Notes under the pieces: model-generated
Databases searched by the model: none
The model's input: only the letters and a program-made list of their open reading frames with translations
Told to the model about the DNA's origin: nothing
DNA from: an uncultured Holophagales bacterium
GTDB taxonomy: Bacteria; Acidobacteriota; Thermoanaerobaculia; Multivoradales; UBA5704
Length of the DNA stretch: 64,000 nt
Direction of reading: 5' to 3'
NCBI GenBank assembly: GCA_963842525.1
Contig: CAWJGT010000019.1
Location: 470,191 to 534,190 of the forward strand
Part shown: one piece after another, positions 1-64,000 of the stretch
Numbering within the stretch: the first letter of the stretch is position 1
Layout of the letters: each line of letters begins with the position of its first letter
Position numbers and translations under genes: made by a program

Positions 1-1
1 G

Positions 2-391
2 CCGGCGCGCGGGCGCGAGGGGGTGGCGATCGCCTACGTCGAGCCGCGGTCGGACCTGGAGCGGCAGGTCACCGCGATCTGGGAGGAGCTGTTCGGCATC
101 CGGCCGATCGGGATCGACGACAACTTCCTGGAGCTGGGCGGCCATTCGCTGCTGGCGATCCAGATGGCCACCCAACTGCGCAAGGCTTTCGCGGTCGAGC
201 TGCCGGTGACGGTGCTGTTCGAGGCCCCCACCGTGGGGGAGCTGGCCGCGGCCATCGCCCGCGGCAAGGAGAGAGGGGAGGACCCCGACGAGATCGAGCG
301 CCTGCTCGCCCTGGTCGAGGACCTCTCGCCCGAGGAGGCGCTGCAACGGATGCAGGAGCTCGGCCTGGCGCCGGAGGAGGTCCTTTCGTGA
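2..391 (+). CDS. C-terminal carrier (ACP/PCP) domain of an upstream PKS/NRPS, 5' truncated by the window edge
   Basis: [14 protein letters not shown] phosphopantetheine motif followed by an acidic helical tail (EIERLLALVEDLSPEEALQRM). The frame is open upstream of GTG 23. Confidence 0.9.
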   Translation, partial: PARGREGVAIAYVEPRSDLERQVTAIWEELFGIRPIGIDDNFLELGGHSLLAIQMATQLRKAFAVELPVTVLFEAPTVGELAAAIARGKERGEDPDEIERLLALVEDLSPEEALQRMQELGLAPEEVLS

Positions 392-3300
392 GCGTGACCG
401 ACCGTATCTCGGCGCTGACGCCGGAGCAGCGCGCCCTGTTCGAGCGGCTGCGCCAGCAGCAGAAGCCGAAGGCCCCGGCCGTGCCGCCGCCGCCCCCGAT
501 CGTCCGGCGCGGCCCGAGTCGCCCGAGTCGCCCGGATACCACCTGGCCGCTGTCGTTCGACCAGGAGCGGCTGTGGTTCCTCTACATGCTGAATCCGCAG
601 GATACGGCCTACAACATCGACACGGCCAACCGCATCCGCGGCGCGCTCGACTTCGCGGCCCTTAACGGCGCGTTCCAGGAGATCGCGCGGCGGCACGAGA
701 TCTGGCGCACCGCGTTCCCGGCGGTGGACGGGCGGCCGGTCCAGGTGGTCCTGCCGGAGATCCGCCTGCCCAGCCGGATGGTCGACCTGCGGGCGCTCCC
801 GGAGGATCGGCGGCTGCCGGCCGCCTTCGAGCTGATGGTGCAGGAGACGCGGATCCCGTTCCGGCTGGAAACCGGTCCGCTGGTCAAGGCCCTGCTGCTG
901 CGCCTGGAGGACGAGGACTGCATCTGCCAGCTCACGGTCCACCACATCGTGACCGACTGGGTGACGTTCCAACTCTTCTGGAAGGAGCTGGGGATCCTCT
1001 ACGAGTCCTACCTCGCCGGCCGGCCGTCGCCGCTGCCCGCGCCGGCCGTGCAGTTTGCCGACTACACGGTCTGGCAGCGCGCGTGGATGCGGGACGAGGT
1101 CGAGAAGCACTATTTGCGGTATTGGGTCGACCGCCTGCGCGACGCCCCGTTGTCGCTCGACCTGCCGACCGACCGGCCGCGCCCGCCGGTCCAGACCAGC
1201 CACGGCGACCGGGCCGCGGTCCGCGTCGAGCGTGCGGCGGAGCTGAAGAGCCTGGCGCGGCGGGAGGGGATGACCCCCTTCATGTCCGTGCTGGCCGTCT
1301 ACCAGGTCCTGCTGGCGCGCCAGAGCGGGCAGGACAAGGTCATCGTCGGCTCGCCGAACGCCAACCGCAACCGGCTCGAGATCGAGGAGACCTTCGGCTT
1401 CTTCCTGACCCAGCTCCCCTTCTGCGTCGACCTGTCGGGCGATCCGACCCTGCGCGAGGCGCTGCGGCGGGTGCGCGAGACCGCCCTCGGCGCCTACACC
1501 CACCAGGACCTGCCGTTCGGCAAGCTGGTCGAGGCGCTGCAGCCGGAGCGCGACCTGTCGCGGGCGCCGATCATCCAGGTCGTCCTGCTGCTGCTCGACG
1601 GCGCCGTCCTGTCCCCCCGGCTCGCCGGTCTCGAGCTGGCGCCGGTCGACATCCACGACGACAACGCCCGCTTCGACGTGATGTTCGCCATGTGGGACCA
1701 CCCCGACCTGATCCATGGGTGGTACGAGTACAACAGAGACCTCTGGGACCACACGACGGTGGAGCGCCTGGTGGAGGGCTTCGGCCTGGTGATCGAGGAG
1801 CTGCTCGCCGATCCGGAGCGCCGGGTCTCGGAGCTGTCGCTGCTCTCCCCGGCGGCGCGCCAGCAGGCGCTGCTCGAATGGAACGACACGACGGAGGGTG
1901 TCGGCGCCCCGGTTCCATGGCTGGTGGCGGCGCGCGCCGCGGAGCGCCCGGACGCGCCGGCTGTCATCGGGGAGGAGACTGAGCTGACCTACGCGGAGCT
2001 GGAGCAGCGGGCCGGCCGCATCGCTCTTCAGCTCCGCCAGATGGGCGTGCGCCGCGGCGACCGGGTCGGCGTCTGCCTCCAGCGTAAGCCGGACCTGCCG
2101 GCCGCCCTGCTCGGCGTCTGGCGGGCGGGCGCCGCCTATCTTCCTCTGGACCCCGGACACCCGGCGGACCGCCTGCGCCTCGTCCTCGCCGACGCCGGGG
2201 CCGTGGCCCTGGTGGCCGACGAGCACGCGCTGGCCGCTCTCGCCGAGGCGGGTGCGCCTCTCGACCTCCCGGTGCTGCGCCTGCCGCTCGGTGCCGATCG
2301 GTGCGATCCGACCGATCATCGGACCGATCGGACCGATCCGACCGACCTTGCGTACGTGATCTATACCTCGGGCTCGACCGGCCGTCCCAAGGGGGTGGAG
2401 GTGACCCACGGCGCCCTGGCGAATTTCTTCCAGGCCATGGCCTCCCTCCACGGCATCGGACCCGGGGACGCCTGGCTGGCGGTGACGACGATCGCCTTCG
2501 ACATCGCGGCCCTGGAAGTGTTCCTGCCGCTGATCTCCGGCGGGCGCGTGCTCCTGGCGAGCCGCGAGACGGCCGGCGACGCCCGGCTCCTCGCCGCCGC
2601 GCTGGACGAGCGCGGCGCCACGGCGCTCCAGGCCACGCCGGCGACCTGGCAGCAGCTCGTGGACACCGGCTGGAAGGGCCGCCCGGGGCTGCTGCGCATC
2701 TGCGGCGGCGAGGCCCTGGGCCGCGACCTTGCCGACCGCCTGTCGGAGATGGACGGAGAGGCGCTCTGGAATCACTACGGGCCGACCGAGACGACGATCT
2801 GGTCGGCCGTCCAGCGGGTGGGAGATGGATGGCGGCGGGGTGCGACCGAGCCGGTCGGCCGTCCGATCGCCAACACCCGGGTCTACGTGCTGGGCGCGGG
2901 GCTCCATCCGGTCCCGCTGGGCGCGGTGGGCGAGGTCTTCCTGGGCGGCGCCGGGGTGGCGCGCGGCTACCTCGGGCAGCCGGCGCTGACCGCCGAGCGC
3001 TTCCTCCCCGATCCGCTCTCCGGCGCGCCGGGAGACCGTTTTTACCGCACGGGCGACCTCGGGCGCTGGCTCGCCGACGGCCGGCTGGAGTTCCTGGGCC
3101 GCACCGACCATCAGGTCAAGCTGCGCGGCTTCCGCATCGAGCTGGGAGAGATCGAGGCCGCCCTGCGCCGCCACCCCGCGGTGGCGTCGGCGGCGGTGGT
3201 GTTGCAGCAGCACGCAGGAGACCTCCGCCTGACCGCCTGCGTGGTGGCGGCCGACCCTGCTGCGCCGCCGGACCCCGCGGATCTGCGTGCCTCGTTGCGC

Positions 3301-6300
3301 GCGGACCTGCCGGACTACATGATCCCCACGGCCTGGGCGCTGCTCCCCGGGCTGCCTCTTTCTCCCAGCGGCAAGGTGGACCGCCGGGCGCTGGCCCGCG
3401 TCGAGCCGGAGGTCCAGGCAGGGAGCGGCGCGGCGCCGCGCGGCGCGGTCGAAGAGCTCCTGGCGCAGATCTGGACGCGGGTGCTCGGCGTCGAGCGCGT
3501 GGGTGCGGCGGACGACTTCTTCGCCCTGGGCGGGCAGTCGCTGCTGGCGACCCGGCTGACCTTCTTCGTGCGCGACAACTTCGGGGTCGACCTGCCGGTC
3601 CGCGCGGTCTTCCAGGCCACGACCGTGGCCGCGCAGGCGGAGTTGATCTCCTCCGCGCTGGCCGGCGGCTCGATCCAAAGCCAGGGAGCCGGCCCGATCC
3701 GGCTCTTGCCGAGATCACAGCGCCCGGCCGGCGAGCCTCTCCGGGCCGCAGCTCTCCTTCGCCCAGGAGCGCCTCTGGTTCCTCGACCGCCTGCTGCCGG
3801 CGAGCCCGGCCTACAACCTGGCCGCTGCGCTGCGGCTCGACGGCCCGCTCGACACCGCCGTGCTGGCTACGGCCTTCGACCTCCTCGTCGAGCGGCATGA
3901 GACGCTGCGCACCCGCTTCCTCGAATCCCCTGAAGGCGATGGCCGGCCGGTGCAGGAGGTGGCGCCGGCCGCTCCCTTCGACCTGCCGGTGATCGACCTC
4001 TCGAGCTTCCCCGGATGCGGAGAAGGAGGCGCGCCATCTGGCGGCGGCCGATGCGATGCAGCCGTTCAACCTCGCAAGCGGGACTCTGCTGCGGGCGACC
4101 CTGCTGTGCCTGGGCCCGGAGCGGCACGTCCTGCTGCTCGCCATCCACCATATCGTCGCGGACGCCTGGTCGCTGGGCGTGCTGGTCGACGACCTGACCG
4201 CCCTCTACGCCGGCCGGCATCTGGAAAAATTGCCGGTGCAGTACGCCGACTATGCCGCCTGGCAGCGCGGCTGGCTCACGGGGGCCGAGCTGGACCGCCA
4301 GCTCGCTTTCTGGCGCGCTCATCTGGCGGACGCGCCGCGCGCCCTGGAGCTGCCTCTGGACCGGCCGCGGCCGGCGGTACAGAGCTATCGCGGCGGCGCC
4401 GTCCCGTTCGCCCTGCCGGCCGAGGCATCCGCCGCGCTCGCCGGCCTCGCGCGCAACGAGGGCGCGACCCTCTACATGGCCCTGCTCGCCGCCTGGGGGG
4501 CTCTGCTGTCGCGCCTCTCGGGGCAGCGGGACCTGGTCCTGGGCACGGCCGTGGCGAACCGCGACCGGCCGGAGCTGGAGCGGCTGATCGGGTTCTTCGT
4601 CAACACCCTGGCGCTGCGCCTCGACCTTGCAGGGGACCTGGGCTTCGCCGGGCTGCTGGCGCGGGTGCGCCGCGTGGTGCTCGACGCCTTCGCGCACCGC
4701 GACCTGCCGTTCGAGAAGCTGGTCGAGGAGCTGCACCCGGCCCGCGACCGCAGCCGCCAGCCGGTCTTCCAGGCGATGCTGACCTTTCAGAACGTGCCGC
4801 GCGGTGGGATGGACCTCCCCGGGCTCGCGCTACGCCCGCTGGAGGTCGACAGCGAGACGGCGAAGTTCGACCTCACGATGACCCTGGTCGAGGAGGAGGG
4901 CCGGATCCTCGGCCGGCTGGAGTACGCGAGCGACCTGTTCGAGCGCGCCACGGCCGAGCGGATGGCCGGCTATCTCGCCACCCTCCTCGCCGGGATTGTT
5001 GGCTCGGCGCAGGGGAGCGTGGCCGAGCTGCCGCTGCTCTCCGCGGAGGAGCGCCGGCAGGTGCTGGAGACCGGGAGCCGGACGGCGGCGGGCTTCCCGC
5101 GCGAGGCGTCGATCCACGACCTCTTCGCCCAGCAGGCCGCGCGCCATCCGCAGGACGTGGCGGTCGTCTGCGGCGACGAGCGGCTGACCTACGGCGAGCT
5201 CGACTTCCGCGCGACCCGTCTGGCCCGCCGCCTGCGCGCCCTTGGCATCGGCCTCGAAGACCGCGTGGGCCTCTGCGCCGAACGGTCCGTCGACCTGATC
5301 GCGGCCCTCCTCGGCATCCTGCGGGCCGGCGCCGCCTACCTGCCCCTCGATCCCTCGCACCCGCCCGAGCGCCTGGCCTGGATGCTGGAAGACGGTGGGG
5401 CGCGGGTCCTGCTGGCCGACCGCCGCATCGCAGACCTTGCTGCGAACGCCGGTCCTGTGTTCGGGGTCCAGGTGCTGTTCCTCGACGAGCTCGACGTGGT
5501 CGACGAGCCGTCGTCCACGCTCCCCGACGTCTCCGGGGTCCCCGCCGAGGCCCTCGCCTATGTCATGTACACATCCGGCTCGACCGGCACCCCTAAGGGT
5601 GTGGCTGTCACTCATCGCAATGTCGTGCGCCTGGTGCGCGGGTCCGAGTACGCGGCGATGGGCCCGGAGGAGGTCTGGCTGCAGAACGCGCCGGTGTCGT
5701 TCGACGCCGCGACCCTGGAGGTCTGGGCGCCGCTCCTGAACGGCGGCCGGCTGGTCCTGATGCCGGGCGCACGGACATCGCTCGACGACCTGGCAACGGC
5801 GGTCGGCGAGCACGGCGTGACGTCGCTGTGGCTGACCGCGGGCCTCTTCCACCAGATGGTGGACCACCGGCTGGAGGGGCTGCGCCCGCTGCGCCAGCTC
5901 CTCGCCGGAGGCGACGTGATCGCGCCGGCCCACGCCCGCCGGCTGCTGGAGGCCCTGCCGGACGTGACCCTGGTCAACGGCTACGGGCCGACGGAGGGGA
6001 CGACCTTCACCTGCTGCCATCGGATGACCGGCCCGGAGCAGGTGGGAGCTTCCGTACCCATCGGCCGGCCGATCGCCAACGCACAGGTGTACGTAGTGGA
6101 CGAGGGGCTGCGGCCGGTGCCGCCCGGCGTGGTGGGGGAGCTGGTCGCGGGCGGCGAGGGCCTGGCGCGCGGCTATCTGGGACGGCCGGAGCTGACGGCG
6201 GAGCGGTTCGTGCCCGACCCGTTCGCCGGCGGTGGTTCGGAGGGGGAGGGTGAGCCCGGAGGCCGGCTCTACCGCACGGGCGACCGGGTGCGCTGGCTGC

Positions 6301-6971
6301 CGGACGGCACCCTGGAGTTCCTGGGGCGGGACGACGGACAGCTCAAGATCCGCGGTTTCCGGATCGAGGTCGGGGAGATCGAGGCGGCCCTCGCCCGGCA
6401 TCCGGCGGTGCGGCAGGCGGCGGTGCTGGCGCTGGACGACGACCGCCGGGGCGGTCGGGACGGGCGCGAGCTGGCGGCGTACGTCGCGGTGTCCGAGCCG
6501 GTGGCCGTGGCGGCGCTGCAGCGCTTCCTGCGCGAGCGGCTGCCCGACCCCATGGTGCCGTCCTCCTGGTTCCTGATCGACGAGCTGCCGCTCACCCCGA
6601 ACGGCAAGGTGGACCGCCGCGTCCTCGCCGCGGCCGGGGGGGAGGCCGCCCGCTCCGGAGTGGAATACGTGGCCCCGCGTAACCCGTTGGAAGAGCACCT
6701 GGTCGAGGTCTGCGCCGAGGTGCTGGGTCTCGACCGGACGCGGGTGGGGGTGCTCGACAACTTTTTCGATCTGGGCGGCCATTCTCTGCTGGCCACCCAG
6801 CTCGCGGCGCAGCTCCGCAAGAAGTGGGGGATCGAGGTCCCGTTGCAGCTCTTGTTCGATACCGCCAACCTGGCCGAGCTCGCGGAGCGGATCACCGAAC
6901 GCGAGCTCGCGGAGGTCGACGCCGAGCTGCTGGAGGAGATGCTCGCCGAGCTCGGCAAGACGACCGGTTGA
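388..6971 (+). CDS. Bimodular NRPS C-A(Gly-like)-T-C-A(Val-like)-T, split by two apparent +1 frameshifts (~3745 and ~4010)
   Basis: ORF 388..3900 encodes C-A-T. LSFAQERLWFLDR resumes in another frame at 3752, and an extra C in ttccccggat (~4010) joins it to ORF 4056..6971. Hand-extracted codes: DILQIGHIWK (cf. Gly DILQLGLIWK) and DALWLGGTFK (Val). Confidence 0.85.
2294..2346. repeat. In-frame short tandem (ccgatcgga/ccgatccga) repeat in the pre-A3 loop
   Basis: ccgatcggtgcgatccgaccgatcatcggaccgatcggaccgatccgaccga encodes DRCDPTDHRTDRTDPTD directly before LAYVIYTSG. Confidence 0.75.
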
Positions 6972-6985
6972 GGCGGCAGGCGGCG

Positions 6986-9900
6986 GTGGATTCTGTGATA
7001 AGCCATCTGGATCTCAACGACCGCCTGTCGCGGCTGTCCCTGGAGGAGAAGGCGCTCCTCTTCGAACGGCTGCGCCTCAGGAAGGACGAGGAGCGACGGC
7101 ATGCCCCGGAGGCGGCTCTGGAGGCGACCATCCCGCGGCGCTTCCTCTCGGCCGGTACCGCCCCCTCGCCGCCGCTCTCCTTTGCCCAGCAGCGGCTCTG
7201 GTTCCTCGACCGGCTGGCGCCGGACGATCCGAGCTACAACGTCCCGCTTGCCGCCCGGATCGAAGGGCCGCTCGACATCGGCGCTCTGCGCCGGTCTCTC
7301 GACGCGATCGTCGCCCGCCACGAATCGCTGCGCACCACCTTCGGCGTGGTCGACGGCAGTCCGGTCCAGGTCATCGCTCCCACGCTGTCGTTCCGGCTCC
7401 CTGTCATCGATCTCGAAGGGCTCGCGGCCGCCGAGACTCACCGCCTCGGTGACGAGCTCATCGCCCGCCCCTTCGACCTCGCCGCCGGCCCGCTGCTGCG
7501 GGGCGCGCTGATACGGTTGGGACGCGAGCGGCACGTGCTGGTCCTGATCCTCCATCACATCGTCAGCGACGGCTGGTCCCTGGGGATCCTGGTCCGTGAG
7601 CTGACGACTCTCTATCAGGAGGCCCTCCGCGGGTCCGGGGGGGACCTCGCGGCGGCTCTCCCCGAGCTGCCGATCCAGTACGCCGATTTCGCCGTCTGGC
7701 AGCGCCAGTGGCTGAGCGGCGAGCGTCTGGAGGCCCAGCTCGCCGTCTGGAAACGACGGCTGGAAGGCATGCCGCAGGTTCTGCCCCTTCCGACCGACCA
7801 CCCCCGGCCGCCGGTGAAGACCTCGTCCGGCGCGACCCGCTGGCTGTCTTCCACCCCGGGTCTCGGCACGCGCCTGCAGGCCGCCGCACGCGAGGAGGGG
7901 GTCACCCCCTTCATGCTCCTGCTCGCGGTCTGGCAGACCCTGCTCCACCGTTACACCGGACAGGAGGACCTCCCGGTCGGCTCCGCGGTGGCCAACCGCA
8001 ACCGGATCGAGCTGCAGGGCCTGATCGGCCTTTTCGTCAACACCCTCGTGCTGCGCGGCGATCTCTCCGGCGATCCGCCGTTCCGCGCGCTGTTGGGCCG
8101 CCTGCGCGCGGTGGCCCTGGAGGCGTTCGCGCACCAGGACCTGCCCTTCGAGAAGCTGGTGGAGGAGCTGCGGCCCGAGCGCGATCCGAGCCGCTCTCCG
8201 ATCTTCCAGGTCTCGCTCTGCTTGCAGAACACGCCGCCGTCGGGCGCCGACTTCGGGCCGGACGTCCGGCTCGAGGTCGTGGACTACGACCCGGGCCTGG
8301 TGAAGTTCGATCTGGAGGCGTCGTTCGAGCCCGGTTTGCAGGGCGAGCTGCACGGCGCGCTCACCTACGCCCGGGACCTGTTCGACACCGTAACTGCGGA
8401 CCGCATGGCGCGCCACCTGGAGACGCTCCTTGCCGCGGCGCTGGAGGACCGCTCCCGCCGGCTCTCCGAGATGCCGCTCCTCACCACCGAGGAACGGCGG
8501 CAGCTCACGGCGTGGAACCGGACCGGGGCCCGCTGGCCGCACCGCGCCGGGCCGGCGGAGCGGGTCGGGGAGCACGCGGCGGCCCGGCCCGAGGCTGCCG
8601 CGGTGGTGGCGGCCGGGCGTGTCCTCACCTACGGCGAGCTCGACCGCAAGGCGAACCGGCTGGCGCACCTGCTGCGGCGCCTCGGGGCAGGTCCGGAGGT
8701 CGCGGTGGGCGTCCTGCTGCCGCGCTCGCCCGAGCTGGTCGTGGCGGCCCTGGCGGTGGCGCGGGCCGGCGCCGTCTACCTGCCGATCGATCTCGCCTAC
8801 CCGGAGGAGAGGATCGCCGGCACCCTCGAGGATGCCCGGGCTCCGGTGGTGCTGACCCTGGAGGAGCTGGCGGAGCGGCACCCGGCGCTCGGTTCCGGCC
8901 GGACGGTGCTGTGCCTGGGTGATTGGATCGAGGAGGAAATGTCGACGGAGTCACCGCAGCCGCTGGGGCATGCGGAGAACCTGGCCTATGTCATCTACAC
9001 CTCGGGCTCGACCGGCCGCCCCAAGGGAGTGGGGGTGCCGCGGTCCGCGCTGGCAAACCTGATCGCCTGGCACCACCGCGATCTGCCGGTCCATCCCGGG
9101 GAGCGCTCCACCCTCGCCGCCGGTCCGGCCTTCGACGGGGCGATCTGGGAGCTCTGGGCCTTCCTGGCCGCGGGAGCCGAGATCCACGTGCCGGAGGAGG
9201 AAGTCCGCCTTTCACCGCCGCGGCTGGCCGAGTGGCTCGCCCGCCAGCGGATCGCGCACTCGTTCCTGCCGACGCCGCTCGGCGAGGCCTTTCTCGCCGA
9301 GCCCGCGGCGGCCGCGGTCCCGCTACGGCTTCTCTACACGGGCGGCGACCGGCTGCACCGGATCGCGCGTCGCGACCTCGGCTTCTCGGTCGTCAACCTG
9401 TACGGCCCCAGCGAGACCGCGGTGGTGGCCACCTTCGAGGCAGCTTCCGAGCGGGAGCGGCCGGACCGCGACCCCTCCATCGGAATTCCCATCGCCAACG
9501 CGCGGGCCTACGTGCTCGACTCCCGGCTCCAGCCGCTGCCCGTGGGGGTGCCTGGAGAGCTTTGGGTGGGCGGCGAGACCCTGGCGCGCGGGTACCTCCA
9601 CCGGCCGGACCTCACCGCGGCCGGCTATCGGCCCGACCCGTTCTCCGGTAGAGCGGGGGCGCGCATGTACCGCACCGGCGACCTGGCCCGCCGGCGGCCG
9701 GACGGCAAGCTGGAGGTCCTGGGCCGGATCGACACCCAGGTCAAGGTGCGCGGGCTGCGCATCGAGTTGGGAGAGATCGAGGCCGTGCTGTACGGCCATC
9801 CGGCGGTGAGCCGGGCGGTGGTCATGGTGCGGCAGGCGCCGGGGGGGCCGCGCCTCGTCGCCTATATGATCGCCGCCGCGGTGGTTACCCCCTCACCCTT

Positions 9901-10438
9901 ATCCTCCCCCTCCCCCTCGCCCTCGCCCTCAGACATCGAGCTGCGGGCCTGGCTGCGGCGGCGGCTCCCCGAGCCCATGGTCCCCGCCGCGTTCGTCCGC
10001 CTCGCCGGGCTGCCGTTGACCCCGGCGGGCAAGGTGGACCGGTACGCCCTGGCCCGCCTCGCGCCGCCGCCCGCCCCGGAGCGGGAGCTGGCCGAGCCGC
10101 GCAGCGAGACCGAGCGGCGGCTCGCCGCGGTCTGGGCCGAGGTGCTCGGCTGCGACCGGGTCGGGGTGGGCGAGAGCTTCTTCGACCTCGGCGGGCATTC
10201 GCTGCTGCTGACCCGGCTGCAGGCGCGGCTCGCCGAGCAGCTCGGGCGCGAGGTGCCCCTACTCAAGCTCGTCGAGCACCCGACGGTCCGCGCTCTCGCC
10301 GCCTGGCTGGAGCGGGATGCTCCGGCAGCGGCGGACGGGGCGCCGGAGCCCGGCGAGGCGAGCCGCGACCGCGCCCGCCGGCAGCGTGAGGCCTTGGCGG
10401 CGCAGCGCCAGCGCCTCGCCCAGAGGGGAGCGCGATGA
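6986..10438 (+). CDS. Monomodular NRPS C-A-T (hydrophobic/Leu-like substrate)
   Basis: [27 protein letters not shown] motifs. Start placed at GTG 6986 (or 6995) after the previous stop. Code approximately DGWFYGLVVK. Confidence 0.9.
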   Translation: MDSVISHLDLNDRLSRLSLEEKALLFERLRLRKDEERRHAPEAALEATIPRRFLSAGTAPSPPLSFAQQRLWFLDRLAPDDPSYNVPLAARIEGPLDIGALRRSLDAIVARHESLRTTFGVVDGSPVQVIAPTLSFRLPVIDLEGLAAAETHRLGDELIARPFDLAAGPLLRGALIRLGRERHVLVLILHHIVSDGWSLGILVRELTTLYQEALRGSGGDLAAALPELPIQYADFAVWQRQWLSGERLEAQLAVWKRRLEGMPQVLPLPTDHPRPPVKTSSGATRWLSSTPGLGTRLQAAAREEGVTPFMLLLAVWQTLLHRYTGQEDLPVGSAVANRNRIELQGLIGLFVNTLVLRGDLSGDPPFRALLGRLRAVALEAFAHQDLPFEKLVEELRPERDPSRSPIFQVSLCLQNTPPSGADFGPDVRLEVVDYDPGLVKFDLEASFEPGLQGELHGALTYARDLFDTVTADRMARHLETLLAAALEDRSRRLSEMPLLTTEERRQLTAWNRTGARWPHRAGPAERVGEHAAARPEAAAVVAAGRVLTYGELDRKANRLAHLLRRLGAGPEVAVGVLLPRSPELVVAALAVARAGAVYLPIDLAYPEERIAGTLEDARAPVVLTLEELAERHPALGSGRTVLCLGDWIEEEMSTESPQPLGHAENLAYVIYTSGSTGRPKGVGVPRSALANLIAWHHRDLPVHPGERSTLAAGPAFDGAIWELWAFLAAGAEIHVPEEEVRLSPPRLAEWLARQRIAHSFLPTPLGEAFLAEPAAAAVPLRLLYTGGDRLHRIARRDLGFSVVNLYGPSETAVVATFEAASERERPDRDPSIGIPIANARAYVLDSRLQPLPVGVPGELWVGGETLARGYLHRPDLTAAGYRPDPFSGRAGARMYRTGDLARRRPDGKLEVLGRIDTQVKVRGLRIELGEIEAVLYGHPAVSRAVVMVRQAPGGPRLVAYMIAAAVVTPSPLSSPSPSPSPSDIELRAWLRRRLPEPMVPAAFVRLAGLPLTPAGKVDRYALARLAPPPAPERELAEPRSETERRLAAVWAEVLGCDRVGVGESFFDLGGHSLLLTRLQARLAEQLGREVPLLKLVEHPTVRALAAWLERDAPAAADGAPEPGEASRDRARRQREALAAQRQRLAQRGAR

Positions 10439-13400
10439 GCGGCCCCGACCGCCGTCTGGCCGGCCTTTCGGCCGAGGCGCGGGCGCAGCTCTTCGAGCGA
10501 CTGCGCGCGAAGAAGTCCCAGGAGGCGGACCGCGAGCCGAAGACCCCGAGGATCGTGCCGCGCGACCGGGCGCTCGATCCGCCGCCCCTGTCCTTCGCCC
10601 AGCAGCGGCTCTGGTTCCTCGACCGGCTGCGGCCCGGCGACCCGGTCTACAACATCCCCTCGGCGCTCCGGGTCACCGGCCCGCTCGACCCCGCGGCCCT
10701 GCGCCGCGCCCTGGCGGCGGTGGTGGCGCGGCACGAGTCGCTGCGCACCACCTTCGGCCTGGCCGGGGCCGTTCCCGTGCAGGTGATCGCGCCGGCTGCG
10801 GAGGCGCGGCTGTTGCTCGCCGACCTCACCGGTCTCGCGCCTGCGGATTGCCAGATCGAGGGCGAGATTGAGCGCCTCTGCAGCGAGGAGGCCCGCCGGC
10901 CCTTCGACCTCGCGGCAGGGCCGCTGCTGCGGGTCATGCTCTTGCGGCTCTCCGCGGAGCGGCACGTCCTGCTCTTCACCCAGCACCACATCGTCAGCGA
11001 CGGTTGGTCGAGCGGCGTGCTGAGCCGCGAGGTGATGGCGCTCTACAGCGGGGCGGCGCTGCCGGAGCTGCCGGTCCAGTACGCCGACTTCGCGGTCTGG
11101 CAGCGGCAATGGCTCACGGGTGAGACCCTGGAGCGCCAGGTCGACCTCTGGCGCCGGCGGCTGACGGGCGCGCCGGCCGTGCTCGACCTTCCTACGGACC
11201 GGCCGCGCCCGGCGTTGCGGACCACGCGGGGCAGCTACTGCAAGCTGCGGCTCCCGACGGAGGCAACGGCCCGGCTCAAGGCGTGCGCCCGCGGGCTGTC
11301 GGCCACGCCCTTCACCGTCCTCCTCGCGGCCTGGCAGGCGCTGCTCCACCGCGTCACCGGCCAGGAGGACCTCTGCGTGGCCGCGCCGGTCGCCAACCGC
11401 GACCGGCGCGAGACTGCCGGCCTGATCGGGTTCTTCGTCAACACCCTGGTGCTGCGCGGCGACCTGTCGGGCGATCCGGGGTTCCGCGAGCTGGTGGCCC
11501 GGCTGCGCGAGGTGACTCTGGAGGCGTTCTTGCACCAGGACCTGCCGTTCGAGAAGCTGGTCGAGGAGCTGCGGCCGGAGCGCAATCCGGGCGTGCCGCC
11601 GCTGGCCCAGGTCTCCCTCAACCTGCTGAACACGCCGCGGGCGCAGGTGGCCGCGGGACCCCTGCAGCTCGACCCGATGCCGACCACGACCGGCACGGCC
11701 AAGTACGACCTGACGCTCACGCTGGACGAATTCGAGGAGGAGGTCTACGGCTGGCTCTTCTACAGCGCCGACCTGTTCGATGCGCCGACGGCGGCCCGGC
11801 TGGCGTCCTCTTTCGAGATGCTGGTCGCTGCCGCGGAGCCCGGGAGGCGCCTCTCCGAGCTGCCCCTCCTCTCGGCGGCGGAGCACGCTCAGATCGAGCG
11901 CGAGTGGAACGACACACGCGATCCGGCAACGCTGCTGCCGTTCCACCAGGTCTTCGCGCAGCAGGCGCAGCGCACGCCGGACGCCGTGGCGGTCGAATCG
12001 CGGGAGCAGTCCTGGACCTACCGCGAGCTGGATGCTCTGGCAGACCGCCTCGCCGGGCACCTCCAGGGTCTGGGCGCAGGCCCCGACGTCATTGTGGCGA
12101 TCCAGGCCGACCGCTCTCTCCTTTTGGTCCTTGCTGTCCTTGCTGTCCTCAAAGCCGGCGGCGCCTACCTCCCGCTCGATCCCGCCTACCCGCGCGAGCG
12201 CCGCTCCTGGATGCTGGAGGACGCCCGGGCGGCGGTGCTGCTGTGCGAAGGGCCTTGCGACCTGCCGTTCGCCGGCCCCGTGGTCCGGCTGGGGGAAGGC
12301 CCTGGGAGCGCCGGCGTCCCGCCGGCTCTTCACGAGGCTATGGTGCCCGGCGCAGCTCCGGGCCGGCGGGACGCCGGCGCTCCCAGGATTCCCTCGCTGG
12401 ACAGCCTGGCCTATGTGATCTACACCTCGGGCTCGACGGGGGCGCCCAAGGGAGTCCTGGTGCCCCACCGGGGCCTCGCGAACCTGGCGGCGCGGATCGG
12501 CGTCTTCGGGCCCGCCGGCCCAGGCAGCCGCATCCTCCTCTTCGCGTCGCCGGGCTTCGACGCCTCGCTGCTCGACCTGGTGCTGGCCCTGGGGACCGGG
12601 GCGATGCTCTGTCTCGCTCCGGCTCGCGAGCTGCCGCGGCTCGGCCACCTCCTCTACGAGCGCGACATCACGCACCTGCACCTGCCCCCCTCGGCCCTGG
12701 CCGCCCTCGTCGAGGGCCCGCTGCCGTCGCGGCTCCGCTGCCTGATCCTCGGCGGCGAGCCGCCTCCCGAGGGCACGGCCGACCGCTGGGGAACGGGGCG
12801 CCGGCTCTTCAACGACTACGGGCCTACCGAGGCGACCGTCTTCGTCACGGTCGACGAGCTGCGGCAGGGGCGCCTCACCACCGGGCGGCCGATCGGCAAT
12901 GTCGAGGTCCACGTCCTGGACCGCCGGCTGCGGCCGGTGCCGGTGGGCGTGCCGGGAGAGGTCTGCCTCGGCGGCGACGGGGTCGCCCGCGGCTACCTGG
13001 GGAACCCGGCGGCGACGGCAGAGCGCTTCGTGCCCCACCATTCCGGTGCGCGGCTCTACCGCACGGGCGACCTCGGCCGCTGGCTGCCGGACGGCTCGCT
13101 CGTTGTCCTCGGCCGGATCGACGGCCAGGTCAAGGTGCGCGGTTTCCGGGTCGAGCCGGAGGAGGTCGAAGCGGCCCTGCGGCGCCATCCCGCGGTGCAG
13201 GAGGCGGCTGTCGTCGTCCGCGAAGGCAGCCTCGTTGCTTTCGTCGTCACGCCGGAGGCACCCGAGGGGCTGCGCGGCTGGCTGCGGGAGATGCTGCCGG
13301 CCCACATGGTGCCGGCGTCGGTGGAGATCCTGGACCGCCTGCCGCTCAACCCGCACGGCAAGGTGGACCGCCGGGCTCTCGCCGGGCGCCCGCTCGCCCG

Positions 13401-13773
13401 GGCCGAGGCCTCCGTCGCTCCTCGCAGCGAGCTGGAGGCCACGCTGGCCTCGCTGTGGGCCGAGGTGCTGGGCCTGCCACGGGTGGGCGTCGAGGAGAGC
13501 TTCTTCGACCTCGGCGGCCACTCCCTGCTGCTCGCCCGCCTCCAGACGCGCCTCGCCGAGCGGCTCGCCCGCGAGGTCCCCCTGCTCGTGCTCTTCGAGC
13601 ACACGACCGTCGGTGCCCTGGCCGCCTGGTTGGAGGCGCAGGGCTCACCAGCGACAACAGCCGCACCAGCGGGGGAGGGCCGCGACCGCGCACGGCGGCA
13701 GCGTGAGTCGCTCGCGGCGCAGCGGCAGCGCCTTGCCCGCCGAGGAGAAACGGGAGGACGATGGACGACCTGA
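10435..13773 (+). CDS. Monomodular NRPS C-A-T (substrate not assignable)
   Basis: [27 protein letters not shown] motifs. ATGA overlap with the previous gene. Code approximately DALHIGDVFK. Confidence 0.92.
12301..12387. repeat. REP-like palindrome (26-bp perfect arms) inserted in-frame in an A domain
   Basis: cctgggagcgccggcgtcccgccggc ... gccggcgggacgccggcgctcccagg, 87 bp. The same left arm occurs intergenically at ~43760 and ~45724. Confidence 0.9.
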
Positions 13774-16700
13774 ACCGCCGCTTGGCTGGCCTTTCCCGGG
13801 AGAAGCGGGCGCTCCTCTTCGAGCGCCTGCGCGAGCAGAAGGTGGGCGCCGCGGAGCCCATGCCGAAAATCGCGCCGCGCGACCGGGCGCTCGATCCGCC
13901 GCCCCTGTCCTTCGCCCAGCAGCGGCTCTGGTTCCTGGACCGGCTGCGGCCCGGGGATCCGGTCTACAACCTCCCCTCGCCCTTCCTCGTCGTCGGGCCG
14001 CTGGACGTACGCGCGCTGGAGCGCGCGCTGGCGGCGCTCGTCGCGCGCCACGAGTCGCTCCGCACCACCTTCGGCGCGGCAGGGTCCGTCTCCCAACAGC
14101 CGGTCCAGGTGGTCGCGCCGGCCGTTGCAGCCCGGCAGAGCCCCCCTCTGCCGATCGTCGACCTTTCCGGCCTCGACGAGGAGGTCCGCGAGCGCGAAGC
14201 CGCCCGGCTCACCCGCGAGGAGGCGCGCCGTTCCTTCGACCTCGCCGCCGGGCCGCTGCTGCGCGCCGCGCTGCTCCGCCTGGCTCCAGGCCAGTCTCCC
14301 GACCGGCACGTCCTCCTCCTCACCCTGCACCACATCGTTGCCGACGGCTGGTCCGTCAGCGTGCTGATCCGCGAGCTGACCGCCCTCTATGCCGGCGTGG
14401 CCCTGCCGGAGCCGGCCCTCCAGTATCCGGACTTCGCCGTCTGGCAGCGGCGGTGGCTCGCCGGCGAGCTTCTCGACCGCCAGGTGGACGTCTGGCGCCG
14501 GCGGCTGGAGGGTGCGCCGGCAGTCCTCGATCTGCCGGCCGACCGGCCGCGGCCGGCGCTGCGCACCAGCCAGGGCGGGGCCTGCGCGCTGCGGCTCGGA
14601 CCGGAGACGGCGGCCCGGCTCAAGACCCTCGCCCGCGCCCTCGCGGTCACGCCGTTCACCGCCCTGCTGGCGGTCTGGCAGACGCTCCTCCACCGCTGGT
14701 CCGGGCAGGACGACCTCTGCGTCGGCGCGCCGGTGGCCAACCGCGACCGCGCCGAGACCGCCGAGCTGATCGGGTTTTTCGTCAATACCCTGGTGCTGCG
14801 CGGCGACCTGTCCGGCGATCCCACGTTCGAGGAGCTGGTGGGCCGGCTGCGGCCGGTCGCGCTGGAAGCCTTCGCGCACCAGGACCTCCCCTTCGAGAAG
14901 CTGGTCGAGGAGCTGCGGCCGGAAAGGAACCCGGGCGTGCCGCCGCTCTACCAGGTGTCCCTGAACCTCCTCAACGTGAGCACCGCGCGGCCCTCGGCGC
15001 GGACCGGCGGCCTCTGGCTGGAGTCGCTCCCGGCGGACAACGGCACCGCCAAGGTCGACCTGGCGCTCTCGTTCGAAGAGGCCGGCGACCGCTTCCTCGG
15101 TACGCTCCTCTACAGCGCAGACCTCTTCGACGCGCCATCGGCGGCGCGGCTGGCCGCCGGCTTCGCGGCGCTTGCTGGAGCGGCCACGTCGACACCGCAG
15201 AGGCGCCTCTCCGAGCTGCCCCTCCTGTCCGATGTGGAGACAGCTCAGGTCGTACGCGAGTGGAACGACACCCGGGAGGCCGGAGCAGAGGCAGCTTTGG
15301 TGCCCGAGCGGTTCCTGCGCGGGGCGGCGCTCCATCCGGAGCGGCCGGCCGTGGCGTGCGGCGACCGGAGACTCACCTATGGCGAGCTCGCCGATCGGGC
15401 CGGGGAGCTGGCGGGGCGGCTGCGCCAGCTCGGGGTCGGGCCGGAGGTGCGCGTCGCTCTCCAGGCCGAGCGTTCGGTCGAGACCGTGGTGGGGCTGCTC
15501 GCGGTGCTCCTGGCCGGCGGCGCCTATGTGCCGCTCGATCCAGCCCTGCCGACGGCCCGGCGTGCCGCGCTGATCGCGCAGTCGGGCGCGCTCCACCTCG
15601 ATGACCTGCCTGTCGACATCTCTCCGGCGGACGGGCCGCTTCCGGCCGTGCTGCCGGAGCAGGCGGCGTACGTGATCTTCACCTCGGGCTCGACCGGCGA
15701 TCCCAAGGGCGTGGTGGTGGAGCATCGCCAGCTCCGCCACTACGTGGACGCGGTCGGCCGCCGGCTGGACCTCCCGGACGGCGCCTCCTACGGTCTGATC
15801 TCGACCCTGGCGGCCGACCTCGGCCATACCGCGCTCTTCCCGGCGCTCTGCGGCGGCGGCTGCCTCGTCGTGGTGCCGCCGGAGCGGGCCCTCGATCCGG
15901 AGGCCTTCGCCGAGCTGGTCGCGGCGCAGCCGATCGATTGCCTGAAGATCGTCCCCTCCCATCTCGCGGCCCTGCTCTGCTCCATGCAGCCGGCGCGCGC
16001 GCTGCCCCGCGAGCTGCTCGTCCTCGGAGGCGAGGCTGCCTCTCCGGAGCTGATCGAGCGCGTCGCCGCACTGGCGCCGGGGCTGCGGGTCCTCAACCAC
16101 TACGGACCCACCGAGTCCACGGTGGGCGCCATCACCTCGCCTCTCTCGCCGACGTCGCCGATAGTCCTCGGCCACCCGCTGGCCAACGTCGAGGCCCATG
16201 TCCTCGACCGGCGGCTCCAGGTGGTCCCGCCGGCCGTCCCCGGCGAGCTCTGCCTGGCCGGCGATGGGGTGGCGCGCGGCTATCTCGGCCGGCCGGACCT
16301 GACGGCCGAGCGCTTCGTCCCCCATCCGTTCGCTGCCGGAGCGCGCCTGTACCGGACGGGCGACCTCGTGCGCTGGCGGCCGGACGGCGCCCTCGAATTC
16401 CTCGGCCGCGTCGACCGCCAGGTCAAGATCCGCGGCTTCCGCGTCGAGCCCGGCGAGGTCGAGGCGATCCTGGCCGGCCATCCGGAAGTGAGAGAATGCG
16501 CGGTCCTGGCGCTACCGGGCACGGGCGGCGCGACCCTGGCCGCCTACGTGGCAGGGGAGGCCGATCCGGAGCAGCTCCACGCCTGGCTCGCCGGGCGCCT
16601 GCATGACTGGATGGTCCCCTCCGCCTGGACGGCCATCCCGGCCCTGCCGCTCACCACCAACGGCAAGGTGGACCGCCAGGCCCTGGCCCGGCTGGACATT

Positions 16701-17063
16701 GCGGCAGCCAGGGCCAGGGGAGCGGACGATGCGGCCCCGCGCACCTTGACAGAGGAGGCGCTGGCGGAGATCTGGTGCGAGGTGCTCGGCCTCGAACGGG
16801 TGGGCACCAACGACAGCTTCTTCGACCTGGGAGGGCATTCCCTCCTGCTGCCGCGGGTGCAGCTCGCCGTACGTGAGAGGCTCGGCTGCGACCTTCCGTT
16901 GCTCCAGATATTCGAGCACCCCACGGTGGGGGCGCTCGCCGCCTGGCTCGGAGGCGCGGCCGAGGCGGACCTGCCGGCGCAGGGAAGCCGCGAGCGGGTG
17001 CAGCGCCAGCGCCAGGGTCTGGAGCTGCAGCGGCAACGGTTGGCTCAGAGGAGATCGGCATGA
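13761..17063 (+). CDS. Monomodular NRPS C-A(Asp)-T
   Basis: [40 protein letters not shown]. Code DLTKVGHVGK matches Asp-type codes. Confidence 0.92.
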
Positions 17064-20000
17064 CGGACGACGTGAACGGGGGCCTCGATAGCGGCCTGGA
17101 CATCGCGGTCATCAGCATGGCCGGGCGCTTTCCCGGCGCGCCGGACCTCGAACGTTTCTGGGAGATGCTGCGCGACGGCCGCGAGGGGATCTCCTTTTAC
17201 TCCGAGGAAGAGATCCTGGCCCGCGGCGCCGACCCGGCGCGGGTGGCGATCGCCTCCTTCGTCCGCGCCGGCGCGCAGCTCCCCGACGTCGACCTCTTCG
17301 ATGCCGGCTTCTTCGGCTTCTCGCCGCGCGAGGCCGAGCAGATGGACCCGCAGCAGCGGTTCTTCCTGGAGTGCGCCTGGGAGGTGCTGGAGCGGGCCGG
17401 CTACGACCCCGAGCGCTACCCGGGCCTGATCGGCGTCTACGCGGGCAGCGGCACCAACGAATATCTGCTGTTCCACCTGCTGCGCCACCTGACCGACCTC
17501 TCCAACGTCCTGCAGCTCACGATCGGCAACGAGAAGGACTTCCTGGCCACCCGCGTCTCCTACGAGCTGGACCTGAAGGGGCCGAGCATCAACGTCCAGA
17601 CCGGCTGCTCCAGCGCCCTGGTGGCCGTCCACCTCGCCTGCCAGTCTCTCCTCGGCTACCAGTGCGACATGGCGCTCGCGGGCGGCATCTCGCTCCAGAT
17701 GCCGGACGCTCCCGGCTACCTCTTCGAGCCGGGCGGCATCCTGTCGCCGGACGGGCACTGCCGCGCCTTCTCGGCAGAGGCCCAGGGCGCGGTCGCGGCC
17801 AGCGGCGTGGGGATCGTGGTCCTGAAGCGCCTGGCCGACGCGCTCGCCGACGGCGACACGATCCATGCCGTGATCAAGGGCTCGGCCCTCAACAACGACG
17901 GCGCGTCGAAGATCGGCTATACCGCGCCGAGCATCGAGGGGCAGGCACGGGTGATCGACATGGCGCAGGCCGCGGCGGCGGTCGATCCACGCTCGATCAC
18001 CTTCGTCGAAGGGCACGGCAGCGGCACTCCGCTCGGCGACCCGATCGAGATGGCGGCGCTCACCCGCGCCTTCCGCGCCGGCACGGCGGACCGCGGCTTC
18101 TGTGCCCTGGGCTCGGTCAAGACCAACATCGGCCACTGCGACACCGCGGCCGGGGTCGCCGGCCTGATCAAGACCGTGCTCGCCCTGAAGCACCGCCAGA
18201 TCCCGCCGACGCTGCACTTCGAGCGGCCCAACCCGCAGCTCGACTTGGAAAGCAGCCCGTTCTACGTCAACGCCCGGCTGATCGACTGGCCGGCGGGCTC
18301 CACTCCGCGCCGCGCCGGGGTCAGCTCGTTCGGCATCGGCGGCACCAACGCCCACGTGATCGTCGAGGAGGCGCCCCTCCAGACGCCGGCCGATTCTTCC
18401 AGCGCGGACCGTGCCTGGGACCTCCTCGTCCTTTCGGCGCGCAGTGAGGAGGCCCTGGAACGGGCGACGGACAACCTCGCGGAGCACCTGGAGCGCCACC
18501 CCGGCGCGAGCCTGTCCGACGTGGCCTGGACCCTCCAGGCGGGGCGCCGCCGCTTCGCCTGGCGCCGTACGCTGGCCTGTCCGGGCGGTGATGTGTCCGA
18601 GGCGGCGCGTGCTCTGCGGGAGCGCGATCCGCGCCGGCTGCTCTCTGCCTCGGAGGAGGCGGTGGACCGTCCGGTCGCCTTCCTTTTCCCGGGGCTGGGC
18701 GATCACTACCCGGGCATGGCCGCCGGGCTCTATCGCGACGAGCCGGTCTTCCGCCGCGAGATCGACCGCTGCGCCGACGTCCTGGCGCCGCTCCTCGGCC
18801 TCGACCTCCGCCAGGTGCTCTTCCCCACGACGGAAGCCGAGGAGCCTGCGGGGATCGACCTGCGGGCCATGCTCGGCCGCCGCGATCCGCTCGCCGGCTC
18901 GCCCCTGGTCCGCACGGCCGTGGCCCAGCCGGCGACGTTCGCCGTCGAATACGCCCTGGCGCGCCTCTGGGAGAGCTGGGGGATCCGCCCGGCGGCGATG
19001 CTCGGCTACAGCCTGGGCGAGTACGTAGCGGCTGCCATGGCCGGCGTCTTCACACCCGAGGACGCCCTGCGGGTGGTCGCCGAGCGGGCGCGGCTCATTG
19101 AAGAGCTGCCGGCCGGCGCCATGCTCGCCGTGCCGCTGCCCGAGGCGGAGACCACGGAGCTGCTCGGCCGCCGGCTCTCGATCGCGGCTCTCAACGGCCC
19201 CGGGGTGACCGTGGTGGCCGGCCCGCCGGAGGAGGTGGAAGGGCTCGCGCGTATCCTCGAAGGCCGCGGCCTGGCCGCGCGCCCGCTGCCGACCACGCAC
19301 GCCTTCCACTCCTGGATGATGGAGCCGGTCGCCGGCGCGGTGCGCGAGCTGCTGGCGAGCGTACGGCTGCATGCGCCGTCGCTCCCCTATGTCTCGGACG
19401 TGACCGGCGGCTGGATCACCGCCGCGGAGACGACCGATCCGGAGTATTGGGTCGCGCACCTCCTGCGGCCGGTGCGCTTCGCCGCCGGGCTCGCCGAGGT
19501 CTGGCGCGAGCCGGCGACCGCCCTTCTGGAGGTCGGCCCCGGCCAGAGCCTGGGGAGTCTGGCCGTGCAACACACCGCCGATCGGAACCGGGTCGTCGTG
19601 CCATCCCTGCGCGGTTCCTGGGAGAAGCAGCCGGACGGCGCCTTCCTGCTTGCCGCGCTCGGCAAGCTCTGGCTGGCCGGCCGCCGGGTCGACTGGGCCG
19701 GCTTCCATGCGGGGGAACGCCGCCGCCGCATCCCCCTGCCCACCTACCCCTTCGAGCGCAAGAGCTACTGGGTCGGTGGCGCGCGACGCTCCGGTCCGGC
19801 GCCGGTGCCGCTGTGGGCCGTCGCGGACCAGCCTGCCCCGGCAGCCGAGCCCGCGCTGGCGGCGGCGCCGGCAGCCCGGCATACGCGCCCAACACTGCGC
19901 AACGCCTTCGTGCCTCCCGGCACCGAGCTGGAGCGCGCATTGGCGTCGCTCTGGGAGCGGCTGCTGGGGATCGAAGGGATCGGCCTGCACGACAACTTCT

Positions 20001-23000
20001 TCGAGCTCGGCGGACATTCACTTCTCGGCACCCAGCTCGTTAATTTGGCGCGCGAGGTGCTGGGCGCGGACCTGCCGCTGGAGGCGCTCTTCGCGACGCC
20101 CACCGTGGCCGGCATGGCCGCGGCCGTCGCGGCGGCTCGCACCGGCTCGGCCGGCCAGGCGCCGCAGCTCGTACCGGTCGGGCGCAGTGAGCGGAAGGGT
20201 GACCTGCCGCTCTCCTTCGCGCAGTCGCGGATGTGGTTCCTGCACCAGCTTGCCCCGGGCTCGCCGGTCTACAACATCCCCTTTGCCGTCCGGCTGGCCG
20301 GCGCGCTCGACCCGGCGGCCCTGACCGCCGCGGTGCGGGAGGTCGTGCGCCGGCACGAGGCCCTGCGCACCACCTTCCACGACGTGGGAGGCCGCCCTGC
20401 GCAGGCGATTGCGCCGCCGGAGGCTGCCGTGTCGCAGGTCGTGCCGGTGATCGACCTCGGGGCGCTCCCCGCCGGAGCGCGCGAGGCCGAGCTGCGGCGG
20501 CTCGGCGCCGAGAGCGCCGGGCTCCCCTTCGACCTGGCGCGCGGGCCGCTGCTCCGGCTCGGGCTCGTCCGCCTGGAGGGAAGGGACCACGCCCTGCTGC
20601 TCAACATGCATCACATCATCTCGGACGGCTGGTCGATGGGCGTCTTCGTCGGCGAGCTGGCGGCGCTCTACGAGGATCTGCGCTCCGGCCGGCCACCTTC
20701 CCTGCCCGCGCTGCCGATCCAGTACGCCGACTTCGCGGACTGGCAGAGCCGCTGGCTCTCCGGCGAGGTCCTGGAACGCCATCTGGCCTGGTGGCGCGGG
20801 CGGCTGGAGGGGAAGCCCGCGACGACCGAGCTGCCGTTCGACCGGCCCCGGAGCGAGGCCGGCGCCGCCCTGCGCGCCGTGGCCGGCAAGCGCCGCCTCG
20901 TCGTGCCCGCCGGGCTGACCTCGGCGCTGCGCGCCCTCGCCGAGCGCGAAGGGGTGACGCCGTACATCGTCCTCCTCGCGGCGTTCGACGCCGTGCTCGC
21001 CCGGTATGGACGGCAGGACGACATCTCGGTCGGGACGCCGACCGCCAACCGCACCCGCGCCGAGGTCGCTGGGCTGATCGGCTTCTTCGTCAACACCCTG
21101 GTGCTGCGGGTCGATCTTGCGGGCGATCCGACCTTCCGCGAGCTGGTCGGCCGCGCGGGGGAGGCGGCCCTCGGCGCCTTCGCGCACCAGGACCTCCCCT
21201 TCGAGAAGCTGGTCGAGGAGCTGCACCCCGAGCGCGCGCTGACGGTCACCCCCCTGTTCCAGGTGATGTTCTCCTACCAGAACGCGCCGCTGCCGCGGAT
21301 CGAGCTGCCGGGCCTGACCCTCTCCGGCGTCGAGTCCGACACGGCGACCGCGATGTTCGACCTCACCCTGACGACCGGGGAAATCGGGGCCGGCCCCGAC
21401 GCGGGCGGCCTGCGGCTGACCCTCGAATACGCGAGCGCGCTGTTCGAGGCCGCGACCGCGGAGCGCATGCTCGGTCACTTCGCGCACCTGCTCGCCGCGG
21501 CGGTGGCCGAGCCCGGCCGGCGCCTCTCCGCCCTCCCGCTCTGCTCCGAGGCCGAGCTCTTCCAGCTCCTGGCCGAATGGAACGACACGGAGGCGGACGC
21601 GCCGGATGTCCTCCTGGCCCACCAGCTCGTGGCCGCCCGGGCCGCGGCCGACCCGGAGGCCCTCGCCGTGGCGGGTGGCGGCGAGCGCCTGAGCTATGGA
21701 GAGCTGGATGCGCGGGCCGGCCGGCTGGCATGCCACCTGCGTGAGCTGGGGATCGGGCGGGAGGCCGCTGTCACGGTCTGTCTCGAGCGCTCTCCCGCCT
21801 TGTTGGTGGCCATGCTTGCCGTCCTGAAGACAGGCGGCGCCTACCTGCCGCTCGACCCGGCCTATCCGCCGGAGCGGCTCGCCGGCATCCTGGCCGAGGC
21901 CGCGGCGCCGCTCGTCCTCACCCGCGAAGGGCTGCGCGATCGCCTGCCTGTGGAAGTGTCCGGCGCCCGGGTGCTCGCCCTGGACTCTCTTGATCTTCCC
22001 CCCTCTCCCGGTGGATCGGGAGTGCGGATGGGAGAGGGGGGCCAGGGGGGTGACGGCCTCGCCTACGTCATCTACACCTCGGGCTCGACCGGCGTGCCCA
22101 AGGGGATCGAGGTGACGCACGGCTCGCTGCGCAACCTGATCACCTGGCACCACGGCGTCTACGGAATCCGTCCCGGCGACCGGGCGGCGCTGATCGCCGG
22201 TCCGGGGTTCGACGCCTCGGTCATGGAGATCTGGCCGCTCCTCGCGGCCGGAGCGAGCATTCACGTGCCGGACGACGAGACGCGGATCGCGCCCCGGCGG
22301 CTCCTCGACTGGCTCGTGCGCGAGCGGATCACCCTCTGTTTCCTGCCGACGCCGCTGGCCGAGCTGGTGCTGCGCGAGGAGATGCCGGCTGGCCTGGCGC
22401 TGCGGGCGCTGTTCACCGGCGGCGACAAGCTGATGCGCGGGCCGCGGCCGGGCCTGCCGTTCCCGGTCTATGACCACTACGGGCCGGCCGAATGCACGGT
22501 GGTGACCACCTGGACACCCGCCCCGCCGGACCCGGCCGCGCCCTCGATCGGAAGGCCGATCCGCAACGACCGCGTCTACCTGCTGGACCGCGACCTGGCG
22601 CCCGTCCCGCTCGGCGCGCCGGGCGAGCTGTTCTGCGGCGGCGGCGGCCTCGCCCGCGGCTACCGCCGGCGGCCCGACCTGACCGCCGAACGGTTCGTCC
22701 CCGACCCGTTCGCGCCGGGCGGGCGACTCTATCGCACGGGCGACCTCGCCCGCTTCCGGCCGGACGGCATGCTGGAGTTCCTCGGCCGCCTCGACGACCA
22801 GATCAAGGTCCGCGGCTTCCGCCTCGAGCTGGGCGAGGTGGAGGCGGCGATCACCCGCCATCCGGGCGTTGCGGCCTGCGCGGTGGTCGCCCGCCGGGAT
22901 GACCGCGGCGATGTGAGGCTGGCGGCCTACGTGGTCCCCGAAGCGGCGCTGGAAGAGCCCCCGATCCAACTAACCGGCTCCGATCTGCGCCGCGCCCTGC

Positions 23001-23479
23001 GCGCCCGCCTGCCCGAGCACATGGTGCCGGCGGTCGTTGTGCTGCTGGATGCCCTGCCGCTCACCCCGAACGGCAAGATCGACCGCCGGGCCCTGCCCGA
23101 GCCGCCCGCCGCCCAGGCCGCCGGCGCCGGCGGGCACGTCCCGCCGCGGACCGCGGTCGAGGAGGAGCTGGCCCGCATCTGGGCCGGGCTGCTGGCGCTG
23201 CCGTTCGACCGCGTGGGGGTGAACGACAACTTCTTCGACCTGGGCGGTCATTCGCTGCTGGCCACCCAGTGCGTCGCCCAGGTGCGGGAGCGCCTGGGTG
23301 CGGAGATCCAGCTCCAGAGCCTGTTCGGCAATGCGACTCTTGGTGAAATCGCCGACGCCATCGTCGAGGCCGAGCTGCGGCAGGTGGACCAGGACTCGCT
23401 GCGCGAGATACTCGCCGACTTCCAGGGGCTGGACGAGGAGGCGCTGCAGGCCCTGCTGGCGGGAGAGGAGCCGCGTTGA
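17060..23479 (+). CDS. Hybrid PKS-NRPS KS-AT-ACP-C-A-T
   Basis: KS triad QTGCSS / EGHGSGT / NIGHCD. AT GYSLGE and HAFHS (malonyl type). [20 protein letters not shown] code about DAMFFGHVVK (Leu-like). No KR/DH/ER. Confidence 0.95.
21998..22053. repeat. Half copy of the CCCTCTCCC..GGGAGAGGG palindromic element, in-frame
   Basis: ccccctctccc...gggagtgcggatgggagaggggggccaggggggtga just before LAYVIYTSG. Confidence 0.85.
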
Positions 23480-26400
23480 GCGAACGGCCGGGACCCGCAG
23501 TCGCCATCGAGGAGGCGCTCGCCGGGCTCTCGCGGGAGGAGAAGGCCCTGCTCTTCGAACGGCTGCGCAAGCGGGAGAAGCCCGGCGGGCGGGACTCCGC
23601 GATCCCGCGCCGCCGGCCGGGCGTGGGGCCCCTTCCTCTCTCCTTCGCGCAGGAGCGCCTCTGGTTCCTCGACCGGCTGCAGCCCGGCGACCTCTACAAC
23701 GTTCCCTACGCGCTCTCGATCCGCGGCAACCTGGAGCCGGCCGCGCTGGCCGCCGCTCTCGGCGGGGTCGTGCGGCGCCACGAGGTGCTGCGCACCACCT
23801 TCGGCGAGCGCGACGGCCAGCCGGTGCAGGTCATTGCCCCGCCCGGCCCCTGGCGGCTGCCGCTCGTCGACCTCGCCGGGCTCCCCGCGGCGCAGCTCGA
23901 CGAGGAGCTGGCACGGCTCGCGGCCTGGGAGGCGCGGCGGCCGTTCGACCTCGCGGCCGGCCCCCTGCTGCGCACCACTCTTGTGCGTACCGCCGCGGCC
24001 GAGCACACGCTGCTGCTCGTCCTGCACCACATCGTCGCCGACGCCTGGTCCATGACGGTGCTGGTGCACGAGACCGCGGAGCTGTACCGCGCCGCGTCAA
24101 TGGGGCAGGCCCCGATGCTTCCCGAGCTGCCGATCCAGTACGCGGACTTCGCGCTCTGGCAGCGCTCCTGGCTGCAGGGAGAGGTGCTGGAGCGCCAGTT
24201 GGCGTATTGGCGGAGCCGCCTCGCGGACGCCCCGGCGGCGCTCGACCTGCCCTTCGACCGGCCGCGGCCGGCCGTGCCGAGCTTCCGCGGCGCCGCGCGG
24301 ACGATCGCCCTGCCGCCCGCCCTTGCGGCCGGCCTGCGCCAGCTCGCGCGGGACGAGCGCCTGACCCTGTTCATGGCCCTGCTCGCGCCGCTCCAGGGCC
24401 TGCTCGCGCGGCTCGCTGGCGTCGACGACGTCGTGGTCGGCACGACCGTGACCGGCCGCGACCGCCGCGAGCTCCAGGGGCTGATCGGCTTCTTCATCAA
24501 CACGCTGGCCCTGCGCACCGACCTCTCCGGAGACCCGGACGGCCGCGAGCTGCTGGGCCGGGCGCGCCAGACCACCCTGGACGCGTTCAGCCATCAGGAC
24601 CTGCCGTTCGAGAAGGTGGTCGGCGAGCTGAGCCTGCCGCGCGATCCCTACCGGCCGCCGCTGCTCCGGGTGCTTCTGCAGCTCCTGGCCCATCCCGAGG
24701 GCGGCCTGGACATCCCCGGGCTGACGCTCGCGCCCCACGGCCTCGACCGCGAGACGGTCAAGCTCGACCTGATCCTGAACGTCCACGACTACCCGGGCGG
24801 CGTGCTGACGGAGTGGCTCTACGACACCGACCTGTTCGACGCCTCCACGGTGGCACGCCTGGCCGGCAGCTTCCTCACCCTGCTCGAAGGCTGGGTCGAG
24901 GACCCCGCGCGACGGCTCTCCGACCTGCCGCTGCTGACCGCGGCACAACGCCACCAGCTTCTCGTGGAATGGAACCCGGGTCCGGCAGGGGAGCCCGCCT
25001 GGGGTTGCCGGGGCTGCCTGCACCGGCTCTTCGCCCACCAGGCGGAGCGGACGCCGGATGCGCCGGCCGTCTCGATGGGAGGTGGACGGAGGACGTACCG
25101 GGAGCTGGACGAGTCCTCCAACCGCCTCGCCCGGCACCTGCTCGCCGCCGGGATGCGGCCGGGCGATCGTGTCGCCCTTTTCCTCGACCGCTCGCTGGAC
25201 ATGGTGGAGGCGATCATGGCCGTCCTCAAGGCGGGCGCCGCCTACCTGCCGCTCGATCCGGCCTACCCTCGCGAGCGGATCGCCTTCGCCCTGGAGGACA
25301 GCGGAGCCGCGCTCGTCCTCACCGTCGCGGCGCGCTCCCCGGAGTTGCCGGAGATCCCAGAAAACACCGCGCGGGTGCTCGTCCTCGACCGCGAGCGCGA
25401 CGCCATCGCCCACCGCAGCAGCGGGCCGGTCGAGGCCGCGGCCGATCCGGAGCTGCCGGCCTACGTCATCTACACCTCCGGCTCGACCGGCCGCCCCAAG
25501 GGGGTGGTGGTGCCGCACGGCAACGTCACCCGGCTCTTCACCGCCACCGCGCCCTGGTTCGGCTTCGGCCCGCAGGACGTTTGGACCCTCTTCCACTCCT
25601 ATGCCTTCGACTTCTCGGTCTGGGAGATCTGGGGGGCGCTCCTCCATGGCGGCCGGCTGGTCGTGGTGCCGTACTGGGAGAGCCGCGCGCCCGAGGCCTT
25701 CTACAAGCTGCTGCGCGATGAGCGGGTGACGGTGCTGAATCAAACGCCATCGGCTTTCCGGCAGCTTTTGTGGGCGGAGGAGGCGGTGGGACCTCACCCC
25801 CTGTCCCCCTCTCCCATCTCCCACCCACCCTATCCCCGGGAGAGGGGGGACGTTGCTCAGGCGATTCCAGCGAGCCCGGGCACGGGTGCCCTGGATGCGT
25901 CCCCCCTCTCCCGGCGGGGGGTGGAAGGGAGATGGGAGAAGGGGCTAGGGGGTGAGGACACGCTCTCTCTGCGCTTCGTGATCTTCGGCGGCGAGGCGCT
26001 GGAGCCGGCGATGCTCCGGCCCTGGTTCGACCGCCATGGCGACGAACGGCCACGGTTGGTCAATATGTACGGCATCACCGAGACCACGGTCCACGTCACG
26101 TACCGGCCGCTCGGGCGGGAGGACAGGAGGAGCGTCGTGGGCCGGCCGATCCCCGACCTGACGCTCCACGTGCTCGACCGCAGCCTCCAGCCGCAGCCGC
26201 TCGGGGTGGCAGGGGAGATCTGCGTCGGCGGGGAAGGGCTCGCCCACGGCTACCTGGGGCGGCCGGCGCTGGCCGCCGAGCGCTTCGTCCCCGATCCCTT
26301 CGGGGTTCTCCGGGGCGAAGCGGGCGCGCGGCTCTACCGTTCGGGCGACCTGGCGCGGCGACTGGTGGACGGCGACCTGGAATACCTGGGCCGCGTCGAC

Positions 26401-29400
26401 CACCAGGTCAAGATCCGCGGCTTCCGCATCGAGCTGGGGGAGATCGAGGCGGCGCTGACGCGCCATCCGGCCGTGGGCGAGGCCGTGGTCCTGGCGCGCC
26501 GGGATGCCGGCCACGGCGAGGATCGCCTGGTGGCCTACGTGACCGCCGGGCCGCAGCCCTCTCCCGCCCTGCCGGAGCTGCGGGCCTTCCTCGCCGGGAG
26601 CCTCCCCGACTACATGCTCCCCGCGGCCCTGGTGGTCCTCGACCGCCTGCCGCTGACGGCCAACGGCAAGGTCGACCGCCGTGCCCTGCCCGCTCCGGAG
26701 GCCGTGTCCACGGCCAGTCGCGAGCAGGTGCCGCCGCGCGACGCGTTGGGGCACGCCCTGGCCGGTCTCGTCCGCGAGGTCCTGGCGATCCCGGCCGAGC
26801 AGGAGACCGGCGTTTTCGACGACTTCTTCGAGCTGGGCGGGACATCGATCACAGGTGCCATCTTCATCAACCGGCTCCAGGAGACGTTGGAGGAGATCGT
26901 CCAGGTGGTGGTGATCTTCGACTATCCCACGGTCGATGCCCTGGCCGGCTATGTCCGGCACGAGCACCCGAAGGCCGTGGCGCGGCTCTGGCCTGCGGCT
27001 CTGGAGCCGGTCGACGAGACGAAGCCGGCCCGGTTCCGTGGCCTCGTCCGCCCCGTCGCCCATATCGCCGAGGATTGGTCCGCCATCCAGCCGGCGGGCT
27101 GGCGCGAGGGCGAGCCCATCCCCCTGTCGTCCGCCCAGGAGAGGCTGTGGTTCCTCGACCGGCTCGCCCCCGGCTCGCCGGTCTACAACATCTCTACCCC
27201 CCTGCGGCTGAGCGGGCCCTTGCGAGTCCCGGCCGTGGCCGCGAGCTTGCGCGAGATCCTGCGCCGTCACATGGCATTGCGCACGCGCTTCGTGGCGCTC
27301 GGCGGCGTGCCGCACCAGGTCGTGGACCCCGTTCCGGAAGACGTCCTCCCGGTGGTCGACCTCGCGGGGCTGCCGGAACCGCTCCGCGAGGGCGAGGCCC
27401 AGCGTCTCGCGGCGGCCGACGCGGTCCGGCCGTTCGATCTGGCGCGCGGGCCGATGCTACGCACCCTCCTGCTGCGGCTCGGCCCAGAGGAACACGTCTC
27501 CCTTGTGGCAATGCACCACATCGCCTCGGACGGCTGGTCCATGGGCGTGTTGATCCGCGAGCTGGCGGTTCTCTATGGCGCGTTGGCGCAGGGCCGGCCT
27601 TCGTCCCTGCCGGAGCCGGCCATCCAGTACGCCGACTTCGCCGTCTGGCAGCGGCGGTGGCTCCAGGGCGAACGGCTGGAGCGCGAGATCGCCTACTGGC
27701 GGGAGGCGCTGGCCGGCGCGCCGGTGCTCGACCTGCCGGTCGACCGGCCGCGACCGCCGGTGCAGACCTTCCGCGGCGCCCAGTTGGGATTCCACGTGCC
27801 GGCCGAGGTGGCCGCCGCGTTCGCCGCGGCCGGCCGGAGGGAGCGGGCGAGCCTGTTCATGACGCTGCTGGCGGGCTTCGCCGTTCTCCTCTCCCGGTAC
27901 GCGGGCCAGGACGACGTCTCCGTGGGCTCGCCGGTCGCCAACCGCACGCGGAGCGAGATCGAGGGGCTGATCGGGTTCTTCGTCAACACCCTGGTGCTGC
28001 GCACGGACCTCTCCGGCGATCCCTCGTTCGGCGAGCTCCTGGGCCGGGTGCAGCGTACGGCGGTGGGGGCCTTCGCCCACCAGGAGGTGCCCTTCGAGAA
28101 GATCGTGGAGGAGCTGCAACCGAAGCGCGACCTGTCGCGCTCGCCGCTCTTCCAGGTGATGCTCACGCTCCAGAACGCCTCGTCCGAGAAGCTGGAGCTG
28201 CCGGACCTGACCCTGAGCCCTCTCGAGGGCGGCGGGACCACGGTGGCGAAGTTCGACCTGACGCTCGCCCTCTTCGAGGCACCGGACGGCCTGGCCGGGA
28301 GCTTCGAATACAACACCGACCTCTTCGACGCCGCGACGATCGGCCGGCTCGCACGGTGCTTCCAAACGCTGCTGGCCGCGGCCGCGGTGTCGCCGGAGCC
28401 GGTTTCGGAGCTGCCGCTGCTGAGCGATGCGGAACGGCGCCAGCTCCTGGAGCGGGGCAGGGCGGAATCGTCCGGAGGCATCGTCTGCCTCCACGAACGC
28501 TTTGCGCAGCAGGCGCGGGAGGCGCCGGCGGCCCCGGCGATCACCTTCGCGGGTGCGACCCTGAGCTATGCCGAGCTGAATCGGCGGGCGAACCGGCTGG
28601 CTCATGCGCTACGTGCGCGCGGGATCGGCCCCGGCGACCTCGTGGGCCTCTCCCTGGAGCGCTCGCTCGACCTGGTGGTCGCGATCCTGGGCGTGCTCAA
28701 GTCCGGAGCTGCCTATGTGCCGATCGATCCGGACTCCCCGGCCGAAAGGACCGCCTGGATCCTGGCCGACAGCCGGGTCGCGCTGCTGCTGACCGACAGC
28801 ACGTTGGCCGAGGCGGATAAGACTGCTGATCGGGACGACGACCAGGTGCCGTGGTCCGCTCCGGAGGATCCGGCCTACGTCATCTACACCTCGGGCTCGA
28901 CCGGGAAGCCCAAGGGCGTCGTGGTCACCCACGCCAACGTGGCGCGCCTGTTCGCATCGACCGAGGGCTGGTTCGGCTTTGGTCCTGAGGATGTCTGGAC
29001 GCTGTTCCACTCCACGGCCTTCGACTTCTCGGTCTGGGAGATCTGGGGCGCTCTGCTCTACGGCGGGCGCCTGGTGGTGGTGCCGTACTGGGTCAGCCGT
29101 TCGCCGCAGGACTTCTACCGCCTGCTGGTGACGGAGCGGGTGACGGTGCTCAACCAGACGCCGTCGGCCTTCCGCCAGCTCCTCTGGGCGGAGGAGTCGG
29201 TGCTCGACGGCGGCCCCCCCGACCTGGCTTTGCGCTGCGTCATCTTCGGCGGCGAGGCCCTGGAGCTGTCGAGCCTGGCCCCCTGGTTCGCCCGCCATGG
29301 AGACCACCGTCCCGAGCTGGTCAACATGTACGGCATCACCGAGACCACGGTCCACGTCACCTGGCGTCCGCTGCGGCAGGAAGACACGGCACGAGGAAGC

Positions 29401-32400
29401 GTCGTGGGCCGGCCGATCCCGGACCTGGCGCTGCACGTCCTGGATCCCAAGCTGGAGCCCCAGCCGCTCGGGGTGCCAGGGGAGATCTGCGTCGGCGGCG
29501 GAGGGCTCGCCCTGGGCTACCTGAACCGGCCGGACCTGACGGCGGAGCGCTTCGTCCCCGATCCCTTCGGGTCTCCTGGAACGCGCCTGTACCGCTCGGG
29601 CGACCTGGCGCGGCGGCTGACGGATGATTTGGAATACCTGGGGCGCATCGACCAGCAGGTCAAGATCCGCGGCTTCCGCATCGAGCTGGGCGAGATCGAG
29701 GCGGCGCTGTCGAGCCATCCCGCTGTACGCGAGGCGGTCGTGGTCGCCCGTGAAGGGCAGCTCGTCGCCTACGTGGTGGCCGCTCCCGATCAGGAGGAGC
29801 CCACGCTCGAAGATCTGCGGTCGGCGCTTACAGCCCATCTGCCGGACTACATGCTGCCCTCGGCGTTCGTGCTGCTGCCGGCCCTGCCGCTGACCGCCCA
29901 TGGCAAGGTGGACCGGCGGGCCCTGCCGGAGCCGGAGTGGAGACCGGCGCAACGGCAGTCGGTCGCGCCGCGCACGGACCTCGAAAGGCTGGTGGCCCAC
30001 CTGTTCGCGGAGACGCTGGGGCTCGACCGGGTGGGAGTGCACGAGGACTTCTTCGAGCTCGGCGGCAGCTCGATCACCGGTGCCATCCTGATCAACCGGC
30101 TCCAGGAGGCGACCGGCGAGGCCATTCCGGTGGTGGCGATCTTCGAGACGCCGACCGTCGCCGGCCTGGCCGAGCGCCTGTCTCCCTCCGCGGTGCGCCT
30201 TGGCGATCAGGCGCCGCCGCTCGTCCCGGTGCCGCGTGAGCGCGACCTTCCGCTCTCCTTCGCCCAGCAGCGGCTCTGGTTCCTCGACCGGATGGAACCG
30301 GGGAGCCCGGCCTACAACCTGCCCAACGCCGTGCGCATCCGCGGCCGGCTCGACGTGCCGGCGCTCGGCCGCACGCTCCAGGAGTTGGTGCGTCGCCACG
30401 AGACGCTACGCACCTCCTTCGCGCTGCGTAATCGCCAGCCGGTGCAGGTCATTGCGCCGGATGTCCTGGCGGGGGTTTTCGCTCTGCCGGTCGTCGACCT
30501 GGCCGCGCTCCCGGAGGAGGCCCGCGAAGCCGCACTGCCCGCCGAAGCCGCGGCCGAGGCGCTCCGGCCGTTCGACCTGAGCCGGGCACCGCTGCTGCGC
30601 GCCACGCTGCTGCGGCTGGGGGATGACGACCACGCCCTGCTCCTCACCATGCACCACATCGTCTCGGACGCCTGGTCGATGGGGGTCCTCGTCACCGAGG
30701 TGACGCGGCTCTACGGCGCCTTCGTCCGTGGCGAGCCCTCGCCGCTCCCCGCGCTGCCGGTCCAGTACGCGGATTTCGCGGTCTGGCAGCGCCAGTGGCT
30801 CCAGGGCGACGTGCTGGCGGCCCAGCTTGCGTACTGGCGGCAGCAGCTCGCCGGCGCGCCGGTGCTCCAGCTCCCCACTGACCGGCCGCGTCCCGCGGTG
30901 CAGACCTGGCGCGGCGCCGATTTCTCCTTCCTGTTGCCGGCTCCCCTCATCCAGTCGCTGACCGCTCTCGGTCATCGGCACGGGCGCCACCGGGCCACGC
31001 TGTTCATGACGCTCCTGGCGGGCGCCCAGCTCCTGCTCTCCCGGTACAGCGGCCAGGACGACGTCACCGTGGGCTCGACGATCGCCAACCGTACGCGGCC
31101 CGAGCTGGAGGGCCTGATCGGGTTCTTCGTCAATACGCTTGCCCTGCGGCTGGATTTGACGGGGGACCCGTCGTTCGCGGACCTCCTGGACCGGGCGCGG
31201 GAGGTGACCGTCGGCGCCTATGCCCACCAGGACCTGCCGTTCGAGCAGCTCGTGGCCGAGATCCAGCCGGAACGGGACCTCGGACGCTCGCCGCTCTTCC
31301 AGGTCCTCGTCCAGCTCCAGAACACCCCGGCCGGCACCGCGGAGCCGGCGCCCGGCCTGGTCCTGGAGCCTGTCCAGAAGCCGGGCCAGACCGCGAAGTT
31401 CGACCTGGTCCTGAACCTGGCCGAGACCGCCGAGGGCCTCTGGGGCCAGTGGAAGTACAACCGCGACCTGTTCGAGGAGGCGACGATCGCCCGCCTGTCG
31501 AGCGATCTGGAGACCCTGCTCGCCGCGGTGGCGGCGGAGCCGGAGCGCCGGATCGCGGAGCTGCCGCTGCTGCATGGCGAGGAACGGCGCCAGCTCCTGC
31601 CGCAGGCACCGGCCGCCCCGGTGGCCGCCTTCACGGGTGCGACCCTGGGCTACGCCGAGCTGGTCGAGCCGCGCAACGAGGTCGAGCGGTTCGTGGCCGG
31701 CCTCTTCGCCGAGGCCCTGGGGCTCGACCGGGTGGGAGTCCACGAGGACTTCTTCGCGCTCGGTGGCAATTCGATCACCGGCGCCATCCTGATCAACCAG
31801 CTCCAGGAGACCCTCGGAGAGATCGTCCAGGTGGTGGTGATCTTCGACGCCCCGACAGTCGCCGAGCTGGCCGACTACCTGGCGCGCGAGCATCCGCAGG
31901 CGGCGGAACGGCTCTGGGGCCTGGCCGCCGTGGAGCAACGAGGAGCCGGGCGGGTCGGCGATGCGCAGATCGCGGCGCTCCGGGCGCTGTTGGGTGGCGG
32001 CGCCCCTCTCCCGCTCGGGGTGGGGGATGGTGGACGCGCGGGGGAGGGGTCGGGGGAGGGGGCCCTCTTCGTCCTGGCGCCGCCGCGCTCGGGCACCACA
32101 CTCCTCCGCGTCATGCTCGGCGGCCATCCGGCTCTCTTCGCGCCGCCGGAGCTGGAGCTCCTGTCCTTCAACACCCTGGCCGAGCGCCGGGCCGCCTTCC
32201 CGGGCCGCGACAGCTTCTGGCTGGAGGGGCTCGTCCGGGCCGTTATGGAGATCCGCGGCTGCGGCGCCGAGGAGGCCGCGGCCCTGATGGAGGACCTGGA
32301 ACGGGAGGGGCTGACGACCGCCGAGCTCTACGGCCGGCTCCAGTCCTGGCTCGGCGGGCGGATGCTGGTGGACAAGACGCCGTCCTACGCCCTGGATCCC

Positions 32401-35400
32401 GCGGTCCTGCGACGGGCCGAGGAGGTCTTCGACGGGCCGCGCTACATCCATCTGATGCGCCACCCGCTCGGCATGATCCACTCGTTCGAGGAGGCCAAGC
32501 TCGACCAGATCTTCTTCCGCTACGAGCACTCGTTCTCCCGCCGCGAGCTGGCCGAGCTGATCTGGACGGTGAGCCACCAGAACATCGTCGATCTCCTCCA
32601 GGACGTGCCTGCCGAGCGGCAGCACTGGGTCCACTTCGAGGAGCTGGTGCGCGAGCCGGAGCGCGTGCTGCGCGGGATCTGCGCCTTCCTGGGGATCGAC
32701 TACCACCCCGCCATGGCGCAGCCCTACGAGGAAGGCTCCGCGCGGATGACCGACGGCCTGCACGCCGCGTCCCGGATGCTCGGCGACGTCAAGTTTCACC
32801 AGCACCAGGGCGTCGACGCCCGCGCCGCCGAGCGCTGGCGGGAGGAGCTCGGCGAGGAGGCCCTGGGCGAGCCGTCGCGGCAGATGGCGGCGCGGCTCGG
32901 GTATTCCCTGGAGACAGGCGGGAAGGAGCTGGGGCAGATCGCGTCCTCCGGCTGGCACGAGGGCGCTCCGCTCTCCTTCGCCCAGGAGCGGCTCTGGTTC
33001 CTCAGCCGGCTGGACCCCGATTCCGCGACCTACAACATCGCCGCCGCCCTGCGCCTCCGCGGCCGGCTCGACACGCCGGCCCTGGAGGGGGCTCTGCGGC
33101 AGATCCTGCGGCGCCATGCCGTGCTGCGGACGACCTTCGACGCCGTGGACGGCCGCGCGCGCCAGAACGTCGGACCCGTGGAGGGGTTGGACCTGCCGCT
33201 CGTCGATCTCTCCGCCCTGCCGGCCGCCCTGCGCGAGCCCGAGCTGCGGCGCCTGATCGACGAGGCGGCCCAGCTCTCCTTCGATCTGGAGCGCGACCTC
33301 CTGCTCCGTCCGCTCCTCCTGCGCCTGGGCCAGGACGAGCACGGCGCCGTCCTGGTGATGCACCACATCGCCGCGGACGGCTGGTCCATGGGTGTGCTGA
33401 TCCGCGAGCTGGCCGCTCTCTACAGGGCTTTCACCCAGGGCCAGCCGTCGCCGCTGCCGGACCTGCCGATCCAGTATGCGGACTTCGCGCGCTGGCAGCG
33501 CGAGTGGTTGAAGGATGAGCGGCTCGACCGCGAGCTCGCCTTCTGGCGCGACGCGCTCGCCGAGGCGCCCGTTCTCCAGCTCCCCACCGACCGGCCGCGG
33601 CCCCCGGTGCAGACCTTCCGTGGAGGCAGGCGTTTCCTCCTGATGCCGGCACGGATCGGCGAGCCTCTGACCGCCGTGGGCCAAGGGGAGGGCGCGAGCC
33701 AGTTCATGACTCTGCTGGCGGGCTTCGCCGCCCTCCTCGCCCGCTACGCCGGGCAGGATGACGTCTCGATCGGCACGCCCATCGCCGGCCGCACCCGGGC
33801 TGAAATTGAAGGGCTGATCGGGTTCTTCGTCAACACGTTGGTCCTGCGCACGGACCTGTCCGGTGATCCGCCGTTCCGCACCCTCCTCAGACGGGTACGG
33901 AGCGCCGCGGTCGCGGCCTTCGCCCACCAGGACCTCCCGTTCGAGAAGGTGGTCGAGGAGCTGCAGCCGGAGCGGGACCTGTCGCGCACGCCCCTCTTCC
34001 AGGTGATGTTCACCCTGCAGAACGCCCATTCCGAGACCCTGAAGCTGCCAGGGCTGACCCTGGAGCCCCTCGGCGCCGACACCGGGGCGGCCAAGTTCGA
34101 CCTGACGCTGGCGATGGCCCAGGGTCCGGCGGGCCTCTTCGCAACGTTCGACTACAACCTCGACCTGTTCGACGGCCCGACGATCGACCGCATGGCCGAG
34201 CACCTCGCCATGCTCCTGGAGGGAGTGGTCGCGGAGCCCGACCGCGCAGTCTCCGAGCTGCCGCTTCTGACCGCGGGCGAACAACACCAGCTCCTCGCCG
34301 AATGGCCGGGCACCGCTCCCGCGGGCTGTTCCGTCCCTGTCGATCAGCTCTTCCGCGAGCAGGCCGCGCGGACCCCGGGCGCCGTGGCGCTTCTGTTCGG
34401 CGACGAGCGGATCACCTATGCCGAGCTGGACGAAAGGTCGGACCGGCTGGCCCGGGAGCTGGCGGCGGCCGGCGTGGGCCCCGAGGTCCGGGTCGCCGTC
34501 GCCCTGGAGCGCTCGCCCGCTCTGATTGAGGCGTTTTTCGGCGTGCTCAAGGCGGGCGGGGTGTACGTGCCGATCGATCCGTCCTATCCGGCGGAGCGGA
34601 TCGAGTTGATGCTGGAGGATTCCGGCGCGGCGGTGGTGCTGCGGGACCCTCACCCCCCTAGCCCCCCTCTCCCATCCGCACTCCCGATCCCCCTGGAGAG
34701 GGGGGAACAAAGCAGAAGCAGTCTTGAGCTAGAGAAGCTTTTCTCCCCTCTCCCGGGGGAAGGGAGTGCGGATGGGAGAGGGGCCGGGGGTGAGGGCCCC
34801 GCCTACGTCATCTACACCTCCGGTTCCACCGGCCGACCCAAGGGCGTCGTCGCCCTCCACCGCGGCCTCGCGACCTTCAGCCTCGCTATGGCCGACGCAC
34901 TGGGCCTCGGTCCCGGCGACCGCTTCCTGCAGTTCGCGTCGCCTTCCTTTGACGCCTCGGCCGTGCAGATCTTCCCAACGCTGCTGAGCGGGGCCACGCT
35001 CGTCCTTCACCCCGATCCGACCGCGCTGTCTCCGGCCGAGCTGTTGGTCTTCTGCGCCGACCAGGGGGTGACCGTGCTCGACCTGCCGGGGGCTCTCTGG
35101 CGCCAGACGGTGCAGGAGATGGCGTCCGGCGCCGCGCCACATCCACCCGTCCGGGCCTGGTTGACGGGCGGCGAGAGCCTGTCCCTCGAAGCCCTGCGGC
35201 AGTGGGCCGGGACGGTGGACGGTGAGAGCCTGTTCCTCAGCTCCTACGGCCCTACCGAGGCCACGATCACCACGACCGTCTTCACCCTGCCCGCGCGGGA
35301 GGTCGCCTCCCTTCCTGCCTTCGGCGCTCCCGTGGGCCGGCCGCTCGGCGGTGCCGAGGTCTACCTGCTCGACGCGGCCCTGCAGCCGGTTCCGGCGGGC

Positions 35401-38400
35401 GTGGCGGGCGGCCTGTACATCGGGGGCTCCGGGCTCGCCCGCGGCTATCTCGACCGGCCCGAGCTGACCGCGGCGGCGTTCGTTCCCCACCCCCTGGCCG
35501 GTGGAGAGCCCGGAGCACGCCTCTACCGTACCGGCGACCTCGCGCGGTGGCGGCCGGACGGCTCGCTGGAGTTCCTCGGCCGGGCCGACCAGCAGGTCAA
35601 GATTCGCGGCTTCCGGGTGGAGCCGGGCGAGATCGAGGCGATCCTGGCGCGCCACCCCGCAGTCGCGGACGTCGCCGTCGGCGTGCACGAGGACCGGGGT
35701 GATCGCAACGATCAGCGCCTGGTCGCCTGGGTGGTGCCCGCGGAAGCCGGGGATGCCCTCGTGCCGAAGCTGCGCGCGTTCCTCCGTGAGCGGCTGCCCG
35801 AGCACATGGTCCCCTCGGACTTCGTGCCCCTCGCCGCGATGCCGCTCACCCCGGGTGGCAAGGTGGACCGCCGCGCCCTGCCGGCGCCGGACCGCTCGCG
35901 GCCGGAGGACGGCGCCGGCTTCGTTGCGCCGCGCGGTGCAGTGGAGGAGACCCTCGCCGCCGTCTGGTCCCGCCTGCTCGGGGTCGAGCGGGTGGGGGCG
36001 GACGACGACTTCTTCGAGCTGGGCGGCCATTCGCTCCTGGCCACCCAGCTCGTCTCGCGCCTCCGCGAGGTCTTCGGCGTCGAGCTCCCCCTGCGCCAGG
36101 TCTTCGAGGCGTCTCGCCTCGCCCGGCTGGCCGCGGTCGTCGAGGACGCCCGCCGCGACCAGCGGGGCATGGCGGTCCCGCCGCTCCAGCCTCTTCCCCG
36201 GACCGAGGACGAGCCCCTGCCCCTCTCCTTCGCCCAGGAGCGCCTCTGGTTCCTCGATCAGCTCCAACCGGGGCGGCCGACCTACAACATGCCCACCGCC
36301 GTGCGGCTCGGCGGACCGCTGGACGCGATCGCCCTCGCCGCTGCTCTCGGCGAGGTCCGGCGGCGGCACGAGGCGCTGCGTACCCGCTTCCCGGTGCAGA
36401 GCGGTGCGCCGGCCCAGGTTATAGCTGAGCCCGACCCGTTCTCCCTGCCCCGGGTCGACCTCTCCCGGCTGGAGGGACCGGTCCGCGAGGCCGAGGCCAC
36501 CCGCCTGGCCGTGGCAGAGTCCAGCCGGCCGTTCGACCTCGCCGCCGGACCGCTCCTGCGCGCCACCCTGGTGCGGCTGGCCGAGCGCGAGCACGTGCTC
36601 CTGATCACCCTGCACCACATCGTCTCGGACGGCTGGTCCATGGGTATCCTCATCGAGGAGCTGGGCCGGTCCTACCACGCCTTCGCAGCCGGTACCGGGC
36701 CTGACCTGCCCGCGCTGCCCGTCCAGTACGCCGACCATGCCCGCTGGCAACGCGGCTGGCTGCGCGGCGAGGCGCTCGCGGTCCAGCTCGGCTACTGGCG
36801 GGACAAGCTCGGCGGCGAGCCGGTATCCCTGGAGCTGCCTCTCGACCGGACCCGTCCGTCGGGTGACGTCTTCCGCGGCGCCCGGCAGACCGTCCATGTC
36901 CCTCTGGCCGCCCTGAAAGCCCTGGAGGCCCTCGGCCGGCGCGAGGAGGCCACCCCTTTCATGGCCCTGGTGGCCGCCTTCGAGGCGCTGCTCCACCGCG
37001 TCACCGGACAGACCGACATCTCGGTGGGCACGCCGATCGCCGGCCGCACCCGGAGCGAGACCGAAGGGCTGATCGGCCTGTTCCTCAACACCCTCGTCTT
37101 GCGGGACGATTTGTCGAGAGATCCGACATTCCGCGAGCTGATCGGCCGTGTCCGGCGCACGGCCCTGGACGCCTACTCGCACCAGGACCTGCCGTTCGAG
37201 AAGATCGTCGAGGAGCTGCAACCGCAGCGCAGCTTCGGCCAGACGCCGTTCTTCCAGGCCATGTTCGTCCTGCAGAACACGCCGGCCGGCGCACTGGAGG
37301 CCGGGGAGCTGACCCTGGCGCCGGTCCCGGCCTATAACGAGACAGCGCGGTTCGATCTCACGATGTCCGTCTCCCAGACCCCCGCCGGCCTCTACGGCTG
37401 GCTGGAGCACAAGCCCGACCTTCTCCACGCCACCACGGTCCAGCGCTGGATCGAGGGCTTCCGGCGCATTGTCGAAGCCGTCGCCGCCGATCCCGACCTG
37501 CGGCTCTCCGAGCTGCCCCTCCTGTCGGCCGCCGAACGCCATCAGGTCGTGAGCGAGTGGAACGATAGCGAAGCCCCAAGTCGGGACGTCTGTCTGCACG
37601 ACCTGTTCGCGGAGCAGGTCGCGCGTACGCCTGGGGCCGTGGCCGTGATGGGCCTCGACGTGGATCTCACCTATGCGGAGCTGGCAGCCCGGGCGGAGGA
37701 CCTGGCCGGCCGTCTGCGTGCCCAGGGCATCAGGCCCGGTGACCGGGTCGCGATCCTGATGCAGCCCTCGCCGGACCGTGTCGCGGCGGTGCTCGCCGTG
37801 CTTCAGGCCGGCGCGGCCTATGTCCCCCTGGACCCGGCCTATCCGCAGGAGCGGCTGGACTTCATGGTCCAGGATGCGGGTGCGTCGGTCGTGCTGACGG
37901 ACCCTCACCCCCGGCCCCTCTCCCATCCGCACTCCCTCCCTCCGGGAGAGGGGAGGATTGCAGTGAGAAGGCTTCTTTCCTCCTCTCCCGGGGGATCGGG
38001 AGTGCGGATGGGAGAGGGGTCGGGGGTGAGGGCCTACGTCATCTACACCTCAGGCTCCACCGGCCAGCCCAAGGGCGTCATGATCGAGCACCGCCAGGCG
38101 GTCAACACGATCCTCGACATCAACCGCCGCTTCGGAGTGGGGGAGCGGGACCGGGTCTTCGCCATCTCGGCCCTCTCCTTCGACCTGTCGGTCTGGGACC
38201 TCTTCGGCACCCTGGCCGGCGGCGGCACGATCGTGCTGCCGCCGCCGCAGACCGAGGGGCCGGACCCGGCTGCCTGGGTGGAGCGGCTGGCGGCCTGCGG
38301 TGTCACGATCTGGAATTCGGCTCCACCTCTGCTGGAGATGCTGGTCGAGTCCGGAGCGCGGCTGCCGGCGACGTTGCGCCTGGCGATGCTCTCGGGCGAC

Positions 38401-39486
38401 TGGATCCCGGTCTCGCTGCCGGGCCGCGTCCGCCGGCAGGTCCCAGAATGTCGTGTCATCAGCCTCGGCGGCGCCACCGAGGGCTCCATCTGGTCGATCC
38501 TCCATCCGGTCCAGGAGGAGGACGCGCGGCGACGGAGCATCCCCTACGGCCGGCCGATGGAGAACCAGCGCTTCCATGTCTTCGACGGTCGCGGCAGGCC
38601 GGTGCCCATCGGCGTGGTCGGCGAGCTGTGCATCGGGGGCGCCGGGGTGGCCGGCGGCTATCTCGGCCGGCGGGAGCTGACCGCCGAGCGCTTCGCCCCC
38701 GATCCGTTCGGAGAGCCGGGAACGCGCCTCTACCGCACGGGCGACCTCGGGCGCTTCCTGCCGGACGGTACGATCGAATTCCTCGGCCGCCTCGACCACC
38801 AGGTCAAGATCCGCGGCTTCCGTGTAGAGCTGGGGGAGATCGAGACCGTGCTGGCGCAGCACCCCACGGTCCGCGAGGCGGTGGCCCTGGTGCGTGCCGA
38901 GGGTGCCTCGCCGGCCGCGGGCGGTGACCGCCGTCTGGTCGGGTATGTAGTGCCCCAGCAGGAGGCGGTTGTTGATCCTGCCGAGCTGCGCGCCTGGCTC
39001 GCGGTTCGGCTGCCCGAGTACATGGTGCCGCCGCAGATCGTCGTCCTCGACCGCCTGCCGGTGACCCCCAACGGCAAGCTCGACCGCGCCGCCCTGCCGG
39101 CTCCCGAGGCGCTGGCCCGCGAGGTGGTGCCGCCGCGCGATGCCGTCGAGGAGACGCTGGCCGGGATCTGGCGCCGCCTCCTCGGGGTGGAGGTGGTGAG
39201 CATCGACGACAACTTCTTCGAGCTGGGCGGCCACTCGCTCCTGGCGACTCGCGTGCTGGCCGCGCTGCGCGAGGAGCTGGGTGTCGAGCTGCCCGTACGC
39301 GAGGTTTTCGATCGACCGACCATCGCGGGCTTGGCCCTGGCCGTGGCCGAGCGCCGGGTCGAAGCCGTGCCCGAGGAGGATCTCGCCCACATGCTCGACG
39401 ACCTCGACGGCCTGTCGGACGAAGAGATCGAGCGCCTGCTCGCCGAGCCGGAGGAGGCCACCATAGCCGGCGGAGAGCCTCCATGA
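23476..39486 (+). CDS. 5336-aa NRPS: C-A(Thr)-T-C-A(Thr)-T-C-T-sulfotransferase-C-A(polar/basic?)-T-C-A(Cys)-T
   Basis: Five C domains and four A domains. Codes DFWNIGMVHK twice (Thr), about DAVDLGSITK, and DLWNMSLIWK with SGDWIP/SLGGATE (Cys). PAPS-binding APPRSGTTLLR at ~32075. Confidence 0.95.
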   Translation: MSERPGPAVAIEEALAGLSREEKALLFERLRKREKPGGRDSAIPRRRPGVGPLPLSFAQERLWFLDRLQPGDLYNVPYALSIRGNLEPAALAAALGGVVRRHEVLRTTFGERDGQPVQVIAPPGPWRLPLVDLAGLPAAQLDEELARLAAWEARRPFDLAAGPLLRTTLVRTAAAEHTLLLVLHHIVADAWSMTVLVHETAELYRAASMGQAPMLPELPIQYADFALWQRSWLQGEVLERQLAYWRSRLADAPAALDLPFDRPRPAVPSFRGAARTIALPPALAAGLRQLARDERLTLFMALLAPLQGLLARLAGVDDVVVGTTVTGRDRRELQGLIGFFINTLALRTDLSGDPDGRELLGRARQTTLDAFSHQDLPFEKVVGELSLPRDPYRPPLLRVLLQLLAHPEGGLDIPGLTLAPHGLDRETVKLDLILNVHDYPGGVLTEWLYDTDLFDASTVARLAGSFLTLLEGWVEDPARRLSDLPLLTAAQRHQLLVEWNPGPAGEPAWGCRGCLHRLFAHQAERTPDAPAVSMGGGRRTYRELDESSNRLARHLLAAGMRPGDRVALFLDRSLDMVEAIMAVLKAGAAYLPLDPAYPRERIAFALEDSGAALVLTVAARSPELPEIPENTARVLVLDRERDAIAHRSSGPVEAAADPELPAYVIYTSGSTGRPKGVVVPHGNVTRLFTATAPWFGFGPQDVWTLFHSYAFDFSVWEIWGALLHGGRLVVVPYWESRAPEAFYKLLRDERVTVLNQTPSAFRQLLWAEEAVGPHPLSPSPISHPPYPRERGDVAQAIPASPGTGALDASPLSRRGVEGRWEKGLGGEDTLSLRFVIFGGEALEPAMLRPWFDRHGDERPRLVNMYGITETTVHVTYRPLGREDRRSVVGRPIPDLTLHVLDRSLQPQPLGVAGEICVGGEGLAHGYLGRPALAAERFVPDPFGVLRGEAGARLYRSGDLARRLVDGDLEYLGRVDHQVKIRGFRIELGEIEAALTRHPAVGEAVVLARRDAGHGEDRLVAYVTAGPQPSPALPELRAFLAGSLPDYMLPAALVVLDRLPLTANGKVDRRALPAPEAVSTASREQVPPRDALGHALAGLVREVLAIPAEQETGVFDDFFELGGTSITGAIFINRLQETLEEIVQVVVIFDYPTVDALAGYVRHEHPKAVARLWPAALEPVDETKPARFRGLVRPVAHIAEDWSAIQPAGWREGEPIPLSSAQERLWFLDRLAPGSPVYNISTPLRLSGPLRVPAVAASLREILRRHMALRTRFVALGGVPHQVVDPVPEDVLPVVDLAGLPEPLREGEAQRLAAADAVRPFDLARGPMLRTLLLRLGPEEHVSLVAMHHIASDGWSMGVLIRELAVLYGALAQGRPSSLPEPAIQYADFAVWQRRWLQGERLEREIAYWREALAGAPVLDLPVDRPRPPVQTFRGAQLGFHVPAEVAAAFAAAGRRERASLFMTLLAGFAVLLSRYAGQDDVSVGSPVANRTRSEIEGLIGFFVNTLVLRTDLSGDPSFGELLGRVQRTAVGAFAHQEVPFEKIVEELQPKRDLSRSPLFQVMLTLQNASSEKLELPDLTLSPLEGGGTTVAKFDLTLALFEAPDGLAGSFEYNTDLFDAATIGRLARCFQTLLAAAAVSPEPVSELPLLSDAERRQLLERGRAESSGGIVCLHERFAQQAREAPAAPAITFAGATLSYAELNRRANRLAHALRARGIGPGDLVGLSLERSLDLVVAILGVLKSGAAYVPIDPDSPAERTAWILADSRVALLLTDSTLAEADKTADRDDDQVPWSAPEDPAYVIYTSGSTGKPKGVVVTHANVARLFASTEGWFGFGPEDVWTLFHSTAFDFSVWEIWGALLYGGRLVVVPYWVSRSPQDFYRLLVTERVTVLNQTPSAFRQLLWAEESVLDGGPPDLALRCVIFGGEALELSSLAPWFARHGDHRPELVNMYGITETTVHVTWRPLRQEDTARGSVVGRPIPDLALHVLDPKLEPQPLGVPGEICVGGGGLALGYLNRPDLTAERFVPDPFGSPGTRLYRSGDLARRLTDDLEYLGRIDQQVKIRGFRIELGEIEAALSSHPAVREAVVVAREGQLVAYVVAAPDQEEPTLEDLRSALTAHLPDYMLPSAFVLLPALPLTAHGKVDRRALPEPEWRPAQRQSVAPRTDLERLVAHLFAETLGLDRVGVHEDFFELGGSSITGAILINRLQEATGEAIPVVAIFETPTVAGLAERLSPSAVRLGDQAPPLVPVPRERDLPLSFAQQRLWFLDRMEPGSPAYNLPNAVRIRGRLDVPALGRTLQELVRRHETLRTSFALRNRQPVQVIAPDVLAGVFALPVVDLAALPEEAREAALPAEAAAEALRPFDLSRAPLLRATLLRLGDDDHALLLTMHHIVSDAWSMGVLVTEVTRLYGAFVRGEPSPLPALPVQYADFAVWQRQWLQGDVLAAQLAYWRQQLAGAPVLQLPTDRPRPAVQTWRGADFSFLLPAPLIQSLTALGHRHGRHRATLFMTLLAGAQLLLSRYSGQDDVTVGSTIANRTRPELEGLIGFFVNTLALRLDLTGDPSFADLLDRAREVTVGAYAHQDLPFEQLVAEIQPERDLGRSPLFQVLVQLQNTPAGTAEPAPGLVLEPVQKPGQTAKFDLVLNLAETAEGLWGQWKYNRDLFEEATIARLSSDLETLLAAVAAEPERRIAELPLLHGEERRQLLPQAPAAPVAAFTGATLGYAELVEPRNEVERFVAGLFAEALGLDRVGVHEDFFALGGNSITGAILINQLQETLGEIVQVVVIFDAPTVAELADYLAREHPQAAERLWGLAAVEQRGAGRVGDAQIAALRALLGGGAPLPLGVGDGGRAGEGSGEGALFVLAPPRSGTTLLRVMLGGHPALFAPPELELLSFNTLAERRAAFPGRDSFWLEGLVRAVMEIRGCGAEEAAALMEDLEREGLTTAELYGRLQSWLGGRMLVDKTPSYALDPAVLRRAEEVFDGPRYIHLMRHPLGMIHSFEEAKLDQIFFRYEHSFSRRELAELIWTVSHQNIVDLLQDVPAERQHWVHFEELVREPERVLRGICAFLGIDYHPAMAQPYEEGSARMTDGLHAASRMLGDVKFHQHQGVDARAAERWREELGEEALGEPSRQMAARLGYSLETGGKELGQIASSGWHEGAPLSFAQERLWFLSRLDPDSATYNIAAALRLRGRLDTPALEGALRQILRRHAVLRTTFDAVDGRARQNVGPVEGLDLPLVDLSALPAALREPELRRLIDEAAQLSFDLERDLLLRPLLLRLGQDEHGAVLVMHHIAADGWSMGVLIRELAALYRAFTQGQPSPLPDLPIQYADFARWQREWLKDERLDRELAFWRDALAEAPVLQLPTDRPRPPVQTFRGGRRFLLMPARIGEPLTAVGQGEGASQFMTLLAGFAALLARYAGQDDVSIGTPIAGRTRAEIEGLIGFFVNTLVLRTDLSGDPPFRTLLRRVRSAAVAAFAHQDLPFEKVVEELQPERDLSRTPLFQVMFTLQNAHSETLKLPGLTLEPLGADTGAAKFDLTLAMAQGPAGLFATFDYNLDLFDGPTIDRMAEHLAMLLEGVVAEPDRAVSELPLLTAGEQHQLLAEWPGTAPAGCSVPVDQLFREQAARTPGAVALLFGDERITYAELDERSDRLARELAAAGVGPEVRVAVALERSPALIEAFFGVLKAGGVYVPIDPSYPAERIELMLEDSGAAVVLRDPHPPSPPLPSALPIPLERGEQSRSSLELEKLFSPLPGEGSADGRGAGGEGPAYVIYTSGSTGRPKGVVALHRGLATFSLAMADALGLGPGDRFLQFASPSFDASAVQIFPTLLSGATLVLHPDPTALSPAELLVFCADQGVTVLDLPGALWRQTVQEMASGAAPHPPVRAWLTGGESLSLEALRQWAGTVDGESLFLSSYGPTEATITTTVFTLPAREVASLPAFGAPVGRPLGGAEVYLLDAALQPVPAGVAGGLYIGGSGLARGYLDRPELTAAAFVPHPLAGGEPGARLYRTGDLARWRPDGSLEFLGRADQQVKIRGFRVEPGEIEAILARHPAVADVAVGVHEDRGDRNDQRLVAWVVPAEAGDALVPKLRAFLRERLPEHMVPSDFVPLAAMPLTPGGKVDRRALPAPDRSRPEDGAGFVAPRGAVEETLAAVWSRLLGVERVGADDDFFELGGHSLLATQLVSRLREVFGVELPLRQVFEASRLARLAAVVEDARRDQRGMAVPPLQPLPRTEDEPLPLSFAQERLWFLDQLQPGRPTYNMPTAVRLGGPLDAIALAAALGEVRRRHEALRTRFPVQSGAPAQVIAEPDPFSLPRVDLSRLEGPVREAEATRLAVAESSRPFDLAAGPLLRATLVRLAEREHVLLITLHHIVSDGWSMGILIEELGRSYHAFAAGTGPDLPALPVQYADHARWQRGWLRGEALAVQLGYWRDKLGGEPVSLELPLDRTRPSGDVFRGARQTVHVPLAALKALEALGRREEATPFMALVAAFEALLHRVTGQTDISVGTPIAGRTRSETEGLIGLFLNTLVLRDDLSRDPTFRELIGRVRRTALDAYSHQDLPFEKIVEELQPQRSFGQTPFFQAMFVLQNTPAGALEAGELTLAPVPAYNETARFDLTMSVSQTPAGLYGWLEHKPDLLHATTVQRWIEGFRRIVEAVAADPDLRLSELPLLSAAERHQVVSEWNDSEAPSRDVCLHDLFAEQVARTPGAVAVMGLDVDLTYAELAARAEDLAGRLRAQGIRPGDRVAILMQPSPDRVAAVLAVLQAGAAYVPLDPAYPQERLDFMVQDAGASVVLTDPHPRPLSHPHSLPPGEGRIAVRRLLSSSPGGSGVRMGEGSGVRAYVIYTSGSTGQPKGVMIEHRQAVNTILDINRRFGVGERDRVFAISALSFDLSVWDLFGTLAGGGTIVLPPPQTEGPDPAAWVERLAACGVTIWNSAPPLLEMLVESGARLPATLRLAMLSGDWIPVSLPGRVRRQVPECRVISLGGATEGSIWSILHPVQEEDARRRSIPYGRPMENQRFHVFDGRGRPVPIGVVGELCIGGAGVAGGYLGRRELTAERFAPDPFGEPGTRLYRTGDLGRFLPDGTIEFLGRLDHQVKIRGFRVELGEIETVLAQHPTVREAVALVRAEGASPAAGGDRRLVGYVVPQQEAVVDPAELRAWLAVRLPEYMVPPQIVVLDRLPVTPNGKLDRAALPAPEALAREVVPPRDAVEETLAGIWRRLLGVEVVSIDDNFFELGGHSLLATRVLAALREELGVELPVREVFDRPTIAGLALAVAERRVEAVPEEDLAHMLDDLDGLSDEEIERLLAEPEEATIAGGEPP
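25792..25957. repeat. Full palindromic element inserted in-frame in the Thr A domain
   Basis: cctcacccc...ggggtgagg termini. Absent from the paralogous A domain at ~29190-29230. Confidence 0.9.
32003..32062. repeat. Half palindromic element in the T-sulfotransferase linker
   Basis: Nearly identical to 41484-41544 (gcccctctcccgctcgggg...gcgcgggggaggggtcgggggagggggcc). Confidence 0.85.
32062..32910 (+). other. Embedded PAPS-dependent sulfotransferase domain
   Basis: LFVLAPPRSGTTLLRVMLGGHP (5'-PSB loop), LVDKTPSY, YIHLMRHP..S (3'-PB), HFEELVREPE. Confidence 0.9.
34647..34796. repeat. Full palindromic element in-frame in the pre-A3 loop
   Basis: ccctcacccc..ccctctcccatccgcactccc ... gggagtgcggatgggagaggggccgggggtgaggg. 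Confidence 0.92.
37902..38032. repeat. Full palindromic element in-frame in the pre-A3 loop
   Basis: ccctcacccccggcccctctcccatccgcactccc ... gggagtgcggatgggagaggggtcgggggtgaggg. Confidence 0.92.
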
Positions 39487-42400
39487 GCTTGCAGGAGCTG
39501 GCCCGGGCCGCGGGGCTCGACCTGGACGACCTCGACCTGCTCGCGGAGATGCTGCGGGAGGAAGGGGTGCAGGTCGAGGAAGAGACCGGCATCCGTCGCG
39601 TTCCCGCCGCCGAGGCGCCGCTCTCTTTCTCCCAGGAGCGTCTCTGGTTCCTCGACCGGCTGACGCCGGGCACCGCGACCTACAACATGCCCGGCCCGCT
39701 GCGCCTGCGTGGACCGCTCGACACGCGGGTGCTGGCGCGCTGCTTCGCGGAGATCGCCCGCCGCCACGAATCGCTCCGCACCCGCTTCGCCATCCGCGAG
39801 GGGACCCCGGTCCAGGTGATCGATCCTCCGGGCGCCTGGACGATCCCCGGCATCGATCTGACCGCCCTCCCCGCGCCGCGGCGGCAGGCCGAAGCCGAGC
39901 GCCTGGCCAATGAGGAGTCGGGCTGGCCGTTCCAGCTCGATCGCGGACCCCTGCTGCGCACCCTCCTGCTGCGTCTCGATGATGGTGAGGGTGGGGGCGA
40001 GCACGTCCTCCTGCTGACGATGCATCACATCATCTCGGACGGCTGGTCCATGGGCGTGCTCTTCCGCGAGCTGACCACCCTTTACCAAGCCTTCACCGCG
40101 GGCGAGCCGTCGCCCTTGCCGGAGCTGCCCGTGCAGTATGCCGACTTCGCCCGCTGGCAGCGGGAGCGACTCGCCGGGCCGGACCTGGAGACCCAGCTCG
40201 CCTACTGGCGGGAGCGCCTCGCCGGCAGCCCGGAGGTGATCGACCTGCCGCTCGACCGGCCGCGCCCACCGGTGCAGAGCTTTCAAGGCGAGGCCGTCCA
40301 GGTCGCGGTCCCCCGGCCGGTCGCCGAGAGCCTGAAAGCGCTCGGCCTCGCCGAAGGGGCCTCCTCTTTCATGATTCTGCTCGCCGCCTTCAAGCTGCTG
40401 CTGGGCCGCTGGAGCGGACAGGAGGACGTCCTGGCCGGCACACCCATCGCCGGCCGCGCGCGTCCTGAGGTCGAAGGGCTGATCGGCTTCTTCCTCAACA
40501 CCCTCGTGCTGCGCACCGATCTCTCCGGCCGTCCCACCTTCCGCGAGCTGGTGCGCCGGGTCCGTGAGGCCGCCCTCGGAGCCTACGCCCATCAGGACGT
40601 CCCCTTCGAGCGGCTGCTCGAAGACCTCCAGTCGGAGCGCGACCTGTCGCGCACGCCGCTGTTCCAGGTCTTCTTCAACATGCTGAACCTGCCCCGTTCG
40701 GAGGTGCGGCTTCCGAGCCGGCTCACCCTGGAGCCGCTCGCGGGCTCGACCGTGGTCGAGTCCAAGTTCGACCTCACGGTCTACGCCGCCGAGAGGGAGG
40801 ACGGCTTCGCCTTCAACCTGGTCTACAACGCCGACCTGTTCGACCGGCCGCGCATGGAGGAGCTGCTGCGCCAGTATCGCCGCGTCCTGGACCAGGTGGC
40901 GGCCGACCCCGACGCGCCGATCGATGCCGTCTCGCTGGTCACTCCCGCGGCTCTCGACCTGCTGCCCGACCCGGCCGCGCCGCTCGGCGATGCTTGGCAC
41001 GGCGCCGTGCACGAGCTGTTCGCGGCCCGCGCCCGCCGCCATCCGGACCGGCTGGCCGTGATCGACGGCGAGGGCACCTGGACCTACGGCGACCTGGCGG
41101 AGGCTGTCGCCCGTCTCGCCTCCCGCCTGCGGGCGGACGGGATCGTCTCCGGTGAGCCTGTGGCGATCTGGGCGCACCGCAGCGCGCCGCTGGTCTGGGC
41201 GGTGCTCGGCGTCCTGGAAGCGGGAGGCGCCTTCGTGGTCCTCGATCCCACCTATCCGCCCGCCCGCCTGGCCGACATCGTGCGCCTGGCGGCACCCCGC
41301 GCCTGGCTGGAGATCGCAGCGGCCGGGGCTCCGCCGCCCGAAGTCGAAGACCTGCTGATGGACGGCCGGGAAAGCCCTCTCCCCCTGGCCCCCTCTCCCG
41401 TGCGGCACCCAGCCTTCCGCCCCGAACGGGAGAGGGGGAACGCTGTGGCGGCTGGAGAAGGGGAAAGTCGTTTGGGCGGAGGCGCCCCTCTCCCGCTCGG
41501 GGAGGGGGGTGGTGGCCGCGCGGGGGAGGGGTCGGGGGAGGGGGCCACCGGCCTCCGCTGCCGGCTGACTCTCCCGGGCGGAGGACCGGAGAGAGCCCGC
41601 GCTCTGCTCTCGGCCTTCCCGGAGCCCAGACCCTCCGCCGCGGTCGGCCCCGACGATCTGGCCTACATCGCCTTCACCTCGGGCTCGACCGGCCTGCCCA
41701 AGGGAATCCTGGGCCGGCACGGGCCGCTGTCGCACTTCCTCCCCTGGCAGCAGGAACGGTTCGGCCTCGCGGACTCCGACCGCTACAGCCTGCTCTCGGG
41801 GCTGGCGCACGATCCGCTGCAGCGGGACATCTTCACGCCCCTGTGCACCGGGGCGACCCTGTGCGTCCCCTCCGTCGAGGAGATCGCCACCCCCGGCCGC
41901 CTGGCCGCCTGGATGGCCACCCAGGGGATCACCGTCGCCCACCTGACGCCGGCCATGGGACAGCTCCTGACCGAGACCGGAGGTGGGGGACCGTCTGTTC
42001 GCATCCCCGTCCGTATCCCAACATTGCGCTGGGTACTGCTGGTGGGAGACATCCTCACGCGGCTCGACGTCGACCGCATCCAGGCCCTGGCGCCGGCGGT
42101 GACCTGCGTCAACCTCTACGGCAGCACCGAGACCCAGCGCGCCGTGGGCTATCACGTGGTGAAGCCTGAGAGAGCCAGGACAGGGGAGCACGCCAAGCAG
42201 ATCCTCCCCCTCGGCCAGGGAATGCGGGATGTCCAGCTCCTCGTGGCCGGCCGAGTCAGCCGGGTCGGGTCGACTCCCTCGCCGCGGCTGGCGGGAATCG
42301 GCGAGCGCGGGGAAATCTGGGTGCGCAGCCCGCACCTGGCGCGCGGCTATCTGCACGACGAGCCCCTGACCGCGGACCGTTTCCGGACCAACCCCTTCAC

Positions 42401-43175
42401 CGGAAAGCCGGGCGATCGGATCTACCGGACCGGCGACCTGGGCCGCTACCTGCCGGACGGCGAGGTGGCCTTCGCCGGCCGCGCCGACCAGCAGGTCAAG
42501 ATCCGCGGCTTCCGGATCGAGCTGGGCGAGATCGAAGCCGTGCTCGGCCGGCTGCCCGGGGTGCGCGAATCCATCGTCCTCTTGCGCGAGGACGCGCCAG
42601 GCGGCGAGAAGCGCCTCGTCGCCTACATCGTCTCCGAGAAGGACGGGACGGTGGACGCCGCCCAACTGCGCGACGCGCTGCGCACACAGGTCCCGGCCTA
42701 CATGGTCCCGGCCGCCTTCGTGCTCCTGGAGCGGCTGCCGCTGACCCCCAACGGCAAGGTGGACCGCCGCGCCCTGGCCCGCATCGCGCCCGAGCGGCCG
42801 GACGGCGAAGGGGTGGAGGGCTTCGTCGAGCCGGCGAGCGACCTCGAACGGGTCATCGCCGGCATCTGGTGCGAGGTGCTCGGCCTGGAGCGGGTGGGAG
42901 CACAGCAGAATTTCTTCGATCTCGGAGGCCACTCCCTCCTCCTGGTCCGCCTGCACGCCCGCCTCCAGGAGGCCCTCGGGAGGGAGCTGACCCTGGTCGA
43001 CCTCTTCAACTATCCAAACGTCCGCGCCCTGGCCGGGTTCTTGAACCGGGAAGCGGGCCGCGGTACTGGAGGTCCTGGCGACGCCGGGCTCGCCCAGTCG
43101 AAGGACCGCGCCCAGAAGCAGATCGAAGCCGCCCGCCGCCAGAAAGAGCTGGCCCGCGCCCGCCGAGGCACGTGA
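39483..43175 (+). CDS. Monomodular NRPS C-A-T with a Lys2/alpha-aminoadipate-type A domain; last gene of the operon
   Basis: LSGLAHDPLQRDIFTPL and NLYGSTETQRAV. Code DPRHLVLRAK. Arg-rich C-terminal tail, no TE. Confidence 0.92.
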   Translation: MSLQELARAAGLDLDDLDLLAEMLREEGVQVEEETGIRRVPAAEAPLSFSQERLWFLDRLTPGTATYNMPGPLRLRGPLDTRVLARCFAEIARRHESLRTRFAIREGTPVQVIDPPGAWTIPGIDLTALPAPRRQAEAERLANEESGWPFQLDRGPLLRTLLLRLDDGEGGGEHVLLLTMHHIISDGWSMGVLFRELTTLYQAFTAGEPSPLPELPVQYADFARWQRERLAGPDLETQLAYWRERLAGSPEVIDLPLDRPRPPVQSFQGEAVQVAVPRPVAESLKALGLAEGASSFMILLAAFKLLLGRWSGQEDVLAGTPIAGRARPEVEGLIGFFLNTLVLRTDLSGRPTFRELVRRVREAALGAYAHQDVPFERLLEDLQSERDLSRTPLFQVFFNMLNLPRSEVRLPSRLTLEPLAGSTVVESKFDLTVYAAEREDGFAFNLVYNADLFDRPRMEELLRQYRRVLDQVAADPDAPIDAVSLVTPAALDLLPDPAAPLGDAWHGAVHELFAARARRHPDRLAVIDGEGTWTYGDLAEAVARLASRLRADGIVSGEPVAIWAHRSAPLVWAVLGVLEAGGAFVVLDPTYPPARLADIVRLAAPRAWLEIAAAGAPPPEVEDLLMDGRESPLPLAPSPVRHPAFRPERERGNAVAAGEGESRLGGGAPLPLGEGGGGRAGEGSGEGATGLRCRLTLPGGGPERARALLSAFPEPRPSAAVGPDDLAYIAFTSGSTGLPKGILGRHGPLSHFLPWQQERFGLADSDRYSLLSGLAHDPLQRDIFTPLCTGATLCVPSVEEIATPGRLAAWMATQGITVAHLTPAMGQLLTETGGGGPSVRIPVRIPTLRWVLLVGDILTRLDVDRIQALAPAVTCVNLYGSTETQRAVGYHVVKPERARTGEHAKQILPLGQGMRDVQLLVAGRVSRVGSTPSPRLAGIGERGEIWVRSPHLARGYLHDEPLTADRFRTNPFTGKPGDRIYRTGDLGRYLPDGEVAFAGRADQQVKIRGFRIELGEIEAVLGRLPGVRESIVLLREDAPGGEKRLVAYIVSEKDGTVDAAQLRDALRTQVPAYMVPAAFVLLERLPLTPNGKVDRRALARIAPERPDGEGVEGFVEPASDLERVIAGIWCEVLGLERVGAQQNFFDLGGHSLLLVRLHARLQEALGRELTLVDLFNYPNVRALAGFLNREAGRGTGGPGDAGLAQSKDRAQKQIEAARRQKELARARRGT
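41375..41544. repeat. Divergent full palindromic element in-frame in an A domain (A2-A3 region)
   Basis: ccctctccccctggccccctctccc ... gggggaggggtcgggggagggg with internal gggagagggg / cccctctccc hairpins. Confidence 0.85.
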
Positions 43176-43329
43176 GTCGGGGAGCGGCTCTCCGGGGCCC
43201 AGACCGGACCGCTCCCCCTCAACGCGTACATCGATTTTCAAAGAGCCCATGACGGCGACCCTGTTGCCTTCGCCATCGATGCGTCGATGCTATGGTGACT
43301 CTACTGCATCTGTCAAGGCATCTTCTGCA

Positions 43330-43356
43330 TGTCATCCTGAGCGAAGCGAAGGATCC
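43330..43356. repeat. Single arm of the GTCATCCTGAGCGAAGCGAAGGATC REP-like repeat
   Basis: tgtcatcctgagcgaagcgaaggatcc, a recognisable widespread intergenic repeat motif. No partner arm seen. Confidence 0.6.
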
Positions 43357-43359
43357 GGG

Positions 43360-43745
43360 GGATGGAACGATCCAGCGTCACCCGATAAGCATCCCGAGCC
43401 ACCTGGATTGATCCCGAGTCACCGACAAGCATGCAGCCTCACCCGCGATCGATCCCAGGCCCCTCGGCCGCGTCCCGAGCCTCCTGGATCGATCCACCGT
43501 CACCCGGCAGCCTCCCGGGTCCCCTGATCCGCGTAGCGCTCCGCCCGGAATGATCGGACCTCACCCGAAGGCATCCCAAGTCCCCTCGATCGCCCCAGCC
43601 TTACCCAACAGGCATTCCGGGTCGCCCTGGATCGATCGCGGCCCCCGCGAAAACATCCCGAGCCCCCTGGAACGATCGGCCCCACCTGACAGACATCCCG
43701 AGTCACCCGATCCGCATACAGATCACTCCGGATCGATCCAGGAAC
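43360..43745. repeat. Degenerate ~20-21-bp periodic GATC-rich array, copy 1
   Basis: Units such as cacccgataagcatcccgagc / cacctggattgatcccgagt / cacctgacagacatcccgagt / cactccggatcgatccagga. About 15 GATC sites in 400 bp by eye. Confidence 0.75.
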
Positions 43746-43758
43746 CGGCTCGGGAGGG

Positions 43759-43834
43759 CCCTGGGAGCGCCGGCGTCCCGCCGGCACATGCCACAGAAGC
43801 CGGCGAAGACGCGGGACAGCCGGCGCTCCCAGGG
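43759..43834. repeat. Intergenic REP hairpin (gggagcgccggcgtcccgccggc family), copy 1
   Basis: ccctgggagcgccggc ... gccggcgctcccaggg inverted arms. Confidence 0.85.
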
Positions 43835-43931
43835 ATAGCGCGTATAGGGGATGAGGGGGAACCATCTGCGAAACAGCGGGAAGGGAAAAAGGGGAGGGGG
43901 CGGATGGCAGGCTGCCCCCTCCGGAGAGGAG

Positions 43932-44360
43932 CTACTTCACGGTGTCAGGAGTGGAGGCCGGGCTCAGCAGCTCGGTGGACTCGGGGCCAGGCTCCGGCTC
44001 GGGTTCCGGCTCCTCGGGCAGCGGCGCATTGACCTTCCGGTTGCGCCCGCGGAACGGCTTGATCCCGAACTCGACCAGCTTCTCGCTGGAAGGGCCATAG
44101 TGCTCGCGGACCCCGGTGCGCAGCAGGTCCACCAGGGCATTGCCGGCCCGCAGCACCTCCAGCAGTTGCCTTGTCGTCTCCTGCTTGCTGGCGGCGAAGG
44201 CGCTCTGCTCGCTGTAGAGAACCTCTGCCCGGTCGCGGAGCCCGTCGAGCTTCACGCGAGAGGGCTCGAGGTGTGGGACGTCGGCCGCATTGGCCTCCAC
44301 AGCCGCGGAGGTGTGCGCCCATCCATTGGTGGTGTTCATGTAAAGCTTGACACTGGACAT
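43932..44360 (-). CDS. Hypothetical 142-aa helical protein (..SEKLVEFGIKPFRGR.. with PEPEPE tail), copy 1
   Basis: AAAGGAGA RBS before ATG. Conserved paralogue at 45902..46330 with many synonymous differences. Confidence 0.85.
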   Translation of the reverse strand: MSSVKLYMNTTNGWAHTSAAVEANAADVPHLEPSRVKLDGLRDRAEVLYSEQSAFAASKQETTRQLLEVLRAGNALVDLLRTGVREHYGPSSEKLVEFGIKPFRGRNRKVNAPLPEEPEPEPEPGPESTELLSPASTPDTVK

Positions 44361-44469
44361 CGCCGTTCTCCTTTCGGGAGAACTTCCGGCACCGGTATTG
44401 ATGCCGGAAGACTTGAAGCCGAGGGTGTCCGGGTATCCCGAATCATCCGCAGCGGCTCCAATGCAGCGC

Positions 44470-44498
44470 AGGATGCACCAATGTTTCCACGATGTCAA
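44470..44498 (-). promoter_or_regulatory. Putative sigma70 promoter for the 142-aa gene (second copy at 46436-46464)
   Basis: Minus strand TTGACA-17 bp-CATCCT, identical in both copies. Confidence 0.55.
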
Positions 44499-44563
44499 CC
44501 CCCCATCTTCCTGCTTGCCTGTCCAAGCCTCGGAACGTCTCCGACGGATCAGGGAGCGCTGCG

Positions 44564-44592
44564 TTGACGTGCATACGGAAGGGGTGTAGGTT
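44564..44592 (+). promoter_or_regulatory. Putative outward sigma70 promoter, copy 1
   Basis: TTGACG-17 bp-TAGGTT, the start of a ~130-bp block repeated at 46859-46989. Confidence 0.6.
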
Positions 44593-44842
44593 GATAACGT
44601 CAGGTGGTAAAGGAGCTTGCAAGCTCGGCATCTAAGGAGGCGATAGAGCGGAAGGGCAGGTTCGATGAATATGTCGGCGCACAGGAGTGCCGGCCACCTA
44701 TGTGAAGCACAGTGAAGCAGCGCCGAAAGGGTACGAAGTTTGCCGCACGTTCACGCGAAATGTCGGCCGAGCCAATGCCCTTCGACGGCGAGCGCGTCGT
44801 TTTACTGCGGCTTCGGGTGGGTCATCACGATGGAGACATGAC

Positions 44843-45328
44843 ATGGTGAAGCCAGCAAAGAACACGATTTGCCTTTGGTACGATGGCGACGCCGAGGACG
44901 CGGCGCGGTTTTACGCCAAGACGTTTCCCGATTCATCCGTCGGCGCGGTGCACCGCGCACCGGGAGACTTTCCGTCCGGAAAGAAAGGGGATGTGTTGAC
45001 GGTCGAGTTTACCGTGATGGGGATTCCCTGCCTCGGGCTCAATGGCGGACCCGAATTCAAGCACAACGAAGCATTCTCGTTTCAGGTCGCAACCGCCGAC
45101 CAGGACGAAACCGATCGTTACTGGAATGCAATCGTCGGCAACGGCGGCCAAGAGAGTGCGTGCGGCTGGTGCAAGGACAAATGGGGATTGTCCTGGCAGA
45201 TTACGCCGGTCGCTCTGACCCAAGCGATAACCGATCCCGATCCCGCCGCCGCCAAGCGCGCGTTCGATGCGATGATGGAGATGCAAAAGATCGACATCGC
45301 CGCAATCGAGGCGGCGCGCCACGGTTGA
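44843..45328 (+). CDS. VOC family / PhnB-like 3-demethylubiquinone-9 3-methyltransferase family protein
   Basis: NTICLWYDGDAEDAARFY, LNGGPEFKHNEAFSFQV, CGWCKDKWGLSWQI. Confidence 0.92.
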   Translation: MVKPAKNTICLWYDGDAEDAARFYAKTFPDSSVGAVHRAPGDFPSGKKGDVLTVEFTVMGIPCLGLNGGPEFKHNEAFSFQVATADQDETDRYWNAIVGNGGQESACGWCKDKWGLSWQITPVALTQAITDPDPAAAKRAFDAMMEMQKIDIAAIEAARHG

Positions 45329-45399
45329 GGTTGCATCTTCGAAGCGTGCATCTCGGAAGCGCAAGGGGAACATGACGGGCGGACCAGAACCCGCTCGGT

Positions 45400-45706
45400 C
45401 CTGAGCCTGCGGTCATCGCCCGCGATCGATCTCAGGCCACCTCGGATCGACCCCGAGTCCCCTGAATCGGTCCACGGCAACCGACAAGCATCCCGAATCC
45501 CCCTGGTCCGCATACAGCTCCGCCCGGATCGATCAGAGCTATCCCGAGCCCTCTGGATCGATCCAGCCTCACCCGATAGGCATTCCGGGTCGGCCTGGAT
45601 CGATCGCGGCGTACGCGGATGCATCCGGATAGATCGATCCAGAGTCACCTGACAGCCATCCTGAGTCACCCGATCCGCCTACAGATCACTCTGGATCGAT
45701 CCCGGA
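45400..45706. repeat. Degenerate ~21-bp periodic GATC-rich array, copy 2
   Basis: Shares units with copy 1 (aggcattccgggtcg.cctggatcgatcgcggc; gagtcacccgatccgc.tacagatcactc.ggatcgatcc). Confidence 0.75.
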
Positions 45707-45722
45707 AGGCGGGTGGGAGGGC

Positions 45723-45797
45723 CCCTGGGAGCGCCGGCGTCCCGCCGGCACTTGCCACAGAAGCCGGCGAGGAAGCCGACAGCCGGCGCTTCCAGGG
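45723..45797. repeat. Intergenic REP hairpin, copy 2
   Basis: ccctgggagcgccggcgtcccgccggc ... gccggcgcttccaggg. Confidence 0.85.
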
Positions 45798-45901
45798 ATC
45801 GCGCGTATGGGGATTAGGGGGGATCAGGGAGTCTACTTTGCGAGCACCGAGGAAGGAAAAAGGGGAGGGGCGGATGGCAGGCTGCCCCCTCCGGAGAAGA
45901 G

Positions 45902-46330
45902 CTACTTCACGGTGTCAGGAGTGGAGGCCGGGCTCAGCAGCTCGGTCGACTCGGGGCCCGGCTCGGGCTCGGGCTCCGGCTCCTCGGGCAGCGGCGGCTG
46001 AGCCTTCTTGGTCCGTCCGCGGAACGGCTGGATCCCGAACTCGACCAGCTTCTCGCTGGAGGGGCCATAGTGCTCGCGGACTCCGGTGCGCAGCAGGTCC
46101 GCCAGGGCATTGCCGGCCCGCAGCACCTCCTGCAGTTGCCTCGTCGCCTCCTGCTTGCCGGCGGCGAAGGCGCTCTGCTCGTTGCTGAGAGCTTCGGCCC
46201 GATCGCGGAACCCGTCGAGCTTCACGCGCGAGGGCTGGAGGTGTGGGAGGTCATCCTCATTGGCCTGCACAGCCGCGGAGGTGTGCGCCCATCCACTGGT
46301 GGTGTTCATGTACTGCCTGACACTGGACAT
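45902..46330 (-). CDS. Hypothetical 142-aa helical protein, copy 2
   Basis: Paralogue of 43932..44360 with the same RBS and identical C-terminus. Confidence 0.85.
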   Translation of the reverse strand: MSSVRQYMNTTSGWAHTSAAVQANEDDLPHLQPSRVKLDGFRDRAEALSNEQSAFAAGKQEATRQLQEVLRAGNALADLLRTGVREHYGPSSEKLVEFGIQPFRGRTKKAQPPLPEEPEPEPEPGPESTELLSPASTPDTVK

Positions 46331-46858
46331 CGTCGTTCTCCTTTCGGGAGATTCCGGCACCGGTATTGATGCCGGAAGACTTGAAGCCGAGGTGTCCGGT
46401 ATCCCGAATCATCCGCAGCGGCTCCAATGCAGCGCAGGATGCACCAATGTTTCCACGATGTCAACCCCCAATCTTTCTGCTTGCTTGTCCAAGCCTCGGT
46501 GAGCCTCCGGCGACTCGGCAAAGGGATCGCTTCATGTCTGAAGCTCGCGACAATGTTCTTACACGACCGGACCTCGACGGAGAAGACGCCACGCCGGCCG
46601 CGACAAGTCGCTGCCCTGCCGGAGCTTGAGCCTCTTTCCTAGGACGGCTTATTGCCGAAACCAGCCCCGCAGAACGTGCCGCTGCACCAGCTCGGGTCGG
46701 CCTCTATTCGAGGTATAGCTATTCCGCAGTTCACTCAAATCCCTGATCCGCGCAGGCGCAGGTCCATCCCCGAGGAAGGCTTCGCTCGTCCAGTAAGACG
46801 TCTTTGCAATCGTCTGGAGCCAAGCCCGGTCAGTGCCTATTCAACGCTCCTCACGGTC

Positions 46859-46887
46859 TTGACGTGCATACGGAAGGGGTGTAAAGT
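46859..46887 (+). promoter_or_regulatory. Putative outward promoter (Pc-like) ahead of the cassette array, copy 2
   Basis: TTGACG-17 bp-TAAAGT, about 120 bp upstream of the cassette core site GTTAGCT at 47008. Confidence 0.6.
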
Positions 46888-47035
46888 CGATAAAATCAAG
46901 AGGCAAAGGATCTTGCAACCTCGGCATCTCGAGAGGCGATAGAGCGGAAGGGCAGGTTCGATGAATATGTCGGTGCACAGGAGCGCCGGTGAATCCTTAA
47001 GGCAGGGGTTAGCTGTCGAGAGAGTGTATAGGCTA

Positions 47036-47919
47036 ATGGAACTCGTTTATCGGAAGTTCAAAAGGCGCCGTGAAGGATCCTGCAACATTTGTGGGAAGAT
47101 CGGCCCACTCAGTTGGGATCATGTTCCTCCTAAAGGAGGTATCGAGCTAGAGCCTGTGGAGATAGGGCGTGTGGCTGCCGTTTTCGTGTCAGGATTAGCC
47201 TCAGAGCATCAAGAGATATCCCAGAACGGTCTTAAATTCCGCACACTATGTGCCAAATGCAACTCGTACCTCGGCTCTCAGTACGACCCAGCGCTGAATG
47301 ACTTCGCACGCACTGTCGGGCGCTTCCTCCGTACGAGCCTTGAACTTCCACCGATCGTACATGTAGAGGCGCCGCCCACAGCTATTGCGCGCGCAGTGCT
47401 CGGGCATATTCTCGCTGCTCGACTTTCCACCCAAGACAGTTTCTTCGACCCACTTATACGTCAGCTTGTCCTCGATCCCGCCATGGCTATACCCGAAGAC
47501 ATGAGCATCTTCTATTTTGTGTACCCGTATGCACAACAGATAGTGTTCTTCGGGATGCTATTATGCCGCTGCGCCGAGGAGATTTCTCGGATGGTCAGCG
47601 GTTTGGCTTGCTAAAATATTTTCCTATCGGCTATCTTATTACTACGGCGACAGCCTATGAAGGCTTAAACTCCTTGACAGCTTGGCGAAACGAACCCGCT
47701 TCAACCATGGTCAGGCTTCCTCTGCATCTTCGCAACGTTCACGACCCTTACTGGCCAGAAGCGACGTCTCCGGGCAACTATCTATTCGGTGGTGAGGACC
47801 TCATGCAGTCTGTCCAAGCATATCCAGCGAAACACAAGCTAGGACAACTCCGAAATCAAGCAGCTAACCCCGCGCTCAACCGGACGGATACCGCGCTATC
47901 GCGCGGCCCCGCCGGTTAG
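47036..47919 (+). CDS. HNH-type nuclease-like gene cassette, frameshifted near 47545
   Basis: CNICG..DHVPPK..TLCAKCN motif and low GC. ORFs 46961..47614 and 47563..47919 overlap in different frames, and the stop lies inside attC. Confidence 0.7.
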
Positions 47920-47920
47920 C

Positions 47921-49964
47921 CCAACTTCGGCGGTTTTCCTGAGGAACTCCAGGAGAACCGGGGGTTTGGCGAGGTTTTCGTCACTATCCCTGGGGGTCCT
48001 CCTCTTGGGCCGGCAGCCAGGTCTTGAGGGGAGACATGACCTCCTCGGGGATGGCGAGGACGCGGTAGATGAGCCGCTGCTGGGGATCCGGCGTGGTGGC
48101 CCGGCGGATCTTCAGCAGGCTACCGTCGGTGGTCGGCAAGACCGCGGTGACGACCTGATGGGTGCTCAACTGTTCGCGCAGCGTCGCCTAGGAGGTGTGG
48201 ATGTCCTGGTCGAGAAAGCTCTTCTCGATAGCGATCAGCAGATGGTAGGCCAGCACGCAGAGGAAGATGTGGGTCTCGACACGGTGCTGGAGGTGGTGGA
48301 AGATCGGCCGCTCGCTCAGCGGACTCTTCATGTCGCGGAAGGCGTCCTCGACGCGGGTCAGCAGGACGTAAAGACGCCAAGCTTCCTCGGCCGTGAGATC
48401 TTTGCGATCCGTCTTCAGCAGGTAAGAGCCGTCGAGACGCAGGGCACGCTGCTTCTTCTGGTGATCTTCCTGCCAGTCCAGTTTCTGCTGGGCCACGTCA
48501 TAATCCATTTTCCAATAGCGGGCCACGCGAGGGTAGCGCTCCTTGAGCCGCCCAAGGGCTTCGTAAATCTTTTCTGAGCGTTGCAGCCGGCCTGCTTCAA
48601 TACGTTTTTGCAGTCGAGCCAAGTCCGCCAGCAGACGTTTTTCCTGCTTCAGGCGGATGGCCTCATCTTTGGCCTTTCGGCCTTCACTGCGGCACAAGAC
48701 GTAGAGATGTTCGGCGGTCTCGGCCTGTTTGATCCAGACTCTGGATTTCTTCTGCGCCGGATTGCGCGGCGAGGGCTGACGGATCAGCTCCTGCCAGCCC
48801 TCCTCCTCTTCGAGCTCGTCGAACCAGGCCTGTCGCTCGCTCTGGCGGCTGGCCACCAGGTAGTGGTGCCCACGCGCCTTGATCTGGGCCAAGTTGTCCT
48901 CGTAGGCCATGCCGCGATCGACGATCACTGTGGCGCCGCCGCAGCGACCGCTGCGCTTTTCGAGGCAGACTCAGCATCTCTTCGAGCGAAGCACGATCCT
49001 GACGGTTGCCCTCGAAAACCTCGTGCGCTTTGGGGAATCCATCCCGGTCCAGCACCAAGCCCACCACCACCTGCTTGCAGTCCGGTCGCTGGTCGCGCGA
49101 GTAGCCGCGTTGGGCCTTCGGGTTGTTCTTGCACTGACCTTCGAAGTAGGTCGAGGTCAGGTCGTAGAGGTAGTACGTGTCGTCGAGGTTGAAGAGGCTC
49201 TTCTCTCGTTGCGCCAAGGCGCTTTCGATGTCCTGCCGGTTCGGGTGGAGACGGTCCAGGTTGCGGTACAAGGCGGTATCGCTGAGCTCGCTCAGATCGA
49301 CGCGCAACAGGTCGCTCAGCGCCGTGCGCTCAATCCACTCCGGCATGGCGTGCTCCGAGCACGGCGCAACCAGGCGGTTGAGCACCATCACTTCGCTGAG
49401 CAGGCGAGCCCGCGCCGACAGGCCGATTTCCTCAAGGATCTTCTCCAGACCCAGCCGTCTCCAGAGCTGATGGCCCACGTGGACGGGCCCGGCCTCACGC
49501 GCCTTCTCCAAGCTCACCTGGTCGGTGTGCACCGCCACCACGTCGTCGCCTCGCGGGGCCAGACTTTCCCCGGCCGAACGAATCCGGCTCACGATGTCGT
49601 CGACCAGGGGATCGGGCCCTTCCAGGGGCACCTGCCCCTGCAGCGCCGCCTCGATTCGGTTCGCCAAGCCCAGCCATTTCTCCCGCGGCCCTGGCGACAA
49701 GTCGCCTAACGAGCAGATCGTCCGCTGTCGCGGACCCTGGGGAGTGCTCACCGACTCCACCAACAGGTAGCTGGTGTAGGTCTGGTCCTTGTAGCGTTTG
49801 ACCGTCTTGCGGATGAACACGGGGATCTCTATACCAGAGATCCCGTCGCGACGCTTTCGTCACTATTTGCGCTAAACGGGAAAACCACCCTCCTGGAATC
49901 AATAACTTACGAGCGGGCTCTCCCCCGATTCCCGCCTTTTTCCACAGGGGGCCGCCGAAGTTGG
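47921..49964 (-). mobile_element. IS1634-family insertion sequence
   Basis: 13-bp terminal IR ccaacttcggcgg / ccgccgaagttgg and 6-bp target duplication GTTAGC (47915-20, 49965-70). Confidence 0.92.
47984..49820 (-). pseudogene. IS1634 transposase with a frameshift (~48960) and an in-frame stop (48188-48190)
   Basis: LYDLTSTYFEG, GYSRDQRPDCKQV, IVDRGM, VEDAFRDMKS..RPIFH..RVETHIFLCVLAY, spread over three ORF pieces. Confidence 0.85.
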
Positions 49965-50336
49965 GTTAGCTTCCTAGGGCGTTATGCGGTAGGCTAAGGA
50001 GGTTATCACGCAAGTACTCAGTACTCTGGTGGCTGTTCTCGTTGGAGCCTTGCTGAGCTGGGCCGGGAGTTTTATTACTCATCGGGTGCAGCAGAGTACG
50101 GTACGCCGGGGCAGACTCGAAGCTGCATACTCGCGATGGTGTAGACGCCCGCCTTATTTCGTGACCGCCGCCTGAGTTTTTCCCAGTTTTCAGCGTGGTC
50201 AGGTAGATTCGTCGGCGCAGGAGTGCGGGACGATTTTGCCTGTGGAGAGGTCGGGCAAGGCAAGCGAAGCCCGCCGGGCTCTCCTTGTGTCTTTTGGCGG
50301 ACCGGGGATGACCCGACGGGCTTCCGAGAGGAGGCC

Positions 50337-50900
50337 ATGTTAAGTCTGAAGGGCGTGGGCTGCAAGCAGTATCGAGAGCAGATGGACGGCGGGGCGGTTC
50401 CCGAGCTGAGCTGCCCGGATCCGGATTGTCAGAGGACCCGTCTGCGGGGCCACGGCTCCTACAAGCGCTTCCTCGCAGGAGTGCTTCAGGCCTTGCGGCG
50501 GGTGCGGTGCCCGCGTTGCAGGGTCAGCCATGCGGTGTTGCCGGAGGACGTGTGCGCCTATCGCGATTTGACCTTGGCGGCCGTGGAGGCGGGTCTGGCT
50601 GCGGGGAGTCCGAGCGAAGGCGCCGAGGTTTCAGGGCAGTGCGGCAGTTCGGGGGTGCGGCGGGTGCGGGGTTGGCTGCGCAGCGCGCACGAGCCCTTTG
50701 CCGCCAAGCTGCAGGCGCTGCTGGGGCCAGTGCCGGCTCCGTGGTGGCGGGGGGCGCAGGAGGTGGTGGGCCAGGCGGCGGGTTGGTTGACGCGGCTGCG
50801 GCACTTTCTGTGGTCGTCCTGGGGCTGCTTTTTCGGCGGAGTGAGCGGACTGTTCCGCCACGGCCGGCCGTCCTGGCGGTCAGGGGAGGCCTCTCCATAG
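50337..50900 (+). CDS. DUF6431-like Zn-ribbon transposon accessory protein
   Basis: CPDPDC..LRGHGSYKR..RVRCPRCRVSHAVLP, with GAGGAGG RBS. Confidence 0.75.
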   Translation: MLSLKGVGCKQYREQMDGGAVPELSCPDPDCQRTRLRGHGSYKRFLAGVLQALRRVRCPRCRVSHAVLPEDVCAYRDLTLAAVEAGLAAGSPSEGAEVSGQCGSSGVRRVRGWLRSAHEPFAAKLQALLGPVPAPWWRGAQEVVGQAAGWLTRLRHFLWSSWGCFFGGVSGLFRHGRPSWRSGEASP

Positions 50901-50991
50901 GTTGGTAACTACCCATCGCAGGGTTCTGCCACGAAGCTACTGGCGGGGGCTGTGGGATGGTCCCAGAGCCCGATTGCGGAGACTTCGTGCG

Positions 50992-52320
50992 ATGGATGAG
51001 AGCCAAAGAGAGCAGATTGCGTTGTTTCGCCACAGCGTCATTGCCGAGCTGATCAGCCGGCCGTTGGCGCCACGCGAAAAAGAGAAGCTGTTGTGTGCGA
51101 TCGCGGAAAAGACGTGGACGATCCCGGGCAGCGCGCGCAGCCACGTCGGCCGTTCGACGGTGCGAGATTGGCTCGAGCTGTACCAGATCCATGGGTTTGA
51201 GGGGCTCAAGCCGGGCCCGCGTACCGATGCCGGGCGCTCGCGGGCGATCCCGGAGGAGGTGCAGGATCTGCTGCTGGCGCTGCGGGCCGAGCGGCCCGGT
51301 GCTTCGCTCGACAGCCTGATCCGCGCCGTGCATCTGTGCGGCCGCTTTGCGCCCAATCTGCGGCTGTCGCGCAGCAGCGTGCACCGCTTCTTCGCCGCCC
51401 AGGCGGTGCCGGCCCGCCAAGGGTCCAGCGCCGAGCCGGACGCTTTGGCTTTCACCTTTCCGCATGTCAACGACCTGTGGACCTCCGACCTGATGCACGG
51501 GCCCCGCCTGCTGGTGCCGGGGCGCAAGGACGGCGGCAAGACCTACCTCTACGCCTTCCTCGATGACGCCTCGCGCATGGTGCCGTTTGCCGCCTTCTAC
51601 CTGGCCGAAAACGCCGCCTGCTTCCAGGACGCTCTGAAGCAGGCTCTGCTGCGCCGCGGCCTGCCGCGACGGCTCTACTGCGACAACGGCGCCACCTTCC
51701 GCACCCACCACCTGCAGGTCATCTGCGCCACGCTGAACATCTCCCTGGTCCACTCCCGGCCCCACAAGCCGCGCGGTCGCGGCAAGATCGAGCGCTTCTT
51801 CCGCCACGTCCGCACCGCCTTTGTCCCCCACCTCACCAGCGAGGTCCTCGCCGATCTGGCCCAGCTCAACCGCGTCTTCTGGGCCTGGCTGGAGGGCGAG
51901 TATCACCAGACTGCCCACGGCGGCCTGGACGGGCAAACGCCTCTGGACCGCTTTCTGAAGGACCAGGCCCTGATCCGCCCGGCCCCCGAGCACCTGGAGG
52001 CCTGGCTGCGCATGAAGGTCACCCGCCGGGTCGGCCGCGACCGCACCGTCCACCTCGACGGCCGTCTCTATGAGGCTCCCGATGGCTATGCCGGTGAGAC
52101 CGTCGACGTCCTCTACGATCCCTATGACCCCGCCCGGCCCGTCCACTTTTGCCGCAAAGGCCAGAGCGCCGAGCTGCCTCTGCGCCGGCTCGACCTCGCC
52201 ACCAACGCCACCCTGCGCCGACTCGAAAGAAACAGCGAGCCGGCCAGAGAAGCGCCCACCACCGGCATCAGCTACCTCGAGCTCATCGCCAAGAAGTTCT
52301 ATCAGGGGGAGCCCCAGTGA
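50992..52320 (+). CDS. DDE (rve) transposase with Mu-like C-terminal domain
   Basis: LWTSDLMHG, FLDDASR, LYCDNGATF, GRGKIERFF. Confidence 0.92.
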   Translation: MDESQREQIALFRHSVIAELISRPLAPREKEKLLCAIAEKTWTIPGSARSHVGRSTVRDWLELYQIHGFEGLKPGPRTDAGRSRAIPEEVQDLLLALRAERPGASLDSLIRAVHLCGRFAPNLRLSRSSVHRFFAAQAVPARQGSSAEPDALAFTFPHVNDLWTSDLMHGPRLLVPGRKDGGKTYLYAFLDDASRMVPFAAFYLAENAACFQDALKQALLRRGLPRRLYCDNGATFRTHHLQVICATLNISLVHSRPHKPRGRGKIERFFRHVRTAFVPHLTSEVLADLAQLNRVFWAWLEGEYHQTAHGGLDGQTPLDRFLKDQALIRPAPEHLEAWLRMKVTRRVGRDRTVHLDGRLYEAPDGYAGETVDVLYDPYDPARPVHFCRKGQSAELPLRRLDLATNATLRRLERNSEPAREAPTTGISYLELIAKKFYQGEPQ

Positions 52321-53123
52321 ACCTCTATACCACCGCCTTCGGCTTCACCCGGCCGCCCTTCCACGGCCCCCTCACCGCCGACTCTCTGTTTCGGCCTCAG
52401 GGGCTCGAAGAGCTCCACAGCCGTCTGCGCTACCTGGTCGACTCCAGGGCCATCGGCCTGCTCACCGGCGAGCCGGGCAGCGGCAAAACCACCGCCCTGA
52501 GGCGACTGCGCGACGATCTCCACCCCGACCAGGTGCGCGCTGTGTACCTGCACGACACCCTGGTCAACCCCGCCGACTTCTGCCGCCAACTCGCCCTTGC
52601 ACTCGGCCTCCAGCCCGAATGGTCTCGCGCCATGACCTTCCGCCTCGTCCAGCAAGAGATCCAACGCCTCGTCAAAGACCGCCACATAACCGTCCTGCTC
52701 ATCGTCGACGAAGCCCACAACCTCAGGCCCGACGTCCTCGCCCTCTTCCCCCTGCTCGCCAACTTTGAATGGGACGCAGAAGGACGGCTTGCCTTTCTCC
52801 TGGCCGGTCAATCCGGATTGCGACAGATCCTGCGCCTGTCGCATCTGGAGGCCCTCGCTCAGCGCATCACCATCCGCTTCACCCTGCGCGGCTTCGACCG
52901 AGACACCACCTGCTGCTACCTCGAACATCGCCTCAAGATCGCCGGCCTGGATCGACCCCTCTTCACCGCCCCCGCCCAGGAAGCCCTCTTTGAAGCCTCC
53001 CAGGGCATCATGCGCAGAATCGACACCCTGGCCCACCACGCCCTGGCCGCCGCAGCCACTTCCAGAGCCAAGCTCGTCGAGCCCGAGCACGTCCTGCAAG
53101 CCGCCGAGGAGATGCGCTCATGA
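52317..53123 (+). CDS. ExeA-family AAA+ ATPase (transposition helper)
   Basis: Walker A GEPGSGKT and Walker B LLIVDEAH. GTGA overlap with the transposase stop. Confidence 0.92.
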   Translation: MNLYTTAFGFTRPPFHGPLTADSLFRPQGLEELHSRLRYLVDSRAIGLLTGEPGSGKTTALRRLRDDLHPDQVRAVYLHDTLVNPADFCRQLALALGLQPEWSRAMTFRLVQQEIQRLVKDRHITVLLIVDEAHNLRPDVLALFPLLANFEWDAEGRLAFLLAGQSGLRQILRLSHLEALAQRITIRFTLRGFDRDTTCCYLEHRLKIAGLDRPLFTAPAQEALFEASQGIMRRIDTLAHHALAAAATSRAKLVEPEHVLQAAEEMRS

Positions 53124-53362
53124 ACACACCCGAACCCATCCTCGACTACCTGCAAAACCAGGTCCCCGAGTACCCGTTCGATCGCAAGCTCGACGAAGAG
53201 TTTGTCGACGAGCTGATCGCAGACTTCCAGGATCTCAACATTCTCGAGGAGACCAAGACCTTCAGGTGGTATCACAACAACCGGCCGGCCGCCCGTTTCA
53301 AGAACGTCCGTGTCGGCCTGCGGCGCTGGATTGCCAACTCCTGGGCGCGAAGACCAGAATGA
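53120..53362 (+). CDS. Small hypothetical protein inside the transposon
   Basis: 80-aa ORF with ATGA coupling to the ATPase, lying inside the right IR. Confidence 0.7.
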   Translation: MNTPEPILDYLQNQVPEYPFDRKLDEEFVDELIADFQDLNILEETKTFRWYHNNRPAARFKNVRVGLRRWIANSWARRPE

Positions 53363-54050
53363 ATCAAAGCAACTGCTGAAAACTCGGCCCCTTCGGTCAA
53401 AAACAGTCCCGGATTCCACCGCCACCCGGCCCAATCCGGGACTGCTCTCTTCCCCCTTCTGTCCGCCACGAAATATTTCGAAAAGGTGGCCACGGAATTA
53501 CGCGGGACTCGACAGATGGTTTGCGCTCCACGCCATAGTGACAATAAGGTACAGAGCGATCTATGGACTTTTGCCTAACCCTCTTGAGACTAAAAATGCG
53601 TGTGAGGCTATGTTGACGGAGTTGGATAAGCTAATACCCTTCTTGGAGGAGGCTCTTCAGCTGGCGCATGAAGTCGTTCTCCTAGAAAGGACACCTGCTC
53701 TGCGAGACACCTTGTACGATTCGAGCGAGCTACTCGGAGAACTGTATTCGCTATTGTATGCTCAGCTAACAATAATTCGAAGCAACCTGGGCCTAGTTGA
53801 GCAAATTAACGGTTTAAGCAGTCAGTTTCGGAAAGATTTTGCCGGGGACGAGGGGAATGCGTTGGGGGAGCAAATTTCCTCCCTTAAGGAAAGAATATAC
53901 ACGGCGCACACGGGATTCCTGACAGATGTAGCTGCAGCAAACAAGGGAATCGCAGAGACCCTTGCAAGGTTATCGCAGAACATAAAAAGACTCATGGGCG
54001 TCTTGCCCCACAGATTTAAGCGATGGCCAAAAGAGGCTGAATTTTGAGCG

Positions 54051-54076
54051 GCATAACCCTGCGGCTCGAGTCGGAC
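54051..54076 (+). other. Left half of the attC of cassette 2 (truncated)
   Basis: gcataac directly after the stop complements gttatgc at 49981. No L'/R' half found downstream. Confidence 0.7.
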
Positions 54077-54079
54077 TGC

Positions 54080-54707
54080 CCAATAGGTGCCACGCGATTC
54101 TGAAGCCTTGAGGCGGATTCGGGTCTGTCGGGCCGATCGAGGGAACCTCTTCTGCGCTTCCAATCGCTACGGACTGACCTTCAGGACTTTGAAACGACAG
54201 GCAGTCGCTGATTTCCCAATAGGTGCCACCGCCCGATTCTGAAGCGTACCAGTCCCCCCGCGGCGCGATGCTCTCCGCACAGTCGACTACGATCACGCCG
54301 CCCTGGGCCGTGCCGAGCACGGCTTTGCCGCCGGGCAGAAAGCTTGCGGTATGCACGCCGCCGTGCTCGGGCAGCGCAGGGCGCCAGGCGCGTCGAGATT
54401 CTACGTCCCGCAGCTCGAAATGGCCGTTCTCGCCTGTGCTCAAGACGTAGCTCTCATCTGGCGACATATCGTGGAAGCGCGGTGGTGTTCCGAAACGATC
54501 CGCATGCGGGTCATCATGGATGCTGAGCAGCGTCTCGCCCGATGCGATCTCGATGACGCGTTTGCTCGTCAGCAGACGGCTGCGGCCGGCGTGAACCGCG
54601 GACTCCAGAGCCTTCATGGCAAGCGGCAGGATGATCTTTTGCAACGCTTCGCACTCGCGCGCCGCGCGTGTGCCGACCCACGGCGGCGCACCCAGAGCCA
54701 CGAGCAC
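54080..54707 (-). pseudogene. WD40/beta-propeller-like gene fragment
   Basis: MSPDESYVLSTGENGHFELRDV and VHTASFLPGGKAVLGTAQGGVIVVD resemble WD40 blades. Start and end unclear. Confidence 0.4.
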
Positions 54708-54969
54708 CGAAACGCCACGCGAGCCGCGCGGAAGGCATCAAGCGACAGCGACCCGCCGACGATTCGTAGCGCACCCCTTGCACGCCAGGTACTGGCCATT
54801 CGGCGAGGCGGAGAGATTCGTAATCCGCCGTCCGAGCGGACCGAAGACAACGAAGTGGAAACTGGGCATGACGACCTCCCGCCCGCAGGTGTCTCGGCAA
54901 GCCCTCGAGGCCGGGCCCGCCTCAGCGCTCTGTGTAGAATGGTGCTCTCGGCCGCGGCGGGCGAGAAGC

Positions 54970-55455
54970 TTACTCGCCCACTTTCGTCAACGCTTCGTCC
55001 ATCAATGCCGGTTTCAGGCGCAGCCCGGCCTCGCGAAGCGTCTCGATGACAGGTCGTGCTGCGCTGATGACGCCGCGATGGCGGCAGAGAATGACAACGC
55101 CCAAAGTGCCTATCATGGAAAGGCCCAGACTGCGTGCGCAGCGACGTGCCGCCAGATCGTCCAAGACGACCTCCGATCCTGGCCGTTCAAGTCCATGGGC
55201 CAAGACTTGGGACTCCCCGGCCCCCAAGTTCCAGAAGCGGATCCGATCGGGAACCGGTCGATTGTCAACTTGAAGTATCGAGGGGAGATCCTTGATCTGG
55301 TCGGCCGTCCCGTCGCGATCGGACCCTGCTTGGATCTCCCGGATCACGGCCTCTGGTACGACAAGGAGCTTTGCGAGGGAAGCCAGGAGATCGAGACGCT
55401 CGATGCGGGCGAGGAGAATCAACGGCGAAGCATTGACGACCAGGGCCTTATCCAC
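54970..55455 (-). CDS. DUF3368-family PIN-domain protein (putative toxin)
   Basis: VVNASPLILL, LGAGESQVL, VVLDDLAARRCARSLG..IGTLGV. Overlaps the antitoxin stop. Confidence 0.88.
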   Translation of the reverse strand: MDKALVVNASPLILLARIERLDLLASLAKLLVVPEAVIREIQAGSDRDGTADQIKDLPSILQVDNRPVPDRIRFWNLGAGESQVLAHGLERPGSEVVLDDLAARRCARSLGLSMIGTLGVVILCRHRGVISAARPVIETLREAGLRLKPALMDEALTKVGE

Positions 55456-55699
55456 GCGCCAGGACCTCGTCGAGATCCTCCAGCGTCTCCTGGCAAGCCG
55501 AGACGCCGCTCGCCGACAGGGCATCAATGAGCTCGGCCCGACTCACGCCCGCGAGCTCCGCAGCACGACCCTGGGAGACACGACCCTGGGCATACCAGAT
55601 GACCGCTGCCGCCAAGCGCATCTCCTGGACAACCTCCTCCGGAGATCTCCGCAAGGTCGCAAAAACGTCGGAGTCGAATTCCACTTGGACGCGCGTCAT
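55448..55699 (-). CDS. UPF0175-family protein (putative antitoxin)
   Basis: EMRLAAAVIWYAQGRVSQGRAAELAGVSRAELIDAL HTH signature. Confidence 0.88.
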   Translation of the reverse strand: MTRVQVEFDSDVFATLRRSPEEVVQEMRLAAAVIWYAQGRVSQGRAAELAGVSRAELIDALSASGVSACQETLEDLDEVLARG

Positions 55700-55790
55700 C
55701 GTTGGCCTCCCCTTTGGTGCATCGGCCTCGATGCATTATAAGCGGCTTGAGGCGAAACGGGCACGACCTGAGGGGCACCTTCCCGAAACA

Positions 55791-55830
55791 ACCACGGCCA
55801 CCCATAGTAAAGATTAAAGGCGGCCGTGGT
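55791..55830 (-). terminator. Putative intrinsic terminator
   Basis: accacggcc..ggccgtggt inverted repeat directly after the stop of 55837..56334, with T-rich flanks. Confidence 0.5.
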
Positions 55831-55836
55831 CTTTTC

Positions 55837-56334
55837 TCACGCCCCCGCGGCCTTCACCTCCCTCCCCAGGATGTCCCCGACCTCTTCCTGGGTTGCGGAG
55901 CCGGCGACATCGAGGAGGGTGGCGAGGTGCTCGGCGGATTGGGCGGCGCAGGCCAGGACGTGGCAGGCGAAGATCCATTCGGGATCGTAGGAGCGCACGT
56001 GCCCGATCACGGCCCCATCCCGCTCCACCGCATAGCCGCCGCCCGGCCGCGAAGCGTCCACTTCCTGCAGCCGGTAGTAGCGCGCGCGCCGCAGGGCCGC
56101 CCGGGCTGTCAGCGCCAGCCGGGCGTCTTCGTGGCTCTTGAAGACCGCCTCCGGCCCGTCGCCCGCCTCGGGGCTCTGCCAGGGGCGGAAGAGCCCGAAG
56201 CCGTCTCCGATCTCCCGGATCACGAACGGCCCCGTGTCCTCGCCGGCCCAGGGCGCGTCCGGCTCGTTCCTCTCGCGAAGGAAGGCCAGGTACTCCGGCG
56301 AAAAGGCGCTGCTCGGCATCGATGCTCGATCCAT
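55837..56334 (-). CDS. Hypothetical protein
   Basis: GGAGGAGG RBS before ATG 56334, host-like codon usage, followed by a hairpin. Confidence 0.75.
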   Translation of the reverse strand: MDRASMPSSAFSPEYLAFLRERNEPDAPWAGEDTGPFVIREIGDGFGLFRPWQSPEAGDGPEAVFKSHEDARLALTARAALRRARYYRLQEVDASRPGGGYAVERDGAVIGHVRSYDPEWIFACHVLACAAQSAEHLATLLDVAGSATQEEVGDILGREVKAAGA

Positions 56335-56519
56335 GGAATTCCTCCTCCCGCCGGACCGCCTGAGGTCTTTCCCCGGTCGTCCCGGCACGGTTTAAAGTTT
56401 CCCTCGCCCGCAACAGCGCGGCTTCCTTGCTGTTTCTACATCAGAGGATTGGACGCCGTCAAGATGCATCTTTGGGGACAAACTTGCTGTCTTTGAGAGA
56501 CTGAGGTAGACTACCCCCT

Positions 56520-56981
56520 ATGAACAAAGACATGGACGAGGTACGGCGCACTCTCGATGTACTAAGGACGCTCAGTCGGATGATGGGGATCTCCAACCGC
56601 GAGGTTGAACGGCGTCTGGGTCTCCATCCGAGCTTCCTGACCCGGTTGTACAGCGGGCAGGTGGAGGCCAAGCTGGAGGTGGTGCTGGGGATCGCGCGGG
56701 CGATCGGTCTCGAGTATCCCGAGCTCTTCGAGCTCCTCTATCCCGAGCGGCCTGTTCCGGAGCGATGGAGCCCCGCGGCCCAGAGGATCCACGCCATGCT
56801 GGAGGGCCTGCATCCGCCGAGGGTCCAGGCCGGCGCGGTCCCGGGGCCGCAGCCCCGCGAGGAGAGGGCGGCGGCGGCGACGGCCGCCGCCGATACCGAG
56901 GCGGTGAAGAGCGCGGTGCGCGAGGTGATGGCGGAGATCCTGGACAAGCGGGACAAGCCGAAGGCCAAGAGCGGCGGTTGA
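56520..56981 (+). CDS. XRE-family helix-turn-helix regulator
   Basis: ISNREVERRLGLHPSFLTRLYSGQVEAKLEVVLGIARAIG. Divergent from the upstream gene across an AT-richer spacer. Confidence 0.85.
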   Translation: MNKDMDEVRRTLDVLRTLSRMMGISNREVERRLGLHPSFLTRLYSGQVEAKLEVVLGIARAIGLEYPELFELLYPERPVPERWSPAAQRIHAMLEGLHPPRVQAGAVPGPQPREERAAAATAAADTEAVKSAVREVMAEILDKRDKPKAKSGG

Positions 56982-56987
56982 GCCGGC

Positions 56988-58296
56988 CTACCTGAACCCG
57001 TGCTCGGCCGCCTTCTTGCGGATGTACAAGACCGCGTTTTCCATGATCTCCACGGTCACCAGCCGCAGCCGGAAGGCTTCTTCGAGGGCGGCCACACAGT
57101 TCAGGATCTCGCGCCGGATGTTCAGGGACACGAAGACCGCCGCGGCCCCGAGGACCTCCTGCTCCGCCTCGTCGATCCGGTGCTGGCGCAGGAGGGCCAG
57201 GCCGAGCTCAAGGGCGGCGAGGGCGGAGGCGAAGCCCAGCCCCAAGGCGTCGAGATCGTTCTTGACCTCACGAAGGATTACCTCAGCGGCAACGAACTTC
57301 CCCAGGCCATAGTAGATCTGGCCCTCGATGCCCTGGATCTTCACCTGGTTGACCCGGCCCGCACGGAGGAAGCGGGGCCGGCTCTTGAAGAGGAGCTTCC
57401 TGGCCTCCCGGAAACGGCCCAGCTCGGTCAGGAACATGAGCTGATTCTGGAGGGCTGTGGTCATCAGTGCGGACTGACGTTCCGGATCGATGCGGTCAAG
57501 TGCCTGCTGGTTCAGGCTCAGGGCTTCCTCGGCCTTGCCCGAGTAGAATGTATAGAGAGCCGTGGTGACCAGAGTGCGGACGGCGAGATGCTCTTCGCCC
57601 TCTTGCTGGTAGAGGGCCGCGACGGTCCTCAGCGTGTCGTGGGCCAGCGGGACCTCTCGAATGGTTCCATAGAACGAGGCCTGGAGATCGAGAAGGCGAG
57701 CCTTCAGCAGCCGGTTCCCGGTGCCTTGCCTGGCGAGCGCGAACGCCTGGCCGAAGGCTCCTTCCGCCGACTGGAGCTCGTCCGCGGCGCGGTAGGCGTT
57801 GCCGAGCTTCTCCCCAGGCCCGCGCCTGGTAGTCCGCAACCTCCCGGACCCCAAGGACCAGCGGGTCGAGGCTCTTCGCGATTTCGACGGCGCTCCTGGC
57901 CAGGTGGTACATCTCCTGCGGGTTGTCGAAGCGGACGGACCAGCTCCGGGCGAGGAGCGCCTCGTAGACGCCGAGGCCCTCCACGTCGATATCGGCCTCC
58001 AGCGTGAGGACGAGGATGCCGCGGCCCGAGGCGAGGAGGGGGAGGGCTCTGGAGAACTGTTCCCGGTCTTCGGGCAGGAGGGCATCGGCCCGCAGGGCGA
58101 GCTCGGAAGCGCGATCTAGGGCGGAGTCGTACGCGGCGTCCTGCTCGGGCGTGGGCGGCTCGAACGAAACCGGCCGGAGACAACCCCGCCAGACGGCGTC
58201 GCAGCATGTCTCGCAGCCCTGGAGGAAGTGGGTGAGGAGCACCCGCCCCCTCTCGGACGCAAGAGGACTGCTGAGCTCCTCAAGAGTGATGCACAC
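56988..58296 (-). CDS. TPR-repeat protein with an N-terminal HxxxCxxC-like zinc-finger; apparent frameshift at ~57808
   Basis: AAGGAG RBS plus GTG 58296, HFLQGCETC. ARAWGE / LGNAYRAADE are joined by removing one A. Helical TPR-like repeats. Confidence 0.8.
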
Positions 58297-58376
58297 TCGC
58301 GTGTCTCCTTTTAGGCGCCGCCATTCTCGCACAAGCGAGGCCCGGGGCGGCGTGCCGCCCCAGGCCCGGGTAAGGC

Positions 58377-58667
58377 CTAGCCGTTTGGATCGGCCCCGAA
58401 TCCCTGGTCGCCCGGATCTCCTGCCGTCGAGCTGTCCGGGCACGCAGAGCCGTCCGGGTTGGTGCACGGCCCCTGGTTCCACGGTGTCAGGCTGCCGCTC
58501 CACGACCAGAGCTGGGACACGCCGCTCCGCCAGGCTTGGGTGAGCCACTGCAGGACATCCGAGGGGTCCTGGAAGCCCCGGCCTTCCGCCCGAACGGGCC
58601 CGGCGAAAGTGAGGGCTGCGGCCAGGATTCCAGCGCCGACGAGACGACCGACGATTCGCTGAGACAT
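58377..58667 (-). CDS. Small secreted peptide precursor ending in QGFGADPNG
   Basis: GGAGGGAGG RBS, Sec-like signal (..AAALTFAGPVRA), and two related motifs QGPCTNPDG and QGFGADPNG. Confidence 0.75.
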   Translation of the reverse strand: MSQRIVGRLVGAGILAAALTFAGPVRAEGRGFQDPSDVLQWLTQAWRSGVSQLWSWSGSLTPWNQGPCTNPDGSACPDSSTAGDPGDQGFGADPNG

Positions 58668-58970
58668 CAGATCCTCCCTCCCACGAAGCGCAGCCGAGCC
58701 TCCGTGGCCCGGCGGTCCGTAGGCAACAGAGACTCAGTGTCGCAGGGCTTCAACCTCGTGTCCGGGGGATTGTCCCACGCCTGCGCTCCCTCGGGCCAGC
58801 CGACGTTCAGGCTCTGGTCCAGAGTAGACGCAAGGACTTTCTTGGATCATCCGCAGATTCTTCGATGCGATTCGAGCATCAAATGTGTTGACAAAGAGGA
58901 AGGGCTCGCCTAGTCTCTGCCTTGCCGGTGCCAATGAAGGTGCCGGGTGCTTGCGCCAAGGAGGTTCGAG

Positions 58971-59342
58971 ATGAAAGCAGAACAGGTGTGTCAGAAGCCG
59001 TCCCCCAATCCTCTCGGTTTGAAGGCCGAGAGGGTGCAGGAGGCGCTCGCCGCGATTGGGGAGACCCATGGCCGGCTGAAGGCCGAGCGGGTGCAGGAGC
59101 TGCTGGAGGCCGGCTGGAGCCTGACGCAGGGCGGTCAGGTGATACGGCGGCTCCGCGAGTTCCCGGAGGCGCGAGTGGCTTCGGCCTACTCGGGCTATGT
59201 CTCGGAGCTCGCGTCCGCGCTGCGGCTGCCGGTCCATGTGCAGCTTTCCGGCAAGCAGCTCGCGGTCGTGCTCCGGGTGTTTTCGCGGCGCGATCCGCGG
59301 CTGGTGGATGGCCTGATCGCCTTTGCCGGCGGGCTGGGCTGA
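58971..59342 (+). CDS. Pterin-4a-carbinolamine dehydratase-like small protein
   Basis: GWSLTQGGQVIRRLREFP..AYSGYVSELA pattern resembles the PCD fold. LKAERVQE repeated. AAGGAGG RBS. Confidence 0.55.
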   Translation: MKAEQVCQKPSPNPLGLKAERVQEALAAIGETHGRLKAERVQELLEAGWSLTQGGQVIRRLREFPEARVASAYSGYVSELASALRLPVHVQLSGKQLAVVLRVFSRRDPRLVDGLIAFAGGLG

Positions 59343-59581
59343 GGGAGGAGGACACCGGAGTCGCCTGCAACGACCCCGGCGTCCGCTTCACGGACGTGAG
59401 ACAGCCTGTAGTCTAACCTACCCCCCCTGGGGGGTGCAAACGCGCCTCCCAGGGGGCCTTTCCCGGGGAATTGGGAACGAGGCCTTCCCGTTAGTCCCCC
59501 CGGTTGCCGGGCGGCTGTCGAGACACCCTCCAGGCCGGATGTGGCACTTACTCTTGTGGCGGGTTTTTTGAGGAGGACACG

Positions 59582-62500
59582 ATGCCCGAGGTGCTGAACG
59601 AACGGATCTCCAAGCTGTCGCGGGAGGAGCGCGCTCTGCTCTTCCAGCGGCTGCGGGAGAAGCGCGGGAGCGAGCCTGCGGGCGGCGATCGGGGCTATCG
59701 GATCACGCCCCGTATCCGGCCGGCTTCCATTCCGCTGTCGTTTGCCCAGCAGCGGCTCTGGTTCCTGGACCAGCTCGATCCGGGCCAGTCGACCTACAAC
59801 CTGCCGGTCAGCTTCCGCATTACCGGTCCGCTGCGGCCGGCGGCCCTGGCCGCGGCGCTCCAGGCCGTCTCCGACCGCCACGAGTCGCTCCGCACCACGT
59901 TCCGGGACGAGGACGGGAAACCGGTCCAGGTGATCGCGCCCCGCCTCGCCTTCGCGCTGCCGCTGGTCGACCTGGCGGCTCTTCCTTCAGGCGTCCGGGA
60001 CGCCGAGCTCCAGCGCCTTCTGCTGGCCGACGCCAAGCGGCCGTACGACCTCGCCGTGGGGCCTCTGGTGCGCTCGACGCTGGTGCGGCTCGGCCGCGAG
60101 GACCATGCCCTGCTGATCGGCATGCACCACATCGTGAGCGACGGCTGGTCTATGGGCGTTCTGGTGAGCGAGATGACGGAGCTCTACGCCGCAGCCGCCG
60201 AAGGGAGGCCGGCCGAGCTGCGGGTACTGCCCATCCAGTACGCTGATTTCGCACTGTGGCAGCGCAAGTGGCTCCAGGGCGAGGTGGTCGAAAAGCAGCT
60301 CGGCTATTGGAAGGAGCAGCTTGCGGGCGCGCCCGAGGCGCTGCGGCTGCCGGCCGACTTCCCGCCGCCGGCCGTCCCTACGCCGGCCGGCGGCCGCAGC
60401 CGGCTCCGCGTCGGCGGCGATGTCATGGAGCCGTTGCAGGCCCTCGCCCGCGAGGAGAGAACGACGCTGTTCGTCGTCCTCCTGGCCGCCTTCGGCCTGC
60501 TCCTCTCCCGCTGGTGCGGCGAGGAGGACGTGCCGGTCGGCACGGTCGTGGCCAACCGGACCCACGCCGAGACCTCCGGCCTGATCGGTTTCTTCATCAA
60601 CACGCTGGTGCTGCGCCTCGACCTGTCGGGCGATCCCGGTTTCCGCGAGCTGCTGCGGCAGGCGCGGGGTGTGGCGCTCGGCGCCTACGCCCACCAGGAC
60701 CTCCCGTTCGAGAGGCTCCTCGAGGAGCTGCGGCCCGACCGCACCGCGCGTTCGCCTCTGTTCCAGGCGATGCTCGTGCTGCAGAACATGCCTGGGTCGC
60801 GGTTGCACGCGGCCGGTCTCCTCTTCGAGTCGCTGCCGGTCTACTCGGGGACGGCCAAGTTCGAGCTCAGCGCCACCGCGATCGAGGAACCCTGGGGCCT
60901 GCTGGTCGATCTGGAGTACAGCCGCGACCTGTTCACGGCGAGCACGATCGCGCGGATGGGGGACAGTTTTGCCGCCCTGCTCGGGGAGATCGCCGCCGAT
61001 CCGGAGCGGCGCCTGTCGGAGCTGCCCCTGCTGAGCGCTGCGGAGCGCCGCCAGATCCTCGACGAGTCGGGTGCGGAGCCGTCGGAGGCGCCGCTCGGCA
61101 CGCCGGTCCATCGCCTCTTCGAGGAGCAGGCGCGGCGGACGCCGCTACGGACCGCGCTGGTGGCGAGCGACGGGCTGGAGGTGACCTTCGCGGAGCTCAA
61201 TGCGCGGGCCAACTGCCTGGCCCGCCACCTGAGGCGCCTTCTGGGCGGGAAGCCGGAGGGCCTGCGCCCCGAGGCCCTCGTGGGGGTGGCCCTGGAGCGC
61301 TCGACCGCCCTGGTCGAGTCCTTCCTCGCAGTCCTCAAGGCGGGCGGAGCCTATGTGCCGCTCGATCCCAACTGGCCGCGCGAGCGCGTCGACGAGCTGG
61401 TGCGCGAGGCCGGCATCCCGCTGGTGATCACGGAGCGGCGCTGGCTGGAGCGCCTGCCGGAGCTGCCGGCGCCGCTCCTGCTCGACGAGGACGAGGGGAT
61501 CTGCGCGAGCCCTGTTCCCTCACCCCCGACCCCTCTCCCATCCGCACTCACACCCGCCCGGGCGAGGGGAGCCTCCACCGGGACGCTTTCTGACAGTGCA
61601 TTTTCTCCCCTCTCCCGGGGGAAGGGAGTGCGGATGGGAGAGGGGTCGGGGGTGAGGGTCCAAGGCGACGTCGGCAGCAGAATTTTCCAAACACCCTCTC
61701 AGGCGGAGACCGACCTGCCGGGTCCGGACGTCGGCCGTCTGGCCTATGCGATGTTCACTTCCGGCTCGACCGGGCGGCCCAAGACGGTGGGGATCGACCA
61801 CGACGGCATCGTGCGGCTGGTGCGGGGCGCCGACTACGCGGATTTCGGGCCGGAGGAGGTGATCCTGCAGCTCTCGGCGCCGGCTTTCGACGTCGCCACG
61901 GTCGAGATCTGGGGCGCGCTGCTCAACGGTGGCCGCCTGGTCCTCCCCCCGCCGGAGGCGCCGTCGCTCGAAGAGCTCGACGCGATTCTGGCGCGGCACG
62001 GCGTGACCATGCTCTGGCTGACCGCCGGCCTGTTCCACCGCGTGGCCGAGGGCCGGATCGAATCCCTGCGCGGTGTGCGCCAGCTCCTCGCGGGAGGCGA
62101 CGTCCTGTCGCGCGAGGCGGTGAACCGGGTGCTCGCGGAGCTGCCCGGCTGCCGGATGATCGACGGCTACGGCCCGACGGAGAACACGACCTACACCTGC
62201 TGCCACACGGTGCGGGAGCCGATCCCGCCGGGCCGGTCGGTGCCGATCGGCCGGCCGATCGCCGGCACCTGGATCTACATCGTCGACCGCTGGCTGCAGC
62301 CGGTCCCCCCGGGGGCTCCGGGCGAGCTGCTCGCCGGCGGCCCGGGGCTGGCGCGCGGCTACCTGGGCCGGCCGGACCTGACCGCCGAGAGGTTCGTGCC
62401 GAGCCCGTTCGCGGGGGAGAGCGACGCGCCGGGTGAGCGCCTCTACCGCACGGGCGACCTGGTGCGGCGGCGGCCCGGCGGGCCGGTCGAGTTCCTGGGG

Positions 62501-63230
62501 CGGATCGACCAGCAGGTCAAGGTGCGCGGCTTCCGCGTCGAGCCGGCGGAGGTCGAAGCGGCCCTGGCCTCCCATCCCGAGGTCGGCGAGGCCGTGGTGG
62601 CGGTGCCCAGGGACCGCCGCGGCGAGGCGAGCCTGGTCGCCCTGGTCGTGCCCCGGCGGAGCGCGGGGGTCCCCCACCTGGCCCGCCCTCCGCGCCTTCC
62701 TGCGCGAGCGGCTGCCCGAGCCGATGATCCCCGCGGTGGGCCTGCTGCTCGACGCGCTGCCCCTGACCCCGCATGACAAGGTGGACCGGCAGGCCCTCGC
62801 CCGCCTGGGCGTCCAGGCGCTGGAGGAGCGGCTGGACCTCGCCGGTCCCGATCGGCACTATGTGCCGCCGCGGACCGCGGTCGAGGAGCTTCTGGCCGGC
62901 TTCTGGGCCGAGGTGCTCGGGCTGGGTGATCAGGAGGGGGGGCAGCGGGTTGGCGCGGACGACAACTTCTTCGAGCTGGGCGGGCACTCGCTGCTGGCCA
63001 CCCAGCTCATCTCCCGGGTGCGCGGAACGTTCCAGGCGGAGCTGCCCCTGCGCGCTCTCTTCGAATCGCCCACGGTCTCCGCCTTTGCGCGGCAGGTGCT
63101 GGCGCGCGAGGCCACGCCCGGGCGCAGCGAGTCCGTCGCTCGCGTGCTGCTGCGCCTGCGCGGCATGTCGGGCGCGGAGAAGGAGGCGGCGCTGGCGCGC
63201 CGGAAGATGCCGGAGGAGCGGCCCTCATGA
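59582..63230 (+). CDS. Monomodular NRPS C-A(Val/Ile-like)-T, apparent frameshift at ~62660
   Basis: [19 protein letters not shown], code about DVVWLGGTYK. A10 and T (LGGHSLL) continue in ORF 62433..63230. Confidence 0.88.
61517..61658. repeat. Full palindromic element in-frame in the pre-A3 loop
   Basis: ccctcacccccgacccctctcccatccgcactc ... gggagtgcggatgggagaggggtcgggggtgaggg. Confidence 0.92.
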
Positions 63231-64000
63231 GTGACATGGGGAGCCTGGAAGGCATTGCCATCGTCGGCATGGCGGGCCGCTTTCCGCGCGCCAGGGACGT
63301 CGAGGAGCTGTGGCGGAACCTGCGGGACGGCGTCGACTGCGTCTCCTATTTTGCCGACGACGAGCTGGAGGTCCCGGTGCCGCCCGAGGTGCTGGCCAAC
63401 CCGAGCTATGTCAAGGCGCGCGGGGTCCTGGAGGACGCCGACCTGTTCGACGCGGGGTTTTTCGACATCGCGCCGCGCCAGGCCGAGCTGATGGACCCGC
63501 AGAACCGGCTCTTCCTGGAGCATGCCTGGCATGCCCTGGAGGATGCCGGCTACGATCCGGCCCGCTTCCCCGGGCCGATCGGCGTCTTCGGCGGCGTGAC
63601 CCTGAGCAGCTATTTCCTGAGCAACCTGCTGAGCAACCCGGAGCTGCTGCGGACGGTGGGCACCTACCAGGTGGCGATCGGCAGCGACCGCGACTACCTG
63701 ACCACGTTCGTCTCCTACAAGCTGGACCTGCGGGGGCCGAGCCTCGACGTGCAGACCGCCTGCTCGACGTCGCTGGTCGCCACGGTCCTGGCGTGCCAGA
63801 GCCTGCTCTCGTACCAGTCGACCTGGCGCTCGCCGGCGGTGTGTCGATCAAGGTGCGCAGAAATCCGGCTATCTCTACACGCCGGGCGGGCTCGATTCGC
63901 TGCGCGGACAGTGCCGCTCGTTCGACGCCGAGGCGGACGGCTCGGTCTACGGCAGCGGCGTCGGCGTGGTGGCGCTCCGGCGCCTGGAGGACGCGCTGGC
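63227..64000 (+). CDS. Type I PKS ketosynthase, 3' truncated by the window edge (indels near 63820-63900)
   Basis: MSDMGSLEGIAIVGMAGRFP, MDPQNRLFLE, VQTACSTSLVA. Confidence 0.88.
   Translation, partial: MSDMGSLEGIAIVGMAGRFPRARDVEELWRNLRDGVDCVSYFADDELEVPVPPEVLANPSYVKARGVLEDADLFDAGFFDIAPRQAELMDPQNRLFLEHAWHALEDAGYDPARFPGPIGVFGGVTLSSYFLSNLLSNPELLRTVGTYQVAIGSDRDYLTTFVSYKLDLRGPSLDVQTACSTSLVATVLACQSLLSYQSTWRSPAVCRSRCAEIRLSLHAGRARFAARTVPLVRRRGGRLGLRQRRRRGGAPAPGGRAG

Follow-up and report, generated by a model that had tools for sequence, protein, structure and literature searches.

The DNA analysed here (64,000 nucleotides of contig CAWJGT010000019.1 from an uncultured Holophagales bacterium; the window) raises the question of why one palindromic repeat lies again and again inside NRPS genes without closing their reading frames. 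A preliminary description had reported at least seven such inserts, placed in adenylation (A) domains, and had read them as a domesticated or tolerated element that might act in the mRNA or in the swapping of A domains.

Palindromic elements in the NRPS genes of the window

The repeat is present at all seven sites, and the NRPS frames are open in the assembly sequence. Placement in A domains applies to six copies, the copy at 32003 sitting in a linker that joins a T domain to a sulfotransferase domain. Five copies do lie in the A2-A3 region (21998, 34647, 37902, 41375 and 61517), and the Thr-type paralogue near 29190 indeed lacks the insert seen at 25792. The host genes and elements are as follows.

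17060-23479, + strand: host gene, hybrid PKS-NRPS, KS-AT-T-C-A-T, 2139 aa
21996-22056, - strand: single BoxC-type unit in A2-A3 of the A domain of PKS-NRPS gene 17060-23479 (profile)
23476-39486, + strand: host gene, NRPS, 5336 aa, with four A domains, a sulfotransferase domain and four elements
25787-25961, no strand: head-to-head pair in the A4-A5 region of a Thr-type A domain (profile)
28330-29634, + strand: paralogous Thr-type A domain, empty site near 29190 (paralogue comparison)
32003-32065, - strand: degenerate single unit in the linker between T domain and sulfotransferase domain (profile, weak, E=0.095)
34644-34799, no strand: head-to-head pair in an A2-A3 linker (profile)
37899-38035, no strand: head-to-head pair in the A2-A3 linker of the A domain at 37489-39000 (profile)
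39483-43175, + strand: host gene, C-A-T module, 1230 aa
41372-41544, no strand: unit plus degenerate second arm in A2-A3 of gene 39483-43175 (profile match 41372-41441; arm to about 41544)
59504-62776, + strand: host gene, C-A module (frame lost after A8; no A10 motif in-frame)
61514-61662, no strand: head-to-head pair in A2-A3 of gene 59504-62776 (profile)

The Thr-type label of the A domain hit at 25792 and of its paralogue is tentative and based on pocket motifs. The copies at 21998 and 32003 are single half-units. The pair at 25787-25961 supplies about 59 codons in place of about 7 host codons, and the pairs at 34644-34799 and 37899-38035 supplant nearly the entire A2-A3 linker, with 29 and 27 host codons remaining, respectively. 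We also found related copies on contig C18, where a related domain carries a different, inverted family member at the 25792 site, the paralogues of the 34647 and 37902 sites hold other versions of the element, and one segment holds a copy identical to that at 61517, which was a single event followed by duplication. A 23-nt arm gave five matches in the window versus none in 100 shuffles, and there were no Rfam matches in the window at the gathering score. In an AlphaFold model built on an 81-sequence alignment, the pLDDT was >90 in the core and 52-61 in the insert, and the 37899-38035 insert is predicted to be a low-confidence loop in an otherwise intact fold.

The repeat family across the genome

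A profile scan of the whole genome for coding and intergenic copies identified 882 units in 592 elements, with 5 matches in the reversed genome as a control. Each unit spans about 58-61 bp and is made up of a pyrimidine tail, a 10-bp stem, a loop of 18-28 nt and a purine stem. A full element consists of two head-to-head units with a spacer of 20-120 bp (263 pairs), and none of the 592 elements is a tail-to-tail pair. The GTAG/CGTC terminal tag is absent from the consensus and from the outward base profiles. Among 248 pairs, spacer families of 35, 25, 12, 8 and 7 copies have unrelated flanks, and since whole pairs with the same spacer stand in unrelated places, the head-to-head pair is what moves. 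The earlier proposal of a REP/MITE-like element tolerated in frame is supported. As for a target-site duplication, direct repeats of at least 6 bp were no commoner than in shuffles (254 pairs); 4-bp direct repeats (7.9% versus 2.6% of 254 pairs) may stem from the palindromic ends.

The repeat proved not to be specific to NRPS genes. Under location classes that are approximate because the gene caller covers 74.7% of the genome, 493 of the 592 elements lie outside gene interiors and 99 inside genes, and the density in NRPS genes (51/Mb) is far below that of intergenic DNA (216-803/Mb). Half of the intragenic copies fall in NRPS genes, at a density 1.8-fold that of other genes of at least 1000 aa (P=0.024), the non-NRPS count being inflated because several of these other hosts resemble two genes fused through an element. 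Gaps between convergent genes are the commonest location, with 10.3% occupied versus 4.3% between divergent genes.

Judged by its sequence blocks, this repeat is a long-loop variant of the BoxC/TM repeat of E. coli. The exact TM consensus (9-nt stems, loop 1 of 3-6 nt, loop 2 of 3 nt) gave no match in the genome and 23 matches in K-12, as published. With relaxed loops, the BoxC/TM blocks gave 704 matches in the genome and have class II purine triplex potential, and triplex-type stems of at least 9 were found in 773 of 882 units, versus 77 when the tail was shuffled. Triplex formation may suffer from the long loop; short-loop forms near the published consensus are present in the same class of bacteria.

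A nuclease gene bracketed by the repeat

The same head-to-head arms enclose genes for DUF559 (YcjD, a Vsr-like nuclease). The repeat stands on both sides of three of the five DUF559 loci in the genome, namely the two strong genes and one decayed remnant, and the protein encoded on contig C1 at 769540-769857 is 47% identical to E. coli YcjD and matches PDB 3hrl (E=2e-20). The search for partner genes covered PF04480 and PF01797. A RAYT-type partner, for which the preliminary description advised a scan, was not found, and RAYT/IS200 was rejected in this role, with none of 19 Y1_Tnp loci having a repeat unit within 1 kb.

Among 72 DUF559 loci from other phyla, the motif occurs within 300 bp at 30 (versus 3 of 57 control windows) and on both sides at 14, and is lacking at 42; of the 26 DUF559 hits found in relatives, 15 have flanking motifs at both ends. 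Genome counts for both, DUF559 alone, repeat alone and neither were 11/2/2/16 for 31 relatives and 22/13/16/99 for 150 genomes of the class (G034 left out), all of them confounded by kinship. E. coli strains with ycjD have 23, 27 and 26 TM motifs and strains without it 1, 2, 6, 7 and 11, a comparison also confounded by kinship, the split presumably tracking phylogroups. In K-12, a TM motif lies about 170 bp downstream of ycjD. The gene is present in 3,378 of 5,426 E. coli genomes. Because the link with the repeat is seen again in other phyla and between E. coli strains, we lean towards DUF559/YcjD as the candidate mobiliser. Holder et al. (2015) found no mobility genes near TM motifs (PMC4666352). 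The literature searched contained no report of a DUF559-repeat link or of repeat-bounded cassettes, although the supplementary motif tables of PMC4666352 may list ycjD, and gave no substrate or role for YcjD.

Alternatively, the repeat may spread by another route, either a different transposase or replication slippage or repair at hairpin or triplex DNA, with DUF559 as a rider between two copies. We consider this unlikely but by no means negligible. The motif-free majority of the 72 loci is in keeping with it, as are the deletions, the instability and the lack of a partner gene at TM sites (PMC4666352), and motif-rich genomes without detected DUF559 exist (G006, G018 and 16 class genomes), although the G006 and G018 assemblies consist of 750-1000 contigs. 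However, the Y1 transposase loci were not near a unit, and the arms shift together with the local cassette: arm variants flanking the local DUF559 gene were dispersed only in their own genome (five searched; 9 copies in G016 and 7 in G013). In addition, the arms of 13 DUF559 cassettes are more alike (0.87-1.0) than those of plain pairs (median 0.87). A comparison aimed at descent of plain pairs from DUF559 cassettes by internal deletion gave a weak match, which counts against the mobiliser reading: only 12 of the 248 spacers look like cassette sub-termini, and most of these point to a single decayed cassette. No DUF559 cassette was matched in phage records.

The A2-A3 hotspot

The A2-A3 linker holds 22 of the 29 A-domain inserts, and the late A8-A10 stretch is a second hotspot. 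Independent landings in A2-A3, as proposed earlier, are borne out by about 18 gains: parsimony required 18 changes to place the 21 carriers on a tree of 221 A domains, versus a mean of 20.3 after shuffling, and the carriers are scattered on the tree. The 22 element-bearing segments retain a median of 47 host codons versus 70 in element-free segments, which span 49-141 codons. NRPS copies therefore usually replace host codons rather than add to them, and the repeat-derived peptides in A domains have 12-59 residues. Copies would pile up in A2-A3 because no other dispensable window in the A domain is as wide and the genome contains about 245 such linkers.

Unrelated multicopy repeats were also found in 13 of 175 other A2-A3 segments, counting only segments with at least 29 hits outside NRPS genes (a 3-hit cut-off gave a control of 132 versus 62 of 175) and leaving out the BoxC-like, out-of-frame segment at C34:550277. 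All six reading frames are used equally (P=0.84), which, together with these 13 linkers, points to a tolerant sink and not to domestication. It is likely that the NRPS inserts are tolerated passengers of a selfish BoxC/TM-type repeat.

Pure tolerance under-predicts A2-A3 occupancy, since by a rough estimate neutral occupancy would be 1-2% versus about 8% seen, and an approximately five-fold excess is left over. Such an excess over a naive neutral estimate would arise if insertion were steered just upstream of A3 by DNA sequence or structure, in a homing-like manner that makes a hotspot beyond tolerance, which we regard as quite unlikely. The A3-side ends are consistent with steering: 19 of 22 elements stop 3-11 codons from the A3 tyrosine, single units in A2-A3 are polar (9 versus 1, P=0.02), and the element-A3 junction is shared by 8 of 31 related genomes, 5 of 5 congeners included. 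Equal clustering would, however, result from deletions advancing step by step to the first essential strand, and the same linker takes unrelated repeat families. In the flanks, outward positions 2-4 are biased towards pyrimidines, and a heptamer resembling the tail occurs in 18 versus 7 of 647 non-coding flanks, but this is a weak bias that may simply reflect the end of the element itself. Intergenic copies under regulatory constraint are probably lost faster, lowering the neutral baseline.

Recombination handles, domestication and assembly

The suggestion that the elements are recombination handles for swapping A domains or subdomains found no clear support and is, in our judgement, highly improbable. 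Occupied sites have been re-edited, as seen in the different versions at the C18 counterparts of 25792, 34647 and 37902, but paralogous modules remain homologous to the left and right of each of the three element sites compared. Paralogue identity steps from about 0.65 to 0.87 near 34647, a rise that probably marks the passage into the better conserved A core, and there is no step at 37902. The correlation between upstream and downstream similarity profiles is slightly lower in carriers (rho 0.12 versus 0.17, P=0.013), whereas a nearest-neighbour rank test gave no difference (P=0.43).

Domestication, whether as mRNA hairpins or G-quadruplexes pacing transcription or translation or as functional peptides, is not borne out and is harder still to sustain. 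The frame is kept in 22 of 22 A2-A3 segments, and 6 of the 7 window copies have a pattern of four G runs on their sense strand, but across genes single units show no strand bias (22 versus 20), frame use is even, the carriers are dispersed over the tree and paralogues differ in orientation and version. The pairs are very stable as folded RNA (z = -8 to -13 for three window pairs and -1.6 for the single unit at 21995), for which an inverted repeat alone suffices. In vitro NMR on the E. coli TM repeat pointed to a triplex in preference to a quadruplex, and neither promoter nor terminator activity had been detected in earlier studies (PMC4666352).

An assembly artefact is practically out of the question, for although the assembly contains small indels (52 gap openings in the 10.5-kb duplicate) and 8 of 168 element-free A2-A3 intervals are out of frame, the element-bearing segments are all in frame, the copies differ in sequence and the element-A3 junction is also found in 7 separately assembled genomes.

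Proposed mechanism and significance

Taken as a whole, we favour, on balance, a selfish BoxC/TM-type repeat whose non-autonomous copies are spread by DUF559 and tolerated in NRPS loops. The DUF559 cassette would be the autonomous form, and its nuclease would recognise the extruded hairpin or triplex and then nick or cut. Host repair would paste a copy elsewhere, often losing host bases and without target duplication. Most gene hits would be lost, leaving those that are in frame within dispensable loops of large accessory genes, and the A2-A3 copies would appear in the protein as flexible Pro/Gly loops that serve no selected function.

We put forward more tentatively that DUF559/YcjD and BoxC-type arms may form an undescribed class of mobile element, built on a Vsr-like nuclease and not on a DDE or HUH enzyme, whose miniatures cut and replace, leave no target duplication, favour DNA directly upstream of A3 and go on remodelling NRPS loops. 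If true, this class would supply the enzyme of the 30-year-old BoxC repeat, the origin of which was left open in 2015 (PMC4666352), and the function of YcjD. The repeat-bounded nuclease cassette makes both BoxC origin and the role of YcjD, a 120-residue protein, testable in E. coli K-12. This partner-gene part outweighs the NRPS part in importance, the NRPS inserts being a large, well-controlled example of already known behaviour. Nonetheless, they map the places at which A domains tolerate the gain or loss of 20-60 residues, near-total loss of the A2-A3 linker included, and such a map is useful for NRPS engineering and annotation.

Comparison with known systems

Rickettsia palindromic elements reportedly go back to Ogata in 2000 and 2002. 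They are palindromes that lie in frame inside proteins (PMC10969869, PMC3733652), and the analogy drawn with them earlier holds as behaviour, given 99 intragenic elements and their in-frame inserts. Like them and like intragenic REPs, the present elements are palindromes of up to about 150 bp in unrelated proteins, where they are thought to occupy loops or linkers (PMC10969869, PMC3733652). Set against those descriptions, our elements appear unrelated in sequence, encode no conserved peptide, use the six frames equally, replace host codons and have half of their intragenic copies in NRPS genes.

REP/REPIN-RAYT systems (PMC3733652) share the pairing of repeats across a spacer, the single small gene that the repeats enclose, the genome-specific variants and the preference for convergent genes; the bracketed gene here, however, encodes a PD-(D/E)XK Vsr-like nuclease and not an HUH/Y1 transposase. 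As in MITEs, there are terminal inverted repeats, a non-coding core and mobility as a unit (263 pairs), but no general target-site duplication. Interrupted A domains have a2-a3 and a8-a9 as known interruption sites (PMC8341866); those at a2-a3 include whole methylase domains, which are catalytic, whereas a repeat-derived peptide is found here.

The closest relative is BoxC/PIT/TM(ECO) (PMC4666352), with the same three blocks (C stem, G stem and mirror G strand), inverted pairs, patchy copy number and a link with local deletions. The repeat described here differs in its loop (18-28 nt versus 3-6), in its longer stems and in its hundreds of copies, 99 of them in genes, versus 23 all-intergenic copies in K-12. 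Its candidate nuclease belongs with DUF559/YcjD, Vsr and related homing endonucleases (PF04480; PDB 3hrl; group 58 of PMC3424549).

In-frame insertion of a long-loop BoxC variant

The window (G000:C19:470191-534190) lies largely within an NRPS/PKS cluster of a 9.95-Mb genome (34 contigs), and the hairpin repeat is present in open frame at all seven reported sites (starting at 21998, 25792, 32003, 34647, 37902, 41375 and 61517). The preliminary description placed these inserts in adenylation (A) domains, mainly in the A2-A3 linker. That position stands for five sites, while 25792 belongs to the A4-A5 region and 32003 lies outside any A domain, in a T-to-sulfotransferase linker. As had been described, the insert at 25792 is missing from the paralogous domain near 29190; at 25792 itself, ~59 residues stand in place of ~7 host residues. 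Within the 5336-aa NRPS, a C-T-sulfotransferase unit that has no A domain spans window ~30240-32710. Elsewhere in the window, the condensation domain of ORF 4056-6971 begins at profile position 109, which suggests a frameshift or assembly indel upstream (3900-4056), and beyond the cluster end lies a 1.1-kb tandem duplication (86% identity; 43439-44533 and 45416-46499) whose copies each contain a short ORF on the reverse strand.

Profile search of the genome, with the reversed genome as control, found 855 units in the first round and 882 after one iteration (reversed genome, 1 and 5). These form 592 elements: 263 head-to-head pairs, 313 singles and 16 others, with no plain tail-to-tail pairs among them. 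Among 248 pairs, 131 have unique spacers and spacer families of 35, 25, 12, 8 and 7 copies occur, mostly with unrelated flanks; a single spacer family was found at three different A-domain positions, and thus the pair moves as a unit. Direct repeats of at least 6 bp did not exceed shuffles in 254 pairs.

The unit has the same three blocks as BoxC/PIT/TM (PMC4666352), but its loop 1, at 18-28 nt in most cases, leaves the strict consensus with no matches here. A triplex-type stem of at least 9 is retained by 773 of the 882 units versus 77 controls, and short-loop forms are present in other genomes of the same class. Together with the three blocks, these features make long-loop BoxC variant the best name for the repeat, which, judged from its sequence, probably works like BoxC. 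The window has no matches in Rfam.

Genome-wide distribution

With gene and intergenic classes taken from our own gene caller, 99 elements lie within genes (49 NRPS, 3 PKS, 47 other), 247 fall between genes and 246 sit in or against gene ends. After edge correction, density stands at 51/Mb for NRPS genes, 9/Mb for other genes and 216-803/Mb for intergenic gaps; other genes of at least 1000 aa reach 29/Mb versus 51/Mb for NRPS (P=0.024). Gaps adjacent to NRPS genes are not enriched (13/143 vs 383/4642, P=0.65). Among the 45 non-NRPS hosts that were scanned are helicases, DnaE2, LigD, PBP1C, sulfatases and transporters, with 19 nameless at the cut-off used; the set resembles the intragenic REP hosts described in PMC3733652. 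At locus L167 (G000:C9:302219-303325, in this genome), a pair sits between the C-terminal part of HisF and HisIE in a single open frame, and elements also occur at domain or gene junctions of topoisomerase III-RecQ and LigD ORFs; the repeat may give rise to such gene fusions or simply be located within them.

The A2-A3 hotspot

A-domain inserts are concentrated in A2-A3, with 22 of 29 falling in a stretch that covers 59 of the profile's 510 positions (P=2e-15). Units occupy 22 of 197 A2-A3 intervals, all 22 in frame. On a tree of 221 A domains with the linker removed, the 21 carriers need 18 changes versus 20.3 with shuffled labels, so most gains are independent, as had been proposed; three carrier pairs derive from duplications. 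The same element-A3 junction is present in 8 of 31 related genomes.

Carrier intervals retain a median of 47 host codons versus 70 (range 49-141) in element-free ones, and the 37902 element occupies the place of ~40 linker residues of LgrA. An AlphaFold model of that domain (81-sequence alignment; pTM 0.91, core pLDDT >90, insert pLDDT 52-61) matches solved A domains with TM up to 0.94. Natural inserts in 217 element-free A domains cluster at the same places, other multicopy repeats occur in 13 of 175 element-free A2-A3 linkers, and whole domains are known at this position (PMC8341866); the available part of PMC10212144 adds nothing on A2-A3 length. In the gene at 10435-13773, an unrelated second palindromic family lies in frame in an A2-A3 linker (window ~12311-12387) and has 158 matches outside NRPS genes. 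The first NRPS gene has a short tandem repeat in frame immediately ahead of A3 (window ~2305-2350).

Occupancy of A2-A3 is ~8%, versus 1-2% expected under a rough neutral estimate (intergenic density, ~150 bp window, 1/3 in frame, 270/630 frames open). The element ends 3-11 codons ahead of the A3 tyrosine in 19 of 22 A2-A3 elements, and single units there are oriented one way, 9 vs 1. These three features go beyond plain tolerance. They can be explained by longer retention of copies in coding DNA combined with stepwise deletion that stops where the first essential strand begins; a target preference just upstream of A3 is a less likely alternative, and the sequence bias of the flanks is weak.

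The proposed domestication finds no good support: the six reading frames are equally used (29, 27, 23, 21, 25 and 29; P=0.84), single units in genes have no strand bias, and in paralogues on contig C18 the repeat at the corresponding sites is inverted or of another version, which indicates turnover rather than conservation. In an older pair of paralogous NRPS stretches (76-79% identity; window 32968-40667 and G000:C18:20136-27760), both members carry elements at the same pair of A2-A3 sites, but the versions differ. Recombination handles for A-domain swapping fare no better, with homology unbroken across all three element sites compared between paralogues and two chimerism tests that differ (P=0.013 vs P=0.43). 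A segment of 10.5 kb occurs twice, with 98.4% identity between the copies (window 53513-64000 and G000:C18:37201-47695), beginning right after integrase-core and AAA ATPase genes (50902-53123) that we take to be IS21-like; its NRPS gene loses frame past A8 in the window and continues in the C18 copy (1215 aa).

A candidate mobiliser

The suggested cognate RAYT transposase is not borne out, units lying within 1 kb at none of 19 Y1 transposase loci. Both strong DUF559 genes, of which one is intact and the other frameshifted, lie between head-to-head units, as does a decayed remnant; two weak matches in the genome have no enclosing units. A further locus of this genome was noted separately:

Locus L006, contig C1 of this genome, G000:C1:505600-506500

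The intact DUF559 protein shares 47% identity with E. coli YcjD, whose gene has a TM motif beside it, and matches PDB 3hrl; DUF559 is grouped with Vsr and a homing endonuclease (PMC3424549). In other phyla the motif lies within 300 bp of 30 of 72 DUF559 loci, on both sides at 14 (control windows, 3/57), and both sides are flanked in 15 of 26 loci of relatives. Excluding the unpublished genome G034, gene and repeat are either both present or both absent in 27 of the 31 relatives and in 121 of the 150 class genomes, kin not being independent. Two genomes with divergent DUF559 arms hold their own arm variant elsewhere, and these variants are absent from the other four genomes searched. Eight E. 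coli chromosomes carry 23-27 motifs with ycjD versus 1-11 without, a split confounded by phylogeny that fits the reported lineage restriction of ycjD (PMC12817139). The DUF559 nuclease would act as mobiliser by cutting and pasting the repeat. At locus L110 of another genome (G028:C2:299014-299334), an entire cassette is inserted in frame: the DUF559 gene, together with its short-loop BoxC-type arms, is contained in an open frame of 670 aa.

Comparison with known systems

The inserts are real, mobile and mostly passive, and the nuclease link is testable. We found no paper linking DUF559/YcjD to BoxC in the literature searched, which excludes most subscription journals; YcjD is treated merely as a putative nuclease in PMC1189080, and DUF559 and NRPS/PKS genes are among predicted inversion targets (PMC9881135). 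BoxC itself is already known and is also listed in PMC2267715, as are in-frame palindromic repeats within genes (PMC10969869, PMC3733652).

Follow-up and report, generated by a model that had tools for sequence, protein, structure and literature searches.

Module 3 of a large NRPS gene from an uncultured Holophagales bacterium has lost its adenylation (A) domain in frame, and the scar of this loss is still visible between its condensation (C) domain and its carrier (T) domain. The gene lies in the window, the 64,000 nt stretch of DNA that was analysed, and has the domain order C1-A1-T1-C2-A2-T2-C3-(A remnant)-T3-ST-C4-A4-T4-C5-A5-T5 (Table 1). Module 3 thus consists of C3, 19 aa from the N-terminus of an A domain, T3 and a sulfotransferase (ST), and the next domain is again a C domain. 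We see about an even chance that this module is a C-A(Ser/Thr)-T-ST-C module that lost its own A domain and still functions within a nonlinear NRPS, with Thr that is loaded by A2 and sulfonated on the carrier.

Table 1. Features of the NRPS gene in and around module 3 (positions in the window)
Feature	Position	Strand	Basis	Remarks
NRPS gene, 5336 aa	23476..39486	+	ORF list, translation, Pfam, tblastn domain map	
A2, adenylation domain of module 2	28501..29925	+		Closest relative of the remnant; proposed loader of T3
T2, carrier domain	29968..30177	+		Core GGSSITG, typical of T domains preceding ST
C3, condensation domain	30241..31575	+	Pfam, alignments, tree	HHIVSD motif intact
Remnant of A-domain N-terminus including A1 motif, 19 codons	31606..31662	+	Alignments	
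Junction of the large in-frame deletion	31662..31663	+	DNA alignment	
T3, carrier domain	31666..31875	+	Pfam PP-binding, tblastn	Core GGNSITG
Copy of a dispersed GC-rich repeat, 75 nt	31989..32063	+		In frame within the T3-ST linker
ST domain, CurM/OLS type	32041..32955	+	Pfam Sulfotransfer_3; PDB 4gbm, 4gox	
C4, condensation domain	32956..34305	+	tblastn map, tree	Follows ST

In module 3, Pfam detected Condensation, PP-binding and Sulfotransfer_3 (93.4 bits against a cut-off of 27), but nothing of the AMP-binding type between C3 and T3, so that the canonical C-A-T order is absent. Behind C3 the protein reads APAAPVAAFTGATLGYAEL (residues 2711-2729), directly followed by VEPRNEVERF (nt 31663-31692), both as described in an earlier note on this DNA. 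The counterpart in module 2 that the note had named, APAAPAITFAGATLSYAEL, matches as claimed but is found at nt 28522-28578, one base off the 28521-78 given there. The two peptides have 14 of 19 residues in common. Local alignment of the C3-T3 linker (29 aa) with the N-terminus of A2 gave a score of 73, while 5000 shuffled linkers scored 22.1 +/- 4.4 and at most 45, none of them reaching 73. This strongly supports homology of the remnant to the start of A2. Among 29 listed A-domain N-termini, taken from the window and six paralogous loci, A2 was the best match with 14 identities, and the next best had 11 and 10.

A global alignment of modules 2 and 3 revealed two in-frame gaps in module 3. The large gap comprises 461 aa (module 2 residues 1702-2162) and begins after the A1 motif and runs up to the A-T linker; the second gap comprises 22 aa and lies immediately upstream of the remnant. 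Together with the Pfam result, this alignment bears out the loss of an A domain with a visible scar. The proposed removal of about 450 aa was right in size and frame, but the remnant is flanked by two deletions instead of a single one. No shared homology at the 31662/31663 breakpoint was evident in the DNA alignment.

We compared module 3 with 92 other ST domains, 86 of them in 74 related loci and 6 in the same genome. A full A domain precedes T-ST in 82 of the 92, including all six paralogs in the own genome and 76 domains in the related loci, where a PKS module (2), nothing detected (3), or a cut by the locus edge or lack of a T match (5) accounts for the rest. A C domain directly before T-ST was found in none of the 92. 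The two closest paralogs in the own genome, L087 and L088, are C-A(Thr)-T-ST-C modules with 71-73% (C3), 72-73% (A2), 68-72% (T3) and 78-81% (ST) identity to the window, and the gap in the window coincides exactly with the position of their A domains. C3 was the best match to Pfam Condensation over the scanned stretch (E 6.8e-137), its HHIVSD motif is also present in its paralog, and in the tree it falls together with the C domains at the start of the L087 and L088 modules (local support 100%). T3 retains the phosphopantetheine serine, and its core is the commonest one among T domains before ST (32 of 91). The nearest tree rows to C4 are C domains following ST, and C4 falls within no marked clade. 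Module 3 has the T core GG[NST]SI[TS]G of the ST type, retains the columns conserved in ST domains and continues with a C domain behind the ST. The C-A(Ser/Thr)-T-ST-C module type is common in Acidobacteriota, and no published description of this acidobacterial class was found in the literature searched. By these comparisons the A-less form of module 3 is derived.

Module 3 is one of seven A-less C-T modules in this genome, mostly located after a full module. It has the arrangement known from nonlinear NRPSs, in that a complete module precedes it and its C and T domains adjoin within a single open frame. The gap between C3 and T3 is 91 nt, and the gaps in the other six A-less modules are 34-106 nt. 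The pattern A-T-C-T-C was seen in five of nine returned loci of other genomes, and a further C-T-C stands in an other-genome locus that is cut at its 5' end. Most of the six other modules, and of those in relatives, show no recognisable A remnant, which suggests that A-less modules are long-lived. A second A-less module of the same assembly line, 15 kb upstream, carries an A8-motif remnant, and in both remnant-bearing modules the carrier is most similar to that of the preceding module; T2 and T3 are 72% identical (dS 0.37) and reciprocal best matches within the assembly line. The readable remnants and the close carriers fit a route in which module duplication makes an A domain redundant and the redundant A domain is then deleted.

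The claim that a complete sulfotransferase of the CurM family follows T3 was confirmed: the domain aligns with residues 32-310 of the 323-residue CurM ST chain 4gbm_A (E 9.3e-68) and with 4gox_A (E 7e-61). Its PPRSGTT aligns with SPRSGST and conforms to PRSG[ST]T, which we take to be the PAPS-binding loop. PPELE aligns with PPELH of CurM/OLS and keeps the acidic residue of PPEL, presumably the catalytic base of the CurM ST. PPEL is followed by Glu instead of His in the window ST and in 87 of 90 NRPS-embedded ST domains. The repeat copy in the T3-ST linker is 97% identical to a copy at G000:C23:289574-289648, which indicates a recent insertion, and short matches to it occur across the genome. 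The repeat is not enriched in open frames (124 of 228 loci versus 321 of 500 random places), a test that hardly discriminates in a genome of 72% GC.

We propose the following working of module 3. Its own Thr-type A domain would have been deleted in frame, with C3, T3 and ST left intact. A2, immediately upstream in the same polypeptide, would load Thr on both T2 and T3, C3 would join the chain to Thr-S-T3, the CurM-type ST would sulfonate the beta-hydroxyl of this Thr with PAPS as donor, and C4 would hand the peptide onward. A2 is the most likely loader of T3, on the circumstantial grounds that it is Thr-type and that T3 is the closest relative of T2; A1 and A2, both upstream of module 3, carry the identical 10-residue code DFWNIGMVHK, which we take to be a Thr code. 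O-sulfonation of the tethered Thr can reasonably be inferred, because the ST domains of relatives stand almost only behind A domains of Ser or Thr type (53 of the 65 that precede T-ST). Such codes occur in only 4 of 72 A domains before T without ST, two of which are A1 and A2 of the window. In module 3 no Ser/Thr-type A domain directly precedes T-ST, since it is deleted. Module 3 represents a natural minimal C-T-ST construct for asking about loading by a foreign A domain and about the fate of the sulfate.

It is possible, though somewhat unlikely, that module 3 is instead a decaying or skipped relic of a recent deletion, with a T3 that cannot be loaded, so that the chain skips the module or the assembly line comes to a halt. 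The domains would then look intact since little time has passed and since the downstream modules need an open frame. The A-less ST form is unique among the ST domains examined, and a DNA search of five same-genus genomes returned no ortholog of the assembly line and nothing that spans the junction, the best matches being at paralog level (73-76% DNA identity). As no relative has an A-less ST module, there is no sign that selection kept module 3. The remnant has drifted: compared to A2 its dS is 0.20 and its dN/dS 0.85, near-neutral but calculated from 19 codons only, and it has Gly at the A1-motif position that is Thr/Ser in 141 of 144 intact A domains (those with a recognisable A1 motif). The recent repeat insertion in the T3-ST linker is also in line with decay. 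Furthermore, no TE of the assembly line was found within the window and two genes of the line are separated by a transposase-bearing low-GC island of 16 kb, so the whole line could be impaired. On the other hand, both gaps are in frame, and the six other A-less C-T modules of the genome, like those of relatives, mostly lack a recognisable remnant, in line with a long life of such modules. The ST domain keeps 110 of 111 family-conserved columns (those kept at >=90% in 90 ST domains) and is by this measure without decay; its dN/dS versus L087 is 0.22, equal to that of intact paralogs (0.21 for L087 versus L088), although after a recent deletion intact domains and a low dN/dS that is averaged over the divergence say little on present function.

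T1 and T2 also raise the view, which we consider improbable, that T1, T2 and T3 are all served by the one remaining ST and the two Thr-type A domains, the redundant A domain of module 3 and an ST behind T1 having been shed. All three are of the carrier type that normally precedes ST: the cores TSITG of T1 and SSITG of T2 are among those that dominate the 91 T domains before ST, while NSITG, SSITG or TSITG is found in only 4 of 89 T domains before C, T1 and T2 included. C2 is sister to the C domains following ST in L087 and L088 (local support 95), the T1-C2 linker has 165 nt compared to 66-84 nt for two other T-C linkers of the gene, and at its two ends it aligns with the beginning of the T3-ST linker and the final part of the ST-C4 linker. 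Only four Ser/Thr-type A domains lack an ST of their own, and A1 and A2 are among them, which is also in agreement with sharing. However, the T core type could track Ser/Thr modules rather than ST, the contrast is biased since the loci were collected via their ST domains, and the T2-C3 linker is without trace of a lost ST. To our knowledge there is no precedent for an in-line ST that acts on the carriers of other modules.

An assembly error, in which a collapsed or chimeric join mimics the loss of the A domain, is very unlikely, since the sides of the junction are not homologous (A1 motif versus A-T linker), both gaps preserve the reading frame of a 16-kb ORF, the same assembly line contains another A-less module whose remnant is different, and the contigs are large (up to 2.0 Mb), even if the genome is a metagenome-type assembly of 34 contigs. 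Collapse of near-identical repeats at the junction is unlikely: apart from the repeat at 31989-32063, which lies well clear of it, no other copy of any part of 30241-33400 in the genome exceeds 81% identity, so there is nothing near-identical to collapse. None of the listed contig pieces from public runs (30000-33200, 88% likeness) bridges 31662/31663 with at least 31 letters on each side, but no more than 0.14 of the sampled words is present in any of the 14 matched soil or rhizosphere runs, which yielded only short contigs of relatives. A search of metagenome contigs with a degenerate 30-nt pattern for the junction peptide returned one 1500-nt contig, a chance match, because BLAST shows no similarity between it and the window and every one of its frames contains stops.

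Coming back to a working module 3, the fate of the sulfate may differ from simple decoration. In CurM (curacin A) the sulfate acts as leaving group when the chain is released by decarboxylation. By analogy, T-ST could be a self-contained station, fed by a neighbouring A domain, in which carrier-bound Thr or Ser is beta-O-sulfonated and then, as the sulfate leaves, converted by elimination to dehydrobutyrine or dehydroalanine; this is speculative and we hold it to be improbable, but if true, dehydroamino acids of nonribosomal peptides would arise here by a route not described so far. In that case the two scars in one line would also illustrate how a linear NRPS turns nonlinear, by shedding redundant A (and ST) domains once a module has been duplicated. 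Decarboxylative release itself gains no support from the TEs of relatives: 11 related loci with the same ST family end in A-T-ST-TE, and ordinary NRPS/PKS TEs (4zxh, 7crn, Pks13) head the PDB sequence search with these thioesterases, no molecule named CurM being among the 41 matches. We also considered the C domains after ST as a subfamily of their own, a possible hint to elimination. On a FastTree of 160 C domains the post-ST label required 30 changes versus a shuffled mean of 52.8; the domains are clustered, far from forming one clade. A post-T motif, searched as [RHKQ]EHP...W, was found in 4 of 91 T-ST and 1 of 89 T-C cases, the expression being too narrow.

Among known systems, the ACP-ST-TE parts of CurM and of OLS (olefin synthase) contain the same ST family, directly behind a carrier domain as in the window. 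The CurM substrate is presumably a carrier-bound beta-hydroxyacyl thioester, as Thr-S-T likewise would be. In contrast to CurM and OLS, where a TE follows, the window ST sits between a PCP and C4 in an elongation module of an NRPS, and the ACP-ST-TE off-loading architecture is therefore absent from the window. Sulfonation linked to a carrier-bound NRPS intermediate is known from the ST domain of OciA for cyanopeptolin in Planktothrix and from SulN for sulfazecin, which acts on a T-bound peptide; OciA acts on glyceric acid and SulN on an amine, neither of which is a Thr/Ser side chain. The acidobacterial C-A(Ser/Thr)-T-ST-C modules of the same genome (L087, L088) have 64-81% identity to C3, T3, ST and C4 of the window and share the T core type as well as the columns conserved in ST, but in the window the A domain is missing. 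A-less modules are described for nonlinear NRPSs, among them thalassospiramide Ttc/Ttm, and there, as in the window, an A-less C-T stands downstream of a complete module with the upstream A domain as presumed loader (bioRxiv 10.1101/560987). Compared to these systems, the window module differs by the readable remnant of its lost A domain and by the presence of an ST. While the origin of A-less modules is usually invisible, in this assembly line remnants are readable in two of them.

The largest ORF in a run of NRPS/PKS genes on the + strand of the window has the domain order C1-A1-T1-C2-A2-T2-C3-T3-ST-C4-A4-T4-C5-A5-T5 (C, condensation; A, adenylation; T, carrier; ST, sulfotransferase), as mapped by Pfam and by tblastn with the gene's own domains. 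G+C is about 72% over the NRPS genes of the window, the source genome comprises 9.95 Mb in 34 contigs, and a related-locus search led mostly to Acidobacteriota MAGs labelled Thermoanaerobaculia or Holophagales. Neither Pfam nor the tblastn map has an AMP-binding match between C3 and T3. This linker holds the 19-residue peptide APAAPVAAFTGATLGYAEL, directly followed by the T-linker peptide VEPRNEVERF, which starts at 31663.

Positions of the features discussed (window numbering unless a contig is named)
Feature	Position	Strand	Remark
Largest NRPS ORF	23476-39486	+	5336 aa
Repeat copy in A1	25792-25957		
T1 and T1-C2 linker	26734-27112		
C2	27112-28449	+	
C3	30241-31575	+	Pfam, tblastn map
A remnant in module 3	31606-31662		19 residues
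T3	31666-31875	+	Pfam, tblastn map
75-nt repeat form, T3-ST linker	31989-32063		97% identical to a copy on contig C23 of the same genome
Repeat copy in A4	34664-34799		
A5	37606-39087	+	code DLWNMSLIWK
Repeat copy in A5	37899-38032		
rve/Mu-type transposase, low-GC island	50902-52320		
AAA_22 ATPase, low-GC island	52149-53123		
Repeat copy in A domain of gene 59504-62776	about 61517-61661		
Second A-less C-T module, same assembly line	G000:C19:454299-455906	same	~15 kb upstream of window start

The peptide is identical in 14 of 19 residues to its counterpart in module 2 (28522-28578). Local alignment of the whole 29-aa C3-T3 linker with the N-terminus of A2, the Thr-type A domain of module 2, gave a score of 73, while shuffled linkers scored 22.1 ± 4.4 (maximum 45) and none of 5000 reached 73. 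When modules 2 and 3 are aligned globally, an in-frame gap of 461 aa begins after the A1 motif and reaches the A-T linker, and a second in-frame gap of 22 aa lies just upstream of the remnant. The earlier note had read the peptide as a relic of an A1 region left by in-frame loss of the A domain, and this is borne out; its figure of about 450 missing residues was right in size, but the loss is not a single gap. Of 177 A-domain N-termini examined, 33 had no regex match for the A1 motif; 141 of the other 144 have Thr or Ser at a motif position where the remnant has Gly.

To define the usual form of ST modules, the domains of the window served as tblastn queries for a domain map of 74 related loci and of six loci in the genome itself. 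T-ST was preceded by a full A domain for 76 of 86 ST domains in relatives and for all six paralogs of the genome itself; the other relatives had a PKS module (2/86), nothing detectable (3/86, cyanobacterial loci), or a locus edge cut or no T match (5/86). A C domain directly before T-ST was found in none of the 86 and none of the six, and a C domain followed the ST in 70/86 and 6/6, respectively. Ten-residue specificity codes, whose amino-acid assignments we presume throughout, were derived by alignment to A2 for 159 of 257 A matches; the remaining 98 were fragmentary or split, ran off a locus end or contained stops. Codes of Ser or Thr type occurred in 53 of 65 A domains directly before T-ST and in 4 of 72 before a T without following ST, a contrast biased to ST neighbourhoods since the loci were collected via their ST domains. 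Among the 53 codes, 33 are of DVWH, DIWH or DLWH type and 20 of DFWN or DFWS type; two of the four are A1 and A2 of the window, both DFWNIGMVHK. Six of the 12 remaining A domains before T-ST carry DA[SA]TVAAVCK, which we take to be a Tyr-type code. Despite the sampling bias, the association of the ST with hydroxy-amino-acid modules is clear, and module 3 of the window is a module of this type minus its A domain. Its closest full versions, the paralogous loci L087 and L088, lie ~215-245 kb upstream on the same contig and have the order C (71-73% identical to C3), A (Thr-type, 72-73% to A2), T (68-72% to T3), ST (78-81%), C. C3 grouped with the first C domain of both loci (local support 100%).

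The remaining domains of module 3 look intact, which speaks for a working module. C3 has the HHIVSD motif, as does its paralog, and T3 has GGNSITG, the core found most often in T domains before an ST (32/91), while T domains before C have GGHSLLA in 56 of 89 cases. The claim that a complete sulfotransferase follows T3 agrees with the matches to the STs of CurM (4gbm_A, E 9.3e-68) and of olefin synthase, OLS (4gox_A, E 7e-61), which cover nearly the whole length; the next-best matches were tyrosylprotein sulfotransferases (~1e-6). In an alignment of 90 NRPS-embedded ST domains (related loci, own paralogs and window), the window ST keeps 110 of 111 columns conserved at ≥90%, the sole deviating one being in the linker before the core. 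Compared with L087, dN/dS was 0.22 for the ST (L087-L088 pair, 0.21) and 0.31 for C3 (paralog pair, 0.36), values that average over the whole divergence and are therefore compatible with function having been lost very recently. For the remnant the value was 0.85, which is noisy, as it comes from only 19 codons.

Modules without an A domain recur in this lineage. When 40 relatives were searched at the protein level, matches running contiguously from C-end to T turned up in nine loci of other genomes, five with the order A-T-C-T-C and a sixth, 5′-cut, with C-T-C; the C-T linkers of these loci contain no recognisable A remnant. The source genome itself has seven A-less C-T junctions among about 383 C, 390 A, 316 T and 9 ST matches in tblastn. 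Among individual loci, A-less C-T modules were noted in the Holophagales MAG loci L009 and L011 and in same-family genomes (L094-L096, L098, L099, L101); some form tandems (C-T-C-T), their carriers have an 11-residue motif, and no A remnant is readable.

The second A-less module of the same line, one of the seven in the genome, also bears a scar, a leftover piece of a deleted A domain: 13 residues of its linker align with a region of A2 that we take to be the A8 motif (score 65; shuffles 26.4 ± 3.9, maximum 51, 0 of 3000 reaching 65). The T domain of each scarred module and that of the module before it are mutual best matches in the line, with 72% and 66% identity versus medians of 43-54%. For remnant-A2 and T3-T2, dS was 0.20 and 0.37, lower than for C3 and ST versus L087 (about 0.6). 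These relationships fit a history in which adjacent modules were duplicated, or underwent gene conversion, and the A domain that had become redundant was then lost. Alternatively, a T-C-remnant piece may have been inserted into a canonical C2-A2-T-ST module; the resulting domain order would be no different, and T3 would have had A2 as its partner from the start. That the missing A domain is a collapse in the assembly is unlikely, since the two junction flanks show no evident homology to each other in the DNA alignment, no other copy of any part of 30241-33400 in the genome exceeds 81% identity except the 75-nt repeat, which lies away from the junction, both gaps are in frame, and the assembly has large contigs (up to 2.0 Mb). 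Public sequencing runs contained at most 0.14 of the sampled words and thus are without this strain; none of the contig pieces listed from them bridged the junction. The sole match to the junction pattern in metagenome contigs was a chance hit, and five same-genus genomes contained paralogs only.

The 75-nt element belongs to a GC-rich palindromic dispersed repeat whose arms include CCCCTCTCCC...GGGAGAGGGG and which is read through in frame within NRPS domains. A genome-wide blastn search with one copy as query matched at least 228 loci, without enrichment in open frames (124/228 loci versus 321/500 random places). Similar palindromic elements, likewise in frame, are known from Rickettsia. A low-GC island (~43200-59500; 57-67% versus 72%) between two NRPS genes, which also encodes an HTH and a TPR protein, probably represents a transposon that entered the cluster. 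A5 also has GGATE and SGDW motifs and, with its code, resembles what we take to be Cys-activating A domains of cyclisation modules; in the C domain of its module, however, the motif is the usual HHIVSDGWS. The 64-kb window revealed no TE domain, and a KS is cut by the contig end.

T1 (core GGTSITG) and T2 are carriers of the ST type in modules that have no ST. C2 is sister to the C domains after ST in L087 and L088 (local support 95), and the T1-C2 linker is long (165 nt), with ends that align with the T3-ST and ST-C4 linkers. This points to an ST domain that was probably lost after T1. The joint reading, in which the single remaining ST also serves several carriers, appears rather improbable.

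In the working that we consider most probable, A2 would load Thr onto both T2 and T3, C3 would perform condensation, the ST would sulfonate the beta-hydroxyl of Thr-S-T3, and C4 would hand the chain on. As precedent, loading by an upstream A domain is presumed for nonlinear NRPSs in bioRxiv 10.1101/560987. Retention of the sulfate in the product is weakly favoured by three observations. Six T-ST modules have presumed Tyr-type codes, and a phenol sulfate should be incapable of elimination; the TE of L026, the one ST-TE terminus tested, ranked among PDB sequences as ordinary NRPS-type and not CurM-like; and the C domains after ST form no separate clade. Elimination to dehydrobutyrine would be possible, considering the kinship to CurM and the acidity of the thioester alpha-proton.

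The CurM-type ST and the A-less module of nonlinear NRPSs are already known. New are an ST module that lacks its A domain, a line in which two deletion scars can still be read, and the relation of such scarred modules to the carrier next to them. An in-line ST behind Ser/Thr modules was not described in the literature searched, which mostly excluded subscription journals, so that this is no proof that the class is unpublished. A-T-ST-TE occurs at 11 NRPS termini (L019, L020, L023, L026, L032, L035, L042, L052, L055, L056, L062), with three Thr-type, four Ser-type and two DLKNFGTDVK-like codes and two without code. These termini are formal NRPS counterparts of the ACP-ST-TE of CurM in curacin A synthesis. 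The Glu of the PPEL motif is presumably the catalytic base of the CurM ST; the residue that follows this motif is Glu in 87 of the 90 NRPS-embedded ST domains, whereas it is His in CurM and OLS.
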